A stretch of DNA of 64,000 nucleotides from Callorhinchus milii. Taxonomy: Eukaryota. Numbering within the stretch: the first letter of the stretch is position 1; every line of letters begins with the position of its first letter. The stretch is from assembly GCF_018977255.1 (NCBI RefSeq), contig NW_024704755.1, positions 10,788,001 to 10,852,000 on the forward strand. The letters run 5' to 3'. Of the stretch, positions 1 to 64,000 are shown piece by piece. The notes under the pieces were generated by a model, which ran no database searches, had not been told where the DNA came from, and saw only the letters and a list, made by a program, of their open reading frames with translations. The position numbers and the translations under genes are program-made.

Positions 1-3000
1 TGCCATGGGGTCAATATAGCAAATAAATTTCCCCACCAGTCAATTTTTTAAAAAAAATAGACATTTGTACATGCATGTTAAAGTGAAAATCATAATTAGT
101 GCTACTTAGCCACATTTTGCATATATTACCTAAGGTTAATTGTTACCTAAACTACATAATTTCCTAATTCTAAATTGTGGTACTTATACTGAACAAAGCC
201 ATCATATTTCACAGAAATACACTATTACATGTCAAAATAATTCTTAGTTGTCTTTTCGACTAAAGAGTACCTGACAGAAAGATATGTAAAATCTCAAGAA
301 ACTGATTTTTTTTAAGCTTGACACAACTGTATCAGTATTCACAAACTCAAAACAATTATCATGAATGCAAGCTGTTTAATAGTAAGCAGTGTGTCTACTC
401 TACACCTCATACAATGATTTCTTTACATGTAATTAATAGCTACAGAACTGAGCTCTGTACGACGCCATAGCAATAGTTTTTTTTAAAGCATTGGTGAAGC
501 TTTTAGATTTTAGCTTTTAAATTCTCATTTTTAAATTCAGAATATTACGGCACATATGTTACTTAATTCGCTTTCATTGTAAATGTTCTCCCTCCTAAGG
601 GACTCACACATGCTGGGGTATCTTTGCATGAGTGCCTCCAGCACCTCATCCAAATGATTATTCTTAATGAACGAGCCAAGACAATGAATGTTGGGTTGCC
701 TATTTGTCTGTGGAGAGCATCATACCTAGGCCTGATCCTGTCATTACCTCAGTTCAGCACATGCTCACTTTAATATAGAGGTCAATGGATAATGATCAGC
801 AGTATAAATGTTGGTTGGTTCTCCTCTTCCCTAACTCAAAGGTGCTAAGTCAATTGCAGTGCCTCAACCTCGATCAACCAACTAGGCATAGCCTAGAAAT
901 TGAACTTACAACATTTCAATTCTGCATTGACTGTGTACTAAAGCTTCGCATTACAGGAAACTACAACAGAATTACTGGGAAGTTGCATGTTGTGACAAGA
1001 TTGGTGTCATGAGGAAATGTACACACTGTATTCCATAGGGCAAGAAACATCCTGTCACTTCAATCAGTATTACAGATCGGTTCTTTAAGGATGATATCAA
1101 TTCTATTTGTTTCACTACAAACCTTTCATTGAGTAATATTCATCAATCACCATGCGTTGGACCATGTTAGTAACACTTAACAGATTTGTTCGAAAGTTCT
1201 GTCATGGTGACATTTCGACATGCAAGGCAAGATTGCAGTATAAGCGTATTCCACTGCATTTAGCTTGTATAAAGTGTAAATTAGATTAAATGGATTTTCT
1301 TCATGATAGAAATAATATATATTGGACTTGGTTCTCAGTATTACAAAGGTAGATGTAAAGAAATGATCTGTTGAAAACTCTTGGGTGATTCTTTGAAAGA
1401 AGAGAAAAAATAGGGCAACTCAGGGAGGAACAAAAATTCAAGAAATGTTATTGTTTGTTGAAGTACATATAACAAATTTAACATGAGAATTTTATCAATT
1501 CATTAAATCAGCACATTGTACAGGGGATATGCTAAATATTTTGCACTATTTATTTTTTAATGTGTTACTGCAAAGAATATGGAAAATTTGGAAAAAATTA
1601 TGTTGTCATTCTAAGAAAATGCTAAAGGGGATCTGATTTTTAACCTGTAAAACAAAACAGCATATTTGGAACACAGTTGTAAAATGTTCACAATTAAAAA
1701 TAATGTATGTCTTGCTTTTAAATCTGTAAATGTAGGACATTGGTATCCAAAAAGTGATGGGTCCCAATAGGATTCACCAGCAGTATCCTTTGATTCATAA
1801 TTAGTGAGATTTGTTGTGAAATCAAAACTTTTAAGACCTTATTACTTACAATAGGATGCAAATTAATAAACACATTTTAAAAGTTTCAAATCACGAAGCT
1901 TTCGTTGAGCGTGTAGTCTTTTGGTATTATGATCACAAAATAATACATAATTTCCCCTCCCCCAAACATACAGGTAAGATAATTTTTATAAATAGCTGCT
2001 GAAATTGTGGAAAAGTGTGATTTTTATCTTGTCAAATGTGATGCCTGTACAGTTAAAAGTATCCAGTATTATTTGCCACATGTTCTGACCGCGTTCTCTA
2101 CCACAGCAGTTAAGTTACAGTGCGCCAGCTGTTCAAACAGATAGGATTTATCTGCTTTATTTTGATAGTTTCATATTTCTGACATGAATGAAACACCAGT
2201 ATATGAGGAGGATGCAAAGCCCTTTATACTACAGTAATGTGGCAAGACCACCTGTGGGGAATAAAGAAGTGATTGCGCTATGAAAGTTATCGTGTTAGTT
2301 TACGTAAATAGTTTAGAATGTTTCAACCCCACTTTTTGGATAATAATGCACAATGTTATCATACAGGTTCACTCGTGGTCAGCATTTAACCTGACAAACA
2401 GGGTAGTGACTATGGTTTTCAAAACAAACATTATTTATTTAAATGTGTTGTGAAACAAGTAGTCCCTTCTTTCCTCAGTTTATACAAGAGATTTCCTCCA
2501 GATAGCTCGGACAGTGGATTTAAAATAAATTATAACAAAAATCCATCAGTGCAGTTTTAACAGGAACAAACACAGGAAGAAGTATCAGAGTAAATGCATC
2601 TCTCCCCATTTCATCTGTTGCAGATCAAAAAGATCCATTATGCAGTTTACCACACATTTGCATATCCTGTTTAATCCTTCCTGTTTGGCACGCGTGGAAT
2701 GATTGATAAAAATATGGTACAAAAACCAACACTCCATCTTAACTGACAACACTATCAAACCACATTCAAAATTGAACACGAATGCTTACTATACATACAA
2801 TAATGCCAATTTGCATGGCATCAAATGACTTTCTGGAGCACTTATCTCACCCTTTCAATTCAGTTTACATCATTATATTGTTTATCAGCATGTTTTTGTC
2901 ATCCAGACTTTGTGGAATATTTTGTTTCTTTGTTCCATTTCCAATTGTCAACAATTCGTAAATATGTATCCATAACAAAAGTCTAACTATTTAATGTGTT

Positions 3001-3276
3001 CAAACACACTGTGCAAAGGTAAAACAATTAAGGATGTTTAAAAGTGAATAGATACTAAAGAAGTAAATGTTTGGGGGAGAAAATGGGATTAGCCTGCTCC
3101 TGTTTAATCATACATTGTGGAACACCATACTATTTCTAGCAAATGAGATAGGTTGTTCTGTAATAAATAAAACCAGTTCTTGAATGACAACGAGAAAGAA
3201 GTTTGAATGAGACGGGAATCAATACATTTTGACAATTAAAACCAACAATCTTGAGACCTACACATGTACAAGCATT

Positions 3277-3589
3277 TAATAATAATAGTAATCCTTGCAT
3301 TTGATATAGCGCTTTTCACGACTTCTAGACATCTCAGAACGCTTCACAGAATATACTGTAAAGTGAAGTGACTGTATATTTGTGGGCAAAACGCAGCAGC
3401 CAATTGCACACATCAGTGTCCCACAAAGAGTAGTGGATTGAAGTGACCAATTTATTATTTTTTTTCTTGAAGGATTATTATCAGGCGTGTGGAGTAAGAA
3501 AACTTGCCCAAGGTTTCCCCCTGCCGGGAATTGAACCCAGGTCTCTCACTTGCAAGGTGAGTGCTCCAACCACTGAGCTAAAGGACTCC
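3277..3589 (-). mobile_element. tRNA-derived SINE with head and L2-type tail
   Basis: The minus strand begins ggagtcctttagctcagtggttggagcactcaccttgcaagtgagagacctgggttcaattccc, with A and B boxes and a TGC-anticodon-like loop. It ends gcgctatatcaaatgcaaggatt(att)n. The body recurs many times in the window. Confidence 0.88.
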
Positions 3590-4602
3590 ACATTTATGAG
3601 TTAAAGTCCTTGAATATTATATTTCTGAGTTTCACCATCAGTGGGTGTTCCAAACTTTATGTGGCTTGTAAGTTCATGACGGTGATTTAAGCAATTATTT
3701 GTTTGGCATGTGATCATTAAGAATGTTAACCTTACATAGTCTTCTTTAGAAATCAGGTCAAAAACTACATTAGACTTTCCAGCATGCTGAAGAGCTTTTC
3801 TTATTTTTGCCAATAATATAGTTTGAGTTTCTTGGACTACTCCCTTTCACCTCCCAAACCAAGACTTAAAACATAATGAGGAGTGATTAATTGGTGTTTA
3901 AATCAAAGGAAAGAAACTCCAGTCAGATCAAGAGGGAAAAAAATGCAGAAAAAATGTAATACATTTTCAGGTTACTGCCACCATCCACTCATACAAGATT
4001 GCAGGAAACCGAATGTTGAAGATATAAAAACATTTGGCAAAATATTAAAAACTGAAACCACATTAAAAACAGAACGTATTTAAAGCCACTTTATGGGATG
4101 AGGAAAGTATATTCTGTTTACATAAAAGAGAACACTAGCAAGACCTAAACCACAGTGGTTAAATAAAGAAGTCAGGATGAATATCAAAAATGAGCAAAAG
4201 TGGCAGTCATGATGGTGTAGTAGATGCAGCTGCAGGACGAGGAGCGTGCTGGACACAGCAGGGACTGAATGGGTGGTTAAATTGGCCCCAGCCTTCCAAA
4301 GGTTTAGGGAGGGTAAAATCAGCCAGGTTTCCTAATCCTGGACTGATCTCCGCTCAGTCCTCTCTCTTGTGGTAGTGTACACGTGTGGCACAGATGAGAA
4401 CTATGATGCCCTCTATAGTCGGGTGGCCTCATTGCCAAGGCTCGTGCATTAACCTGAGGGTAAAAATGGAAAAGCAGCCCAGCATCATGAGGTTGGAGAT
4501 AAGGAGCAAGTGCATATGTCAATGGAGGGGAAAATGTAAACAATGAGGAGAAGCTATATGTAAAAAAAAGTAATGAGGATTGGGATTTGAGGCAGTTGAG
4601 GT

Positions 4603-4870
4603 TTACTAAACAAGGTGTAAAAAAATATAAGTGGACAACAGGTAATGGCAGGTTAATATACATAAAAGTTAAAATAAAATTAGGGGAGAATTAGGAAGAG
4701 AGAATAAAGTAGTTTTAAAAAAACACAGAAAGGTATTACAAATTGTTTTTAATATTGTTGGCTTAATATTGCAGAAATACAGCTCCCCTGATGTTTGAAT
4801 AACTTTGCTCCCATTCAGCCCCTGCTATTAGTACGTTCCAATTTTGCAATCAATGAGCTGAACCTTTAAG
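4603..4870 (+). repeat. Left arm of a 268 bp inverted repeat (partner 6131-6398)
   Basis: Its reverse complement matches 6131-6398 with about 4 substitutions by manual comparison. Confidence 0.93.
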
Positions 4871-6130
4871 AACCAGTCTGCTCAGGGAGAGGCAAGTTTC
4901 TGTCGACCTGGCAACGGACCACAGGTCAAGCCCAGAATGTAAAGATTCTAAAAATATTAAAATTGAAGCAAACTGGGTGAGGCAGTAAATTTACAACACT
5001 GTTTTTTTTACCTCTAGAATATCGGTTTGAATCTGGCTATGACGAATAGGCTGACAGTCTCCTCTCTTGGCTTTTAACGCTCTTGAAGAAAATGAGTTTC
5101 GTCACTCCCAGTGGAATTTGTAGTAGACAGTGCCATTGCTCAAAATAGACCACATTTCAGCATAAATTGTGCTAAATCACTCAACGAAGACATAAAGTTA
5201 CTTATGTGACAAATAATAGCCCTTATATTTGACATAATGCCTTTTCACATCCAGAGGATGTCTCAAGTGCTTCACAGGATATACTGGAAAATAGACGGAA
5301 CTGTGGGTGAATAAAACAATTCATACTGGTGCATGAGGCGTGCAGTACGGATGCTCTTGAAGTCGGGTTTTAAACACCCATTTGGGGTCAGTAATAATTG
5401 AGTTTCTCTACATCTGATTTATGTTCTCCATGTCCTGGAGGCTGCCTGATTTTTTTTTGATGGGGGGACGTAGATGTCAGCTGGGTGTCTGATACGTGTG
5501 CAAATCTATCAGCATGCTTAAGAGTATCCAAAACCAAGCTGCGATTCCCATGCAGCCCACCAACACATGGAAATCCCAGAGATAGATTGTTGGAATGGAA
5601 TGCACACTCTCTCCCTAGAGGGATGCATCCTGATTACCTAATTCTGGAAAGTATTAGGCGCAGGTTGGCAAGAGCCAAAGCTTGGGAAACCCCAAGTGTG
5701 CGTTGGGGTACTGCTGGAGTCTAACCAGCTAAAGCCGCATAGCTTGCCATTGATATCACTGTCTGGCAAGCTTTCCCACTGCTTGTCCAGCTAAGGCCAT
5801 CCTACCCGTTAGGGCTTTGGCTTGCAGGGTTAACATGAGCTCAGTGGGATGCCCCCAGTGCCTGATGTGAACCATAAAAAGATTTTAAGGAGCATTCATT
5901 GCAACTTTTAAGTGTTTTAGGTGGGGCCAGCAACCCCTATGCCCACATTGCGTTGCTTATTAAAACTCATGACTCAGTTCAATGTTTGACAATTTTCAGT
6001 TAGAAATTTGATAAGTTTGGAAGCTCCATGCAAAATTACTGAGGTTGTTTTTACAGTAATTACTGTGATGTGCTTCGTGACATTTCAACATGATATAGGT
6101 GCTATAAAAAGCTGGATTCTCCATTAGACC

Positions 6131-6398
6131 CTTAAAGGTTCAGCTCATTGATTGCAAAACTGGAACGTACTAATAGCAGGGGCTGAATGGGAGCAAAGTT
6201 ATTCAAACATCAGGGGAGCTGTATTTCTGCAATATTAAGCCAACAATATTAAAAATAATTTGTAATACCTTTCTGTGTTTTTTTAAAACTACTTTATTCT
6301 CTCTTCCTAATTCTCCCCTAATTTTATTTTAACTTTTATGTATATTAACCTGCCATTCCCTGTTGTCCACTTATATTTCTTTACACCTTGTTTAGTAA
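6131..6398 (-). repeat. Right arm of a 268 bp inverted repeat (partner 4603-4870)
   Basis: cttaaaggttcagctcattg...acaccttgtttagtaa is the reverse complement of ttactaaacaaggtgt...caatgagctgaacctttaag. Confidence 0.93.
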
Positions 6399-7184
6399 TT
6401 ATTTAAATTCAAAGCTTTGTTTTTATTTCTATTTGCAAAAAACTTTTGTACGTATTTGTGTATTTACTTAGACAATATGATCTGTCTTTGGATTAAACTT
6501 GCAATTAAAGATCTTAGCAGGAATCATTCTGCCTGTGGTAATATTATCACACATTTAACACTTTTAATGGAATGTTTACTTTGGCAGAACCCCAACTTTT
6601 GCAAGCTTACCACAAATCAGCATTTTACACATTGAATTAAATACAACTGTAATGGATTAGTGCATAATGACCAAACCACCACTTATACAGTCGATTAATG
6701 GATGAACCAGATAAATTGGATGGCTTTTTTCTATTAATTACTTACAATGTTAGGCATATTCAAAAGTGGGGTTTAAAATATGCAGAATTAATAGGTCTCC
6801 ATTAATAAATATGGTAAAGGATTTTTAAATCAAGAGGATTTGGGTGCAACTATTAAAGCATCTGATCAATGTAGCATTGTAAATGAGATAAATCAAGTCC
6901 TTTACCTGTGCTTCCCTGACTGCCACTTCTTTTCTCTTCCTTTCTGTTCCTTATTCTCCTATTTTGTTTCTGAATTTTCCAGCAGTTCTTAAAAATAGTT
7001 TTACCCATTTCTATCTTTGGAGCTGATATTATTTAATTAAACAGGTCAATAAATTGATATAAAGTTATTGTGCACTACAGTAAATCAAAAATAGTTGGAG
7101 CAGTTTAGCACCCAGTGGAATTGTTGGATTTTTTTTTTTCAAAAATCTCATTTTATAAATTGTGAAAGATAGAATCACAACTAC

Positions 7185-7722
7185 CAAACAGTCTTTGAAC
7201 ATGTTGGCACCAACAACCCCAATAAACAAGCTAGTCATTGGAAGTCTAGAGCAGCTCTGCCTTGATGAAAGTGGCTGGTAGAGGATCAGTCTCATTAACA
7301 GATTGACAATCGAGCCAATCTGCTCAATTAACTGTGTCCAGCCAACTTGCATAATGTAGTACAAGGATATCAGCAGACTGTGCAGCTGGTGTAAACTTGT
7401 CTGCACATCATCAAGTACAATTTCCATTCACTGAGCTCTAAGGGCTTTCCCTATCTTGTCCAGGTAGGAATTGAAGGGGCCAATTCCTGATTCTTCCAAA
7501 CTGATGAAGGATATTATTCTGCATTCAGTGTATAATGAAGAATAATCTCATCTTTTTAATAAATTAATTCTGTGTAAGTTCTGTAACTCAGTTAATGCCC
7601 TCCTTGCATTTGGTTTTCCTCAATTATTGGACACCCAATGCCAGTGAAATTCAACCTTCATCTTTCATAATCATAACTTCTTCCAAACATTTGAGGCATG
7701 GAGAGGAATGTAGATGAGTCAC
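7185..7722 (-). pseudogene. Decayed exon-like block, candidate exon 5
   Basis: Acceptor tttatacAG|GT, phase-compatible with the 7976 donor. Reads GDSSTFLSMPQMFGRSYDYER* followed by coding-like segments broken by stops and frameshifts. The 3' boundary is uncertain. Confidence 0.35.
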
Positions 7723-7975
7723 CTGTATAAATGCAAATGCATGATTTATGAACACATCATTGAACTTTACAACAGAACTTTGCTTTTTTTAAGACTGCGG
7801 TTAAATGTGAATTAATTTCTGGAATGTAGATAGAAATGGAAGATGAATATTGCAATTTTTTTAAAATAAAAATTGCTGTGCAATGATTTACTGCTATTTT
7901 ATGTTGGTCTGAATTACGTGCGCCTGATGTTTTTATAGCAAATGGTATAACTCATTCTATTAAAAAAAAGCTTAC

Positions 7976-8270
7976 CAGAATCTGCAGATTTGACTGCTGT
8001 GGTATCTTCCCTGCTCAATGGAAAGTAGGCCTGCTTTATTCTCAGTGCAGTCTGTTGTTTTCAGGAGTACCACTATAAGCCAACTTCAATTTGGAAATCA
8101 CGGTGCTTTCTCCAGTCCCTTGCATCCCTATCGGGCATGCCAGGCATTTCAATGGCCGTGTTGACAGGCTTCTAAGGTGCATAACTTCATCTGTTTCTTT
8201 CAAGGAATTACGAAAAACCACTTATCTCAAGCATGGATTGCATGTTACAATAGTTTTGCATACCATTTTC
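7976..8270 (-). pseudogene. Decayed exon, candidate exon 4 of the Sowah-like gene
   Basis: Acceptor ttgtAG|GAA and donor CTG|GTAAG, 295 nt (phase 0 to 1). The frame continuing from exon 3 reads ENGMQNYCNMQSMLEISGFS* with five in-frame stops, the first being TAA at 8210-8208, and ends PLSREDTTAVKSADS. Confidence 0.5.
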
Positions 8271-8432
8271 CTACAACCACTGCCAACATAAATCAAACCA
8301 CTCTTGTTAACAACAGCGGCAACAACTTGCATTTGTGTAGTACCCTTTATGTACTACACATAGCACATCCGAGCACTTCACAGTGGGGGGGTTGGATTCT
8401 GAGCAGGGAAAGAGAAGTGGGAGGTGACCATA

Positions 8433-8965
8433 CAACAACAACAACAAGATTCCATTTATTGAGCGCCTTTCACGTCGGGAGGACGTCCCAAGGCGCTGTA
8501 CAGTTAGGTCAGGACCCGAGCAGGGGGGAAATGGTGAGGGGAGGGAAGGGAGGGAGCGAGGAGGGGGTAGAGATTTGAGAGAGGAGCTGAAGGCACGGTC
8601 AAAGAGAAAGGTCTTGAGACCGGCGTTGAAGGAGGAAAGGGAGGAAGCGGCGAAGGCACTGGGGGATAGAGTTCCAGAGCCTCGGGGCTGAGAGGCTGAA
8701 GGCCCGGCCACCGATGGTAGGGCGGTTGGGCGGGGGATGTGGAGCAGACCGGAGCCAGAGAAACGGAGGGTACGGGCAGGTAGGTAGGGGAATAGTAGGT
8801 TGGAGAGGTAGGAGGGAGCAAGGCCGTGAATGGCCTTGTAGGTGAGGATGAGGATCTTGAAATCGATCCTCTGGGGGATGGGGAGCCAGTGGAGGCGAGC
8901 GAGGGTGGGAGTGATGTGGTCCCGAAGCCTGGTCCGGGACAGTACACGAGCTGCAGAGTTCTGAA
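8433..8965 (-). mobile_element. 5'-truncated LINE2 (L2 clade) with ORF2 C-terminus, 3' UTR and (TTG)n tail
   Basis: Translates as IQNSAARVLSRTRLRDHITPTLARLHWLPIPQRIDFKILILTYKAIHGLAPSYL...GGRAFSLSAPRLWNSIP...LKTFLF, typical of the L2 ORF2 end. It is GC-rich, frameshifted and flanked by TGACCATA on both sides. Confidence 0.92.
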
Positions 8966-8973
8966 TGACCATA

Positions 8974-9150
8974 GGTAAAGAGAAAGGTTTTAACTGGGAT
9001 TTGAAGATGGATTAAAGAAGTGGCGAGGTTGAGCGATTGACACAAGGAATTCCACAAATTACGGGTGTAATGTCTGAAGGCTCAGCCATCGATGGTGATA
9101 TGGGGGGTGTGAAACGTGCAGCAGGCCTGTGTTAGTTGAGCTAAGGTGGG
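8974..9150 (-). mobile_element. Older L2 fragment (host of the nested L2; continues at about 8315-8424)
   Basis: Degenerate LWNSLCQSLNLATSL...KTFLFTYG, the same ORF2-end motif. Its 3' tail (aacaacttgcatt...) lies on the other side of the younger insert. Confidence 0.7.
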
Positions 9151-10419
9151 TGTTTTACTACTAAAACAGTCACCATGAACTGAAAGCCATTATCATGTTG
9201 AGGACAACTGATATTTTGCATTCTATAAAATATCAACTGGAAACTAAAATAAAAAGGACATGCATTATACGACTTTCAATTATACAGAAGCACAGCAAAT
9301 TTATGTAAACATGAAAGATGTTTTGGTTGTTAGAAATCTGGAACTCTAAAAATGGTTTTCTGACCTACTCATTTTGTGGGCCACATTTTAAAAGTTCTTT
9401 CAAATTGCCCTGTGCTGTGCATCATTTCCCAAAACAAAATATTTTACAATCTTTAATTAAAATTTGACAAGACTTTTAATTAGCCATTAATGAAAAATGC
9501 AAGACAGGAGTAATCACAAATTACAGTGAAAGAAAGATTTTGTTTATAACCATCTTTACCATTTCAAGTCGTAAAAATGCATGCATTGAAAATATAATCT
9601 GCCTCCAAGTATACCCTAGGAGCTGGAAGTCAATGGATCTGAACAGAAAGTTTCTCCAATAAATAAATGAATGAGTATATTTTGACTGAAATAGTTTTGT
9701 ACTGATTTTGCCAAATACAGTTGTGTGCTATTCAGTTAATGGATTTTCTGCCCAGGCTGTTGACACAACCAGCTGCTAGTAACTCCCAGCAGAAATAAGA
9801 CTGCTGAAAGCTGTTAAGGGTATCCTGAAGGGTACAGTGGTTATTGGAGGTTTAATTCATTCTGGGCCCAACATGATTTAAAAGTCTGAGCATCGCAATG
9901 TGAAATGTTTATATATTAGAAAGTAATTAGGTGGTACATTAGAATCTACTAAAGGAAAATTAATGTCTTCAGAGGAAAAAGTAAGCATTTTCATAACGCC
10001 CATCGATAGAATCTGAGTACCACTCTTAACATGGGTCTCTCAGTCTGGCAGAGCATACAGAATCTGTAATTGTATCATAATATGCAGTACATGAAAATAA
10101 TTACCTTCTTTTATTGTGCTGTACAAGAATACCATGTGTGCTGATATGATTGGGGGGGGGGGTTAGGAGAGAAGTCAGATAAGATATTATACAGTAAGTT
10201 TACTTGATTATCTTTTAAATAATAAAATCAAAAGCACAATTTTGAGAAATAACATGTAAATCATACATTCTAACAATATGCTATTGATATTTGAAAATAA
10301 AGGCTCACAAAACTGCATAGTGGGAGAAATAACATCTGAACAGTATGTTAACTAGTGTCTTGCATACAAATCACCAGAGATAACAGTGAATTTTACATCA
10401 GGTATTGTCTATCACATAC

Positions 10420-10674
10420 CTCATCTGCTTGTGTGATCACAACGAATGGTATGCAGCTACTTCTGTCATCTTTTTCATCTTCAAGCAGAGCTTCCTCTGT
10501 TCCTGCCCGAGTTGATGGATCCAAAACCCACCATTCCAGCAGGTTTGCTGGAGCTTCGTCAGGGAAGTCAGTGTCAACAGATCTCTTTGAATCATCTACA
10601 AAAGCTGACAATGTCTCTTCCTCAACTCCAAATGCACCATCGCTAGCTGGTTTAAGGACAACATACTTTGTTCT
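10420..10674 (-). CDS. Sowah-like gene, coding exon 3 (255 nt, phase 0 to 0)
   Basis: Long pyrimidine tract then aatAG|. Fully open frame RTKYVVLKPASDGAFGVEEETLSAF...IPFVVITQADE, donor GAG|GTATGT. KYVVLK is the motif closing the Sowah N-terminal domain and continues directly from exon 2. Confidence 0.75.
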
Positions 10675-12179
10675 CTATTTGAAAAGAGAAAACAAAAACA
10701 TTAAAAAAAACTACACAAACAGTCATGCTTTAAACAAGAGATTATAATCCTTTTCAGTTCTGCATTCCAGTAATAAATCTTCAATAATCTGTGTTGGCTG
10801 TCATTGTAACAACCTAAGTTAGTGTCCATTTATCTAGCTTTAAATTTCTCAAATCTAAGAGGGCTACTATCTCATTTAGATGTGGTTAAGCAGCACTGTA
10901 TTGCCTTTGGATTTACTTTTTTTCTTATTACTGCATTAATATTCTTGGCTGTTCAAGTCACAATTCAAAGTCATTTAAAGAAGCCTTAATAAGACAATGA
11001 TGCTTTTACAGAAAATATCTGGTACTACTGTACAATTCTATAAAAAATAAATCTATTCACCAGAACTAAAGACAAATCTCAAACTTAGTATAATGGTGTC
11101 TGTCTGCTTGTGACTTTGAGGATTACTAACTTTATTTTGAATAAATATATTTCTTAATCCTAAAATAGATATGTAATATACATTAAAAACTGAGAGGATG
11201 ATATTTTATCGATGAGTTTTAGGTATGTTTAGAACAAAATGCAGTTGTGATTCACTCCTGGAATTCATCACTGAGCCTCACCACGAATAAGATGGATGAA
11301 TAAGATTTTTAAAAAAGTAGTTTTTACTGATATCTGACAATGCAATTTGTCATCATATGGTCTTTCACACAGCTTTCACATACCTCTGTAGGCATTCACT
11401 CCATGATAACATACCCACTGATTTATTACATTTAGTGAATGTTATAATAAATGGAATTTTACACCTACATGTGTTTGTACGCATTGCTTAATTAGAATTA
11501 ATCCCAAATTACTGGAAATTAGTTATTTTTTATGATTTACAAGTTCCAATTTACAATTTATAATTTGGGTAGAAATCCATCTGCACTGATAATATTATTT
11601 AAAATGTTAGTTTCAAAATGATCGCCATGCCTAAGAGTATCCAAACCAGACTGAGAGTTTGACATATGTCTGCCAACTATGATGGCAATTTCACTTTATC
11701 TGGAATGGGGCACACATTCTCTCCCTGGAGGGACTTAGCCCAGCTTAACTCATTCTGGAAAGTATTGGGCACAGCCTGGGGTTACCAACTGAAGCTCTGG
11801 ATTACAAATGCAGTGCCAAAATCAACATATTGTAAGCAAAAAGCAATGTAATGAGCCACATCAGTATTTAGGAATCGAGCATACATACGAGATTTGTTGT
11901 ACTAATTGCTTGGGAAGGAAAGACCGTCATGTAAATAATATAGCCCCAAGAGTCTGCCATTTTCCAACTACGGTATTCAAAGACTTTTGGTACATTTGTC
12001 TAAGCGTGACAGTGAATCCAATGAGGATGATGAAATGTAAAGCAAAAATACACCTGTTTCAGACATTTGTGTAAACCTCATTCTGAACACTTATTTAAAA
12101 ATTATATCCCTTTCAATTACAGGTATACATTAATCCACCCTTTTTAGGTTTGCATTTGCTTTATTTTTCTTCAAAAAAA

Positions 12180-12458
12180 ATAATCCTTCAAAAAAAACAA
12201 TAATAAAATCGGTCACTTCAATCCACGACTGTTTGTGGGACACTGCTGTGCGCAATTGGCTGCCAAGTTTTGCCCACAAATATACAGTCAATTCACTTTA
12301 CAGTATATTCTGTGAAACGCTTTACAACAACAACAAAATTACATGTATATAGCGCATTTCACGTCGAGAGGACGTCCCAAGGCACTGGACAGACAGTTTT
12401 TTTACAACATCTCAAAGACGTTACAAGGAGCTATATCAAATGCAAGGATTATTATTAT
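12180..12458 (+). mobile_element. SINE 3' part, interrupted by a reversed L2 3'-end fragment (about 12324-12386)
   Basis: ggtcacttcaatccacgactgtttgtgggacactgctgtgcgcaattggctgcc...atatcaaatgcaaggattattatt. The insert resembles 8433-8500. Confidence 0.85.
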
Positions 12459-15400
12459 TTTTCCAGGTTAATATTTTTGAAAACTAAGTACATTTTCTGT
12501 ACACATGCAGGTCTTATCTTCTCATTACATTTGCTTTGGCAACCTGAAGACAAAGATCGTCTTCAGTTTTAAAGCATGTTCTTGGGCTCTTTTTGCTTTT
12601 CTCATTGAAGATTTTTTTTTCTCTCAAACTATCTTTGTGATCTATTGATGAGCATTATTGATTCAAATAAGAAGGACTTTAAAATATATGGCAGAAAGTA
12701 GGATTTTCTGTGCACGTTTTTCAATCCAGACACATGAAGAATAAAAATAGAAATTAACATACTCTTTCATCTGTCTCAGAAATTTCACCAAATGTCAACA
12801 ACAATCACAAATGAATTTGGTGCATTGATTTGACACTGGGAGTCGATCTTCCTTCAGTGCATTTTCAAACTGGTTATCTTCTTCAGAGATTTTCAATTCT
12901 TTTCTTTGAAATCTGGAGATCCTGCCCAAAGGGGGATTTTTAAATGGAAAAAACACAAATTGCTACTAGTTAGACAGATATGCTGCACAGAATTGGATGA
13001 TAGAGCTCTTTTTGTTCGTATATTCAATAGTTAGCAGAGAATAGGTGAGTTTTCTCCAGTGGTTCATTTGAGCCTTTGGAGCCTTGTGATGTAACTGTTA
13101 GTCTTAGTCTCCCAGATGGAACACATCTTCCTTTTAATACTTGTAAAAAATACAAGACAATGACCAACTCCGACCAAGTCTCACTGATATATCTTACTTT
13201 TTTTAAAATCTCCGCTTTATATATCTTCATTATTTGCTGCTATGTGGCCTTTAAGATTCCATAAAATAATTTGAATCTGTTATAGTATTTGGTTTCCTTC
13301 TGGGATCACGAATAAATATTTACCTTCATGGCTGACTGCTGGCTAGGCTGAGGTCTCTTTCTAGCCTCTTAATCTCTGTTCTTCCTGGTGGACTGTCTGA
13401 TTCTAAATTACTTTATAAAGGATCAACACCATCCACGCTGACCACATGACTCCTGTCTGATGACTTCCTGGGGCTGCTTATCCTGGATGATGGTTGCTTC
13501 AGTGTGGTTGCTCTTGTTCCAGTGGCTGTCATCCATCTTTCAATTTAACCAATGTTTCTCCTGGTCTCTCCTTCACAGATCATTCTAACTCTCACTGGTC
13601 TTGGTCGGTTTGTTGCCTTTTGCAAGAGACATTTTTAATGATTTTTTTGGCTAATATGATTAAAATAATTTTGTGGATGGCAGAGGAACGTTGGTGATGA
13701 AACTAATATATTGTTTAATTGGGCATCTAGCTATTTTTAAAGCTTTTCCTATCATTATTTTTTAAGTGGAGAATAGTTTTGAGCATTAATCACTACTCTT
13801 CTTCAATTGATAACTGCTTTTCATGATAACTTTGTCACACTTCAAAATAAACACTCATTCACTTGCTTCTTCTACCAGTTACAAGCTATTACGATCATCT
13901 TCTTGAACTCAAACCAACATCTGTAATCCACCTTACTTCCGTGCAAATGTCTACTGCTGCCCTCACTTACACTCGAGATCACAGTAGGGATTCACTAAAC
14001 GAACACCAGTATCAGTTGATGCACTCAGTTCATTTGCACCTGAGCTGCATCACAATATTGCAATATACAAATCCTGATGTGCACATCTTTGTGTCAGAGA
14101 TGGCCAGATGTGCTGCACTTGAAATTTGAAGCTTGAACATCAGTTTAACTTGCACTATACTGACGTTCAAGTGATATGAAAGTGATTTCAAGCTGTGCAT
14201 CAGGGATCTGTTTTATGCTGCTTTACTGTCAGTTTTTTGCACTAAACACAGAATTCAATGCTACTTTCATAAAGTTGCAAATTTAGACCTAAATAAGCTG
14301 GTGTAAATCAATAACTGCCGAGAAAAACTGTAAATACAGTTGGAGAAATATCATTCTAATCAATTTATTTGTAGATTTTGTTTCAAAATACAAATTTATT
14401 TGTATTTTGTACGCCCATGATCACCCAGTTGAAAAATACCTTTGCTCACTTTTTCAAATTCTCCTCGTTTGATCATTCCATTTTGGACAAACAAAGGGCA
14501 TGTGAATGTTTGAGTTTCAGCTATACCATTCCTTAACTGGCCACAAGGAGGTGCCTGATAGTACTGTAGATTGGCTCGCCCGCTAATATTTTCTACTTGC
14601 CCCTGAGAGAGCCTGGCAGAGTCTCACAAGGGAAGTCCTCAAACTACCACTTCACCCCACCTGATGTCAAGTTCCCAATTCGCTGTGCAACCAGGCCATC
14701 AGGTGCTGTTTTTCTCTCAATACTGTCATAAAGAAGTACATGTCCATGGCTGAGTATTAAACAGCAAACATTCAATCTCAGACATCAAATACACTCTATA
14801 AAACACATTTGCTCTGAAAGCCAAAAAAAAACAAGGGCACAGCAAAACAATCAGATTCTAATCTGTCGTAATGGGCAATTTTTTATTAAATATTGCCAAA
14901 TTTGTGACCTTATATTTGCGTGAACGATTTCATTTACTGTCAGGAGAGTACCAAAGGGCAACTGTGTTATAATTCAAGCGTAGAGGCTGTAAAACCCAGA
15001 TGCACTAAATGTGACAATGCATTGAAAGAAGCTGGCATAAAGCAAGAGTGAAAGGTTTGTATGCTGTCACAGAGATGATCCACATACCCTAATTATGGAG
15101 GATTGCCTTCAAAAATCTGACACAAATGTTAGGCTAAATTAAATGTTGTCTAATTAACTAACGTATACAAGACTTCAAAGTATAACATTTCCATGTTGTT
15201 CAGTGACCAACGAGAACAAAAATGCCTGAGAATTATCAGTCAACACAGACTTCCAATCTCAACTGACTGTTACAAGGTTATACTGTTTCATTTCCATGAA
15301 TCTATCCCTTTACCGCACTGTTTGTACAATTTACAGAAAAAGTCAACATGGTAAACAGTTTCACACAATGAGGTGTGAAGGCTGATAGAATGGTATTCAA

Positions 15401-17322
15401 TGGCTCTGAACTCCCCTGATGAGCTGCCAGAAGTCGTTATGAATGGACCAGCTGATGGACTGATGACTGATAAAGGCAAACCAAACAGCATTGGTAATTT
15501 GAGAAAACATTTGCCACTATGACAACCGAAAGCACTGTGACAGTTGCTCAGATAGAGATTTTTGAGAAATAATATTCACCATTTATGTATTCCCTTCATA
15601 TATTTTATACTACTGTAATTATAGCTATCTCTGAAATTGCCTTGAGAGATCTGTTTGTCCTTTGGGTGTCTTTTCTGACAGTATTACTGATACTAAAGTC
15701 TTACCATTTATCTTTATGATCTGCACGAGAACTTTGCTCTAGGTAAAACAATATGACATAATTACAGTTTTTCAGTTCATATAAAGAAAATCTTTAAGGG
15801 CACTGGCTCCCACCCAGATTTTATTTTGCAATATTTAGCATACTAAATCAACAGGATTTGATGTTTTTATAAAACTAGAAACACTATACACAAGAAATAT
15901 TACATTCATTCCATATAGCAAAATGAGAAATGATATCAACTTTCTTCGTTTATGAAATATATAACCTTTTTCTGGTCTGGTTTAATGCAAGTTATCTTCA
16001 CATTTCACATGGATAAAATGTATTCAAACAAATTAGCAAGTCACTGAGGTCAGCATTTGATTGCATCTTATTAGCTATGAAAATCCTTAACAATAAATTG
16101 TATAGCAGTTATGGTTGACTTCTCTTTCTAGCATAAGGCTTCGAAATATGATTTCCATTCAGAATTTTAAATGGTAGGTTTTGTTAATTAAAGCCGATAG
16201 ATAGTGAATTAAAATTGTTTGAATAACAAACTAATTCAGATGCTACCAGCTTGAAGAATACTGAATCTTTCATTGTTAACAAACATCCATTGTATTTTCA
16301 TTGTAATCTGAGTCTAAGAAGAAATTTTGAAGGATTCCCAATATGCAGTTTGTTAAATGTTTTTTGCAGCTTGTTAAATATTATAGGGGCAATATATTGT
16401 TTGAAACAGACATGTATGTTGACATTTTTAACTACAGTTAAGCACAACCAGGTTGGTTAGAATACAAGTATCTGCGATAGTTCTGCAAGTGTGCTTTAAA
16501 TATATCCAAGACATCATATTGTGTCCAAACCAAATACTGTTCTACAGTTAATTTAGTGAATGAATCCCCCAGAGTCTTCAGCTATCTACTACTACAGCTC
16601 ATTAGAGCCCAATATCCGACTTTTCGTGTTATATCAGTGAAAGCACTTATGCTCAAAATGCAATTAATCCTAAAACAAACAAGATCTTTTTGACATCTAT
16701 GTTTTTACTGACAACATCAAGAACTGATGTTGAGTTAGTTGGTGGGAGCTTCATGTTTCGGGCACTTAAGACAAGACATTTGGTCAACTGTTTAGCCTTC
16801 ATGCAATTAGAAATCTTAGTATTTTTGGTAATGCATTACATTTGGGGATTAAACTTGCAGATCTCTTACCAGCAAATGATGTGGTAAAGCTTGCCATCCA
16901 ATGAAATGTCTTATTGAAATAGCCCTGACTATTTCTCTTGTCACAGCTGTCGTTACAGCCATTTGCACTTACAGTAAATCCCTTTCATTACTGAAATAGA
17001 AATTTGTGTCTTAGTACTGCTACATTACTAATGCTAAATATTTAATTCCCTAGTGTGCTAATTATGGTTGAGTACTGGCAACACTGATTCTAGTTTTTAA
17101 TAACTAACAGCAATATGAGCATTTTTCAATTAATTAAACACAATGTACGAGTAACCTCTTGTCATTTTGCCCTCTAGGACCTTGACTAATTTATGCTGGA
17201 TAAAACATTTTCAAATCAACTGTTACTACATAACATTTCCTGGTCTTTCAATACATGGCTTTACTTTTTTTTATCTCTTAAAATAAAACTGGATGTTTTA
17301 GAAAAGTAGACATAAAATTGAA

Positions 17323-17520
17323 AATAATAATAACCTTGCATTTGATACAGCGCCTTTCACACGGGGAAGATGTCTCAAGGTGCTTCACAGGATTTACTGT
17401 AAAGTGTATTTTGTCGGCAAACATGGCAGCCACTTTGTGCACAGCATTGTCCCACAAACAGCCATGAATGAATGACCAGTTTTATCTGGGCTATTGTTGG
17501 CTAGGACCCTGGGAGGGATT
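17323..17520 (-). mobile_element. SINE fragment (same family)
   Basis: aataataataaccttgcatttgatacagcgcc...gtcccacaaacagccatg. Confidence 0.8.
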
Positions 17521-19132
17521 CCACAATGACAACAAGAAGGAAAATAACAATTTGGACAGACCAAGGAAAAATTAATTAGAAAAACAACAGGATAGGATTG
17601 GTTTTATTTGAATTATTAGAGTTGAAGTAATTAACCAGATGCATAGGCTTGTGCGTTAGAGTGCAAATCACTTTCTTGGTAGATTTGATAGCTGTAACTG
17701 GCAAAATAAGTGCTCTATTCAATCATGGTTAAACATTGATGCAGACTGACCTACAGTGCAGTGTTCAAATGCTGCCTTCCAACACAATTCTGATGGATAC
17801 AAATTTAAAAACACAGCTCCTGACCTGATCTTTAACAAATTTCAATGCAAGCCAGCTTTTTGGAATGAGCATGTTAAATTAGCACTTCCAAAATGGAATC
17901 AGTTCACACATCCCACAGAGCACTGCAACACATGTTGTTTGGGGAATATGTGGTGATTCAAGTGTGTGCATGGCATACCTCAACTGTTACACAAACTGCA
18001 TGTGGTTTGAGGTACCATTCTTGCTCAAATCAATGCCTCTGAAAGAGAGCTCTATGAATAGAATGGAGATTGAAAATGAAGTCTGGAGATTCAAACAAAG
18101 TGGACTGAAATTCAAACATTGTGTTCATGGCACCAGACACGTCATGTTTGCACAAGGAGATGTTCACATGTAATTACATTTTTAAAATTATGCATATATA
18201 TTATGTTATTTTATTTTTCCATTTTTATTTCCTTTCAGTTTCATACTCTGCCAAACCATCCTGTTTCAGTCAAACTGACTATGCGGCCTGAACTATGGCA
18301 AAATCAGTGCTGTAGCTACTTCCATCAACCTAACAGGAAGTCAAATCCCCAGTGCGAGATACGTCTCTGTTGTGTCCTCCTATGGTGGGTTAAGCATTTA
18401 ACTATAACAAAGCACTATACTTAAAAAAAAGCTGAAACACAGTAACATTTGCCTCAAAACAAGAACCACATTTTGAAAATTTATCAGGCTGCGACTCATT
18501 CTCTGGCTGGGCATGTGTACCCTAATCAATGTTTTAAAATATATTTTATTAGATCTCATTTTGGACCTAAATCTATCATAATAAACCGTTCCCACATTAA
18601 ATATTTACCCATTTATTGATGGACCTAATAACTGAATAGTCTTACGGCTGCAGTGTAAACTTCACAAACAGAAGATTACAGTTTTGGGGTACAGTAATTC
18701 TCTGCTCAAATCTGCTCCTCACCAAAGAGCTTTTTGAGGAACTGCTACATGGAATTCATCAATACAAACTGCAGAGAATTATGATGAATTTAACAACATT
18801 GTGCGTTTTTGTCTATTTCTGTTGTTTTTCTGTTTTGAGGGGGGGGAAAAAACTTTGATACCCATTCAATATAATAGTAGCCAGTTGATAATAGACCTGT
18901 TGTTTCCATTATTCCAAGTGGGTCTTATAGAAAACTCAATATGGTGGTCTCAATGAGACTGGTTTAGACTGCTTCAATGCAAAATATGCTCTTTCACATT
19001 GGGACAATGTAATCATTTAAATTCAAGCTTTCTTTCAATCAGTTTATTCTGGATTGCTCAGCTCATCTTTAATCCTATATTTGAGCAAATCATAAGTCAC
19101 TGACTGAAGGCAATTCAAAGACAATTAAAATA

Positions 19133-19210
19133 AAATAATAATAATAATCCTTGCATTTTATATAGTGCCTTATCATGTCATTTGAGACATTTCAAAGCGC
19201 TTCTCAGGGT
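19133..19210 (-). mobile_element. SINE/L2 3' tail fragment
   Basis: (aat)n ccttgcatttatatagtgccttatcatg...caaagcgcttc. Confidence 0.75.
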
Positions 19211-20510
19211 GCAAGTGTAAAAATTATTTGTTCTAAACAGTAAGAGTATCATATCTGGATAAATAATTTGATGATGTTTACCTTGACAACAGTACCTTTT
19301 TTGCTTTAAACTATCTTATTAGTAGATTCCATGTTATTTTTCTCATTAACATTTGAAAGGTTTTCAATGCAAATCTGCTCAATAGAATAATTACTGGATC
19401 TACATTTACCCAAACTGGATTTTCTTAGGTGAGAAAGTGACAGCTGGTTGATTGGCTGACAACACACCATTGTTGTGAGTACTGATCAGTGCATGTAGTC
19501 CTTCAGGAATTCTAAGCTTTGAGGAATAAGAAATATACACTTCAAATCGGTTGCTAAAGGAAAATGTTAGAATGGCAGCTTCTGTTCAGAAATAAAAACC
19601 CTTAATTAGAATTTCTGCACTGCTGGTTCAACATGTTATATCTCTGCAATAAAAATGGGCATTTTATGATATATTGGAAACCTAATCACACTTAACTGCA
19701 GAAAAGTGAGCTTAGAAAATCTATGTTAAACAGAGTATATGAAAGAGAAAGAATAAACCTAATAGAGAAGAACACACAAGGTTAATGTTGTTTTCTATAT
19801 TTTGTATCTGATTAACCGATTAAAATGCTGCTCCTCATAGCACCTCTGGCTTGCTTTTTCTACACTGATCAAATTCAAAACTGTTCCAGAGACCGACAAA
19901 TCCCTCTGAGTGAAGCTGCCTGTGTTTTCTTAACTGGCTGTTTCCAAAATAGTAAGAGACAGCTTAGCTTTTCACATCTATAAAATTCTATAGCATTGCT
20001 GAAAGAAGAGGAAGCACAAGTCAAACCACCTCGTGTTAAGCTGTGAAAAGCAAACCTTTAGTGGAGTAATTACACGCAACACTGCTCTACAACAGATTTG
20101 TTAGAGTTGCCTGTTAATGTAAATATGGCTGAGCTTAACATTATTTCTACTAATACAGTACTTTATAATTCTACTCTTTGGAGAGTGGGTTGCTTGTTAA
20201 TGAATAATGTTTGCATTAGGCACCACCCATCCACCAGTAAATAACCCTCCCAATCATTTGATGCAATGTGCCTTTAAATTTATGTTGACAATCTCCACTA
20301 AAACCTAATCAATTTCCTTTTGATGTTCTTACCGAGCTCTCTTTCTAATGACATACGTTCAGCCACAGTAACTATTTGTAACACAGATGTTTCGATATGT
20401 AAACAACAAATAATTACAAAGAATAGATTTGGTGATGATACTGGGAAAATATCCGGTACAAATAGACCATAAAATGGACCTTTGTTATACAGAACCTCTG
20501 TTGATTTATA

Positions 20511-20622
20511 AATAAATAATCCTTACATTTGATACAGTAATTCGCTTTTCATATCAGGAGGACATCTCAAAATACTTCACAGAATATAATGGAAAGTGTA
20601 GTGACTGTATTTTGTAGGCAAA
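20511..20622 (-). mobile_element. SINE 3' fragment
   Basis: aataataatccttacatttgatacag...gacatctcaaaatacttcacagaata. Confidence 0.7.
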
Positions 20623-20914
20623 TTATAGTACTGAACTTATGACAGTACTTAACTGCTATGCTACATTAAGTTAAGCGTCATCAAATATTTTTATTTCAGA
20701 AAGAATCAAGTATCAATAAAGACTGAAAAACTATGGCAATCCTGAATATTGAGTCACATTCAATTTTAATATGATTTTGGTGAAACAACTGACCTCTCAC
20801 TGATAAACATTTAAAGCTTCCAAACTAAATGTTCAGGAATCTCACCAAACATTTTAGGATTCACACAAAATCTTTCAGTCGGAAGGGCCATTGGTACACA
20901 AACGTTAATAATGT

Positions 20915-21025
20915 AAATAATAATAATAATCCTTGCATTTGAAATCATGTCATTGAGATGTCTCAAAGCACTTCACAGAATATACTGTAAATATAGTGGA
21001 TTGACTGTATTTTGTAGGTGAAAAT
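20915..21025 (-). mobile_element. SINE 3' fragment
   Basis: (aat)n ccttgcatttg...tctcaaagcacttcacagaatatactgtaaa. Confidence 0.75.
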
Positions 21026-22215
21026 GTGTAAGGATCCACTTTTGCAGTCTCATGTTGCACAGCCTCCGCACTCCTTTTCTCCTGAGATTCTTGACTTCAA
21101 ATTAGATTGCCAGGATCCCGACCCCCTGCTTGGGACAAGCAACATTTAGCTCTTTAAAATAAATTCTCAAAGCTGTTTGATATTATGGTAGGATTCTGCT
21201 ATAAACCAAATGTAGAAATTGGAGCCTGACTTTTGCAGATCTAACACAGATGAGAGAAACTTGATAAGACAATCTGCAAATAAAATAGTCAAATTTAAAC
21301 GTCCTTGAGGGGACTGAGAAGGTACAAATCTCATGAGACTTTGTTGGATACACGTACGTAAACAAGTTCAGTAATGAATCTATGCACAAATTTTAAATGT
21401 TTCTGTACATAAACTTGAATCAAATATGATGGTAATAATCCAGCAAAGCACTAGCACATTATTTGCAGATATTTTTATGAAAGCTTACAGGTTACAAATG
21501 ATAGCCAGCATGGCCTACTTCGAAAGATTGTTTTCAGAAATTATTTTAAGAAAAAAGATAGCTTAATTGTAGTGATCCAGGGGTACTAGATACTAGAGCG
21601 CATGTGCACAAACACACACACAGACACACACACACTCATGGAATGATAATACCCACATTCACAGTTACAATGGCTCAAGTTTTCAATCTTAGCCATGCCG
21701 AAAGGAGCAAGAGCTGAGCAGAAAACAGTGCCTTCCGTATAGGAAACCTGGAAACATCACAAGGTAAGTTACCCAAGGATGCTTCCACACATGCTGTTGT
21801 TATATTAACACTGCCACTAGTGAGCTGCATTAAACAATATCTCATTCATTTTGGCAGGGTTATCAGTTGTACTTGAATTCCAAAATTAAGAACACCACTG
21901 TGCATCCACAATCACATACATGTAAGCTGTCAGAGTCCAGGGAGAGTACCCATTGTGTGTGCGATCCACTTCATGCCAGTAAATAATAAGACAGTTTCAC
22001 AATCTACGTCATAATGCCAAATCTCTTGGTGGGGCGCTGTGCCAGCTCCAGCTAGGTTACTGGAAAGTGCTATTCCAACATCAGGCGCCTATGTAGATAC
22101 TCTCATTAGAGACTGAGCAGGTAAATTGGAGTGTGATTTGGCTGCTCTACACTTAGATTTTGGCACCTAGTTACTGGCACAAATTCAGCATAAAAATCAT
22201 ACAACTGTATAACAA

Positions 22216-22487
22216 CGCCTCTGTTTACCTAGCAGTAAGCAGGAACCCGGTGTCAGTCAATTGGCGGATTGCTTTTCCGAGAGTCATAATCCCTTATAAA
22301 AAATAATAATAATTTGGTCACTCGATTCACGACTGCTTGTGGGACACTGCTGTGCGCAATTGGCTGCCGCATTTCTCCCACAAAATATACAGTCAATTCA
22401 CTTTACAATATATTCTGTGAGGCGCTTTGAGATGTCTCAAAGACGTGATAAAGCACTATATCAAATGTGAGGATTATTATTATTATA
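22216..22487 (+). mobile_element. SINE lacking the tRNA head
   Basis: cgcctctgtttacctagcagtaag...gggacactgctgtgcgcaattggctgcc...atcaaatgtgagg(att)n. Confidence 0.85.
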
Positions 22488-24199
22488 AGGCACACAAGGT
22501 CAACTTAAAAGGGTCGCTTACAATTGTAAGGAAGGTCAACTGCAACACTACTCAGTTAGGGAGGATATGTGCCCTTGAAGTGAACTTGGATGGGAAAAAA
22601 ATAAACATTTACGGAAGGAAGAAGAAATCAAGTGCTACATTTTCTGACATTCCCATTACTGGATAAGGGGCCCTGCGCAATACAGAACTGGTGATTCTTC
22701 TAATAATAATAATTAATAATCATTGCATTTGGTTTAGCGCATTTCACTTCAGTAAATGGAAGTGTGTAATTTGAAAGGGACCTTAAATTCTAGAGGGAGC
22801 TCTTTTGTTCAAAAAACTTTTAAAATAGAGTCTCATTGAAAGGTGGAATATTTACTCGCTTCTGTCTAACATGCTTCTGGTACCCAGCCTCCTCCTGGAT
22901 CAAGCTGCTTGATTACTTATCCTATGGGGACAAGTCGAAGCACAGTCATTGTGTTTGTTGCAGACACTACAGCGAAATGTCAAACATTGTCATTGTATTT
23001 AGCAGGGACGGCAGCCAGCAAAGTTCTATATTGCCTGAGAATTAAGCTATGCCCCCATTAAACTCGCTAGCATTTATAAATGAAACACAGAGTTAAAACT
23101 TCATACTATATCATTGAGTATGACTGACCAGTGAAATGATTGTGCCCATTTATCTCTGAAGAGAAGCAAAATTCAGCTCACGTAAGAACTGGGAATATTA
23201 AAACACCATTCAAGCTTGCAACAGCCCTCATTAAGACTAATTAAAACTTAAATTAAAACAAAAATCATTTAATTATGAGTGTTATAAATAGAATATGCAA
23301 TGGAGGGCAGTGAAACAGGATTTCTATATCCACTCATGAGACAGATCATAATTCACTTGGACCTTTGTCGATCATGAGTTATCTGGTCAGCCTCACTATG
23401 GATACAAATAACATTGTTTCTACTGCTTCTGTACCATGGCCACTACATTCTGGTTTTATGTTTCAGATTGTTAATGTCATTGAGCTTATAATTATCACCT
23501 AACCAAATTATACCAACGTTTTAACCCAATAAGTAATATGTCAGCATTGAAACAATTTTGTTTAATTAAATTTTTGTTGTTTCTTCCAGATTAGGGTGTT
23601 TTGTTTATGGAAATTGCTGGTAGTTTTGCTTCTTTCTAAAGATCTGAAGGCACTGTAAGAAAATGCAACACCCTAGGACCATTAAACAGAGTTAAATAAA
23701 GGCATTCTATGCAGCAAATTATTGCATAAGTGTTATTAAAACTATCATTTGATTTGATTTCATATAAAATTAGTAAAAATAGTAATATGAAAATTATAAA
23801 TTATGCTGCAATGGAGAACAAAAGAATAATACAATGTTATTCATGGTTAATTCTACATTGGCAGCTCCCATAACTAATTCTGCTTGATTTAATCACAAAA
23901 CAGGAACAAGGACATAAAATGTTATATTTTTAGTGTGCCCTTTCAACATTAACCAGAGCCCTAAGATTTGTGTCATGTGGCTATCTACTTTGACATAACT
24001 GCATGTCATCAAATTATAGAATATTCACAATAAGGCTGCTAATCATTGTGTGCATCTCATGTGGTGATTTGTTAACTGGATGTTGTGTCAGAATGTCTCC
24101 CTCAGGATCTTAAATATACTGCCAGAAACCGAGAACCAGGCATACTGAGTAATTGAAGCAGCTAGTATTTTCTTCTGCATTTCTTCTTGAACCAGTAAG

Positions 24200-24370
24200 A
24201 TAAAATTGGTCATTCACATCATGGCTGCTGTGCAACATTGCTGTGTGTAAGTAGGCTGCTGTGTTCACCTACAAAATACAGTCACTACACTTTACTGAAA
24301 TGTACTTTGAGCTATCTTGATGATGTTAAAGCACAATATGAAACGCAGGATTATTATTAATAATAATTAT
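24200..24370 (+). mobile_element. Diverged SINE 3' part
   Basis: aaattggtcattcacatcatggctgctgtg...atacagtcactacactttac...gcaggattattatt. Confidence 0.7.
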
Positions 24371-25469
24371 CTGAAACCCAGCCAATTCTATTCACATATA
24401 TTAGCTCAATGAAACATAAGAGTAATAGATAAATAACAGTACTAATTAAACTCCAGAGAGCTCCTTAGTGCAGATTGCTAAGGACAGATAAAACCATTAT
24501 CATTTGGGCAGCTAGATGACTTCCAGTTCCTTCATTAAAACAAGTTAAAAGCAAAACATTTTTTGTCATCTTTCTCTATTTTCTTGAAGGGACAGACTCT
24601 TTCTAGAGCACAGTTCCTTGGGTGTTGAGAACCTTGGTGACTCATCCAAGTGGTCATTCCTCAAAGAAGAAACTGAACAGCTAGTGTCAAAAGACTATTT
24701 AATCACGGTCTGCCCATCCCAATCAACATGCTTGTACTGGCCACTTGTTAGCAGGAATATTGGTACTTCAATATTACAATATTCCCTACACAATGAGTTC
24801 CCGATTTTGATAGGATGACAAGATAAAACGTCAACCAGAAACAATGAACATCCCCACATAGATGGAAGGATTCAGACGATAAAGTTACTTGGCTCAGTTC
24901 TTGCACAACTGTTAGTAAATACTTTAAAGTATGCCCAGGGATAGATGGTCAGCTAAAAACAGGAAGATTTGGGAGTGCATATATATTGGGGATGGGGAAT
25001 GGAACTCATGTCAATACTGCCCAAGTACTGTGCCCCACATTTCAGATTCCAACCTTACAAATTATAGTGCAGAAAATGGTGGGAGGGATCTCTAACACTC
25101 CATGCTAACCAATATAGATGCTAGTCTTCGATATGGATAATCATGTATGTCAGCAACTGGCAGCTGTTTTAGAGTACAGTAATCACAAGTTTACTGGAGA
25201 ATAGATTTACAACGGGAAGGCCCTTGGGCTTATCCTTTAGAACCCAGTACAAATTATCAGTCCTTCGGAGCTTTAATTAACCATCAGGGTTGATCCGTGA
25301 GGCGTTCATCCTCAATGCAGTTACCTTTGGCTACACAGTTTTCCCACCCAACAGACAAAATGAAAGTTTAAATTCTTTCACTTCAATTGAGATCATAGTC
25401 AAGGAAACTGACTCCCAATGCAATATTGTGGTGGTGGTGGTGGGGGGGGGGTGGTAGGGGACGACGACG

Positions 25470-25778
25470 TAGTCAGAGGTACATCTTTCAGATGAGACAT
25501 TAAACCAAGGTCTCGCCTGCCTGTTCAGGCAGACGTAAAAAGATCTCTTTGGCACTATTCGGAAAGAGAAGGGAGTTTCTCCCAATGTTCTGGCCAACAT
25601 GCCCCCAGATAAAATTGGTCATTCATGCCATGGCTGTTTCTGGACCATTGCTGCCCCAGTTGGCTGCCACATTCGCTTGCAAAAAGAACAGTTATGACAC
25701 TTTACAGAAATGTTGCAAAGCGCTTAAAGGTGTTCTTGATGTTATAGGTGCTAAACCAAATGCAAGGATTATTAGTAA
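25470..25778 (+). mobile_element. Deu-domain SINE (AmnSINE1/SacSINE1-related)
   Basis: tctttcagatgagacattaaaccaaggtctcgcctgcctgttcaggcagacgtaaaagatc...ggcactatt...gggagtttctccc resembles the DeuSINE central domain as I recall it, followed by the L2-type tail aaatgcaaggattatta. Confidence 0.75.
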
Positions 25779-27627
25779 CATATAGGAAAATGCTGCTACT
25801 TTATCATTTTAATAATGCATTGTTAAGATAACAGAATTTAGCATATTCCCTATGGTTTTCGAAACAGATTAACTACACTCTTGATTATCATGTTGCATGC
25901 ATTTTCCAATTACCAGGCATAGAAATGCAACTCAGGCAATATTTTAAAATTCAGAACCAACTATGCGTAGTGGTTTTTCAGCGGTGCTTTTTTAACTTAA
26001 GTACTGGAACGCTCAAATAACTCTTTAAAAAGAAACTGTACCGTACAAATTTGCAGTAATAAGTTCATATGCCATAATCAGCAATGTCAACTTGGATGTA
26101 CAAATAAATACTTTTGGTATAATTTTGTACTTTATCATCTGATGTATGGAAATATACATGATCATACTCTGTAAAAACAGATCATCATAAATAATATCAC
26201 TATAATGTAATGCAGGAAGTATACAAGCACCATTTACTGAATCACATACAGCCAAAGTAGTAATTTTGCTACAACTATATTTTAAACTCAAGGCACTTCT
26301 GACTCCAACATGCATTACAGGCTTCAGTCTAGTAATCACTCTGGAGTCAGAATGTCTATTGGTCATCAGCCTATAATTTACAATATTCTTTAACAAAATA
26401 CAATATTTTTCAGTCGGAAAATCTATTTTACCTAGAAATTACCCACCAATGAAAAATATTACTTAAAATATATTTGAACCAAATAGAAAAAATGCCCGTT
26501 CAGGCAACATAAAATAGGCTAACTAATCACGTTAAAAGAACATACATGTTTTGCCATTGTTTTTATGCAAATACATTGCATTAAAGAAGCTCATCCCTCA
26601 GAATGACAAAATTATACATTTTATGATGAAAGATCACACTCAAAATATTAAGTTGTCTGTTTTCTTCAGATTTTGTTTAACCCAGATTTGCACCATTCTT
26701 AAGTTTTAACTAACAAATATGTAGCCGGGAATTACTTTTTTTTGTCATTTCCTGATGTGAAATAATTTTGCTGAAACTTTACTGAATGTTGTTTAAATAT
26801 CACCATTAATTCAAAAGCTGTCATCTTTCTAAAGGATTCGATAATATTTGAAGGAATTTGCAGCTTTGGAGCTTTAATAGGAAACTCAATCCTATACCTA
26901 GCAGGCAGATTCACTGCAGATTTTTTTTCAACAATTACATTTGCAGCCTTGGCAAGACAACACTGGTGACTACTAAGAGAAACAAAAATAGTACATCAAT
27001 TTTGTGAGTGATTTTCTGAAGTTGAGATAGAAGTATATTTTGGCAGAGTGAAAGAAACTTTACTGAGCATTTAGCCTGCACTGTAACTGCTGCCCAAAAT
27101 GGAAAGTCTTCCATTTCCAGGCAATTACATTCTCACCTTGACAGAGAACTTGCAGAGCCAAGCTCATCTGCCTTTAATAAGTGAGATTTCCAGATTCTCA
27201 TCAGACTGCTAGATATAACATTATGAGCTACGTGAACATTCCAAGAAATGTGAAGGAAAATCCTCAGTCCTAGAAGCAATCTAAGGAGACTGAAAAATGA
27301 AGAAAATATAAATAAAAAAACAAACCTAGCAAGGAAACCAGTGGTGAACCGCAATAGATGTAAACCAACTTATTGCTGCCATGCCTTTGTCAGTTAATTA
27401 AATTCAGACATCCTTTTGTAGTTCATAAGGCAGCAAATATTTTGTTGACTATTTTTCAATGGCATTTGATCTAACATAGGTGAAGCCAACATGCACATTA
27501 AAATTTATCTCTGAAAAAAAGTAGAGAAAAACTACATTTATTTCTGTTTGATAATAAAACAACATACTTCAAAAAAGTCATGGATCATTCCTAGATTGGT
27601 CATTTGTAAGTAAATAAGTAAAATTCA

Positions 27628-27845
27628 GTAATAATAAAGAATCCTTGCATTTGATATAGCACCTTATCACATCTTCGAGATGTCTCAAAGTGCTTCATAT
27701 ATTTTGTGGGTGAAATACGGCAGCCAACTGAGCACAGCAGTGTCCCACAAATAGTCATGGATTGAGTGACCAAATTATTATTTATTTTTTCGATGGATTA
27801 TCCCTGGAAAAGCAATCCGACAGTCGACTAGCAAGCGGGACCTGC
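27628..27845 (-). mobile_element. SINE fragment
   Basis: aatccttgcatttgatatagcacc...gtcccacaaatagtcatggattgagtgaccaaattattatt...aaagcaatccg. Confidence 0.8.
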
Positions 27846-27852
27846 TCTCCCC

Positions 27853-28016
27853 ACACACACAGGTAAAACCTACTCCTATAATGGCAACGATTTCAGTTTT
27901 AAGCTAAAGTCACAAACCAATGTTTCTCATTGTTTCAAAGCTGTCACTTAACTCAATGGCCTGTTCCTTTGCCCCAGTCGCCAGCTAGGTGGCTTGTATT
28001 GGCATGTCTTCATAGA
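27853..28016 (+). repeat. Direct repeat copy 1 (about 160 bp; partner 29073-29231)
   Basis: gtaaaacctact...gatttcagttttaagctaaagtcaca...tcttcataga recurs 1.2 kb downstream at roughly 90% identity. Confidence 0.9.
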
Positions 28017-29072
28017 GTCAGTGGTCCAACGGAGTTTGTAATTAGGTTAATGTACAGCACCAGTGCACTCATTATACTGAGCACTCGGAAGACTGCCCTG
28101 AAAGAAAGCACGAGTGTGGGGTATTGTGAGAACCTGGTGGCACGGCCAGCCAAGGGATTGGAGGCTCAGCAGGTCCCAATGTCGGTACTGATTTAATATA
28201 GCACTCATTTTAAATGTAGGAACCGGAAAAGGATCATGTAGTGAGTAGATTGAATGCTATTTTTGAAATTCAGAGCCTGCAAATTATTTGTGCAGAACAT
28301 TGTATCCATCAGAATATGATATCATTCTTGTACGTTTTATTTCGTCTTTATAGAAGCAGAGATTGTGGCTTAATACATAAGTCTCAACAACTTCTTTTGC
28401 CCAGTTCAGTTGCATGCTGACCAACAGAAATTATTTATGATTTAGCCTTACTTAAATAATCTATAAGGCTAGTTTGTGATGATATTTGTTGCGTATGCTG
28501 GGAGTTGTAGTTTGATCGTAGACAAATTCCAGTAGACGCGGGATCAGATTCCAACTCTCAGCATGCACAGCAAGACGTCCTGCCAACCAGAGAAGAGGCC
28601 AGTCTCAGAAATTCACGTTCCCTAGGTAACCGTCCTTTGCTGTCAGACCATCACTAACAGAGCAGTCTATAGAGGTTTATTAATTGATTCGAATTGTTGC
28701 AATTTAATTTAAATTTTACTCAACCAAATTACTAAAAAAAAAGGTTTCTCCAATCTTATGCAAACTAATACATACACATTCTTCGCCCATGGAAAGCTAT
28801 ATACAAATGTTAAACGACAAAAAATATATGGCAGGAAGCTCAGTAGCTTTGGTTGAGAAGGAGAAAACTGTCCAAACTTAAATGGACAATGTAACAGATG
28901 AATTCCAGTTCTCAGTAGCTTAGGAGGTAGCAAAGTACTAAAGCTGCACTCCAAAAGTTTGATTACTCCTCCACTCCAAAGTTTAACGCCACAATTGTGG
29001 TTGGCACACTTAAACGTACGCAATAACAAGAGTACTTAATACTTCATCAAGTATGTTAGACGACACCTAACT

Positions 29073-29231
29073 ACACACACATGTAAAACCTACTAATGGC
29101 AATGATTTCAGTTTTAAGCTAAAGTCACATACCAATGTTTCTCATTGTATCAAAGCTGTCACTTAACTCAATGGTCTGCTCCTTTGCCCTAGTCGTCAGC
29201 TAGATGGCTTGTATTGGCAAGTCTTCATAGA
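29073..29231 (+). repeat. Direct repeat copy 2
   Basis: Matches 27853-28016 with about 10 substitutions and one short indel. Confidence 0.9.
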
Positions 29232-29580
29232 CTTTCCTGCCTCCACCCTCAACAGTTGTTCTGACAGACATCAAGTCCTGAATGAGCCTTCATTTTCTCT
29301 AACTCAAAACTCGACAAATCTGAAGCAATCCTGCTCCACAACATTTTGTTACGCCACTAGCCACTCTCTCCAGTCTTGACCACTCTGGCCTGATTCATGC
29401 CCCTTGCCCACTCCATCTCACAAACAGAGGTAAGCTTTCAGCCAATTTGACATTGCCTTCTGAGATCCCCCTCTCCACCTCGTTCCTAGCTTCTCTGCTT
29501 TGAAAACCCAATTAAACACCTATCTCTTTGACCTGGCCTTCAGCTTCCACCCCCATCCTCCACTCCCCATCTCAAGTTCC
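29232..29580 (+). mobile_element. Degraded L2 fragment(s)
   Basis: gacatcaagtcctgaatgagccttcattttctctaactcaaa (DIKSWM..FL.LN-like) and ttaaacacctatctctttgacctggccttc (LKT.LFD.AF-like). Confidence 0.6.
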
Positions 29581-32500
29581 CACTCCCGGAGTGACTTAAC
29601 TAGAATGGTGCTAGTGGGGCAGTTGCGCTAGGGCCCACAAGGCTATGGTGGCCCAACTCATTGACGGGGAATGTTATCAGGGTGGAAACATCCCGCCCCC
29701 CCATCTTTGAGCCATTTCAGAAATGCTTACCTGTCTCCTGGACTCAAAGTGGTACGATGTACGAACAGTTTTTTTTTCAATTCAGAGGCTCCCCTACTCC
29801 TCTTCCGATGACTTCCTGCATTTCACTTTATGATGTGGCTACATCAACCCAGGGAGAGAACATGACTCAATCCCCATTTTGATGTAACAGCATCAAGCAT
29901 GCGCTTTGCCAGGGAGGGAGAGAACAGAACACGAGGAGACGGAGTGGGAGAAACAGTTCCTATTTTCTTATTTTCCAAGTTGGTAAAGATAAGCAAAATT
30001 TTAGATTTCAGAATTGGAAAGGAGCCCCTAACTTGCTCTTACACCAGGGCCCCTTGGGGCCTTGTTACCCCACTGCCACTCTGCCTCTGAAAACTGCTTT
30101 TTTTTTTAGACATTCTCCAAATGTGAAGGGCACTATATATATGCAAATGGTTGTTCTTGTAGAAAAAGCACAATTCCAGTGTTGGGGTATTTTTTTAAAG
30201 TGCTCTTTCAAGGTACAATACCAATTCTAATAAAGTACATGGAAGCATTTATGTCTTTCAAAACATATATTGACTTAAAATTCGAATCATCATATTTTGT
30301 GGATTGTGCGGATTTTTTTCTTTGCATTTTCAGCCCCTCATCCCTCCGACAAGTCATCTTTTTGAGCAACGTGCAGCATGAAAGAAATATTTTATTCCAT
30401 AAACGTAAATCATTAAAAGGTGTGCACTGATCTCAAAATGACTTTTGGCAACACCTCACAGAACAAACAGCCCCTGCATTAATATTAAAGCTGTTTTATG
30501 TGTATATGATATAAACGCTGAAGTAAAAAAACATGAGAGAGCAGGGCTATCTATCACTTACAGTAGGCCCATTTGCAGTCGTCGCATTGAGATAGGGTAC
30601 TGAATTTTCTAATGATCTGTTCATAAGCAGCAGCATTTCATGACCCAGCAGTGAAGAATGGAAAGCCTCCTGCTATGAGCTGAATGGAACCCTTTAGTTG
30701 GCTTCTTGAAGAGCTCATTTTCGCATTACTCAGGCTTCATTATGCTGAATCAATATTCGTTTAGTCACTGAGGTTATTGACATATCTTAAAATAAAAGTA
30801 TACCCTTCAGCTATTGCACTCATTACAGGTAATTTGTCTTGTCAGGGAGCAGGGAATATTATCGCAGTCTTTCGAGGACTGACAGCCCATGGAAATACCT
30901 CCCCATAGTTACAACTGTAAATAATTTTGGGGTAAAATATTGAAAAATCAATGACTGTTTCCTGCAATCTGTCACAAATAAATCAATCATAATCTGCACA
31001 GTCAGGGAGTGTGATATAGGGAGGGAAGGGAGCAAATGCAATCTTCCAGTGAAATCTCTCATTTCAAAATCACTTCACATAATGGTGTCATCATTTAAAC
31101 ACTTAACAGTCATTGCAACTGCCGCTCACAGCGTGGAATGGGAAAACCATGAGAAGGAGAAAAGCCATCACTGTTGTATAAACAAACATTTAATTTAAAT
31201 GGCTTTTGCATTAGCTGGTTGTATAAGTGAGGCCAACTACCTGTCAATATTACATAGCAGTTTTTCTGCTAATCAATTATGTATGGCTCACATGAAGCAC
31301 ATGAACAATTTCACTGCAAATTAGCTCCTGTAGGAACTTAAAGACTTTGATATTCATAGGTTCTATAAAAGCAAAAATTCTACTTAACTGTTTTTGGTAG
31401 ATACTATGAATATTGTTATTGCCTTACTCTTCTTCACAAAATAAAAATATCTGTAGTGAATATGTGGCATATCAATTTAATCTGATAAGTAATGAATATA
31501 TGAATTCACAATAGCATTCTATAGAGTCATATGTATCTGAGCTGTATAATAATCCAGTTCATTGTGGAAAAAAAAGCACAGATGACTTGTCTTTCACCTC
31601 AAGTCACAGGTTTCAATACCCATAGGAGGAAGATGATGAAAAAACCTCTGTCTGTTGCCGGAGGCCAAATGTATTGGACTGGCGACTATTATGCAGCTAC
31701 TTAGAGGACTAAAGGTTTTGTGAACAACATGGAACAAAACATTGACAGATACTGCACAGTGCACATACTCAACTCTGCCATGGATTATGGATGTTTCCCT
31801 GGNTTTTTTTTGCTTTTTTTCCCCCAAATGATATTTGTCTCTTATGTTCCCTGCTTTCCCACATTTACATATTGCCTTTATATAGTCCGAAAAGGCAAAG
31901 TAAAATGTATATAAATGGTGTAGATAAACAAAACTCAGCTATAGCTGCTTCAGAAACTGACTAGAAAGTACATTTCACCCATGAGTAAAATATATGATGT
32001 ATGTTCACACTTAGTATTTCAGCGTTTTTCCAAATAATTGTACTAGCCATTTCTTTACAAATAAAATAACTGTTCTATGTTAACTTTTCTTGTGATTACA
32101 AATGCCTTGCAAACTGTATGAACTCTTTAATCATTAACAAAGTACTATAAAGGTACTATAAATTTATATAAGTATAATTCATGGCAACCTGTGCAATACT
32201 ACTTTAACTTCTACATAAGTGATTTTCACTGAAGAATCTCAAGTAACATAAAGCAGCATAATTGGAAATAAAGTTGGTAATTATGCCTGCTGTGAATTTT
32301 TATGTATAAACTTTTAATCACGTAAGAGGGAAGAAAAAGTTAATTTTTGAAGGGTGCTTTCCATTCTAGACAGAGCCTTTACTAATTGTGGAAATCATCT
32401 CATTTGCTTCAGTCTTATGCTGGAGGTCTCATCTGGGAGAGAATCATGCATCCAGGGAGGTGTTGGAGTTCAAAAGACAGGGGGAAGGGAAGCAGCAGTT

Positions 32501-32607
32501 AACTTCTGATATGGAAGTTTAATTGTTTTGGGTGGAAATAGTTTCTGGAGTGCTGGTTTCGACTTGCTAAATATTTAAATATACAAACAATATAATTTGG
32601 GGGTACA

Positions 32608-32900
32608 GGGTGGCAGAGTAGGATAACGCTTATTACTTCTAACAGGTGAGTTCAAAACCGGGCCCAAACAATGTGCTAAAAGTTGTATCGGTTCACTGGC
32701 TCTAAACATGCAATGTGAAATTGTTTGTCTCAACTGTTTCTAATAATCACAGCACACTGTGAGAGAAACCATAAGAATAACTGGTGTGGGAATGAAAGGT
32801 CACCCTGATATAAGTTAGAGGTTTTCTGCTGTGGGTGCAACTAACATACATTGCTGGGTGTTAAGCAAGAACAGAATATAACAAGCCTCACAGCATAGCT
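32608..32900 (+). mobile_element. Ancient tRNA-derived SINE relic, LF-SINE-like
   Basis: tggcagagtagg (A-box-like), gagttcaaaaccgggccca (B-box-like), then aaagttgt...atgtgaaat...gtctca, in the same order as the LF-SINE 5' half as I recall it. Highly diverged. Confidence 0.4.
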
Positions 32901-33069
32901 TAGAAAAGAGCAAACTGTACGCTGCAACTAGATGTGCGATAACGCACATAGGCTAGCACCGACATATTTCACCTTAATGAACACAAAACATCTTAAAATC
33001 AGAGCAATAACAGCAGGCTTTTAAGCGGGATAGCAGGATCTTCATTGTTAATACAGCAACATGTTTCAG

Positions 33070-33470
33070 AACTGGAGATCAGGCTTCTGCCTAGTAATGT
33101 GGAAGCGCTACTTCACACAGAGGGTGGTGGACATTTGGAGCAGGCTCCCAAATGAAGCTATCTATGCAAGAGTGCGTTAGACAGATTATTCAGGGAAGAG
33201 CGGATCGGCATATATAGACAGGGAGCCTGAATGTGCAGTAACAGTGGTGTGACAGAATACAGCATTGATTAAATAAACTCTTGTGTTGCTAGGGTCTCAG
33301 GCCTCCCTTAAAGAGTTTGCTCACCTATCTTCAGGATTCGTGGAGAAATTTTCCAGAATAACTCCCCACCGCATATCAGCCTTGGGATTTCTTGGTTTTC
33401 TCTTTATATCTTTTTCTGGAAAGGTGGGGTGGGCGAGGAAGAGATGACACCCGGGTGACCAATAAACAAT
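33070..33470 (+). mobile_element. CR1-type LINE 3' relic
   Basis: tacttcacacagagggtggtggacatttggagcaggctccca encodes YFTQRVVDIWSRLP, matching the CR1 ORF2 C-terminal motif FF..RVV..WN.LP. Confidence 0.7.
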
Positions 33471-36400
33471 AAAGATAGTCCAAGTATTGGGTGGGAAGTC
33501 GAATGGAAAAGTTCTCCTAAACTTTTCTGCTGTTTCCTTTCTACGTGACTATGTAATTAGAATGCACATCTTCAACTTGTTAATGAACAAATCAGATAAT
33601 ATTGTGTTTGGACAAGTGCCTTATGTTTGAAGTAAACTGATCAGAAATGTATGTCATAATTTGAAGATTCCACAATTATTTGAAAGCTTGTAGTATACTA
33701 AAACAATTAGAAAAAAGTGATTATAAAAGGTGAGTTGATATTGTGCAAACCTTTGCAATTTTTCGATACACTTTGCAAATTTTGCAATAAAATAAATGAG
33801 ACATATGGCCCACCAAAAGTGCAATTGCTTCCCAGCAGTTAGCACACTATAATGGCACTTTTCCAATAGCTACTTTTCTTTCACTTAAACTAATAAAAAA
33901 AACTTTTGGAGTCTAATCCCATGAGTCAATGTAAGTCAGAAAAGCACTTTACTTAATTAAAAATTTTAAGTCATTAGCAGACTTACTTTCAGCCTGTAAT
34001 AATATTCAAGATGCAAGGATTTCAAGCTTATTATATATTGTAGCAATTATTAATTGGCACCTTGAATTCCATGTATAATTAAAAAAAATTCAATAACGAC
34101 TAGACTCACTTTGCTGATGAAACAGTACATAGATTTTTTTTCCCGTTTCATCAGCAACACTAAGTTTACAGCACTACCCAATCTGGTTACAATATAAAAA
34201 TAAAACAGATGTTGGATTTGATAAACTGAATATTTAAAATGTGTGAACAAAATGTCATTGAAAACACTTATAAATAATTGGAATGAACAAAGTTAGTCAG
34301 TGTAACTTACCAAATAAATGAGAACCAAATCATATGAATATTAATTATTTTTTAAAATAATATTTTGCCAGGTTTCCTCTCAATCCTTACAAATTAAATA
34401 ACATATTACTATTAATGTGAAATAGTGTCAAAGCCACAGGTTGGGTGAACATTGTAAATGTATTCTTCCATCCCAAATGTAAACCTTTCATTTGATCATG
34501 GCTTTTAAAACAGATTGTGACATTTCAATGAACTCGCATAAAACAGCGACATATGTAACAGCCTTTTTGAGACTTTCTCTGATGAAGATCCCCTGTTAAA
34601 CAAACAAGATTGCTCGTCTCATGGTATTAACAAATGGCACACACGTAGAGATAGCACATCTTTAATTCTCCATCACTGCCTCGGAGTGACCATTTTAAAA
34701 CAATAGTCAGGTACAAAACCTTAATGGTTGCCTACAATTTCAAATCAACCAGGTACGAGATTCTGACGTAGACATATTCTAAGTAGAATTTTTTTTTCCT
34801 TCAGCTTCCAAAAATCGTATTCAATATCGTTTACTATGAATGCACCTGTTGCGCTAAGATGATCACCCAAGAATGTCAAAATATATGTTATCCCCACAAA
34901 TATCAGTGCGATATGACAAGCCTCAGTTTATTCCACAAGAATGACACACACGTTTTCCTAGTCTGCTCTGTATGTATAAGAATAATACTTGCATTTGATA
35001 CAGTGTCATATCAGGTCAAGATGTGTAGGTGTTGACAGTCAACCCCACCAACACTGTGCCTCAGCATCAGGCACTGTCAAGCGCTCTGACATGCTACCCT
35101 GCATAAAGGCACTATATAACAAGATATATAAATACAAGTTGTTGTTATCGTCTCATAAAGCTTTACACGATATACCGCAGAAGTGGTACAACTGTATTTG
35201 TATCCGAAAGTACAATTCTCACATCATATAGATAGGTTATGCTATTTATACTATGATTTTGTTCCTATTAACATTTTTCATGCTTTTTCATTTCTTTTGC
35301 ATATAATTTGCGTTGATAACTGTATTGATAGTGTTTTAAAGTAACTGTTGAAACAAGGCAATTGCCCATTGAAGACTATGCTACCAGTTAGTAATAGTAA
35401 TCCTTGCATTACCAGTTAGTGTTTTGACATCTAGCCCCCTCAAGTCTCCATTGGATCACCACAGACCTGACTGGTTTTGTCAAGTGTCTCTCCTTAAGGC
35501 CAGTTGAATCCAAGGAAAATTCTGCTTACCTCACTTCTCCCACCAGATATTTTAAACCTTGCACTCATTTTATCATCCTAGAAAGGGTGAAAGGGTGAGT
35601 TACAGTATATTCAAACCAAGAAACTTCCAGCTCAACTTCGTTACCTGGGTTATGTAATATGATCAATTTGGTAGAATTGGACTGTCTTCAGTACCAGCTG
35701 AACAAACAAAGCAGGGAGCAGGTCAATTCCCATCTCAAAAAGAAGACATGGAGAAAAAAAGGTTGTGCTGAAGAGATCAAAGAGTTCCATGTAAAAAAAA
35801 TCATCATCATCATCAAAGGTACACGATCCCTGAGGGAGGGTTCGGGGGACTGTGAATTGATATGGACCAAGCTCATCCGGAGACATTGTCATTTTTATGA
35901 ATTTCTAAATGAAATTTACATTAGTCAGTGACCTGGTCCGTAAGAAGATTACAATTGGTTTGATGTTTTCGTGAATAGGCCTGAACTCATTGCGTTCGGA
36001 CCTCAATTTCTTGTTAATCAATCATTGGTTTCTGGGAATCTAACTGGAGTGACACTGTAATTTTCAAGACCGAGTTGTACCCTACTTTTTAAATAAAAAT
36101 GTTATCTCCATTTTTCCAAATTGTGTTTACTATTTTCGTTACTAAGATTAAGGTAATTCATATTTTGAAGGGGAGAATAAGAAGTATAAAGAAAAGTATT
36201 ATTAATGGGACCAAAACGTTGAAGTCCTCAGTTCTACAAAATATGTATAACTAGGTGTCTTCCATGATGTATATAGAGTTTTAATATGCTTGTATCATTA
36301 GAAAGCTAAAAAACAGCCTACAAATATTTTGTAACTCCAAAATAAAATGACAAAAAGAACACAGGACAATATAAAAATCTTTATAAATATAGATGTCTTT

Positions 36401-37164
36401 ATTTGTGAATTGTAAATTTTAAACAGTGCTTAACGTCTTCACTATTACAATATGTAGCATAAAACATCCTAAACTATTAAAAATGGATAAAAGACCATTT
36501 TTAGCACTGATAGCACTGGTTCTCAAGTCTTGTGAAACCCAACCAATGAAATTGTTGAAGTCATGCACTCAGATTTTAATGGATGGAGAGAAACATTCCC
36601 TGCATATTCCGGGAATTTAAGAGACATAATTCCACGTCATGGATATTTTTGTTAAAATAAATTCACAAACAGAATGGGGATTTGGCTAAACATGAACACA
36701 CTTCAAATTTTTTTTAAAAAACTTTCTTCCAACAATACGTTCAAAGAGTTACAGCCAATATCTCTGCCTTCATGACATACTCCGACATTTGTTCATGCTG
36801 TTAATTAATATAATCACGAACACCTGTTTAGATATTCTACATCTAACCACCGTTATCAATCATAATCCATTTTATATTTAAATATACAGTAAATGATATG
36901 ACAATAATAATCTTGCTTCTACATAATAATGTCAATACATTTAAACAGGTTGTAAAGCAAACTAAGCTGGAAGATTTTCAACCAAAACTGTGAACTGAAA
37001 TTAATATAATTAAAAAACACTCAATGCTCTAATATTAATTGAAATGCAACATGGAGTTTTTGATTGAGTCACATAACAGCCCACCAAAATGTATTTTTGT
37101 AAATACTGTTAAGAGTATATACATGAATCTTACACCCACAAATAGACATAAGCCAAAAATATTA

Positions 37165-37398
37165 CAAGAACATAAGAATTTGCGAGGCGAAAGAAGACCA
37201 AGGTCCACCTAGTCGCCTTCCACTAACCTGGAAGTCGCTTGACATGTTGTGTCCCAAACTATATACAATAACTTGTATTTATTTAGTGCCCTTCATGTTA
37301 GGTAGCGTCTTGGAGCACTTAAACTGTATCCCAAGATATTATTTTCCAGCAGAAATCTATCTAATTTGTTCTTGAAACAAACGACATTTCTGCTTCCA
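37165..37398 (-). mobile_element. CR1-type LINE 3' end
   Basis: The minus strand reads CFKNKLDRFLLENNILGY, then a 3' UTR ending ggaccttggtcttctttcgcc...attcttatgttcttgt. Confidence 0.65.
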
Positions 37399-38324
37399 TT
37401 ATTATTATTATTATTATTATCGTATATATAATAATAACTTTTTACATTTTGATAATTGGATTTGTTCCAAAACCTGAAATAAATGACTGGATCTGAAAAG
37501 ATCAAAGAATCGCAGATTTGATCAAAGAACTAGAGTAAATACAGCTAATCCAAGAAGAGTTTTCACTATTCTTGATGAGTCGTTCATTTAATCCATTGAT
37601 CTTTTATAGCCAAAATGCATTTACAAAATGTTTGTGGAACTAATCTTTGACAATGAATCAGTGCGATAAAGTTAGGATAAAATTAAATAAATGTCAGACA
37701 AGTTAAGATGAAGTATATTTAGCATGATGGATATCCTATAGTGATTACAAGGTAGTAATCCCATTAACAGGTTTAGATGATGTCATAACCACAAGAGTGG
37801 AGCTCAAGCATTTGACAACCGTCATTTGAACCCCGCAACAAGATTACAACCTTGAAGTCATTTCCATGCATCTATTAGTTTAAAGTTGAATTTCACAAGA
37901 TAAAGGGGTGCCTTAGTTCTATTTTTTTCGTCACAGTGGATATTACAGCAGATAGCAAGGCCCATAGCATTTCACATAGTTTGATGATGGTTACACTGTT
38001 GTGATAATACCACTACCAGTTTATTGAGTGATAACCAAAAATTAATCACTGCAATATATGCTTAATGGACTTGTTCATTTAAGGTTTTGATGGAAAAATA
38101 TCATCAAGCTCACATTTTTCTACTTAAATACTGTTTACTGAAATGTAGCTGTTAATTTATGTTTCATTCATTTCAATGGCACATTTAAATTTTCAACATA
38201 ATTTACAAATATTTAATCATTAAATGCCTTCTGCTAAACCCATCTTCTCAATTTAAATCTCATAAATTGCAAACATTAATTATTTTCTTAATACCAACAA
38301 TTTCCTGTGTTGACATTCAGTGCA

Positions 38325-38612
38325 TAACTGGAGAATTGCAATGTTGGAGGTGCCATCCCTCAGATCATACATTAAACTGTACCAGCCTGTTCAGGTGGAT
38401 GCTAAAGAACTCACTGCACTATTCAAAAAGAGGGATTCTTCTTGTGTCCTGGGCAATAATCCTTCAAAGAAAGTGGTCACTCACTTCCTGGCTGTTTGTA
38501 GAACCTTTTGTATGCAAACTGTCTGTTGTATTTGCTTAAACATACACAATCACTGCTTTGGATAGCAGTTACCTGTACAGCACTTTGAGAAACTGGGATT
38601 TTACCAGCACTA
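38325..38612 (+). mobile_element. Deu-domain SINE relic
   Basis: ggaggtgccatccctcagatcatacattaaac...gcctgttcaggtggatgctaaagaac...gcactattcaaaaagaggga...gcactatatcaaatgcaa, homologous to 25470-25778. Confidence 0.7.
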
Positions 38613-40132
38613 TATCAAATGCAATGGTTATTGTTTGGATAATTATTATTGCCTTAGGGAATAAGGGGAAAATCTACTCAACCCTAGAAAAGCTTTGACC
38701 ACGGACTTTTGTACTTTTCCTGAAGATTTGATCTTTTGGATACTTTTAGTTAGAGTAATGCAGGTTCATATCCTTTATATAGTGGTTTGTATGGCTATCT
38801 GTAATGAGTATGTGGACCACTTGGGGCTAATTAATATCCTATAGCCAGTAGGGGCTACTTGTAATCGATAGGCAGCTCATTGAGATAAAGGCATTCTTTC
38901 TGTCTAATAGTGTCTACTATAGCTGTGATTTGAGGTCAGATTTGGGTTTTAAAAATATGAACTGGTTCCACCCTTACCCTTCTGCACCAGTCAGTGGTAT
39001 TAACTGTACCTATAATTTGTCATTTCTCTAGTTAGGATGTCCAGTTACTAATTTTGACATGTAACTGAGAGGTAGGAACCCTGAAAGAAGCATTGAATAT
39101 CAAAGTCTATGTACTTAGATTGTCTGCAAAAGAGCAATATGTGAACTGTTTCCCAAGGAAGCCATTTTTTCACCCATCACTACACAAACATACCCACAAA
39201 CAGATCCATCTCCAGCTAAACCACACATGTACAAATTATATAGGAAGTAGAAGAGACATCCTTAAAGAGTTGTTTTCAATCCCAACAAAAATATGGATGA
39301 CAACTCATTCCATTAAACCCTTAGTTAGTTCAAAATGTAGTGTTGTAGTACCAAACTTGGACAATTCATAAAAGTTATGAAAAATATTGTAACTGTCTCT
39401 TTGACCTTTAGTTTTCTATTATGTGCTGTAAATTATATGTAATTATCTATTTTCTGACTGACAAACAGGAAACAGAAGTCATAATTTGGGAAGAGATTTA
39501 GGCTGTTACTGCAGTACCCAAAACCACAACTCTTTAATCAAACTATACAAGCTGTTATTTCAAAATTATAAAGAACTCTGAAAACGTAAAATCACTACTG
39601 TACAACAAAATATTCTTCCAAACAGAATTTTGGTTATTGTTCTTAAGAAAAGCAAAATTACAGTTTCATCATTCCAGAGTTACCAATAATAATGCAAAAA
39701 GATTTTTAAAAATGTAGTAATTAAGATTTCAATAGGTACTGTATTTACAAAGTTGATTAATTATTTTTTGTAAATCAAGTATGTCTTTAGAGATGTGTTT
39801 TTGATTCCTGAAAGAGTCTCTAATCACTTTGTGATGGAATTTATTCCAAATTATAACTTAATAGTTGTTTGCATTTAAATATGAATCCTTAAAATACTGT
39901 AAGTATTGGTAACACTATAATATTGTATACTGTAAATGCTTCCAGTACTGTGTAATGTAACAATGATGTTCAAATGCTAGGAAACCTCAATAACAAAGTT
40001 TATCCTCAAAAGTCAAAATAGGATGTTGACATGTTGGGAGTACATCTTTAAATAAAAACACATAAAATAAATATCAATGTAGCAAAAACACTATTCTCAT
40101 TGATCAACTTATAAAGTTTATATTGCAACAGA

Positions 40133-40194
40133 ATGTTTATTTACATTTGTTTATGCTTATTTACATTTGTTTATGTTTATTTACATTTGTTTAC
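40133..40194. repeat. Three tandem copies of a 20 bp unit ATGTTTATTTACATTTGTTT
   Basis: Read directly from the sequence; copy 2 has one substitution. Confidence 0.9.
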
Positions 40195-40443
40195 CAAAGC
40201 TATACTGTATTTTCAAAACAAATTATACCATGAAGGAAATAGACAAATATGGGGTCACAAATCCACTGCAGCAGCTGTTTTTGGTGACCTATAAATAACA
40301 TACATTTTAGTTTTAGAGGGATGCTAATAATTTTTTTCAAGGCTGTAGGTTAGCTATTCACACAATACTGCAGACTTGTTAAAACAAAAATTATAATTTG
40401 ATAACTTGCTTATATTGAACATAAATTAACGGAACAGCCTTAC

Positions 40444-40505
40444 CTCTTCTTCTGTGATAAAACCAACTTTTGAAAGGATATCTTGGAACTGTTTTCGGTT
40501 TCTAT
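40444..40505 (-). CDS. Sowah-like gene, coding exon 2 (62 nt, phase 1 to 0)
   Basis: Acceptor cttatttttAG and donor GAG|GTAAGG. Joined to exon 1 it reads DRNRKQFQDILSKVGFITEEE, matching the Sowah pattern r.nR..Fk..vn.va.v..ee. Confidence 0.78.
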
Positions 40506-42549
40506 CTAAAAATAAGATATTAAAAAAATGTTTATTTTATTAAAAAGCTTTCATTGCCAGGAGGATATATGGCAAAGATATTATTTATTGGTTTAATGAT
40601 AACTAAGGTACTGATAGAACAGTTCAGCCTAGACTGTTTTATTTTTTAACCATCATGCATCCTCCTTTAGCCAGGCTAGGATGGTCTGGACCTTGGTCCA
40701 TGTTCATCAAAGCGATTATCCTACAGGAGGTGCGAGCCAAGTATGTCAGTCTTAACGCCCACCCCAGCCCCGTCCAAGATGGAGTATCTTGCCATAGCAC
40801 GGGGCTCCATCTACTGTAGCAGTCCCGCCAAGAAATGATGAAGTTCACTCCAAACAGTGGCAGGCAAACTTGACTGGCAGACACAACTGGCACTCCAACC
40901 TACGACTATCTGTTTGTGAGGCAAATACTTTACCACCTGTGCTAGCAGGAACCCTAATAACTATACATCGTTGTTTACAGAATTCCAAGATTTTAAAGGT
41001 GCAATTGAACAAGTATAAACATGAGATTAAAAACATTATGATTTCTAGAGGGAAACATCATTTCATTAAAATGTTATCAATGTTGATATCAATGGATGTT
41101 TAAAGTGTTACTGATATGCGCCTATAATCTAAGCAGAGAGACTGGAAATAAAGGCATGATGTTACTTAGAGAATACATTTCAGTGGGAAAAGAAAAGGCT
41201 TCCATTTCTGTTAACTCTTACCTTTAGGCAAAGATGAAATTGAAACAGTAGTCACACCAATATCCACTTCTAACTAGAAAACATCCTTATTATTTGAGTG
41301 TTGCAACAATTGTTGCTCATTTTACAATTTGGGACAGATTTATTTTTTAAAAATACACCCTGGCTATACAAAACAAATCACAACCATTGACAACAGACTT
41401 TTTTTCATTTTTAAAGTTATTTTTCCCAATCCATTATCCAGGACTAAAACAACCTGAGAATCAAAGTGACTGCGTCCAAACAATTATAGCGATCCACAAG
41501 ACTAAAAGAATACTAAAAAATTTAATTTGAATGTGTAGCTTGTACATTAATTTGTTCAGTGATTTTCTATGTGATGTGGAAATTTTGATTTTCTTAAATA
41601 GGTAATCTAAACGTTACTACATAATGACTGCAGTATTATACTGAGTTATATAATTATCTTTAAAAGATAATAAATCTCAATAACATTATCTAAAGATAAT
41701 ATGAGAGATTATATAATATATTTTATTAAAAAAACATATTGTGCCAAAATAATTTGTCCCAGCTCATCAATGTGTAAAGTTAGTGTTAAAGTTTTGGAAG
41801 AATACACATATTGCTGATTAATGCCAATCATATCTATCCATTTTGTCATGTTTGTCTTGCAAAAATTAATTCACTAGAAACTGTGTGACTCATTGCAAAT
41901 CTGCATTATTTTACATAAATTTAAGCTTTGTATAATGGTAGGAGCAGACATTTTTGCATCACAGGTTTTCTAATTGAACAGTTAAATGCAACTCTCAATG
42001 CCCAAAGCACAAATGGATCTATACTATAACAGAGTTCATATAATTCATAGTTTTAATATTTAAAAATATTAAATACTCAAAGTAAATATTTAACAGATGA
42101 AGTAGCAATAGCTAATTATTGATACACCTCAGTACAAGTTTCAGATTTAGAAAATACAAATATTAATATAGCTCTTACATTGCCAATATACAAATTAATA
42201 TGCAACTATAATGCTACAGTATTTATTTTGGATATTTCTAAATATTCAACTGATTATTAGCAAAATATGCAACACCATGATGTCCACCAAATACTTTGCA
42301 TTTCTATTGCAACGGTAATAAAACTAGGTTTGTTCTGTTTGACAAGTTCTGCTGTGAGTATTTGCCTGAAAAATAAAAATTGCAGACACGGATATAGCAG
42401 AATTGAACTACAGTAATTCAATACACCCGTTGACCAACTTTATACAGACGTGTTGCGTTCTCTGGAATTACGATTTTTTTGAAAAAAATTCTTTTTTTTA
42501 AAAAAAAAGTCGAAACAGAAATGTGACTCGACAGCAATCAAAACCACTG

Positions 42550-44170
42550 CGTAAAGAACGAGAGAAGTCTGTCGATGCCGAATAATGAAAGTGGTGCTGA
42601 AGAGGGTCGGTCGGTCGGTCGGCTTCACGCTTGAAGCCAACATGTGGCCCCCCAAATCAGCTTCGTATCAAGGGTTACAAAACAAGGAGCAAGTTTCCGC
42701 TGGCGGCCCTGAAGCCCGAGCGAAACCAGCAGCAGTTTTCGCAGTTACTTTTGCGTCCAAACAAAATCACAGACAGACAGCTTCAATATAATCCGTCTCT
42801 CTCTCTCTCTCTCTCTCTGTGTCTTGTCTGTTCTTGTTTATATATACTGTATATACTGTGTGTGTGTGTGTATATATGTGTGTACCCACACACGCACAGG
42901 TATGTTTCACGCTGTTCTTTCTCATTGCGTCTGAAATAAAAATAAATAAAATGAAAATGCAAAAAAGCGGAGAGAACTCCCGTTGGCGCGCGGCTGCAAC
43001 CCTCCCGAATTCGGAATAAAGAGAGAGAGAGAGAGAGAGAGTAAAATGAACGATTGATTGATTGATTGATTAATTAATTCAGTGTCCGTTTGCCTTCCCT
43101 GGTCTCACAGCCTAACTTGTGGTTGCGGGCGCTGGTTTGGTGTGCTGATGTTGTTCTCGAAGAAGAAGAAGAAGAAGAAGAAAAGAAGGTAATAAAAATA
43201 AAAGGAACACAAAAAACGGGACGAGTTCGAAGCCTCCGGGTTAAGCCCAGGGATTATGATTTTTTTTAAGAAAAAATAAACCAACAAACAAACAAACCCC
43301 TAAACGACGCGACGACAGCGGCAGTCACCCACTTCACTGACTGACTTACCCCTGGCGTCTGGCGCGGCCTGGAACAGAACCGTCTCAAACATGTTGACCA
43401 GCTCTGCATATTTTATCTTGCCCCCTCTGTCGTGGAGCAGAGCGAGAATAAAATCCACCTTCAGCTCCTGCGATGCCGCCGAGGTCATCCTCCTCCTCCT
43501 TTCCTTTCCTTTGCCGCGTCTCCTCCTACTCCTCTACCCGCCGCCGCCTCCCCTCCACCACCACCACCACCAGCTCACGCCGCACTTCCGGTCGCCAGCC
43601 CCGTTACCCTGACAACGACGCAGCCCGCGGCAGCTCGCTCCGTCACCGCGTTACCATATGCAAATGAGGCAGCCGGACCCCTCGCCAATCCACGGTGACA
43701 AAGAGGGAGAGGGGAAGGGGTGGGGGGGAAATGGTGGGCGGCGCGCTGCACCTCGGGACGTGGAGTTCTTCGCTTGCGTTGAACACCCCCCCCCGACCAC
43801 CGCCAGGTTCGAGGGCGGGAGGGGAGCAGAGACTACATCTCCCAGGGTGCCCGGCGCCACCGCCCTCCTGCCGCCGTCCATTACGCCCAGGCTGTCCAGG
43901 CAACGGCGTGTATGGCCGGTGATCGGCGGTGTGCGCTCGGGGCAGTTGCAGCACCTTCTCGGAGGACGCGCCGCAGCAGCGGCTTCCAGCTCAGCCTGCG
44001 AGAGGGAGAGAAAGAAAAAGTTTATATCAGAAAATACTTCAAGGCATTTGCGTTCATCTGCCTAACATCAAGCGCGAGGGAGAGGGCGGCGGCGGCGGTG
44101 GTGGGGTGGGGGGGTGTTAATACTTAAGGTGGTATCGATATGGGTCGATTGGTGAGGTAAACCTTTACCG
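42550..44170. promoter_or_regulatory. CpG island / promoter of the Sowah-like gene
   Basis: Sharp rise in GC and CpG against an AT-rich background. Contains an ETS-like CCGGAAGT (minus strand, 43584-43591), an RFX X-box-like GTTACCCTGACAAC (43603-43616), an octamer ATGCAAAT (43658-43665) and a CCAAT at about 43685. Confidence 0.75.
43350..43488 (-). CDS. Sowah (sosondowah ankyrin repeat family)-like gene, coding exon 1
   Basis: MTSAASQELKVDFILALLHDRGGKIKYAELVNMFETVLFQAAPDAR resembles the Sowah N-terminal motif (E..il.fl..rGGkv.n.eL...F...l). Good Kozak context aggATGa, inside a CpG island, with a strong donor AGG G|GTAAGT (phase 1). Confidence 0.8.
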
Positions 44171-44375
44171 CTAAAACCGATAAATGCTGTGAAAAGCATC
44201 TAAACTGCGTGTGTGTGTGTGTGTGTGTGGGGGGAACTCGAGGGTATTATGATTTTTTTAAAAAAAAACAACCGCTCTTTTCGTTTCTCTTGTGTTTTGT
44301 GGCGATTTAAGGTTTGGGATCCGTCAGTCATTCAAAAGGCATTTTTGTCCTATAAAACACCATAAGTAGTGTCTC

Positions 44376-45412
44376 TTTGGCCTGTGTGTGTGTGGGGGGG
44401 GGGGGGGTGCAGTGTGGGGGGGTGTTGGGGGGGTGCAGTGTGGGGTGTGTGTTGGGGGGTGCAGGGTGGGGTGTGTGTTGGGGGGTGCAGTGTGGGGTGT
44501 GTGTTGGGGGGTGCAGTGTTTGGGGGGTGCAGTGTGGGGGGGGTGTTGGGGGGTGCAGTGTTTGGGGGGTGCAGTGTGGGGGGTGTGTTGGGGGGGTGCA
44601 GTGTGGGGTGTGTGTTGGGGGGGTGCAGTGTGGGGTGTGTGTTGGGGGGGTGCAGTGTGGGGGGTGCAGTGTGGGGTGGTGTGGGGGGTGCAGTGTGGGG
44701 TGTGTGTTGGGGGGTGCAGTGTGGGGGTGGTGGGGGGTGCAGTGTGGGGTGTGTGTTGGGGGGTGCAGGGTGGGGTGTGTTGGGGGGTGCAGGGTGGGGT
44801 GTGTTGGGGGGGTGCAGTGTGGGGGTGTGTTGGGGGGGTGCAGTGTGGGGTGTGTTGGGGGGTGCAGTGTGGGGGGTGTGTTGGGGGGGTGCAGTGTGGG
44901 GGGTGTGTTGGGGGTGTGTGTGGGGGTGTGTTGGGGGTGCAGTGTGGGGGGTGTGTTGGGGGGGTGCAGTGTGGGGGTGTGTTGGGGGGGTGCAGTGTGG
45001 GGGTGTGGGGGTGTGTGTTGGGGGGGTGCAGTGTGGGGTGTGTGTTGGGGGGTGCAGTGTGGGGTGTGTTGGGGGGTGCAGTGTGGGGGTGTGTTGGGGG
45101 GTGCAGTGTGGGGGTGTGTTGGGGTGCAGTGTGGGGGTGTGTTGGGGGGGTGCAGTGTGGGGGTGTGTTGGGGGGGTGCAGTGTGGGGGGTGTGTTGGGG
45201 GGGTGCAGTGTGGGGTGTGTGTTGGGGGGGTGCAGTGTGGGGTGTGTGTTGGGGGGGTGCAGTGTGGGGTGTGTGTTGGGGGGGGTGTAGTGTGGGGGGG
45301 TGCAGTGTGGGGTGTGTGTGTTTGGGGGTGTGCAGTGTGGGGGTGGGTACAGTGGGGTGTGTGTAGTGTGTGGGGGGTGCAGTGTGGGGTGTAGTGGGTG
45401 GTTTGTGTGTGT
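44376..45412. repeat. G/T-rich minisatellite, unit about 24-28 bp (GGGGGGTGCAGTGTGGGGTGTGTGTT)
   Basis: Roughly 35-40 imperfect tandem copies with a nearly invariant TGCAGTGT core and variable G-run lengths. Confidence 0.95.
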
Positions 45413-47904
45413 GTTCTGGTGACTTCCACAACGATGCTGGTTATATAAGTCTTAAAAAGGTTATTAAGAGCAGCAGAATGTATTTATAAATACACAGATA
45501 TATATATATATGTACCTATATTTCGGCTGTGTGCAAATGTTTTTTTATCTTGAAACAGCTTTATTTAATGGGCGCGTATTTTTTTTGGGTGGGAGGGGAT
45601 ATTTTGCATTATTTTTATAGATATATATGTATATATATATGTGTGTGTATTGCATGTTTTGCCTATGCTTTAAATGTGTGTTTGGGTTTTTGAATAACAG
45701 TGGTCATTCTTCTGCGTAAATTTAGTTTTAGTTCCAAGAGATGATTTCTGAAAGCTGTAGAATTTAAGCCTTTAATCCACACACGTACACACACACCCTC
45801 CCCCCCAAAAAAGTAATTGAAAGTAACAAAAACGGATTATGTACAGATGAGAGCAAGAACAAACATCTCAATCAACCATTAACATAGAATAATATTATGA
45901 GAGCATTTGTGTTGTATTGTATTAGAATAGGAGCTTTATTATATTTATGAGACTGAACACAACATCCAATGTGCAGATTAATTTCGCAGGGCAAAAAGAC
46001 TTTGAAAACTATCGATTTATGAGATTGTCTACCGAGATATGGGCCTGAGCAGAATAGCTGCTATAAGCAGACAAAGAGAATTAAATAAGTCAGGATATGT
46101 TCGTGTTGGGAAATATATCTGGTGGAATCAAAGGAGATTACATCCGTTGATCGGCAGGGATTTATCCCAGTTCATATGGTTTTAATCTGCTTTCGCTTCT
46201 ACCCTTTTATGAGTTTTAAAGAAGGGATACCTGGTTCGTTTATTCGCTTATATCCACCAGTAAACACTCATTTTGAGCTTAGAGTTCAAGACAGCGATTG
46301 AGGTGGTACTAATATGTACCGGAGCTTAAAACGACACTCCTCTTTACAGATTGGAATTCTTCCAAAAATCTGATATGATTCAAGAAATATAAAACAAACT
46401 ACTGCATTGTTATGTGCTGCTGAAATATTCTTTCATTTTCCATAGAGCAATAGTGCTTCCAGTGTACTTCACATGTAATTATTTGCAGACCAACCCTAAC
46501 GCTATTTGCTTGAATTTATGTCAAGTTATATATTCATACCTCTAAATTACGGAAGCAAATTATTGTTTGAGCAAATCACATTGTATAGAAAGATTATAAA
46601 GCTTTGTGATTAAAATTAGATTTGGGTAGATGGCAGTTCAAATAGTTGTAGTTTATATTTTAAATTCAAGTTAGTTTAAAACACAGATTACTTGCAAGTG
46701 TCTTCATTTTATGACCTGTACACTCAAAAGTTTTAGATGTTGTAGATTTGTCTAAAGATTACCAATCAGTTAACATTTTAAAATTTATCTCTGTCCTTAA
46801 CCCAATAGGGAGTAAGATATTGAATGAAGACCCTCCTCAAGATTGCAATAAACTGGATATGGAACAGCAGATGTATCGTCTTTGAACAATGTGTTGTGTT
46901 TATTAAAAAATTTAAATAAAATAAGCTGTATTTTAAACAAAGTCCAGGAAGTTACTGTACTTTAAATATCCTGTACAAGGGCATTGCCGCTTCTTATTTC
47001 TCACTGTGTGTCTGTCTATCATTTTAAAATTTCTTCAGTTCAGTGCCTTCAAATATTACATTTTGATGCAGTATCAGGTAAGTAGAATGAAGATTTAGCA
47101 ATGTGGTTTGAAATCAACGCAAAAAAAAGCTTGAAATTTACTTTCACACAACACTTAAAGCAAATTTTCAGTTTTCATTTAACTTACATGGAATTTTAAA
47201 TATCAATCTGAAATTCCAAAAGTTAATTCCTAAAATATATATATATAGATTATGTCCAGTACTAATGTATTATCATGTAAATTGGACTGTAATACCGATG
47301 TTGTAACACTTCATTATTAAAAATGTGTATAGCTATATAGAACCCATATCTACTTCAGTATTCTCTGATTCATGATATCTGCCTTTCCACACAAGCTTGC
47401 ATCACTCATGACGAAATGGTAACCTAATAAGTCTTCACCTCCACCAAGAAGCTCTCTTATAATAGACACTAAAAATACTAAATTTCAAAAAGCACCAACT
47501 AACTCTTTGACTGTGACAACCATGGCCGTCAAAACCTTCAAACACCAAGAGGCTGCAACAAAAGCAAAGTCTCAGAACTCACAGATGTTGTCAACAGCTG
47601 CACTACAACTGTGCAGCAGCTGGGTGAAAGGACTACAGTGAATTTCTCTTTAAGTACAAGTTAATTTTCCAAAACTATGTTTGCTCTGAACAGGAATTAC
47701 TCTCAGCTGAAGTGTGTGGATCAGTTAAAACTACATATTGTTGCAGTGTGTTGCCCTTAAAACAAAAAAGAATTAAATAATGTAGGGTTGTAAAATAGAA
47801 AGAAAACAAAGTGTTCTTTAAACAGCTGAGTTGCACACTTGACACACAAAATGCAATAGCTTAAGGTGTACCACAGCTAAAGAAAACAAATCATGCTTTC
47901 ATTT

Positions 47905-48022
47905 CCTTCAATGAGAGGAACGTGTATTCGTCTTATTAGTTTCTTTGGTTAAGAGTAGATTACGTGTATCTATGGCAGAACAGGCTCGGCAGGTTGAATG
48001 GCCTACTCTTGTTCCTATGTAC
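47905..48022 (+). mobile_element. CR1 3' UTR fragment
   Basis: ggcagaacaggctcggcaggttgaatggcctactcttgttcctatgt is a typical CR1 terminal sequence. Confidence 0.65.
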
Positions 48023-49637
48023 TTATTTTAGTATAACCTTCCTGTTGTCGACAAATTAACCTCAGTGGACAATGGACGTCAGTGTCACATTAACAAGCCA
48101 CAGATACTGTTCCCTAATAATGCCACAAAGTATAGGTTATAATAGCTACTGAGAGCATGGTGTCCACAGAATTGCTTATAATCCACTACATACTTATTAA
48201 TGGCTGCAGGCCTACTGTGAATCTATGGTTCTTCTCTGTGTCCAGCATTCCAGTAATGCGGATGCTTGCTGAGATTCACTGGAAAGGCTTGAGGATTCCC
48301 CCCACACCAATTAGTTCAGCTTCAAACATCCAAAGTAAGAAGTATGCCATTGAAAACCTGATATAAAGTGTGGTGTCAGTTCCCAAGGGTATAATAAATC
48401 CAACATTAACCGCAGTTTTAAGGTAAGATATTGCTCATCAGGTTACAGAAATTACTTGCAATGTCCTCAGCCTTCAGTTTCAGGCATAACAGATGTTCAG
48501 TCATTTGTGTAACCCTAGAATCAATACTTTAATGCTGTAGCCCTCAAGTACAAGTAACATTTGTAGAATAGATTTGTACCAAAGACAAGATTTGGGGTTA
48601 ATATGGACTTCAGGTTCACATTGCCTTCTGAGGAGCATAAATTCCGAAACTCTGAAACTCAAATATTAAAGCAAGCTCGCAAGTCAAAATCATTGTCGTT
48701 TTTACTCATGGAACTCAGCAAGGTGAAATGGCTCTATAAATTTATAGAATTACTTATATAATGATTTTTCATATACTAAAGAGACTAGGCAATTAAATAT
48801 TAGCCATATGCATCCTCAACATAAACCTGTCTCAGCCTTATCTCCTCTCTAATATTCTACCACGATTGCCCTGTCTTATTAATATCTAAATAAATGTTCG
48901 ACTCTGACCAAATTTACTTAGCGAGAAAATGAGTCCGTATTAACATAACATAGGTATGCAAGGGGAGAACAATTTATTCCAGTCGTCAAGGATTGTAGTT
49001 GCCGTTTTATTTTGGAGTTAAATTTAAGTTGAAAACAGTAATCCATTCCAACACTTTATGCAAACATAGCTTGTACCTTTTGTTAACAATAACCTGGGTT
49101 ATATTGCTTATGATGTTACTTATTAAAGACTGGTATTCTTTAATAAGCGAGCAATACTGAAAAAGGAGTGTTTCATACTTTATGGCTTTTTCAATCAAGC
49201 ATATGTTATAATTACATAGCAACAGTACATATAATATACATATAACAATTATATCATCAACTGCAAAATCAACTGCAAATCATTTCTCAATATTTTTTTC
49301 AGTAATGACAAAACAGTTGTTAATCCTTCAGTGTGAACCTCATTATCCGTCAGTGATATGGACTGCACTGGCAGCTGCTGGCAGAACAAAAACAGACCTG
49401 AAATTGAATCAAATCACCATCAAATTAACCGTATATGCTGCTAACAGCATATAAAAATAATACCCTGGAGTGATTTCCAGGCAATAACATGATCTCTGGG
49501 TTCAGGAGACTGCTTAGTGGCATTTTATGACTTTAGCTGCACCCCGAGATTAAGTAATCCGAGATCCACATTGTCATTATAATACCTGGAAATATTACGA
49601 TAAACAAACTTCCCGATTTAAACATCTACGTGTAACA

Positions 49638-49638
49638 G

Positions 49639-49691
<53 letters not shown>
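49638..49691. repeat. Compound (AT)n(GT)n microsatellite
   Basis: Read directly from the sequence. Confidence 0.95.
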
Positions 49692-49692
<1 letters not shown>

Positions 49693-49889
49693 ATACACCT
49701 GTAACGCCGAACAATAACCATTCTTCGTATGAAATCTGAAATGATTGCAAAGATTAATCAAAAAAAAAAGAAAGACTGCTTCCAGTGCGTCCGGGCTTGT
49801 ATTTCGAGTACACTCATCATCTGTCCCTGGTTGTTGTTGTGCTATGATTTCGGTCGGGGCTCCTGTCACGTACGGTACTGTATTAGCAA

Positions 49890-49977
49890 ACTAAGTTAAG
49901 TTGCTGGAGCCTGGTAGAAGATTGCCATCCAGGGGCCGGCGCACTTGAGCCTTGGAATGAGGCTCTCTTTTTTTCCC

Positions 49978-50033
<56 letters not shown>

Positions 50034-50221
50034 TCTCATTAGGTTGGTTCTGGCACCCCATCAGGCAGCTTTGCCTTTCTTCCATTGACAACACCCTGAT
50101 AGGAGGAGCTGCGAGTGCGTAGAAGGCGTCAGAAAACCCTCAATTTCTAACTTGCATCTTGCAGGACCTTCTCTGAGCCCCAATCCAAAGGAAAACTTCT
50201 GCAAGCAAGTAAACACCGACT

Positions 50222-50256
<35 letters not shown>

Positions 50257-50436
50257 CCCCAGCAGCTGACAGCACAGACCCAGGCGATCTGCCGCTGCTC
50301 TCTATGACTACCGATCACACCATTCGCATAAAAAGCTTCGGAAATATAGGCTGTTGATATTTTTTTTTTCTTTTTTTTTATATTATATATTATAGACACC
50401 TAAAGAGAAAGAGAGAGAGGAGAGAAATCTTAAGCC
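49890..50436 (+). promoter_or_regulatory. Irx5 proximal promoter / 5' UTR with two (GA)n tracts
   Basis: Lies directly upstream of the ATG with raised GC and CpG content. (GA)n runs at about 49978-50028 and 50224-50251. The TSS cannot be fixed from sequence. Confidence 0.55.
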
Positions 50437-50673
50437 ATGTCGTATCCTCAGGGCTACTTATATCAACCTTCAGCTTCTTTGGCTCTTTATTCGTGTCCAG
50501 CCTACACTACGAGCGTCATATCGGGACCCAGGACGGATGAACTTGGGAGATCTTCCTCGGGCTCTGCTTTCAGCCCTTACGCCGGATCTACAGCCTTCAC
50601 AGCCGCCTCCCCGGGTTACAACAGCCACCTCCAGTACGGTACAGACCCGACCGCTGCCTTCACTTCCTACGTG
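50437..50673 (+). CDS. irx5: Iroquois homeobox 5, coding exon 1 (79 codons, phase-0 donor)
   Basis: Translates as [55 protein letters not shown]...SYV, near-identical to the vertebrate IRX5 N-terminus as I recall it. The start context is gccATGt and the exon ends at a canonical GTG|GTAAGT donor. Confidence 0.96.
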
Positions 50674-51272
50674 GTAAGTTCTGCTTTTCTTTCAAGACGC
50701 ACCATTTACAATGTATTCGTAACTCTTCCTATGACACGTTGGTGCCTTTTTCCACCCCCACCCCCCCCCATCCCCATCCCCCCCCCCCCCACCCCGCACC
50801 CCACACAACCACCGCACCCACCCCATCCCCAGTGATCTTTCACCAGATCGTCTCCCTCTCTCTCTCTCTCTATCTCTCTTTTTTCCCCCCCAAAAAAACT
50901 TTTTTGTTGTTAGTTCTGGTGTTTTATTTCAATACGATTTGTTGTTTCGCGTTGAGATCAACTTTTGGTCACATTGCGCGCGTGTGTGTATGTGTGTGTG
51001 TGTGTGTTTTAAGAAAAAATATATAATCATTGGGTTGGGGGTTTGGAGGGGGTGGTGGGGGGGTGGGGGGGTGGTGGTGTGGTGGAGAGAAACCCTGACT
51101 GAGAGCATCGCATTCGGTTATTCCTCGTGTTTTCTAAGTGCTCATTCCACTGACTCGTAGGCAACATTTTTTACAGCTGAACGGCGTTATCTTTGCCGAC
51201 CAGTGAGTGGTTGTGTGTGTGTGTGTGTGTGTTTTTTTTTTGACGGGTGTGTGTGTGTGTGTTGTGTCTCAG

Positions 51273-51678
51273 GGCTCTCCCTACGATCACTCCACGGGAA
51301 TGGCCGGATCTATCGGATACCACCCCTACACAGCTCCTTTGGGCTCTTACCCCTATGGCGATCCAGCCTACCGAAAAAATGCCACCAGAGACGCGACTGC
51401 CACTCTCAAAGCCTGGCTCAACGAGCACAGGAAGAACCCCTACCCCACCAAAGGCGAGAAGATCATGTTGGCCATCATCACCAAAATGACCCTGACTCAA
51501 GTGTCCACCTGGTTCGCCAACGCCAGGAGGAGGTTGAAGAAGGAGAACAAGATGACCTGGACCCCGAGGAACAGGAGCGAAGACGAGGAGGAAGAGGAGA
51601 ACATCGACCTGGAGAAGAACGACGACGACGAGCCGCACAAATCGTTGGAGAAGGGCCACTCGTCGGAAGCCGAGTCAG
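51273..51678 (+). CDS. irx5: Irx5 coding exon 2: TALE-class homeodomain plus acidic region
   Basis: Acceptor tctcAG|GGC. Translates as GSPYDH...[85 protein letters not shown]. Donor TCAG|GTGAG, phase 1 (406 nt). Confidence 0.97.
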
Positions 51679-52301
51679 GTGAGAGGGAGACCCGATGAAT
51701 ATTTTATTTTTTTATTCAAGAGTCGTTTCCGATAAAAAAGGACGCGGATCTGATCACTGGTTTCTTGCGACGGCTTTATTATTTGTAGTGCACCCTATGT
51801 GCCGGATAATACTCAGCGATTTTCGTTTCGGACTCTTAATTCTTGTCGCGCCAACACGTGTCTGAACACCTAAAATAGGTTTGTAGGGGGTGTGGAGGGG
51901 GGTGTGGGGGTGGGGGGGGGGGGGGGGAGGGGGGGTGGGGTGTGGGGTGGGAGGGGTGAGGGTGAGGGTGTGGAGGGGGTATATTCCTGTTTAAAAAAAA
52001 ATCCATCGCGCTTTTTTCAGTTGGGGTTGGAGTCAAAAGTGCTCGAATTTCTGCCGAATGAAGACATCTAAAACTAACCCGTAATTTCCGAGTTGAATTT
52101 TCAACGGATAGTGGCGTGAAACTAAATGGTTGTCTTTTATTGTTATTTCTCCCACCCCTCCTCCCCCCCCACCCCTCCTCCCCCCACACACACACCCCAC
52201 CCCCCCCTCTCCCCCCCCCCCCCCCCCACTCTCCCCTTCCCCCGCACACCCCCTACCAACGGATTTTGGGTGTGGGGGGCGAAAAAAAAACCCAACCCCA
52301 G

Positions 52302-53212
52302 GAGATCAGAAGAGCCACCTGGTCGAAACTCCTTGCGAAAGATTCGAAGATGAAGACGATCCGAGTGGCAAAGAGAGTGAAAACATCACGAGCGATTCGG
52401 AGTTAAAACACCCCGAAGAAAGGGAGACCTCACGCTCGCCCAAAGCCACCACTTCTGCTTCTTCTTCTTCTTCTTCTTCTGCTTCCAGTTCTACTTCGAC
52501 TTCTTCTTCATCTTCTTCTACTTCGTCCTCCACCACCACCTCCTCCACCGTCTCCTCCACCATCTCCTCCTCCTCCTCCTCCTCCTCGCTGCTGCTGCTG
52601 GTGCCTCACGGAGCTGAGCTCTCGCAGGAGAGCCACGACCCCCGAGTGGAAAACGCACATACAAAGCCGAGTCGCTCCCTGACTCACGGCACCGGCTCCG
52701 GCCACGCGACCTCGGTCATCCATTCCACCCCGACGGCGGCAACGGGGCCAACGGGGCCAACGGGGACGGTCGCCTCCAAGCCCAAGCTCTGGTCACTGGC
52801 CGAGATCGCCACCTCGGACAAGTCGAAAGAACAGAACGAGCCCCCGCAGGGTGTGTGCCCGGGCCAGGGCTGCGCCGCGCCGGCCAGCGCCTCGTCCCCG
52901 TCCCGCTCCCCCTGCCCGTACCCGAGCAGCGCCGTGTTGGCTCGGCCTCTCTACTACACCTCGCCCTTCTACACCGGCTACACGAACTATGGCAGCTTCG
53001 GGCACCTCCACGGCCACAGCCACAGCCACAGCCACAGCCACGGCGGTGCCCCCACGCATTTCCCTTCCAATGGATTAAGTCAGACTGTCTTAAACCGAGT
53101 AGAGACTCTGGTCAAACTCAGTCCCGAGATTAAAACAAAGAGCCCGACACAAATAGATCATTGCAAGGACACGTCGCCTTTTGATTTGAAGAAAGGTATG
53201 TCGACTATTTAA
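52302..53212 (+). CDS. irx5: Irx5 coding exon 3: IRO box and C-terminus
   Basis: Acceptor ccccAG|GA joins in frame to the phase-1 donor, giving GDQK. Contains the IRO box KPKLWSLAEIATSD and the motif RPLYYTSPFY, and ends DLKKGMSTI-stop, resembling the IRX5 C-terminus. Total CDS is 1554 nt (517 aa). The exact acceptor position is less certain than the rest. Confidence 0.9.
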
Positions 53213-53818
53213 TATTGGTTCCTCCGTCGAATCTCTTGGACACTATTTATTATTTTCCGTGGCAAATTATTTTTCCTTCCCCACTCCCTCCCCTCCCCCC
53301 CCCCCCCATCATCAAGATGCTTTTTAAGTCGCACAAAAAGAACTTTTAGTTTTTTTTTCCCCCTCTCCCCCTCCTCCTCCTCCTCCTCCTCTCTGATGGG
53401 TTTCAATTCCGACTGATCAAACGTGTAACATGTCAAATGTCTTAACCAAGTCAACCCAACAACCCAACAACCCAACCCCAACCCATCCACGAGTTAATTT
53501 GTATCCAAACTAATTCTGTATATTTAATGTAGCAATTTTTGTATTTAAAAAAAAGGATAATACAATCTCTTTGGAAGTAAATTATGAAACGAGTCTCTTG
53601 TACAGACATTATTGTTGTTCTTTCGTAATATATATATAATATAAAGCTGTGTTTTCGGAGAAAAAAAAATGTTTCATAGTCGAGACGATGCAAGTTTAAT
53701 TTATGATGGAAGCTTTCTTCCTTTTTTTCTTTTCCGGTGTGTGTGTGTGTGTGTCAAAAAAAAAGGTTTTAACAGGACAAAAATACAAAAAAAAATAGAC
53801 TTACTAGTGAGAGAAACA

Positions 53819-53824
53819 AATAAA
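53819..53824 (+). promoter_or_regulatory. Candidate polyadenylation signal of irx5
   Basis: AATAAA about 600 nt after the stop codon in an AU-rich 3' region, with an ATTAAA about 50 nt further on. Confidence 0.4.
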
Positions 53825-56800
53825 TCAATCAATCCAAGTCGCCGCAGTTGAATATGTACATATTTAATTAAAACCCAGTTTTAACTTACACATCCAGGCA
53901 AGCATCGATTATCATTTTGCTTTTGTTTTAAGTATTGACAGACGTGTTTTTTTTGGAGGAGGGGAGAAAGAAAGAAACAAGACACACACACACACACACA
54001 CACAAAGCGTGGCACCCTCGCTATGCAGCTGGTACTTTGGAAGAACTGGCTGGAATAATAAGTCTACAACTAAAGTGCCATCCTTTAACCTAATTACATC
54101 CAATCAGTGTCCTGTTTTATGCAAAGCAATCAGCTGGTGAACTTTGCTAATGAGTTCGATTTTATGCCAAATTTAGTCCTCATTACTGTCGCAAACCAGC
54201 ACAGCAGTGCTGTACGTGAGGCGGTCAGAGCTGAATCCATATTGACACCCATACGAGATAACCTGGCCTGTGCTCTCTCCAGCCCTCCAAAGTTACTGTC
54301 GTTCACAATGTGAATTCACTCAATTACCCCGTGTTTGGCATCGGCTTTCCTTAGGCTTTTTGCTGCTCTTTATTTGTCCTACACCCCCACCCCCCCACCA
54401 CCACCTCTCTTCTTCTCCCCCCAGAGTGTGTGTGATACTGCAAGTCTATTCAGTTAAACGAAACGTTGACTTGAACTTTTCCCAGATTCGCAGGTAGGTG
54501 TCACACTTGTTCTGAACAGAAACCGTCTCACTTTCAACTAAATGCCAAAAAAAGGCTCGTTTTCCCCCCTCTTCTGAATGAAGCACCACTATTTCTCTAC
54601 ATTAAAGCCTCCAATACTCTCTAAAATCAGGAGTTTCAAAATTAACAAGACACTTTTCAAATCCATATATATATACATATCTACACAGTGTATACTGGAA
54701 ATAAAGATCATCTTATTTGTTAGGAATAATTTCATTACAATCCAAGCTCTGAAAAAAAAGGCACTTTATTTTGAAGTGTGCTAACCACGAAATCCAGAAT
54801 TGATTGATTTTTTTTGGGGGGGTGAAATTCTGTCGTCAGTGTATCGAGTGTGCTGCAAGTAGGAAAAAAAATCGTTGAATTGTATTTTTGTAAGAACTAT
54901 ACCCAGAGCTTTTACTAATTTATGCGGCTGTTTTTTTTTGCAAAACAATGGACTCGGAAATGTTTGTAAATAAAAAAACTCAGCCTGATTTTTCCAAATG
55001 CGACTCGATGCTTCCTGTTTATGCTTCTGTTAGGTTTGATTCAGTCAGTTCATCTTAATTCTAAAAGATCAACAGATTGAGAAATGAAATATTAATGACA
55101 GATGTCTCTGATTATTTTCGCTGCAGAAAAAAAAAGGGGAGGGTGGGGGGAAACGAACTCATTTATGGTGGCAATTAAACTGAAAATGTCAGCTCTTTTC
55201 CCTTCAATTGAATTTAGTTAGCAAACCCATTAAATATTGTATAACGACGCTTCATCTCAATCCACAGGCATGATGTATACTGGTAGTTTGGTGCAAATGA
55301 ACCGCTGGAAGTTTTTTTTTGCACTTGACACGTATATTTTTCCAAAGGTAAAATTGGCTTTGGTAAATTTTCATTTCAGGAGTATTTTAACAAGCAATCA
55401 GACGGGAATAAATTCATACGCTGGCTGTCAGACTAATTGAACAACGGCACGTTTCATAAATTAGTGGATTTTCCAAACAATTACATTGATCAAAGCTTCA
55501 CATGGTTTTTTTATATATATATATATATCAGAGGAGAGCAGGTAGCGGTTTAAAAATTAAAGCACGGATACAGTTTCACAGTTTTAAAAGTTTTAAGGCA
55601 AGCATGGTTGTCTTGTCTGCTTCGCATCCGTATTTATCATACACGCGATTATTTTTGTTGCAGCCTATAATACATTCATATTTATCACACCCCTCGTTAT
55701 ACAAACATATGCCATAATCTGCCTGCACCCGCAATGCATAGAGCAGTTTATTATTGCAGTGCGAAACACAGTCATTTGTTAAAATCATTCATAAAACGAC
55801 ACCACCAAAGTTCTCCCAGAAAAGAAGATTGCGATTTGTCCTCAAACCCCTGTATTACACCCACCTAAAGTTGCACATTTATACCAAAGTTTTTTTTTCC
55901 TAAAAATGCAGAAGGGGATGACTTTATTTAGCTTCTCCCACCCCCTTCGAAATAGTTTATCTGATACAGCTGCCTAAGGATAATTTTGCCATTAATCTTA
56001 TTTAATTTCGTCTTTTTTAGTCTTTCAGTAAATAGTCGTGAAGGGACTCGTGGGGGAATATAAATACTCATGTAACGCTCCTAAATGTGCATAGTCTCTC
56101 GAACATTCACACGAGAACTATTTTTATCTGGCGTTAAAGTGTTAGCTACACAGGCGTGATTGCAATATATCATCAGCCTACACCATAATTATTAGTTTCT
56201 TTTCGCCTCCCTCTCCGTTTGCCTTTCTTCTTTGTAATTTTCCCTTTTTTTATGATTACAAAATAACCAGCAGCTTAAAGTTACCATCACTTTCAAACAA
56301 GGAATTAGTAGCAAATTACTTTTTTTTTCATGGAAACTATGCAAATTAGTCGTGTGACTATGATGTCTATTTTAGGAATTAAATTAATCTTTACTTAATT
56401 TTAAAGGATTAGAGATTTACAGGCGGCATTAGTTATAGGATTATTTTTTATATTTTTCATAAAGAAGCGATCTTTTATGAGTTGCTGAAGTGCATTAACG
56501 CAGATTTAGAACTGCTATTTCTAATGTTATACACACAAGTACAGTCTATGGCAGTACTGTACTGGGCAGGTATCAGTTCTGGTTACTTTGTGGTTTGGAT
56601 TAAAATGATATGGGTATTGGGGTCAGAACTCAGGGTGGAATTTTCATATAAGAATCACACGAGTCTTCCTACAGGGCAACGCAAAGAAGGTTGATAACTA
56701 AATACATATCAATAATACTCAATTGTATGTCCGTTTTCCCAACGCTTGTCAATACGTTTACTGTTCAAATCTCCTGCCCAATCACCCATATGTAAATGAA

Positions 56801-58613
56801 AAAGATTGGCATAATCTGATTTCATGTATTTTTGTTAGACATTAAATCGTTATTTGCAAGTAGCATTTGTGTTTATAACACGTATTGCCAGTCTATATCA
56901 TATATAGAACTACCAAGGCATGCCTATACACAAATTGTTTAATTAAGCGTGTATTATCTGTTTAAGCAGATGTGTGTATGGGTACCTATATATAAGTGTG
57001 CACGCACGTTACGTCCCTATTTATGTTACAACCTTACAACTCTGGTCCTTTACTAACTAATGCTTTAATTTTGCCCATTGTGTAATTTAACTATTGTTTA
57101 TGTCGGTACGTTTATAACCTTACATATTGTTTTAATTATTTTTTAATTATTATTTAATTATTTGAAAGCAATTACAAGTTTGCCCGCATTTTAGGCTACA
57201 TATATATATATATTATATATTTATTATTATATATTTATATATATATTCACATTCCGAACTATTTTTCCTGTCTTTTAAACGAATTATTTTGCATCTTTAC
57301 AGATAAGATTTTTTTTAAAAAAAGATGCTCCGATGACATTACTAATTCAACTCACTTTTAAACAAATACAAGAACATTTCCGGCACATGTATTTTCTGTG
57401 CTTTAAAGTCCAGTACTGCATTTGTAGGAAGCGTTGAGGTCCATTTAGCAAGGAGTTATTTCATTTGCACTGCCCTGAAAAACCTTTCCTGGCTTTACCC
57501 CAGATATTAGCGATTTTGTGTGCACATGTTCAAAGCATTTCTGTAAACGAAGCAGCGTTTGATGTGGGGGAAAACCTTTAATGTCATGGTCTCCCGAATA
57601 TACCTCTGCAAAGACAGCATGGCGAGAGATCTGAAGTTTTGACAGGGCTTTTTTTCTCCTAACAATGTAGATACAGTCAATGTGTGTATAGAGAGACATT
57701 TACACAAACAATCTTGAGCGTCTACAAAAGGCTTTATATCCCAAGCATTGTTCGTTAACATGGTAGGTTAGTCAAATAAACAGTGTCGCGAACATTAAAC
57801 TACAGATGTAAAGATAAGGAACCGACAGCATCGTTGCTATTAACGCGATCACTGTTTGTATTTGTGCACATGGAAACCTGTAACTGACACAAGACAGAAG
57901 TAAGACACTGGATGTCGCTCCTTCCCTGGAGAATATTGCATTTCAGGTAACCAATAACACCAGATTAACGGAGCCTTTGGAGAGAACAAAAAAAATGCAT
58001 ATTGTTCCAACTTGGAGAGGTAAACTGGGAATCAGTTAGTCCAGCAGTTTTCCAGTTGAAGACATGCCCTCACAATCCACACAAGGTAGAGGAGGTTTTG
58101 CTCCATCCACGCACCCTAGCCTGTCCTTAACTCCTTTTCACTGACTGGCAACAGAGGTGAAAAGTCCGTGTCCTCTTCCCAGCGGCGAATTCCTGACATT
58201 CCTATCTTTACACGGTGAAAAAACTCAGCGCAGTAACAACAAGCAGATAGCAACTGCTTTCAGTCCCAGCCAAACACAGGGGGAAAGGGAAAGAAAAATC
58301 AACCGTTGCTATTTCACTTCTTTTCGCCTGACAGGTACTGGTGTCAGAGAGTAAGAATGGCTCTGCCACTTTTCCTGGTTCCTTTAGCTTTTGCTCACTG
58401 ACAACCTGAGCTGCCTCCTCCAGTTTGGGTAAATAAATACTGTTCTGCTTTGTTAAAAGTTACTGCGAAGTGACACCTCTCCCGTCGGGTGTGTGTTTTT
58501 TTTTCGCGTGTGTTAAGGTGGTTTTCGTTTTTCTAACCAGCAATTTTTTTTTTCTTTAAATAAATAAATAAAGAAGAGAGAAAACAAGTGTGAAATGATC
58601 CGCGAAGATGCAA

Positions 58614-58662
58614 CAGTTAGTCAGTCAGTCAGTCAGTCAGTTAGTTAGTTAGTTAGTTAGTT
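58614..58662. repeat. Compound (CAGT)n(TAGT)n tetranucleotide microsatellite
   Basis: Read directly from the sequence. Confidence 0.9.
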
Positions 58663-59778
58663 CTCTTGTGAAGAGAACACTTATTGCTGCTGTGAAGGTG
58701 TGAAACTAATTTTGTTTAACCCTCTCCTTCCCTCCTCACACACACACACACACACACACCACACATATGCACACATCAGGGTCGGTTGTGCAACGCAACT
58801 CGGGCGTTGAAACGTCTCTAAAAGGTGCATCAAAGTACATGAAGATCACAGCATTGAGCGCTCTTCGTGAAATCCTCAAATGCTTTTGAGGTCAAGATCT
58901 TGTTTCTCCCAATAACCCGCCGTATGGAATACAGTGAGAGCATACAGTCTGCATAATAACATGGACGCGCGATTGATCAATACATGTTTAAGTGGTTTTT
59001 ATCAGACATTTGATCTTTGGATTTTCTATCTGAAGATTACACTTATTATGGTCAATGCGATGCTGATGAGTGCCCAAGAGATGCATTACTCTCAACACAA
59101 ATGGGGGTTATTTTATTTGCTGGAGTGTGAGTGATTGGTTGGGACTCGATTGAAACAATGAAAACGAATGTGCTTTATTTTTACACTAAATGTTATTTTT
59201 TTAAAAAAAAGTCCTCGGGGGAACGCAGACATTGTTGGATCATTATTTCTTAAAACAGTATTTAAAGTCGAATTCCAAGTTTGGGCTATAAACTTGGATA
59301 AAAACAAATCAGGTTATTTGGCGATCTGTTTTTATTTGACAACGCAGCCCTCGTTCCCTCAAACAGACTGTTCGAGATTAGTTGACCATTTAATAATCTA
59401 CTGCCGCCTCCTCCAAATAAACCTCAGTATCCGGACAAGGTGTGATCTGATATGCCTTGTACACTTTTGTGTACGTTTGGGAGCAAAAGGTGCCGTTTGC
59501 ACAGCACATAAATAATCATTTGGAGAGAAAACTAAAAAATGGGCTACAAATCGAGTCCATCTGGAGCTGCTCCGGATGATCAAAGGCTGTGCTTTGCTTG
59601 GGCTGAAATGTTAGTCCTGTCTATGTCCTGTGAGCATATTTAGGAAACTCGCTTCTGTACCTAAAGAGAAAACTCTACTGACCCTAACCCTTGACATTAA
59701 CTCAACAGGGAGACTACTTTAAGAAGCCGTGTAAAAATACAACATTTTCAGGAGGAATTGGATGGTAAACGAGACTTT

Positions 59779-59782
<4 letters not shown>

Positions 59783-59845
<63 letters not shown>
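59783..59845. repeat. Poly-C homopolymer (63 nt)
   Basis: Read directly from the sequence. Confidence 0.9.
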
Positions 59846-59847
<2 letters not shown>

Positions 59848-62800
59848 ACCCCACAACCTCTCCATTCTTTTTGACAAATACAAACTTTGAAGTGCTGGCT
59901 GACGCCGTGGATGGGAACATTGTGACTGGTGCTAATGATTACAAGCCTCTCTCTCTGCATCGAGTACGTCAGGGTACTCCTGCTGGCGTGGTAATGAATG
60001 GATGGTCATCACTAACGTAAGTAAATTAAAAAATAACAAAGTGGAGAGTTAATAACTTCTTCTTTCAACTGTTTTCCTAATTGCTTTAAACTGCCTTGTG
60101 TATACAATGCGCAGTGTGCCCTCTCCGGAGACCCCAGGGTTCTTTGAAACACCAGCAATTTTATTGTATTAAAAAATAACTAATCTTATGTGTGTTATAT
60201 ATTGGTCTCTGCGGTCCAATTCAGAATTATGTCCACTGCAAATAATATACATGTGGAGAATCAGTAGGGGCATCATTATATGATTGTAAAGTAGAGAAGT
60301 TCTTTCAAATCAGTGGAGAGAAACGAACAGTGATCAGAAACACGTATTGTGTGTTAAAAATGGTAAAGTTTTCTCTCCCCCCAAAAAATCCAAAAATAAC
60401 ATGCACACTATTCACAATGTCAATGCAACGAGTTGATTAGATGTTGTTTAAGGATATTCTTGAATGCTGAAGGGGTTTACAAAACATCCCATGGGTTTTT
60501 CTTACATAATTGCTTTCCACATTGGAAATAAAATAGGAAGATGTCTCTAGCAATATTAATGACCAGGACGCCGATGCACTTGGTAATATGTATCTGACTG
60601 CTGTTATACGGGGAAATAGATTAAGATTAACTTTTCTGACCTCACTTAAACTACATATACGAGTGTGAGAGGAAACGCAGGCTGGAGTTAATGGCTAAGA
60701 TGGGGTGCAGAGCTGACCGTAGTGATGTAATCACACTTGCTGTTGATATATAGGTGATTAGATGCAAGGTGTAACGCAGCGAGGAATGCAGATGCAGCGT
60801 TTCCGATGGTTGTTGTACAATTAAGATGTGTCAATACGATCATTAAATGACTTTGGGTGGATTATTGCCTAAGTACGGGGTAAATTACGCGTTTAACTTG
60901 CGGCAAGCATTTCTGAAGCCCTCTGAGCATTATTACATGGTTTGCGGTGAGGTTAAAAACTGAATGAAGGTTGAACAACGAGCTGTTGGGAAGACGCGAC
61001 TGATGTGGAGGAATACATTTGAGAAGCCCTTCTGTTCCCTTCACTGTTTGCGAGAAACATTCTGATGTATCACAAACCGGATTTTTTTTTTAAAAAAAAC
61101 TCCGAGCATCGCATCTCCACGATTTCCTTCTACTTTATCCGCCCTTTGAAGTTGTTCTGCTTTTTTTTAAAAAAAAACAGTTCTGTTCTCGTTTACTTAC
61201 ACGCGGATAAAACGGTGGAGCAACGTAAATAGATTCCAGATTTTTTTTCATACACGCACAACACGCAAAAAAGAAAGGGGGGAAAAAACAGTCGGCAATT
61301 CATTATGTAATAGGGATCTATTGACAAACGAGGTGATACGTTGTTAATTATTGCTATTATCCAGATGTACAAGTCAAGTTCTGCTACAGCAGTGAGTGAG
61401 CACAAACACATCACCAGAGGCACTGACAACAGACAGTCTGCCACTTCACAGCACAATCAAAATCAGCTAAAAAGTGTAAAGGGATCTCTATTATTTGACC
61501 TGGTTAGATTATTAGTAAGGACATCTGTGACTGGCAGCAGACCAAGTCTTGCCAAAAACAAAAACGGCTGTTTTTTTCCTCTCTCTCTCTCTCTCTCCAA
61601 AAGAGCAATATGTTAATTCCTCTGTCCCCTCCCCTCAGCTTCGGAAAAAAATTTGGCAGAAAACCCAGCCAGCGAGAATAAACAGAAGCCTTTTGCCGAA
61701 CAAGTGGCTGTTTTGAATTTACCTTTTGTGTGCGGCTACAAGCAATCTTGTGGCATTTTTCTTCACGAAAAGGGATTATAATGTACTACCGGCGTGGGAC
61801 CAGGAGAGTTGGGCTGGAGTTAGACTTTCAGGGAAATCGCAGAGGGGATAAGGGTCTTGCTTTATTTAATCATCAAATCCCGGGAATGAAGCTCTTAATT
61901 AATTATGGGTGCTAAAAATTCAGCCCAGCTGTTTCTTTCAGCTTGGCCATGGCTCTTGCGAAGAAAGACAAACTCTGGGCTGAGAATCTGCTACAATCCA
62001 GTTAGCATAAATCATTTCTTAATGATACTCCTTGGTGAAAATGAATCTGTTAATGACGGATGGTTTATTGTCTCCCAGATTTCTTTGCTCTGCACACTGC
62101 AACACTGTCCAGGCGAGTTGTTACCTATTAACGACTTAGCACTCATAAATGTTAAAAGCCTTTTAAATATTTATGGTGAAATTGTAAATTGACCTAGATA
62201 GATTGTCACAGTATGAATTACAACTGTTTACAAATCCATTCCAAGAAGAAAAGTATATATATATATCGTGTGTGTGTGTGTATATAAAAACATACCCTAA
62301 GATTTGTGAAACAACAGTTCAGATTTATCAGATGAGGTCTGCAAAGCAAACGAAAAAGTAACAAACACAAATAATCATGTCCCATGTTTCTCCAGTTCCT
62401 ACAAAAGCCTCTGGGGAACCTTGTGTGTGATTCTTGCAGCTGTTTGATAGCACTCTACATAGTCCTTATTGCTGATCCATGCAGATCCTATCAATAGACA
62501 TTGCACGCTAGAATTTGAAAGATGTCATGATAGTTTAAGGTAAATCCAGGGTTTAGTTTATCTGTTTAAACACATTTAGAATTCGTGTCCTGTATACAGG
62601 ATGACTATAAATAGGTAACTAGATGGAATAACTATGCACAAACACACACACACGGATATAAAACGCTGAAAGTTTTCGGATGTACAGAGAGGAATTACAA
62701 TGGGAGATTAAGCAGGTTAATTCCAACGTTGGATCAGAAAGATCTTACAGTGGGTTTGGGGGTGGTGGTGGGGGGGGTGTGGGGGGGGACACGTCCGAAA

Positions 62801-63715
62801 TGTAGGGGCGATTCTCTACTTCTTAAAATGTCCCTCAACTTGGTGACATGGGTAGAGAATTGGAAATAAGTGCTAAGAGCCTGCGTTAAGAAAAAAAACA
62901 CCCCATTCCCCATCCGCAATTGTGCTGCCCCCAAAGTCTGTTAGGTTTCCACCTCGTTGAGAATTTCCACCCAGTAAGTTTTTAATCATGTTTAGAGGGG
63001 ACAGACTTTTAAGTTGGGGAACTTGCAGATCATCGGTTGCTGCGTTGGCACTTTGGTACCCCAGAGAGAGAGAGAGAGAGAGAGCTGTGAGACAGAACAG
63101 ACAGCACCTTCACACAACCCTCAATGAATCTCACCTCCTCACTGTGTGATCTGAGTACACCACACGCTTAACAATAATACAGGTACCACAAGTGGACACG
63201 CAATAGCCTGTAACTACATTTACGACCATTTGGAAATAATTCAGGCCGAGAGTAGCCACAGACCAACAAGTAGGGTCACTCTCTGTAACGAAAGGACTCG
63301 GTTCTGCCTGTAACGTCCCCCTGAATAAGAGGTGAACGTTAACTAACACACGACCACCGCCTGTCTCCAGGCGCATCATTCCATCACATTGTGGGAACAA
63401 AACGCAAATGTCAAACAAATATTCAGAAAGAAGCTGTTGCACAACGTGGCAATTTAACTGGAGATTACTAAGTACACAAGCTCTAACCAGGAGCTTTCAC
63501 TATTCCCCAGTAATCTATCGGGGGCATGTTACACGCAATGGTTTGAGAACAACGAAAAATGGCTAATTAAGAAAATTTCATTGCACAAGGAGGTAAAGGA
63601 AAAATAGTAATTTCGTTATCAAAAAAATATGCACGATAAAATTCCGAAATTCAGTTAGCTGATGCACCAACTTTATGTATTCAGATTCCTGGGAGTAGTT
63701 TTTTTTAAAAAAAGA

Positions 63716-63830
63716 GAATAATAATAATAATAATCCTTGCATTTGATATAGCGCTTTTCACATTTTCTGGACGTCTCAAAGTGCTTCACAGAATATACTG
63801 TAAAGTGAATTGACTGTATATTTGTGGACA
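63716..63830 (-). mobile_element. SINE 3' fragment
   Basis: (aat)n ccttgcatttgatatagcgcttttcac...tcaaagtgcttcacagaatatactgtaaagtgaattgactgtatatttgtgg. Confidence 0.85.
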
Positions 63831-64000
63831 AAAAAAGATGGAACATTCTGGCAACTAATGTGGCATCCAGCCTGCACAATAAGCTACATTCCTGTGCATT
63901 CTGAGCTTTGATTGTCTTGTGGATGTGTATATGCATAGTGGATATATATACATATATATATAAAACAGGAAGTGGTAAGTACAAAATGTGAGTCACATCA

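Follow-up and report, generated by a model that had tools for sequence, protein, structure and literature searches.

The Sowah locus

The window, a stretch of 64,000 nucleotides from Callorhinchus milii, carries on its minus strand the beginning of the Irx-linked, intron-containing Sowah gene (RefSeq LOC103176098). Within it lie the coding part of exon 1 from the ATG (43350..43488; 139 nt), identical to the LOC103176098 RefSeq proteins, exon 2 (40444..40505; 62 nt) and exon 3 (10420..10674; 255 nt, phase 0-0), whose frame is open, as a preliminary description of this DNA had claimed. Positions 1..10419 are the in-window part of intron 3, which measures 27,426 nt overall. Head-to-head with Sowah, on the plus strand at 50434..53212, ORFs and sequence indicate an Iroquois homeobox gene, which we take to be Irx5 from its N-terminal sequence.

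Eight further Sowah exons (4-11) lie 17-129 kb left of the window, also on the minus strand: exon 4 (C14 10770993-10770871), exon 5 (C14 10746082-10746020), exon 6 (C14 10730767-10730645), exon 7 (C14 10716029-10716018), exon 8 (C14 10696937-10696851), exon 9 (C14 10689605-10689533), exon 10 (C14 10664409-10664314) and exon 11 (C14 10659048-10658858). We placed the RefSeq proteins (409-410 aa) on the genome exon by exon; the 11 exons, across 173 kb, form an open 407-aa frame with 0 internal stops and GT-AG at 10/10 introns, and 407/407 residues are identical to the RefSeq proteins. The ankyrin repeats (Ank_2, E 1.7e-14, residues 232-322) are encoded by exons 6-10. An N-terminal SOWAH winged-helix domain (PF25877) is precomputed on four RefSeq proteins, with an Atlas lead of 0.83, and is absent from a separate Pfam scan. 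Four intronless Sowah copies are found elsewhere in the genome.

The Sowah gene at this locus is whole, not a partial pseudogene. The preliminary description had read five exon-like blocks beyond exon 3 as decayed Sowah 3' exons, leaving a partial pseudogene or an N-terminal-only protein; the true 3' exons, including those for the ankyrin repeats, are intact left of the window. Its alternative, in which exon 3 bypasses the blocks and is spliced to live exons further left, agrees with both annotation and genome, which show exon 3 joined to exon 4 as judged from predicted models, splice sites and conservation. In comparison with the shark orthologue, exon 6 is best conserved (38/41 residues identical, against 19/41 for exon 4 and 14/21 for exon 5), and this orthologue carries the same 19 residues past the end of exon 3, which therefore leaves no room for the blocks.

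The blocks of intron 3 and their contigs

Block 1 (8270-7976) is indeed flanked by AG and GT and has five stops when read in phase 0, and exons 1-3 continued into it would encode 172 aa, all as originally described; its length, 295 nt, is 3n+1 and hence does not preserve the frame. Checked against another dataset, the stops are real: four of the five are unchanged in a contig of run X5 spanning 6328-8295, while the third (8174-8172) is polymorphic, run X1 carrying both alleles. We also considered assembly errors as the source of the stops and rejected them, the X5 contig differing at three places only.

Six RNA-type runs were available as contigs; their RNA label is guessed, none of the datasets listed being recorded as RNA. 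Exon 3 appears as a piece with ends 10674/10420 in 4/4 RNA-type runs. In X1, exon 3 is joined to block 1 at 8190, not 8270, and 7976 is joined to 7722. Its contigs show a loose end at 8192 that equals the end of exon 3, the joint at the 7976 donor, and a joint 7720/7974 with CT..AC ends; the X5 contig runs across the same place without a joint. The spliced joint is explicit in one of the six RNA-type runs (X1) and suggestive in X3, from the same study, where a contig covers exactly 7974-8192; it was not seen in X2 or X4. Runs X10 and X12 have no contigs on 6120-8295 and are evidence for neither side.

These contigs delimit two dead-end exons on the minus strand. Exon A (7976..8190) is 215 nt long, or 221 nt with the acceptor at 8196, which is probably also used in RNA, and has a stop at 8151-8149, 173 nt ahead of its donor. 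A GT-AG intron of 253 nt (7723..7975) is then removed, as the X1 joint shows. Exon B (6702..7722) starts at the block 2 acceptor, continues unspliced past the supposed 7185 donor and block 3 (6906..7022), and extends to at least 6702, with AATAAA at 6427, 6328 and 6298. Thus the earlier proposal that exon 3 can splice into block 1 and then block 2 stands, whereas its acceptor at 8270 and its frame do not. No use of the 8270 acceptor was seen: the sole contig covering 8270, and with it the extra 5' part originally assigned to block 1 (8191..8270, minus strand), passes unspliced. Neither dead-end exon occurs in the annotated isoforms (four clusters), so while the gene itself is already annotated, the dead-end isoform is new relative to the annotated proteins examined. 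In other fishes, no longer Sowah isoform with the block exons was found by word-based homologue searches, a weak instrument here (exon 3 as query, 150-2000 aa; 6 matches among 119 candidates).

Only unspliced contigs cross the supposed donor at 7185 and blocks 3-5. Block 3 lies inside exon B and is not a separate exon in these data. Blocks 4 (5012..5138) and 5 (3736..3864), both on the minus strand, are single-copy intron sequence with weak splice-like ends; a contig of X2 (4868-5585) runs unspliced across block 4, and block 5 is crossed in the same way by contigs of X1 (3551-4021) and X2 (3624-3935). The block 4 acceptor had been placed off by one, as its AG ends at 5139. Block 5 does end in FDLISKEDY before GTAAGG, as described, although its likeness to the motif preceding the Sowah ankyrin repeats is a matter of chance, because an intron interrupts that motif, between KK and DF, in the live gene. 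Among some 5,000 tiles scored, this block comes 932nd at best.

Per frame, the blocks hold on average about as many stops as intron 2 pieces cut to equal length; for the five blocks, an equally open or more open frame would arise by chance with a probability of 0.18-0.61. On a rough splice matrix, about four AG...GT pairs per 4.6 kb of intron 2 outscore most blocks. The 7976 donor scores 5.9 on this matrix, like live donors. The RNA-used acceptors score poorly on it, so low scores alone do not exclude blocks 3-5. We regard blocks 3-5 as likely chance splice-like signals; chance does not suffice for blocks 1-2, whose junction was observed in spliced form.

Sequence relatives of the blocks

Under two Sowah family profiles, the five blocks in the 27.4-kb intron 3 show no Sowah homology. 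The live exons come out on top with both profiles (exons 9-11 weakly in the orthologue-only one), and the best tile of the blocks' region ranks 63 or lower, at 0.5 bits. In tblastn, 26 proteins gave nothing below E 0.33 against intron 3, and Pfam on the block frames gave nothing near cut-off. Block 5 in frame 1 aligns to exon 10 with a raw score of 42, reached by 1/228 controls (134/228 at the DNA level), and a 19-nt match of block 1 to exon 10 was equalled by 0/100 and then 4/328 controls. We also tried, and rejected, the idea of a decayed middle region still kept by the intronless Sowah copies: the best z was 4.8 among 288 non-control comparisons, and the profiles disagree. The exception, block 5 in frame 1 (z 7.7 in the intronless-copy comparisons), was not upheld by the profiles.

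Block 2 has other relatives. Comparison with the rest of the genome shows that it holds a degraded member of a coding family scattered through the genome: the segment 7257..7493, on the minus strand and thus co-oriented with Sowah, has 26 other genome matches at E<=10 (5 at E<=0.01), with 58-74% DNA identity to the family loci. In a member on C4, an open exon encodes Myb/SANT (PF13873, 25.5 bits against a cut-off of 21.7) and is followed, after a 269 nt intron, by the exon carrying the shared segment. The arrangement in the window is similar, with an intron of 253 nt and an acceptor-to-segment distance of 307 nt (344 nt in C4). The acceptor region in the window is 65% identical over 103 nt to another copy, L101 (E 8.6e-5; z 10, whereas two control segments reached 2.5 and 3.8 with their best hits), and aligns with the C4 acceptor, the four loci in this alignment having been chosen from 25 for similarity. 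Exon B of the C4 member finds a copy on C5 (E 2.6e-5), and the window copy is not among its 8 matches. Of 25 family loci, one has a clear Myb exon in the 1.5 kb upstream and a second has one weakly.

The Myb/SANT similarity of block 1 is not significant (profile -5.8 bits; frameshift-aware score 32, reached by 7/90 controls), and two of its three frames and its DNA found only themselves in the genome. A DNA profile of the family recovered 7481-7184 and not block 1, and was swamped by flanking SINEs. Loose pairwise DNA alignments of the family were uninformative. The block 2 frame had 0 hits among 1.84 billion representatives, and no exact match turned up for two stop-to-stop frames, an uninformative result. 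For transposases, a Pfam scan of all six frames of 1-10419 gave no family at E<=0.05, and DDE_Tnp_4 gave 0/16 matches on C14, where an old copy might be too decayed to detect. Nor was there a convincing pair of terminal inverted repeats bracketing blocks 1-2 in 3300-10400; the family copies are only about 60-70% alike, so repeat ends may have been erased. We infer a Harbinger origin for the block 2 remnant; its link to the C4 gene is indirect.

Just upstream of block 1, a high-copy repeat (8300..9011, minus strand) has similar stretches at other loci, and contig depth is very high at 8219-9121. We take it to be a LINE 3' end followed by a SINE-like tail. Rfam on 1-44000 found only one tRNA-like SINE head.

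Interpretation and known counterparts

The blocks lie within intron 3 of an intact Sowah gene, and we consider it probable that they form two unlike sets, with blocks 1-2 being dead-end exons likely derived from a decayed Myb/SANT remnant and blocks 3-5 likely chance signals. The remnant, likely of Harbinger type and co-oriented with Sowah, would have kept its own short intron, and its splice sites may now trap part of the Sowah transcripts, with weak cryptic acceptors providing the junction to exon 3. The product would be 165-167 aa long (165 aa with the 8190 acceptor) and comprise the winged-helix part only. Transcripts are subject to nonsense-mediated decay (NMD) when a stop lies more than 50-55 nt ahead of the last junction. 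Here the distance to the last junction seen is 173 nt, beyond this limit, and removal by NMD is predicted. The short NMD-type product proposed earlier thus survives as a prediction, with a different acceptor and frame. The polymorphism at 8174, seen in two studies, makes codon 6 of the RNA-used frame a stop, which suggests a neutral tail; the isoform is therefore probably tolerated leakage rather than a selected protein.

Could the blocks still be decayed Sowah 3' exons, left by partial pseudogenisation or by a duplicate of the ankyrin exons that has since died? The faint scores of block 5 (frame 1) and of the 19 nt of block 1 against exon 10 point that way, as do the annotated orthologues in shark, bowfin, gar and arowana, which stop at or soon after the first ankyrin exon. 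However, those scores fall in another frame and exon than the motif originally noted and fade with more controls, and block 2 belongs to an unrelated family. This reading is unsupported because the live 3' exons are intact, exon 6 is the best conserved and the blocks lack a Sowah profile match; intact exons 4-11 refute it for the gene as a whole, and the background ranks refute a dead duplicate. We find it scarcely credible.

It is also quite unlikely, in our judgement, that blocks 1-2 are plain cryptic exons, with block 2 simply overlapping an old repeat and block 1 and the 253-nt intron arising from random intron sequence. Block 1 is indeed single-copy, matched by neither protein nor DNA search, and its stop density is that of the intron, but a further copy of the family has the same acceptor region, which also aligns with that of the intact C4 gene, whose intron length and spacing are similar. 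A somewhat less doubtful, though still unlikely, possibility is that the exonised remnant was recruited as regulated poison or alternative last exons, shutting down Sowah output in some tissue while transcription from the Irx-divergent promoter is kept. The clean GT-AG joint seen in X1, its exon 3 junction (with the same ends in X3), the live-like 7976 donor, the stop well positioned for NMD, and the lack of exon A coverage in X2 and X4, though exon 3 is covered in all four runs, would fit such regulation. Against it, the evidence is a single study of contigs, whose depth gives no isoform shares; at least two weak acceptors compete, and the annotated isoforms lack these exons. Extending this idea, the transposon-derived splice trap might be a tissue switch diverting Irx5-divergent Sowah transcripts to RNA that is truncated or non-coding. 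It would then represent, in a living species, an early step on the path that in tetrapods took the locus from a protein-coding gene to a lncRNA (CRNDE, a descendant of Sowah), paralleled by 3' loss in sharks and holosteans; we think this improbable.

On our preferred reading of a trapped Myb/SANT remnant, exon-trapping of an ordinary intronic kind has taken place in a gene that is already annotated. Its importance is small at present, the gene being annotated and whole; it contributes an unannotated isoform and illustrates how the intron of an old gene remnant can come to serve a host transcript. Were the trap regulated and conserved, it would offer a testable model of how a bystander gene in an Iroquois block can lose its protein yet go on being transcribed.

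Exonised transposon fragments and cryptic poison exons are a known phenomenon, and repeat-derived dead-end exons are common in long introns. As in those cases, host-oriented, repeat-derived intronic sequence is spliced in, with an early stop and predicted NMD. Here, in contrast, the donor is the remnant of a two-exon Myb/SANT-type gene, and the second junction appears to be the remnant's own intron rather than newly made sites. Harbinger elements carry Myb-like genes, with NAIF1 and MSANTD1-4 as domesticated derivatives (PMC9392472, excerpt). The intact C4 member likewise has an N-terminal Myb/SANT-like domain (PF13873) in a dispersed, mostly decayed family, whereas the window copy lacks any detectable sign of a Myb domain, a transposase or terminal repeats, its link being through the second exon only. 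Irx-linked, intron-containing Sowah genes belong to the genomic regulatory block formed by Iroquois and Sowah (Maeso et al. 2012, cited by PMC5803294, PMC12311624 and PMC3342872). The gene described here resembles them in its many exons, large introns and position beside an Iroquois gene, with intronless Sowah copies elsewhere, and differs in being intact, while the tetrapod parental gene is pseudogenised according to an excerpt of PMC5803294. Human CRNDE is a lncRNA opposite IRX5 (PMC7844700, excerpt). By position it can be likened to the present gene, with the same place and direction relative to an Irx5-type gene and several, alternatively spliced exons, but CRNDE is non-coding, whereas the Callorhinchus milii locus still encodes the full ankyrin protein.

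Sowah around intron 3

Sowah (LOC103176098) occupies the minus strand of the window (G000:C14:10788001-10852000), with exon 1 at 43488-43350, exon 2 at 40505-40444 and exon 3 at 10674-10420. An Iroquois homeobox gene, which we take to be Irx5, lies head-to-head with it at 50434-53212. A 1-kb C/A-rich tandem array (44330-45400) separates the first exon from the Iroquois gene. Using exon 1 as a query returned four clusters that match it identically, named as SOWAHC-like isoforms of LOC103176098 of Callorhinchus milii. We mapped the annotated proteins to the window and 200 kb leftward; after exon 3 they resume 17 kb left of the window, reaching 129 kb left. The 11 exons total 1,224 nt (407 aa) with no internal stops and GT-AG ends at 10/10 introns, and 407/407 residues are identical to the RefSeq proteins (409 and 410 aa). 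The 2-3 additional residues of these isoforms, which the genome mapping left unplaced, probably reflect further tiny exons. The ankyrin repeats span residues 232-322, and a 12-nt micro-exon lies in this region (G000:C14:10716029-10716018). Judged from the genomic sequence, Sowah is intact, with a predicted joint between exons 3 and 4. The preliminary description had proposed a partial pseudogene, which we reject, since the 11-exon frame continues intact left of the window.

In alignments with shark, bowfin and gar orthologues, 98% of residues 1-260 are covered, and conservation is highest in exon 6 (38/41). Past the end of exon 3, the shark protein has the same 19 residues as Callorhinchus milii, and eight bony-fish proteins have 29-47, far short of the blocks discussed below, which amount to some 400 codons. 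Several annotated orthologues (P0010-P0013; shark 257 aa, bowfin 288, gar 273-315 with nine members, arowana 293) terminate at the first ankyrin exon or shortly past it; either these lineages have truly lost 3' exons or their annotation is incomplete. Three homologue searches recovered only one shark or ray protein.

Exon-like blocks and a dead-end isoform

Five exon-like blocks had been noted in intron 3 (8270-7976, 7722-7185, 7022-6906, 5139-5012 and 3864-3736). They lie where they were placed, although several boundary and length details needed correction. The five in-frame stops of block 1 had been taken as a sign of decay. Stop density in the blocks equals that of intron 2. The stops themselves are real: one X5 contig covers 6328-8295 and departs from the window sequence by two substitutions and an insertion. 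X5, of unrecorded kind, is probably DNA, judging from its genome-sized contig set. The substitution at 8174 in this contig abolishes the third reported stop and is heterozygous in run X1.

Seven of 13 sequencing runs were examined: X5 and six taken as RNA by guess (none is recorded as RNA). X1-X4 come from one study, and contig depth cannot yield isoform shares. Exon 3 is present as an exon-bounded piece in X1-X4. In one X1 contig, 7974 is joined directly to 7720 (CT..AC ends), corresponding to the 7976 donor and 7722 acceptor; the contig then continues unspliced to 6702, reading through both block 3 and the 7185 donor. Also in X1, a 12-letter overhang at 8192 is identical to the end of exon 3, which places an acceptor at 8190. 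A second acceptor, at 8196, is suggested by two short contigs that leave six letters unaligned at 8198. An X3 contig spans exactly 7974-8192. Exon 3 had been suggested to splice into block 1 at 8270; a short dead-end isoform is indeed seen, but its acceptor is at 8190, and the sole contig across 8270 is unspliced. An X2 contig also crosses 7722 unspliced, and among the joints listed, unspliced contigs from X1 or X2 span blocks 4 and 5.

The predicted product of the isoform is 165 or 167 aa long, and its stop lies 173 nt ahead of the 7976 junction. Transcripts with a stop more than 50-55 nt before the last junction are subject to nonsense-mediated decay (NMD), and hence NMD is predicted here. 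The 8174 variant creates a stop at codon 6 of the isoform tail. Both the competing acceptors and this stop polymorphism are consistent with neutral leakage, and it seems rather improbable that the dead-end exons form a regulated switch. The preliminary observation is partly confirmed, and the isoform is genuine, yet ordinary. The literature covered, with most subscription papers outside its scope, yielded nothing on this isoform. The sections seen of a paper on CRNDE describe conserved intronic regions and leave Sowah unmentioned (PMC3509318), and PMC5577775 contains none of the terms looked for.

Ancestry of the blocks

A tBLASTn search of intron 3 with 26 proteins gave five matches (lowest E 0.33). 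We also scored two Sowah family profiles (9 and 14 proteins) on 11,592 tiles from both strands. Both ranked the live exons at the top; the best tile within 3700-8450 ranked 121/5,130 and 63/5,058 among scored tiles, and the block 5 tiles 2,299 and 932. On the tBLASTn result and profile ranks, the blocks are not Sowah exons. FDLISKEDY in block 5 had been likened to the motif preceding the ankyrin repeats, but the live motif is split by an intron, with KK followed by a 12-nt exon beginning DF. Frame 1 of block 5 aligns to exon 10 with a score of 42 (z 7.7, 40 shuffles; matched by 1/228 controls), and 19 nt of block 1 match exon 10 (equalled by 0/100 controls, then 4/328); neither likeness is upheld at the other level (DNA or protein) or by the profiles. 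A faint exon-4-like stretch with stops (L002, ~G000:C14:10785054-10784960, minus strand) lies inside intron 3, 2.9-3.0 kb left of the window; it scores 8.2 bits, expected by chance about once among 11,592 tiles.

Block 2 instead belongs to a dispersed family. Its 120-aa open frame has 26 other genomic matches at E<=10 and five at E<=0.01, most with stops. A copy on contig C5 with a 291-aa open frame matches 24 places at E<=0.01, including the window (9.1e-6) and a 244-aa frame on contig C4 (3.9e-4). A Myb_DNA-bind_5 search found 15 places, one of them 0.7 kb upstream of the C4 frame on the same strand (Pfam 25.5 bits). These sequence matches suggest an indirect link between block 2 and a Myb/SANT gene. 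The C4 member has two exons separated by a 269-nt intron; the spliced intron in the window is 253 nt. The window acceptor region is 65% identical to family copy L101 over 103 nt (z 10). Aligned with four chosen loci of 25, the window acceptor lines up with the C4 acceptor; the window donor coincides with a GT of copy L103 and is three columns off the C4 donor. The window copy is absent from the matches to the second C4 exon, block 1 has no Myb signal, a clear Myb exon lies within 1.5 kb of only 1/25 family loci, and no transposase or terminal repeats were seen near blocks 1-2. Long open frames are kept in L080 (C4:30904759-30903378; 163+244 aa), L049 (C5; 291) and L050 (C1; 396), possibly domesticated Myb/SANT-type genes; most other copies are broken.

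High-copy repeats, very deep in the RNA-type contigs, occur at 3277-3580, 5190-5305, 5510-6110 and 8300-9011, one with a tRNA-like head (3580-3524). An inverted duplication of 268 nt (4603-4870 and 6131-6398; 99% complementary, 1,260 nt apart) could fold the pre-mRNA. It is not an assembly slip, as X1 and X5 contigs bear the other copy's flanks.

An old element likely inserted in intron 3, co-oriented with Sowah, and then decayed. Its remnant would have retained the splice sites of its own short intron, and later repeats would have inserted at 8300-9011. Part of the transcripts would then pass from exon 3 to the weak block 1 acceptors, through the remnant's intron, and end somewhere beyond 6702, giving a product without ankyrin repeats that is predicted to be degraded.

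Relation to known systems

Harbinger elements carry a Myb-like gene, according to PMC9392472, and a Harbinger label for the remnant is a lead from that paper.

Four intronless Sowah frames occur in the genome (L028, L029, L030 and L035, on C4, C13, C15 and C1; 707, 511, 629 and 446 aa), as expected of retrogenes. Another Sowah gene with introns is on the minus strand at G000:C18:7093000-7131500 (L054-L065); its exons include winged-helix and ankyrin ones, and it lies about 24 kb from a same-strand Iroquois-type homeobox 85% identical to the window homeodomain. The linkage of Iroquois and Sowah has been published, as have its tetrapod loss and replacement by a retrogene (Maeso et al., 2012, as related in the parts seen of PMC5803294, PMC12311624, PMC5010895 and PMC3342872), and both the intronless frames and the C18 copy fit this history.

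What the first reader, a model, noticed from the sequence alone, without database searches (positions are those of the whole stretch)
10420..43488. Hidden intron-containing Sowah-like gene head-to-head with Irx5, at the position of human CRNDE
Seen in the sequence: three short minus-strand exons (43488-43350, 40505-40444, 10674-10420) with canonical splice sites and matching phases (1, then 0). They splice into a stop-free 152-codon frame: MTSAASQELKVDFILALLHDRGGKIKYAELVNMFETVLFQAAPDAR-DRNRKQFQDILSKVGFITEEE-RTKYVVLK... Established knowledge: this pattern is the N-terminal domain of Sowah/ANKRD43-family proteins. Intron-rich Sowah is the ancestral bystander gene of the bilaterian Irx regulatory block. 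Tetrapods kept intronless Sowah copies elsewhere, and the human gene divergent from IRX5 is the lncRNA CRNDE. Inference: this lineage still carries the IrxB-linked Sowah paralogue with an open 5' frame, so it may represent the coding ancestor of the CRNDE locus.
Basis: partly seen in the sequence, partly recalled or inferred. Interest (0 to 1): 0.9.

Follow-up and report, generated by a model that had tools for sequence, protein, structure and literature searches.

The report
Known shark Sowah gene beside Irx5
The three short exons are the start of an already annotated, expressed Sowah-family gene lying head-to-head with Irx5 in the elephant shark, so the gene itself is ordinary, and its possible link to the human CRNDE RNA remains untested.

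Summary
The three minus-strand exons (43488-43350, 40505-40444, 10674-10420) have GT/AG borders and phases 1 then 0. They are spliced exactly as predicted in assembled contigs of public runs: junction 43350|40505 in 4 of 4 runs, junction 40444|10674 in 2 of 4.

The gene is not hidden. The 152 codons equal the first 152 residues of eight database isoforms of Callorhinchus milii LOC103176098, named "SOWAHC-like". These proteins carry the SOWAHA-C winged-helix domain plus ankyrin repeats. Exons 4 onward lie outside the window.

The neighbour at 50437-53212 (+) is IRX-5a. Iroquois-Sowah linkage outside tetrapods is published (Maeso et al. 2012, seen only through citing papers), so the finding is already known. 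The scan also noted an Irx-Sowah block on another piece of this genome.

The CRNDE-ancestor idea is supported by position and orientation only. I could not test it, and I found no paper making the link.

One new lead: predicted proteins of at least three named turtle species contain an open orthologue of exon 3 that ends at the same boundary.

The parts
43350..43488 (-). Coding part of exon 1 (46 codons plus 1 nt). It encodes the first half of the Sowah winged-helix domain. The 5' UTR extends at least to 43559.
   Evidence: for the sequence; contigs cover 43350-43559 (X4), -43546 (X6), -43500 (X1) and -43493 (X2); 100% identity to residues 1-46 of P0001 and P0002.
43534..43536 (-). In-frame TAG upstream of the start codon. 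It lies within the transcribed 5' UTR.
   Evidence: the open frame begins at 43533. The X4 contig reaches 43559.
40506..43349 (-). Intron 1, 2,844 nt, phase 1, GT..AG.
   Evidence: joint 40505/43350 in 4 of 4 runs. for the splice sites.
40444..40505 (-). Exon 2, 62 nt (residues 47-67). It encodes the long helix of the winged-helix domain.
10675..40443 (-). Intron 2, 29,769 nt, phase 0. Presumed host of Irx enhancers (inferred, not tested).
   Evidence: loose end at 40444 equals 10645-10674. All 8 of 8 database isoforms skip it.
10420..10674 (-). Exon 3, 255 nt (residues 68-152). It encodes the wing strand of the domain and then an acidic disordered stretch ending in a motif conserved from chimaera to turtles.
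   Evidence: tblastn of the Caretta protein P0176 against the window hits 10671-10315, E 2.7e-16.
1..10419 (-). Start of intron 3 (phase 0). No further exon of the gene was found here, so exons 4 onward, including the ankyrin repeats, lie beyond the window.
   Evidence: tblastn of P0001 and P0002, residues 153 onward: only chance-level hits, E 0.25 or more. Open-frame listing.
50437..53212 (+). Irx5 gene (IRX-5a). Coding exons are 50437-50673, 51273-51678 and 52302-53212.
   Evidence: P0048 is 100% identical and the best hits carry IRX-5 names; these exon borders reproduce P0048.
44401..45392 (.). G-rich tandem array with a 26-27 nt unit (about 35-37 copies) in the 6.9 kb between the two start codons.

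Best explanation
The three exons are the 5' coding exons of the annotated, expressed, intron-containing Sowah-family gene of the elephant shark, Callorhinchus milii LOC103176098 (named 'SOWAHC-like'). The gene is transcribed divergently from irx5. Exons 1, 2 and the first codons of exon 3 encode the SOWAHA-C winged helix-turn-helix domain. The rest of exon 3 encodes an acidic, disordered linker. Exons outside the window add the ankyrin repeats. The gene belongs to a Sowah lineage found here only in non-tetrapod jawed vertebrates among full-length proteins. It is the 'bystander' gene of the ancient Iroquois-Sowah regulatory block. Its very long introns (29.8 kb and more than 10.4 kb here) run from irx5 into the gene-poor flank, where Irx enhancers are expected. 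Shown: exon structure, splicing, coding identity, domain, neighbour. Inferred: the bystander/enhancer-host role, and any relation to CRNDE.
For: Splicing: junction in 4 of 4 runs; second junction in 2 of 4 runs. Identity: P0001 and P0002, 100% over residues 1-46; tblastn of 8 of 8 isoforms: exon 2 and exon 3 stretches at 100%, exon 1 hit at 85% over residues 1-55 because it runs on into the intron; accessions and names. Domain: precomputed PF25877.1 on P0001, P0002, P0006 and P0007. A profile built from 9 fish paralogues hits the database protein P0001 at residues 10-75 with 31.8 bits, conditional E 4e-11. The AlphaFold model has pLDDT 90-97 over residues 11-70 of a helix-strand-helix-helix-helix-hairpin topology (elements 11-74), and a confident ankyrin region at about residues 220-340. 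Ank families pass the Pfam cut-offs on P0002. Neighbour: IRX-5a on the same 18,121,395-bp contig. Lineage: a clade of 13 rows (support 100/99) joins this gene with gar, eels and acanthomorph teleosts; bird SOWAHC and the reptile Sowah-like proteins fall in the other clade. Literature: the Iroquois-Sowah block is conserved across bilaterians except tetrapods (passages read).
Against: Each exon searched alone is not significant. Pfam found nothing. The paralogue profile gave E 0.25 for exon 1 and 0.89 for exon 2, and a + strand frame at 35702-35791 scored slightly better, E 0.1. The local Pfam copy did not report PF25877 even on the full database proteins, so that domain call rests on the precomputed list, my own profile and the model. 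The runs are only guessed to be RNA. The ankyrin exons and Irx3 were not seen, because they lie outside the window. No enhancer was tested.
Confidence: 0.93

Rival explanations
1. Extension by the first reader: this gene is the still-coding form of the locus that became the lncRNA CRNDE in tetrapods. Under this reading the promoter and the transcription unit divergent from IRX5 were kept, and the coding exons decayed after retrogene replacement.
For: Same side and orientation relative to Irx5. PMC6868825 (passages) says CRNDE is divergent from IRX5 at 2 kb in human and 1.2 kb in chicken, is multi-exonic, and was found by synteny in the 7 tetrapods studied but not in zebrafish. No tetrapod full-length protein falls in this gene's clade. 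Predicted turtle proteins still hold an open exon-3 orthologue. PMC5803294 (passage) says pseudogenised Sowah remnants lie next to the tetrapod Iroquois locus. PMC3509318 (passage) describes a 200-300 nt vertebrate-conserved element in CRNDE intron 4 that behaves like an alternative exon; exon 3 here is 255 nt. That is only a size coincidence so far.
Against: No sequence comparison with any CRNDE locus was made. The start codons here are 6.9 kb apart, not 1-2 kb. Divergent lncRNAs arise readily at CpG-island promoters of developmental genes without any coding ancestor. The conserved CRNDE intronic elements may simply be Irx enhancers.
Confidence: 0.35
3. It is the direct orthologue of tetrapod SOWAHC, as the RefSeq name suggests, and not a separate Irx-linked lineage.
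For: RefSeq and UniRef names for the shark, gar and several teleost proteins are 'SOWAHC' or 'SOWAHC-like'.
Against: In the tree, the three bird SOWAHC rows sit in the other main clade; the split has 100/99 support. The orthologue profile scores bird SOWAHC at E about 1e-5 against 1e-17 for the turtle exon relics. The caveat is sampling: tetrapod SOWAHA, SOWAHB and SOWAHD under those names were not in the tree, the root is a midpoint only, and 32 rows were used.
Confidence: 0.1
4. Chance open frames with chance splice sites.
For: Each exon alone gives no significant family hit.
Against: Exact spliced contigs, identical database proteins, and orthologues at 72% (sevengill shark) and 45% (gar, bowfin) identity.
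Confidence: 0.005

Closest known systems
Iroquois-Sowah genomic regulatory block (Maeso et al. 2012, Genome Res 22:642; known to me only through citing papers and recall)
   Same: An intron-rich Sowah gene is physically linked to an Irx gene, with very long introns next to it. Citing papers state that the block is conserved across bilaterians except tetrapods and that Irx regulatory regions lie in Sowah introns.
   Different: Nothing differs that I can show. I recall that the paper's abstract names elephant shark data, but the paper is not held, so I cannot say whether this exact Irx5-adjacent copy is figured there.
RefSeq gene LOC103176098 of Callorhinchus milii (XP_007887669.1, XP_007887671.1, XP_007887673.1, XP_007887675.1, XP_007887676.1 and others; UniProt A0A4W3JWP8, A0A4W3KBW3)
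   Same: tblastn maps the first 152 residues of all 8 isoforms seen onto the three exons (exon 2 and 3 stretches at 100%; exon 1 at 100% by phmmer for P0001 and P0002).
   Different: None. This is the same gene, and the window holds only its first three coding exons.
CRNDE, the lncRNA divergent from IRX5 in tetrapods
   Same: Same side and orientation relative to Irx5. Both are multi-exon units running away from Irx5 (for CRNDE; for this gene).
   Different: CRNDE is regarded as non-coding, with poorly conserved exons. This gene codes for a conserved winged-helix/ankyrin protein. Homology of any sequence was not tested.
lncRNAs that are fossils of lost protein-coding genes (Hezroni et al. 2017, PMC5577775)
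   Different: The main text of that paper has no occurrence of CRNDE, IRX5, Irx, Sowah or ankyrin.
Tetrapod intronless SOWAH genes (bird SOWAHC sampled here)
   Same: Same architecture: N-terminal PF25877 domain, disordered middle, ankyrin repeats.
   Different: They fall in a different clade. They share about 28-30% identity in the N-terminal part and 45% in the ankyrin part. Per the citing papers they are intronless and unlinked to Irx.

Membership tests
Sowah (sosondowah ankyrin repeat) family | N-terminal SOWAHA-C winged helix-turn-helix domain (PF25877) | tested here: met
   Precomputed PF25877.1 is listed on database proteins P0001, P0002, P0006 and P0007, whose first 152 residues are these exons. 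A profile of 9 fish paralogues hits P0001 residues 10-75 with 31.8 bits. The model shows a winged-helix topology with pLDDT 90-97 over residues 11-70. Searched exon by exon the feature is not significant, and the local Pfam copy did not list PF25877.
Sowah (sosondowah ankyrin repeat) family | C-terminal ankyrin repeats | tested here: met
   Ank, Ank_2, Ank_3, Ank_4 and Ank_5 score above their cut-offs on P0002, and that region of P0185 is modelled confidently. The encoding exons are outside the window.
Sowah (sosondowah ankyrin repeat) family | Full-length similarity to named SOWAH proteins | tested here: met
   Fish SOWAHA/B/C-named proteins align from about residue 4-23 to residue 297 at 24-28% identity, with E-values from 1e-28 to 3e-10 in the search.
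Ancestral Irx-linked, intron-containing Sowah (Iroquois-Sowah block) | Physical linkage to an Iroquois gene | tested here: met
   The Irx5 start codon is 6,948 nt from the Sowah start codon on the opposite strand. Both proteins are on record from the same 18,121,395-bp contig.
Ancestral Irx-linked, intron-containing Sowah (Iroquois-Sowah block) | Introns in the coding region (not a retrogene) | tested here: met
   Two introns are removed in contigs, and a third donor follows exon 3.
Ancestral Irx-linked, intron-containing Sowah (Iroquois-Sowah block) | Irx enhancers inside the Sowah introns | not testable with these tools
   No vertebrate genome collection or reporter data were at hand. The 29.8 kb intron was not compared with other species.
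Ancestral Irx-linked, intron-containing Sowah (Iroquois-Sowah block) | Intron positions and phases shared with amphioxus, Drosophila and teleost Sowah | not tested
   No genomic loci of those genes could be fetched. The only indirect hint is that three turtle models diverge right after the residues that end exon 3.
CRNDE locus (orthology or ancestry) | Transcription unit divergent from IRX5, running away from it | tested here: met
   for this gene. Passages of PMC6868825 for CRNDE.
CRNDE locus (orthology or ancestry) | Sequence homology of the promoter, exons or conserved elements (gVC-In1/In4) with Sowah exons | not tested
   No tetrapod genomic sequence was available. Comparison with human sequence was not mine to make.
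CRNDE locus (orthology or ancestry) | Relics of Sowah exons at the IRX5 flank of tetrapods | tested here: inconclusive
   An open exon-3 orthologue exists in predicted proteins of Platysternon, Lepidochelys and Caretta and in one unnamed MetaClust entry (E 1e-16 to 1e-18). Their genomic position could not be read.

The most novel reading that the evidence does not exclude
Tetrapod CRNDE is the transcribed fossil of this IrxB-linked Sowah gene. Under this reading the promoter divergent from IRX5 and the long transcription unit survived retrogene replacement. Turtles would still carry an open copy of the 255-nt exon 3 inside that unit. The 200-300 nt vertebrate-conserved, exon-like element in CRNDE intron 4 (gVC-In4) could be the relic of that exon. 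I found no paper stating this (searches; for PMC5577775). Maeso et al. 2012 and all supplements were unreadable to me.
Probability: 0.35. Interest if true: 0.6.

Novelty: already known. Interest (0 to 1): 0.3.

Why it matters
The gene itself adds nothing new. It is annotated, and it exemplifies a published case of deep synteny kept by regulatory constraint.

What could matter is the link to CRNDE, one of the most studied cancer-associated lncRNAs, whose origin and conserved intronic elements are unexplained. If CRNDE is the remnant of the Irx5-linked Sowah gene, it would join XIST-type cases of lncRNAs born from dead coding genes. Its conserved pieces could then be read either as old exons or as Irx enhancers.

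The turtle exon-3 relic found here makes that question directly testable with a simple genome look-up.

Tried and rejected
Pfam on each exon alone gave only chance-level rows.

A winged-helix profile built from 9 fish paralogues, run against all 2,877 open frames of the window, ranked exon 1 second (E 0.25) and exon 2 third (E 0.89). An unrelated + strand frame at 35702-35791 ranked first (E 0.1). So exon-wise detection fails.

The protein atlas gave only generic bacterial HTH look-alikes at 0.90 or lower for exon 1.

I looked for exons 4 onward in 1-10419 by open frames and by tblastn and found none. I therefore reject the idea of decayed 3' exons inside the window.

The idea of cassette exons in the 30 kb intron (note s1-906185) has no support. 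None of the 8 database isoforms includes one, and the X2 and X4 contigs join exon 2 directly to exon 3. Rare isoforms cannot be excluded.

A look-up of turtle IRX5 clusters returned only Carettochelys and Pelodiscus, so no same-contig test was possible. The only same-contig hint is Anguilla: its Sowah fragment P0022 and its irx-5-like protein P0053 both list a longest contig of 49,213,541 bp.

Maeso et al. 2012 is not held. Rfam at gathering scores found only a tRNA-like SINE head.

Not done:
- Joining the three exons into one peptide for a search.
- Any comparison with human CRNDE.
- Comparison of intron positions with amphioxus, Drosophila or teleosts.
- A fold search of the model.

Full report
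OBSERVATION. On the minus strand the window holds an ATG at 43488 followed by 139 nt up to a GTAAGT donor. Then comes a 62-nt exon (40505-40444) between TTTTTAG and GTAAGG. Then comes a 255-nt exon (10674-10420) between AAATAG and GTATGT. The lengths give intron phases 1, 0 and 0 and 152 codons in all. An in-frame TAG lies 45 nt upstream of the ATG, with no other ATG between them.

TRANSCRIPT EVIDENCE. One search for sequencing runs listed 14 runs of one coded organism, 12 of them holding part of 40300-43700 and 8 of these guessed to be RNA. I laid four of those eight (X1, X2, X4, X6; two studies) on 40200-43900. In 4 of 4 runs one contig joins 43350 to 40505, skipping 2,844 nt with GT..AG ends on the minus strand. 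In 2 of 4 runs (X2, X4) the contig continues beyond 40444 into letters that do not lie on the laid stretch. The 30-letter consensus occurs once in the window, at 10645-10674, ending exactly at the first base of exon 3. The contigs reach upstream to 43559, so the in-frame stop is in the 5' UTR. Lower-depth contigs also cover parts of intron 1 in X1 and X2, which could be pre-mRNA or DNA. Two caveats apply: the runs are only guessed to be RNA, and contigs cannot give strand or level.

IDENTITY. As required, I searched the model exon by exon and did not join the exons. A phmmer search with exon 1 alone against 1.84 billion representatives gave 5 hits at E 0.001 or better. Two of them were 100% identical over residues 1-46, and the other three were unrelated repeat proteins. 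The two are Callorhinchus milii XP_007887676.1 (LOC103176098 isoform X6) and XP_007887673.1 ('ankyrin repeat domain-containing protein SOWAHC-like'). Further look-ups gave isoforms X1, X2, X4 and X5 and two UniProt entries. In tblastn, all 8 isoforms match the exon 2 and exon 3 stretches at 100%. The exon 1 hit reads 85% over residues 1-55 because the alignment runs on past the donor into the intron. Residues 153 onward find only chance-level matches, E 0.25 or more. So the window holds the first three coding exons of a public, annotated gene. Its remaining exons, including the ankyrin repeats, lie beyond position 1.

FAMILY. Exon by exon the family signal is too weak. Pfam found nothing. My own profile of the N-terminal 85 residues of nine fish SOWAH paralogues gave E 0.25 for exon 1 and 0.89 for exon 2 among 2,877 frames, with a chance frame on the other strand ranked above them. 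On the database proteins the signal is clear:
- The precomputed Pfam list gives PF25877.1, which UniRef names 'SOWAHA-C winged helix-turn-helix domain'.
- The same nine-paralogue profile hits residues 10-75 of P0001 with 31.8 bits, conditional E 4e-11.
- Ankyrin families pass their cut-offs on P0002.
- An AlphaFold model of isoform X1 (22-row alignment; mean pLDDT 67) is confident (90-97) over residues 11-70, within a fold of helix 11-20, strand 24-26, helices 27-33, 35-39 and 43-60, and hairpin 61-66/69-74. It is also confident over about 220-340 (ankyrin repeats), and disordered between them.

The local Pfam copy did not list PF25877 even for the full proteins. The winged-helix domain is thus split over exon 1, exon 2 and the first nine or so codons of exon 3.

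NEIGHBOUR. The + strand gene at 50437-53212 is IRX-5a of C. milii. P0048 is 100% identical, and nearly all of the listed hits carry IRX-5 names; the few named IRX-2 come far down the list. The exon borders 50437-50673, 51273-51678 and 52302-53212 reproduce P0048. The two start codons are 6,948 nt apart, head to head. A 1-kb G-rich 26-27-nt tandem array lies between them, and CpG-rich sequence lies around the Sowah start.

RELATIVES. Orthologues by similarity:
- Sevengill shark: 72% identity over residues 1-255.
- Bowfin and gar: 45%.
- Sturgeon, eels, arowana and several acanthomorph teleosts.

In a maximum-likelihood tree of 32 proteins, the shark gene groups with gar, eels and acanthomorphs (13 rows, support 100/99). 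Bird SOWAHC, four reptile Sowah-like proteins and the other fish SOWAH proteins form the other side. The root is a midpoint only, and tetrapod proteins named SOWAHA, SOWAHB or SOWAHD proper were not sampled. 'SOWAHC-like' is therefore a similarity label, and the gene belongs to a lineage without full-length tetrapod members in this sample.

A profile of four orthologues also found three short predicted proteins at E 1e-16 to 1e-18: Platysternon, Lepidochelys and one unnamed MetaClust entry. A Caretta member shares the Lepidochelys cluster. Bird SOWAHC scored only 1e-5 in the same search. These proteins match exon 3 only, over its whole length (46-49% identity to the shark), and the models diverge from one another right after the residues that end exon 3. 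The Caretta protein hits the window at 10671-10315 by tblastn, E 2.7e-16. So a tetrapod group keeps an open orthologue of this exon. Where it lies in turtle genomes I could not see.

WHAT IS KNOWN. Passages in citing papers state that Iroquois and Sowah are linked across bilaterians, and that Irx regulatory regions lie in Sowah introns. They also state that in tetrapods the parental Sowah was pseudogenised and replaced by a retrogene, with Irx regulatory modules remaining in the remnants (PMC5803294; PMC8793726; PMC5585340; PMC3342872; PMC12311624). The primary paper, Maeso et al. 2012, is not held. From recall only, its abstract names teleost and elephant shark data. Its author list includes the elephant shark genome group, and the shark Irx5 protein has an older GenBank accession, AEW46996.1. 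The gene and its linkage are therefore already known.

CRNDE. PMC6868825 (passages) describes CRNDE as divergent from IRX5 at 2 kb in human and 1.2 kb in chicken. It found CRNDE by synteny in all seven tetrapods studied but not in zebrafish. PMC3509318 (abstract and passages) reports that the CRNDE exons are poorly conserved. It also reports that two intronic elements are conserved, one of them (200-300 nt) as far as Xenopus and zebrafish, and that this one behaves like an alternative exon.

Searches for CRNDE with Sowah (one paper, a gene list, seen in the listing only), for CRNDE/IRX5/synteny and for Sowah/lncRNA/Irx (three gene-list papers) found no statement of the idea. PMC5577775 has no occurrence of the relevant words in its main text. 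Supplements were closed and may hold such a listing.

MECHANISM. Shown: a spliced mRNA, starting about 7 kb from irx5 on the other strand, that encodes a winged-helix domain, then an acidic disordered linker ending in a motif invariant from chimaera to bowfin, then ankyrin repeats. Inferred from the literature: the gene is held next to irx5 because its long introns carry Irx enhancers, which is the bystander role. The biochemical role of the protein was not addressed here.

VERDICT. The CRNDE-ancestor reading is open, at about one chance in three.

Noticed in passing
Proteins P0170, P0171, P0172, P0176 (turtles); they match window 10315-10671 (-): Short predicted turtle proteins contain an open orthologue of exon 3 only: Platysternon (mis-named dolichyldiphosphatase 1), Lepidochelys kempii, Caretta caretta and one MetaClust entry. 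The match ends at the same boundary as exon 3. This may be a surviving piece of the Irx-linked Sowah gene in a tetrapod.
   Followed up: partly
window 10420-10480 (-); proteins P0008-P0011, P0022, P0023, P0168: The last roughly 20 codons of exon 3 (an acidic run, then a Cys/Ser-Ile-Pro stretch, ending ...ITQADE) are nearly invariant from chimaera to eels and turtles, although they sit in a predicted disordered region. This looks like an unexplained short linear motif.
   Followed up: partly
Proteins P0001, P0008, P0009, P0010: Several annotated products of this gene lineage stop before the ankyrin repeats: shark isoform X6, sevengill shark, gar and bowfin. A conserved short isoform of winged helix plus linker may exist, or these models are truncated.
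   Followed up: no
window 44401-45392: A roughly 1-kb tandem array of a G-rich 26-27 nt unit (about 35-37 copies, about 80% matches) lies between the Sowah and Irx5 promoters. It produces long spurious ORFs in both strands.
   Followed up: partly
window 3524-3580 (-), with look-alike copies near 3279-3545, 12270-12572 and 63673-63996: A tRNA-like match (Rfam RF00005, 45 bits) sits beside a repeated element whose translations recur three times in the window. This is probably a tRNA-derived SINE family.
   Followed up: no
window 8300-9080: A GC-richer block with overlapping 150-230 aa open frames on the minus strand looks like an interspersed-repeat insertion inside intron 3.
   Followed up: no
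window 42282-42787 and 42788-43215: Contigs of X1 and X2 inside intron 1 break with loose ends at 42489-42507, and the reads tool skipped 42788-43215 as repeat. There may be a repeat or a structural difference between the individuals sequenced.
   Followed up: no
None of the 8 database isoforms includes one, and the X2 and X4 contigs join exon 2 directly to exon 3.
   Followed up: partly
Pfam searches: The local Pfam-A scan did not return PF25877 for proteins whose precomputed annotation lists PF25877.1. The local copy seems to predate or lack that model, so a blank there says nothing about the Sowah winged-helix domain.
   Followed up: no
window 31803: A single N sits in intron 2. I left it untouched.
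   Followed up: no
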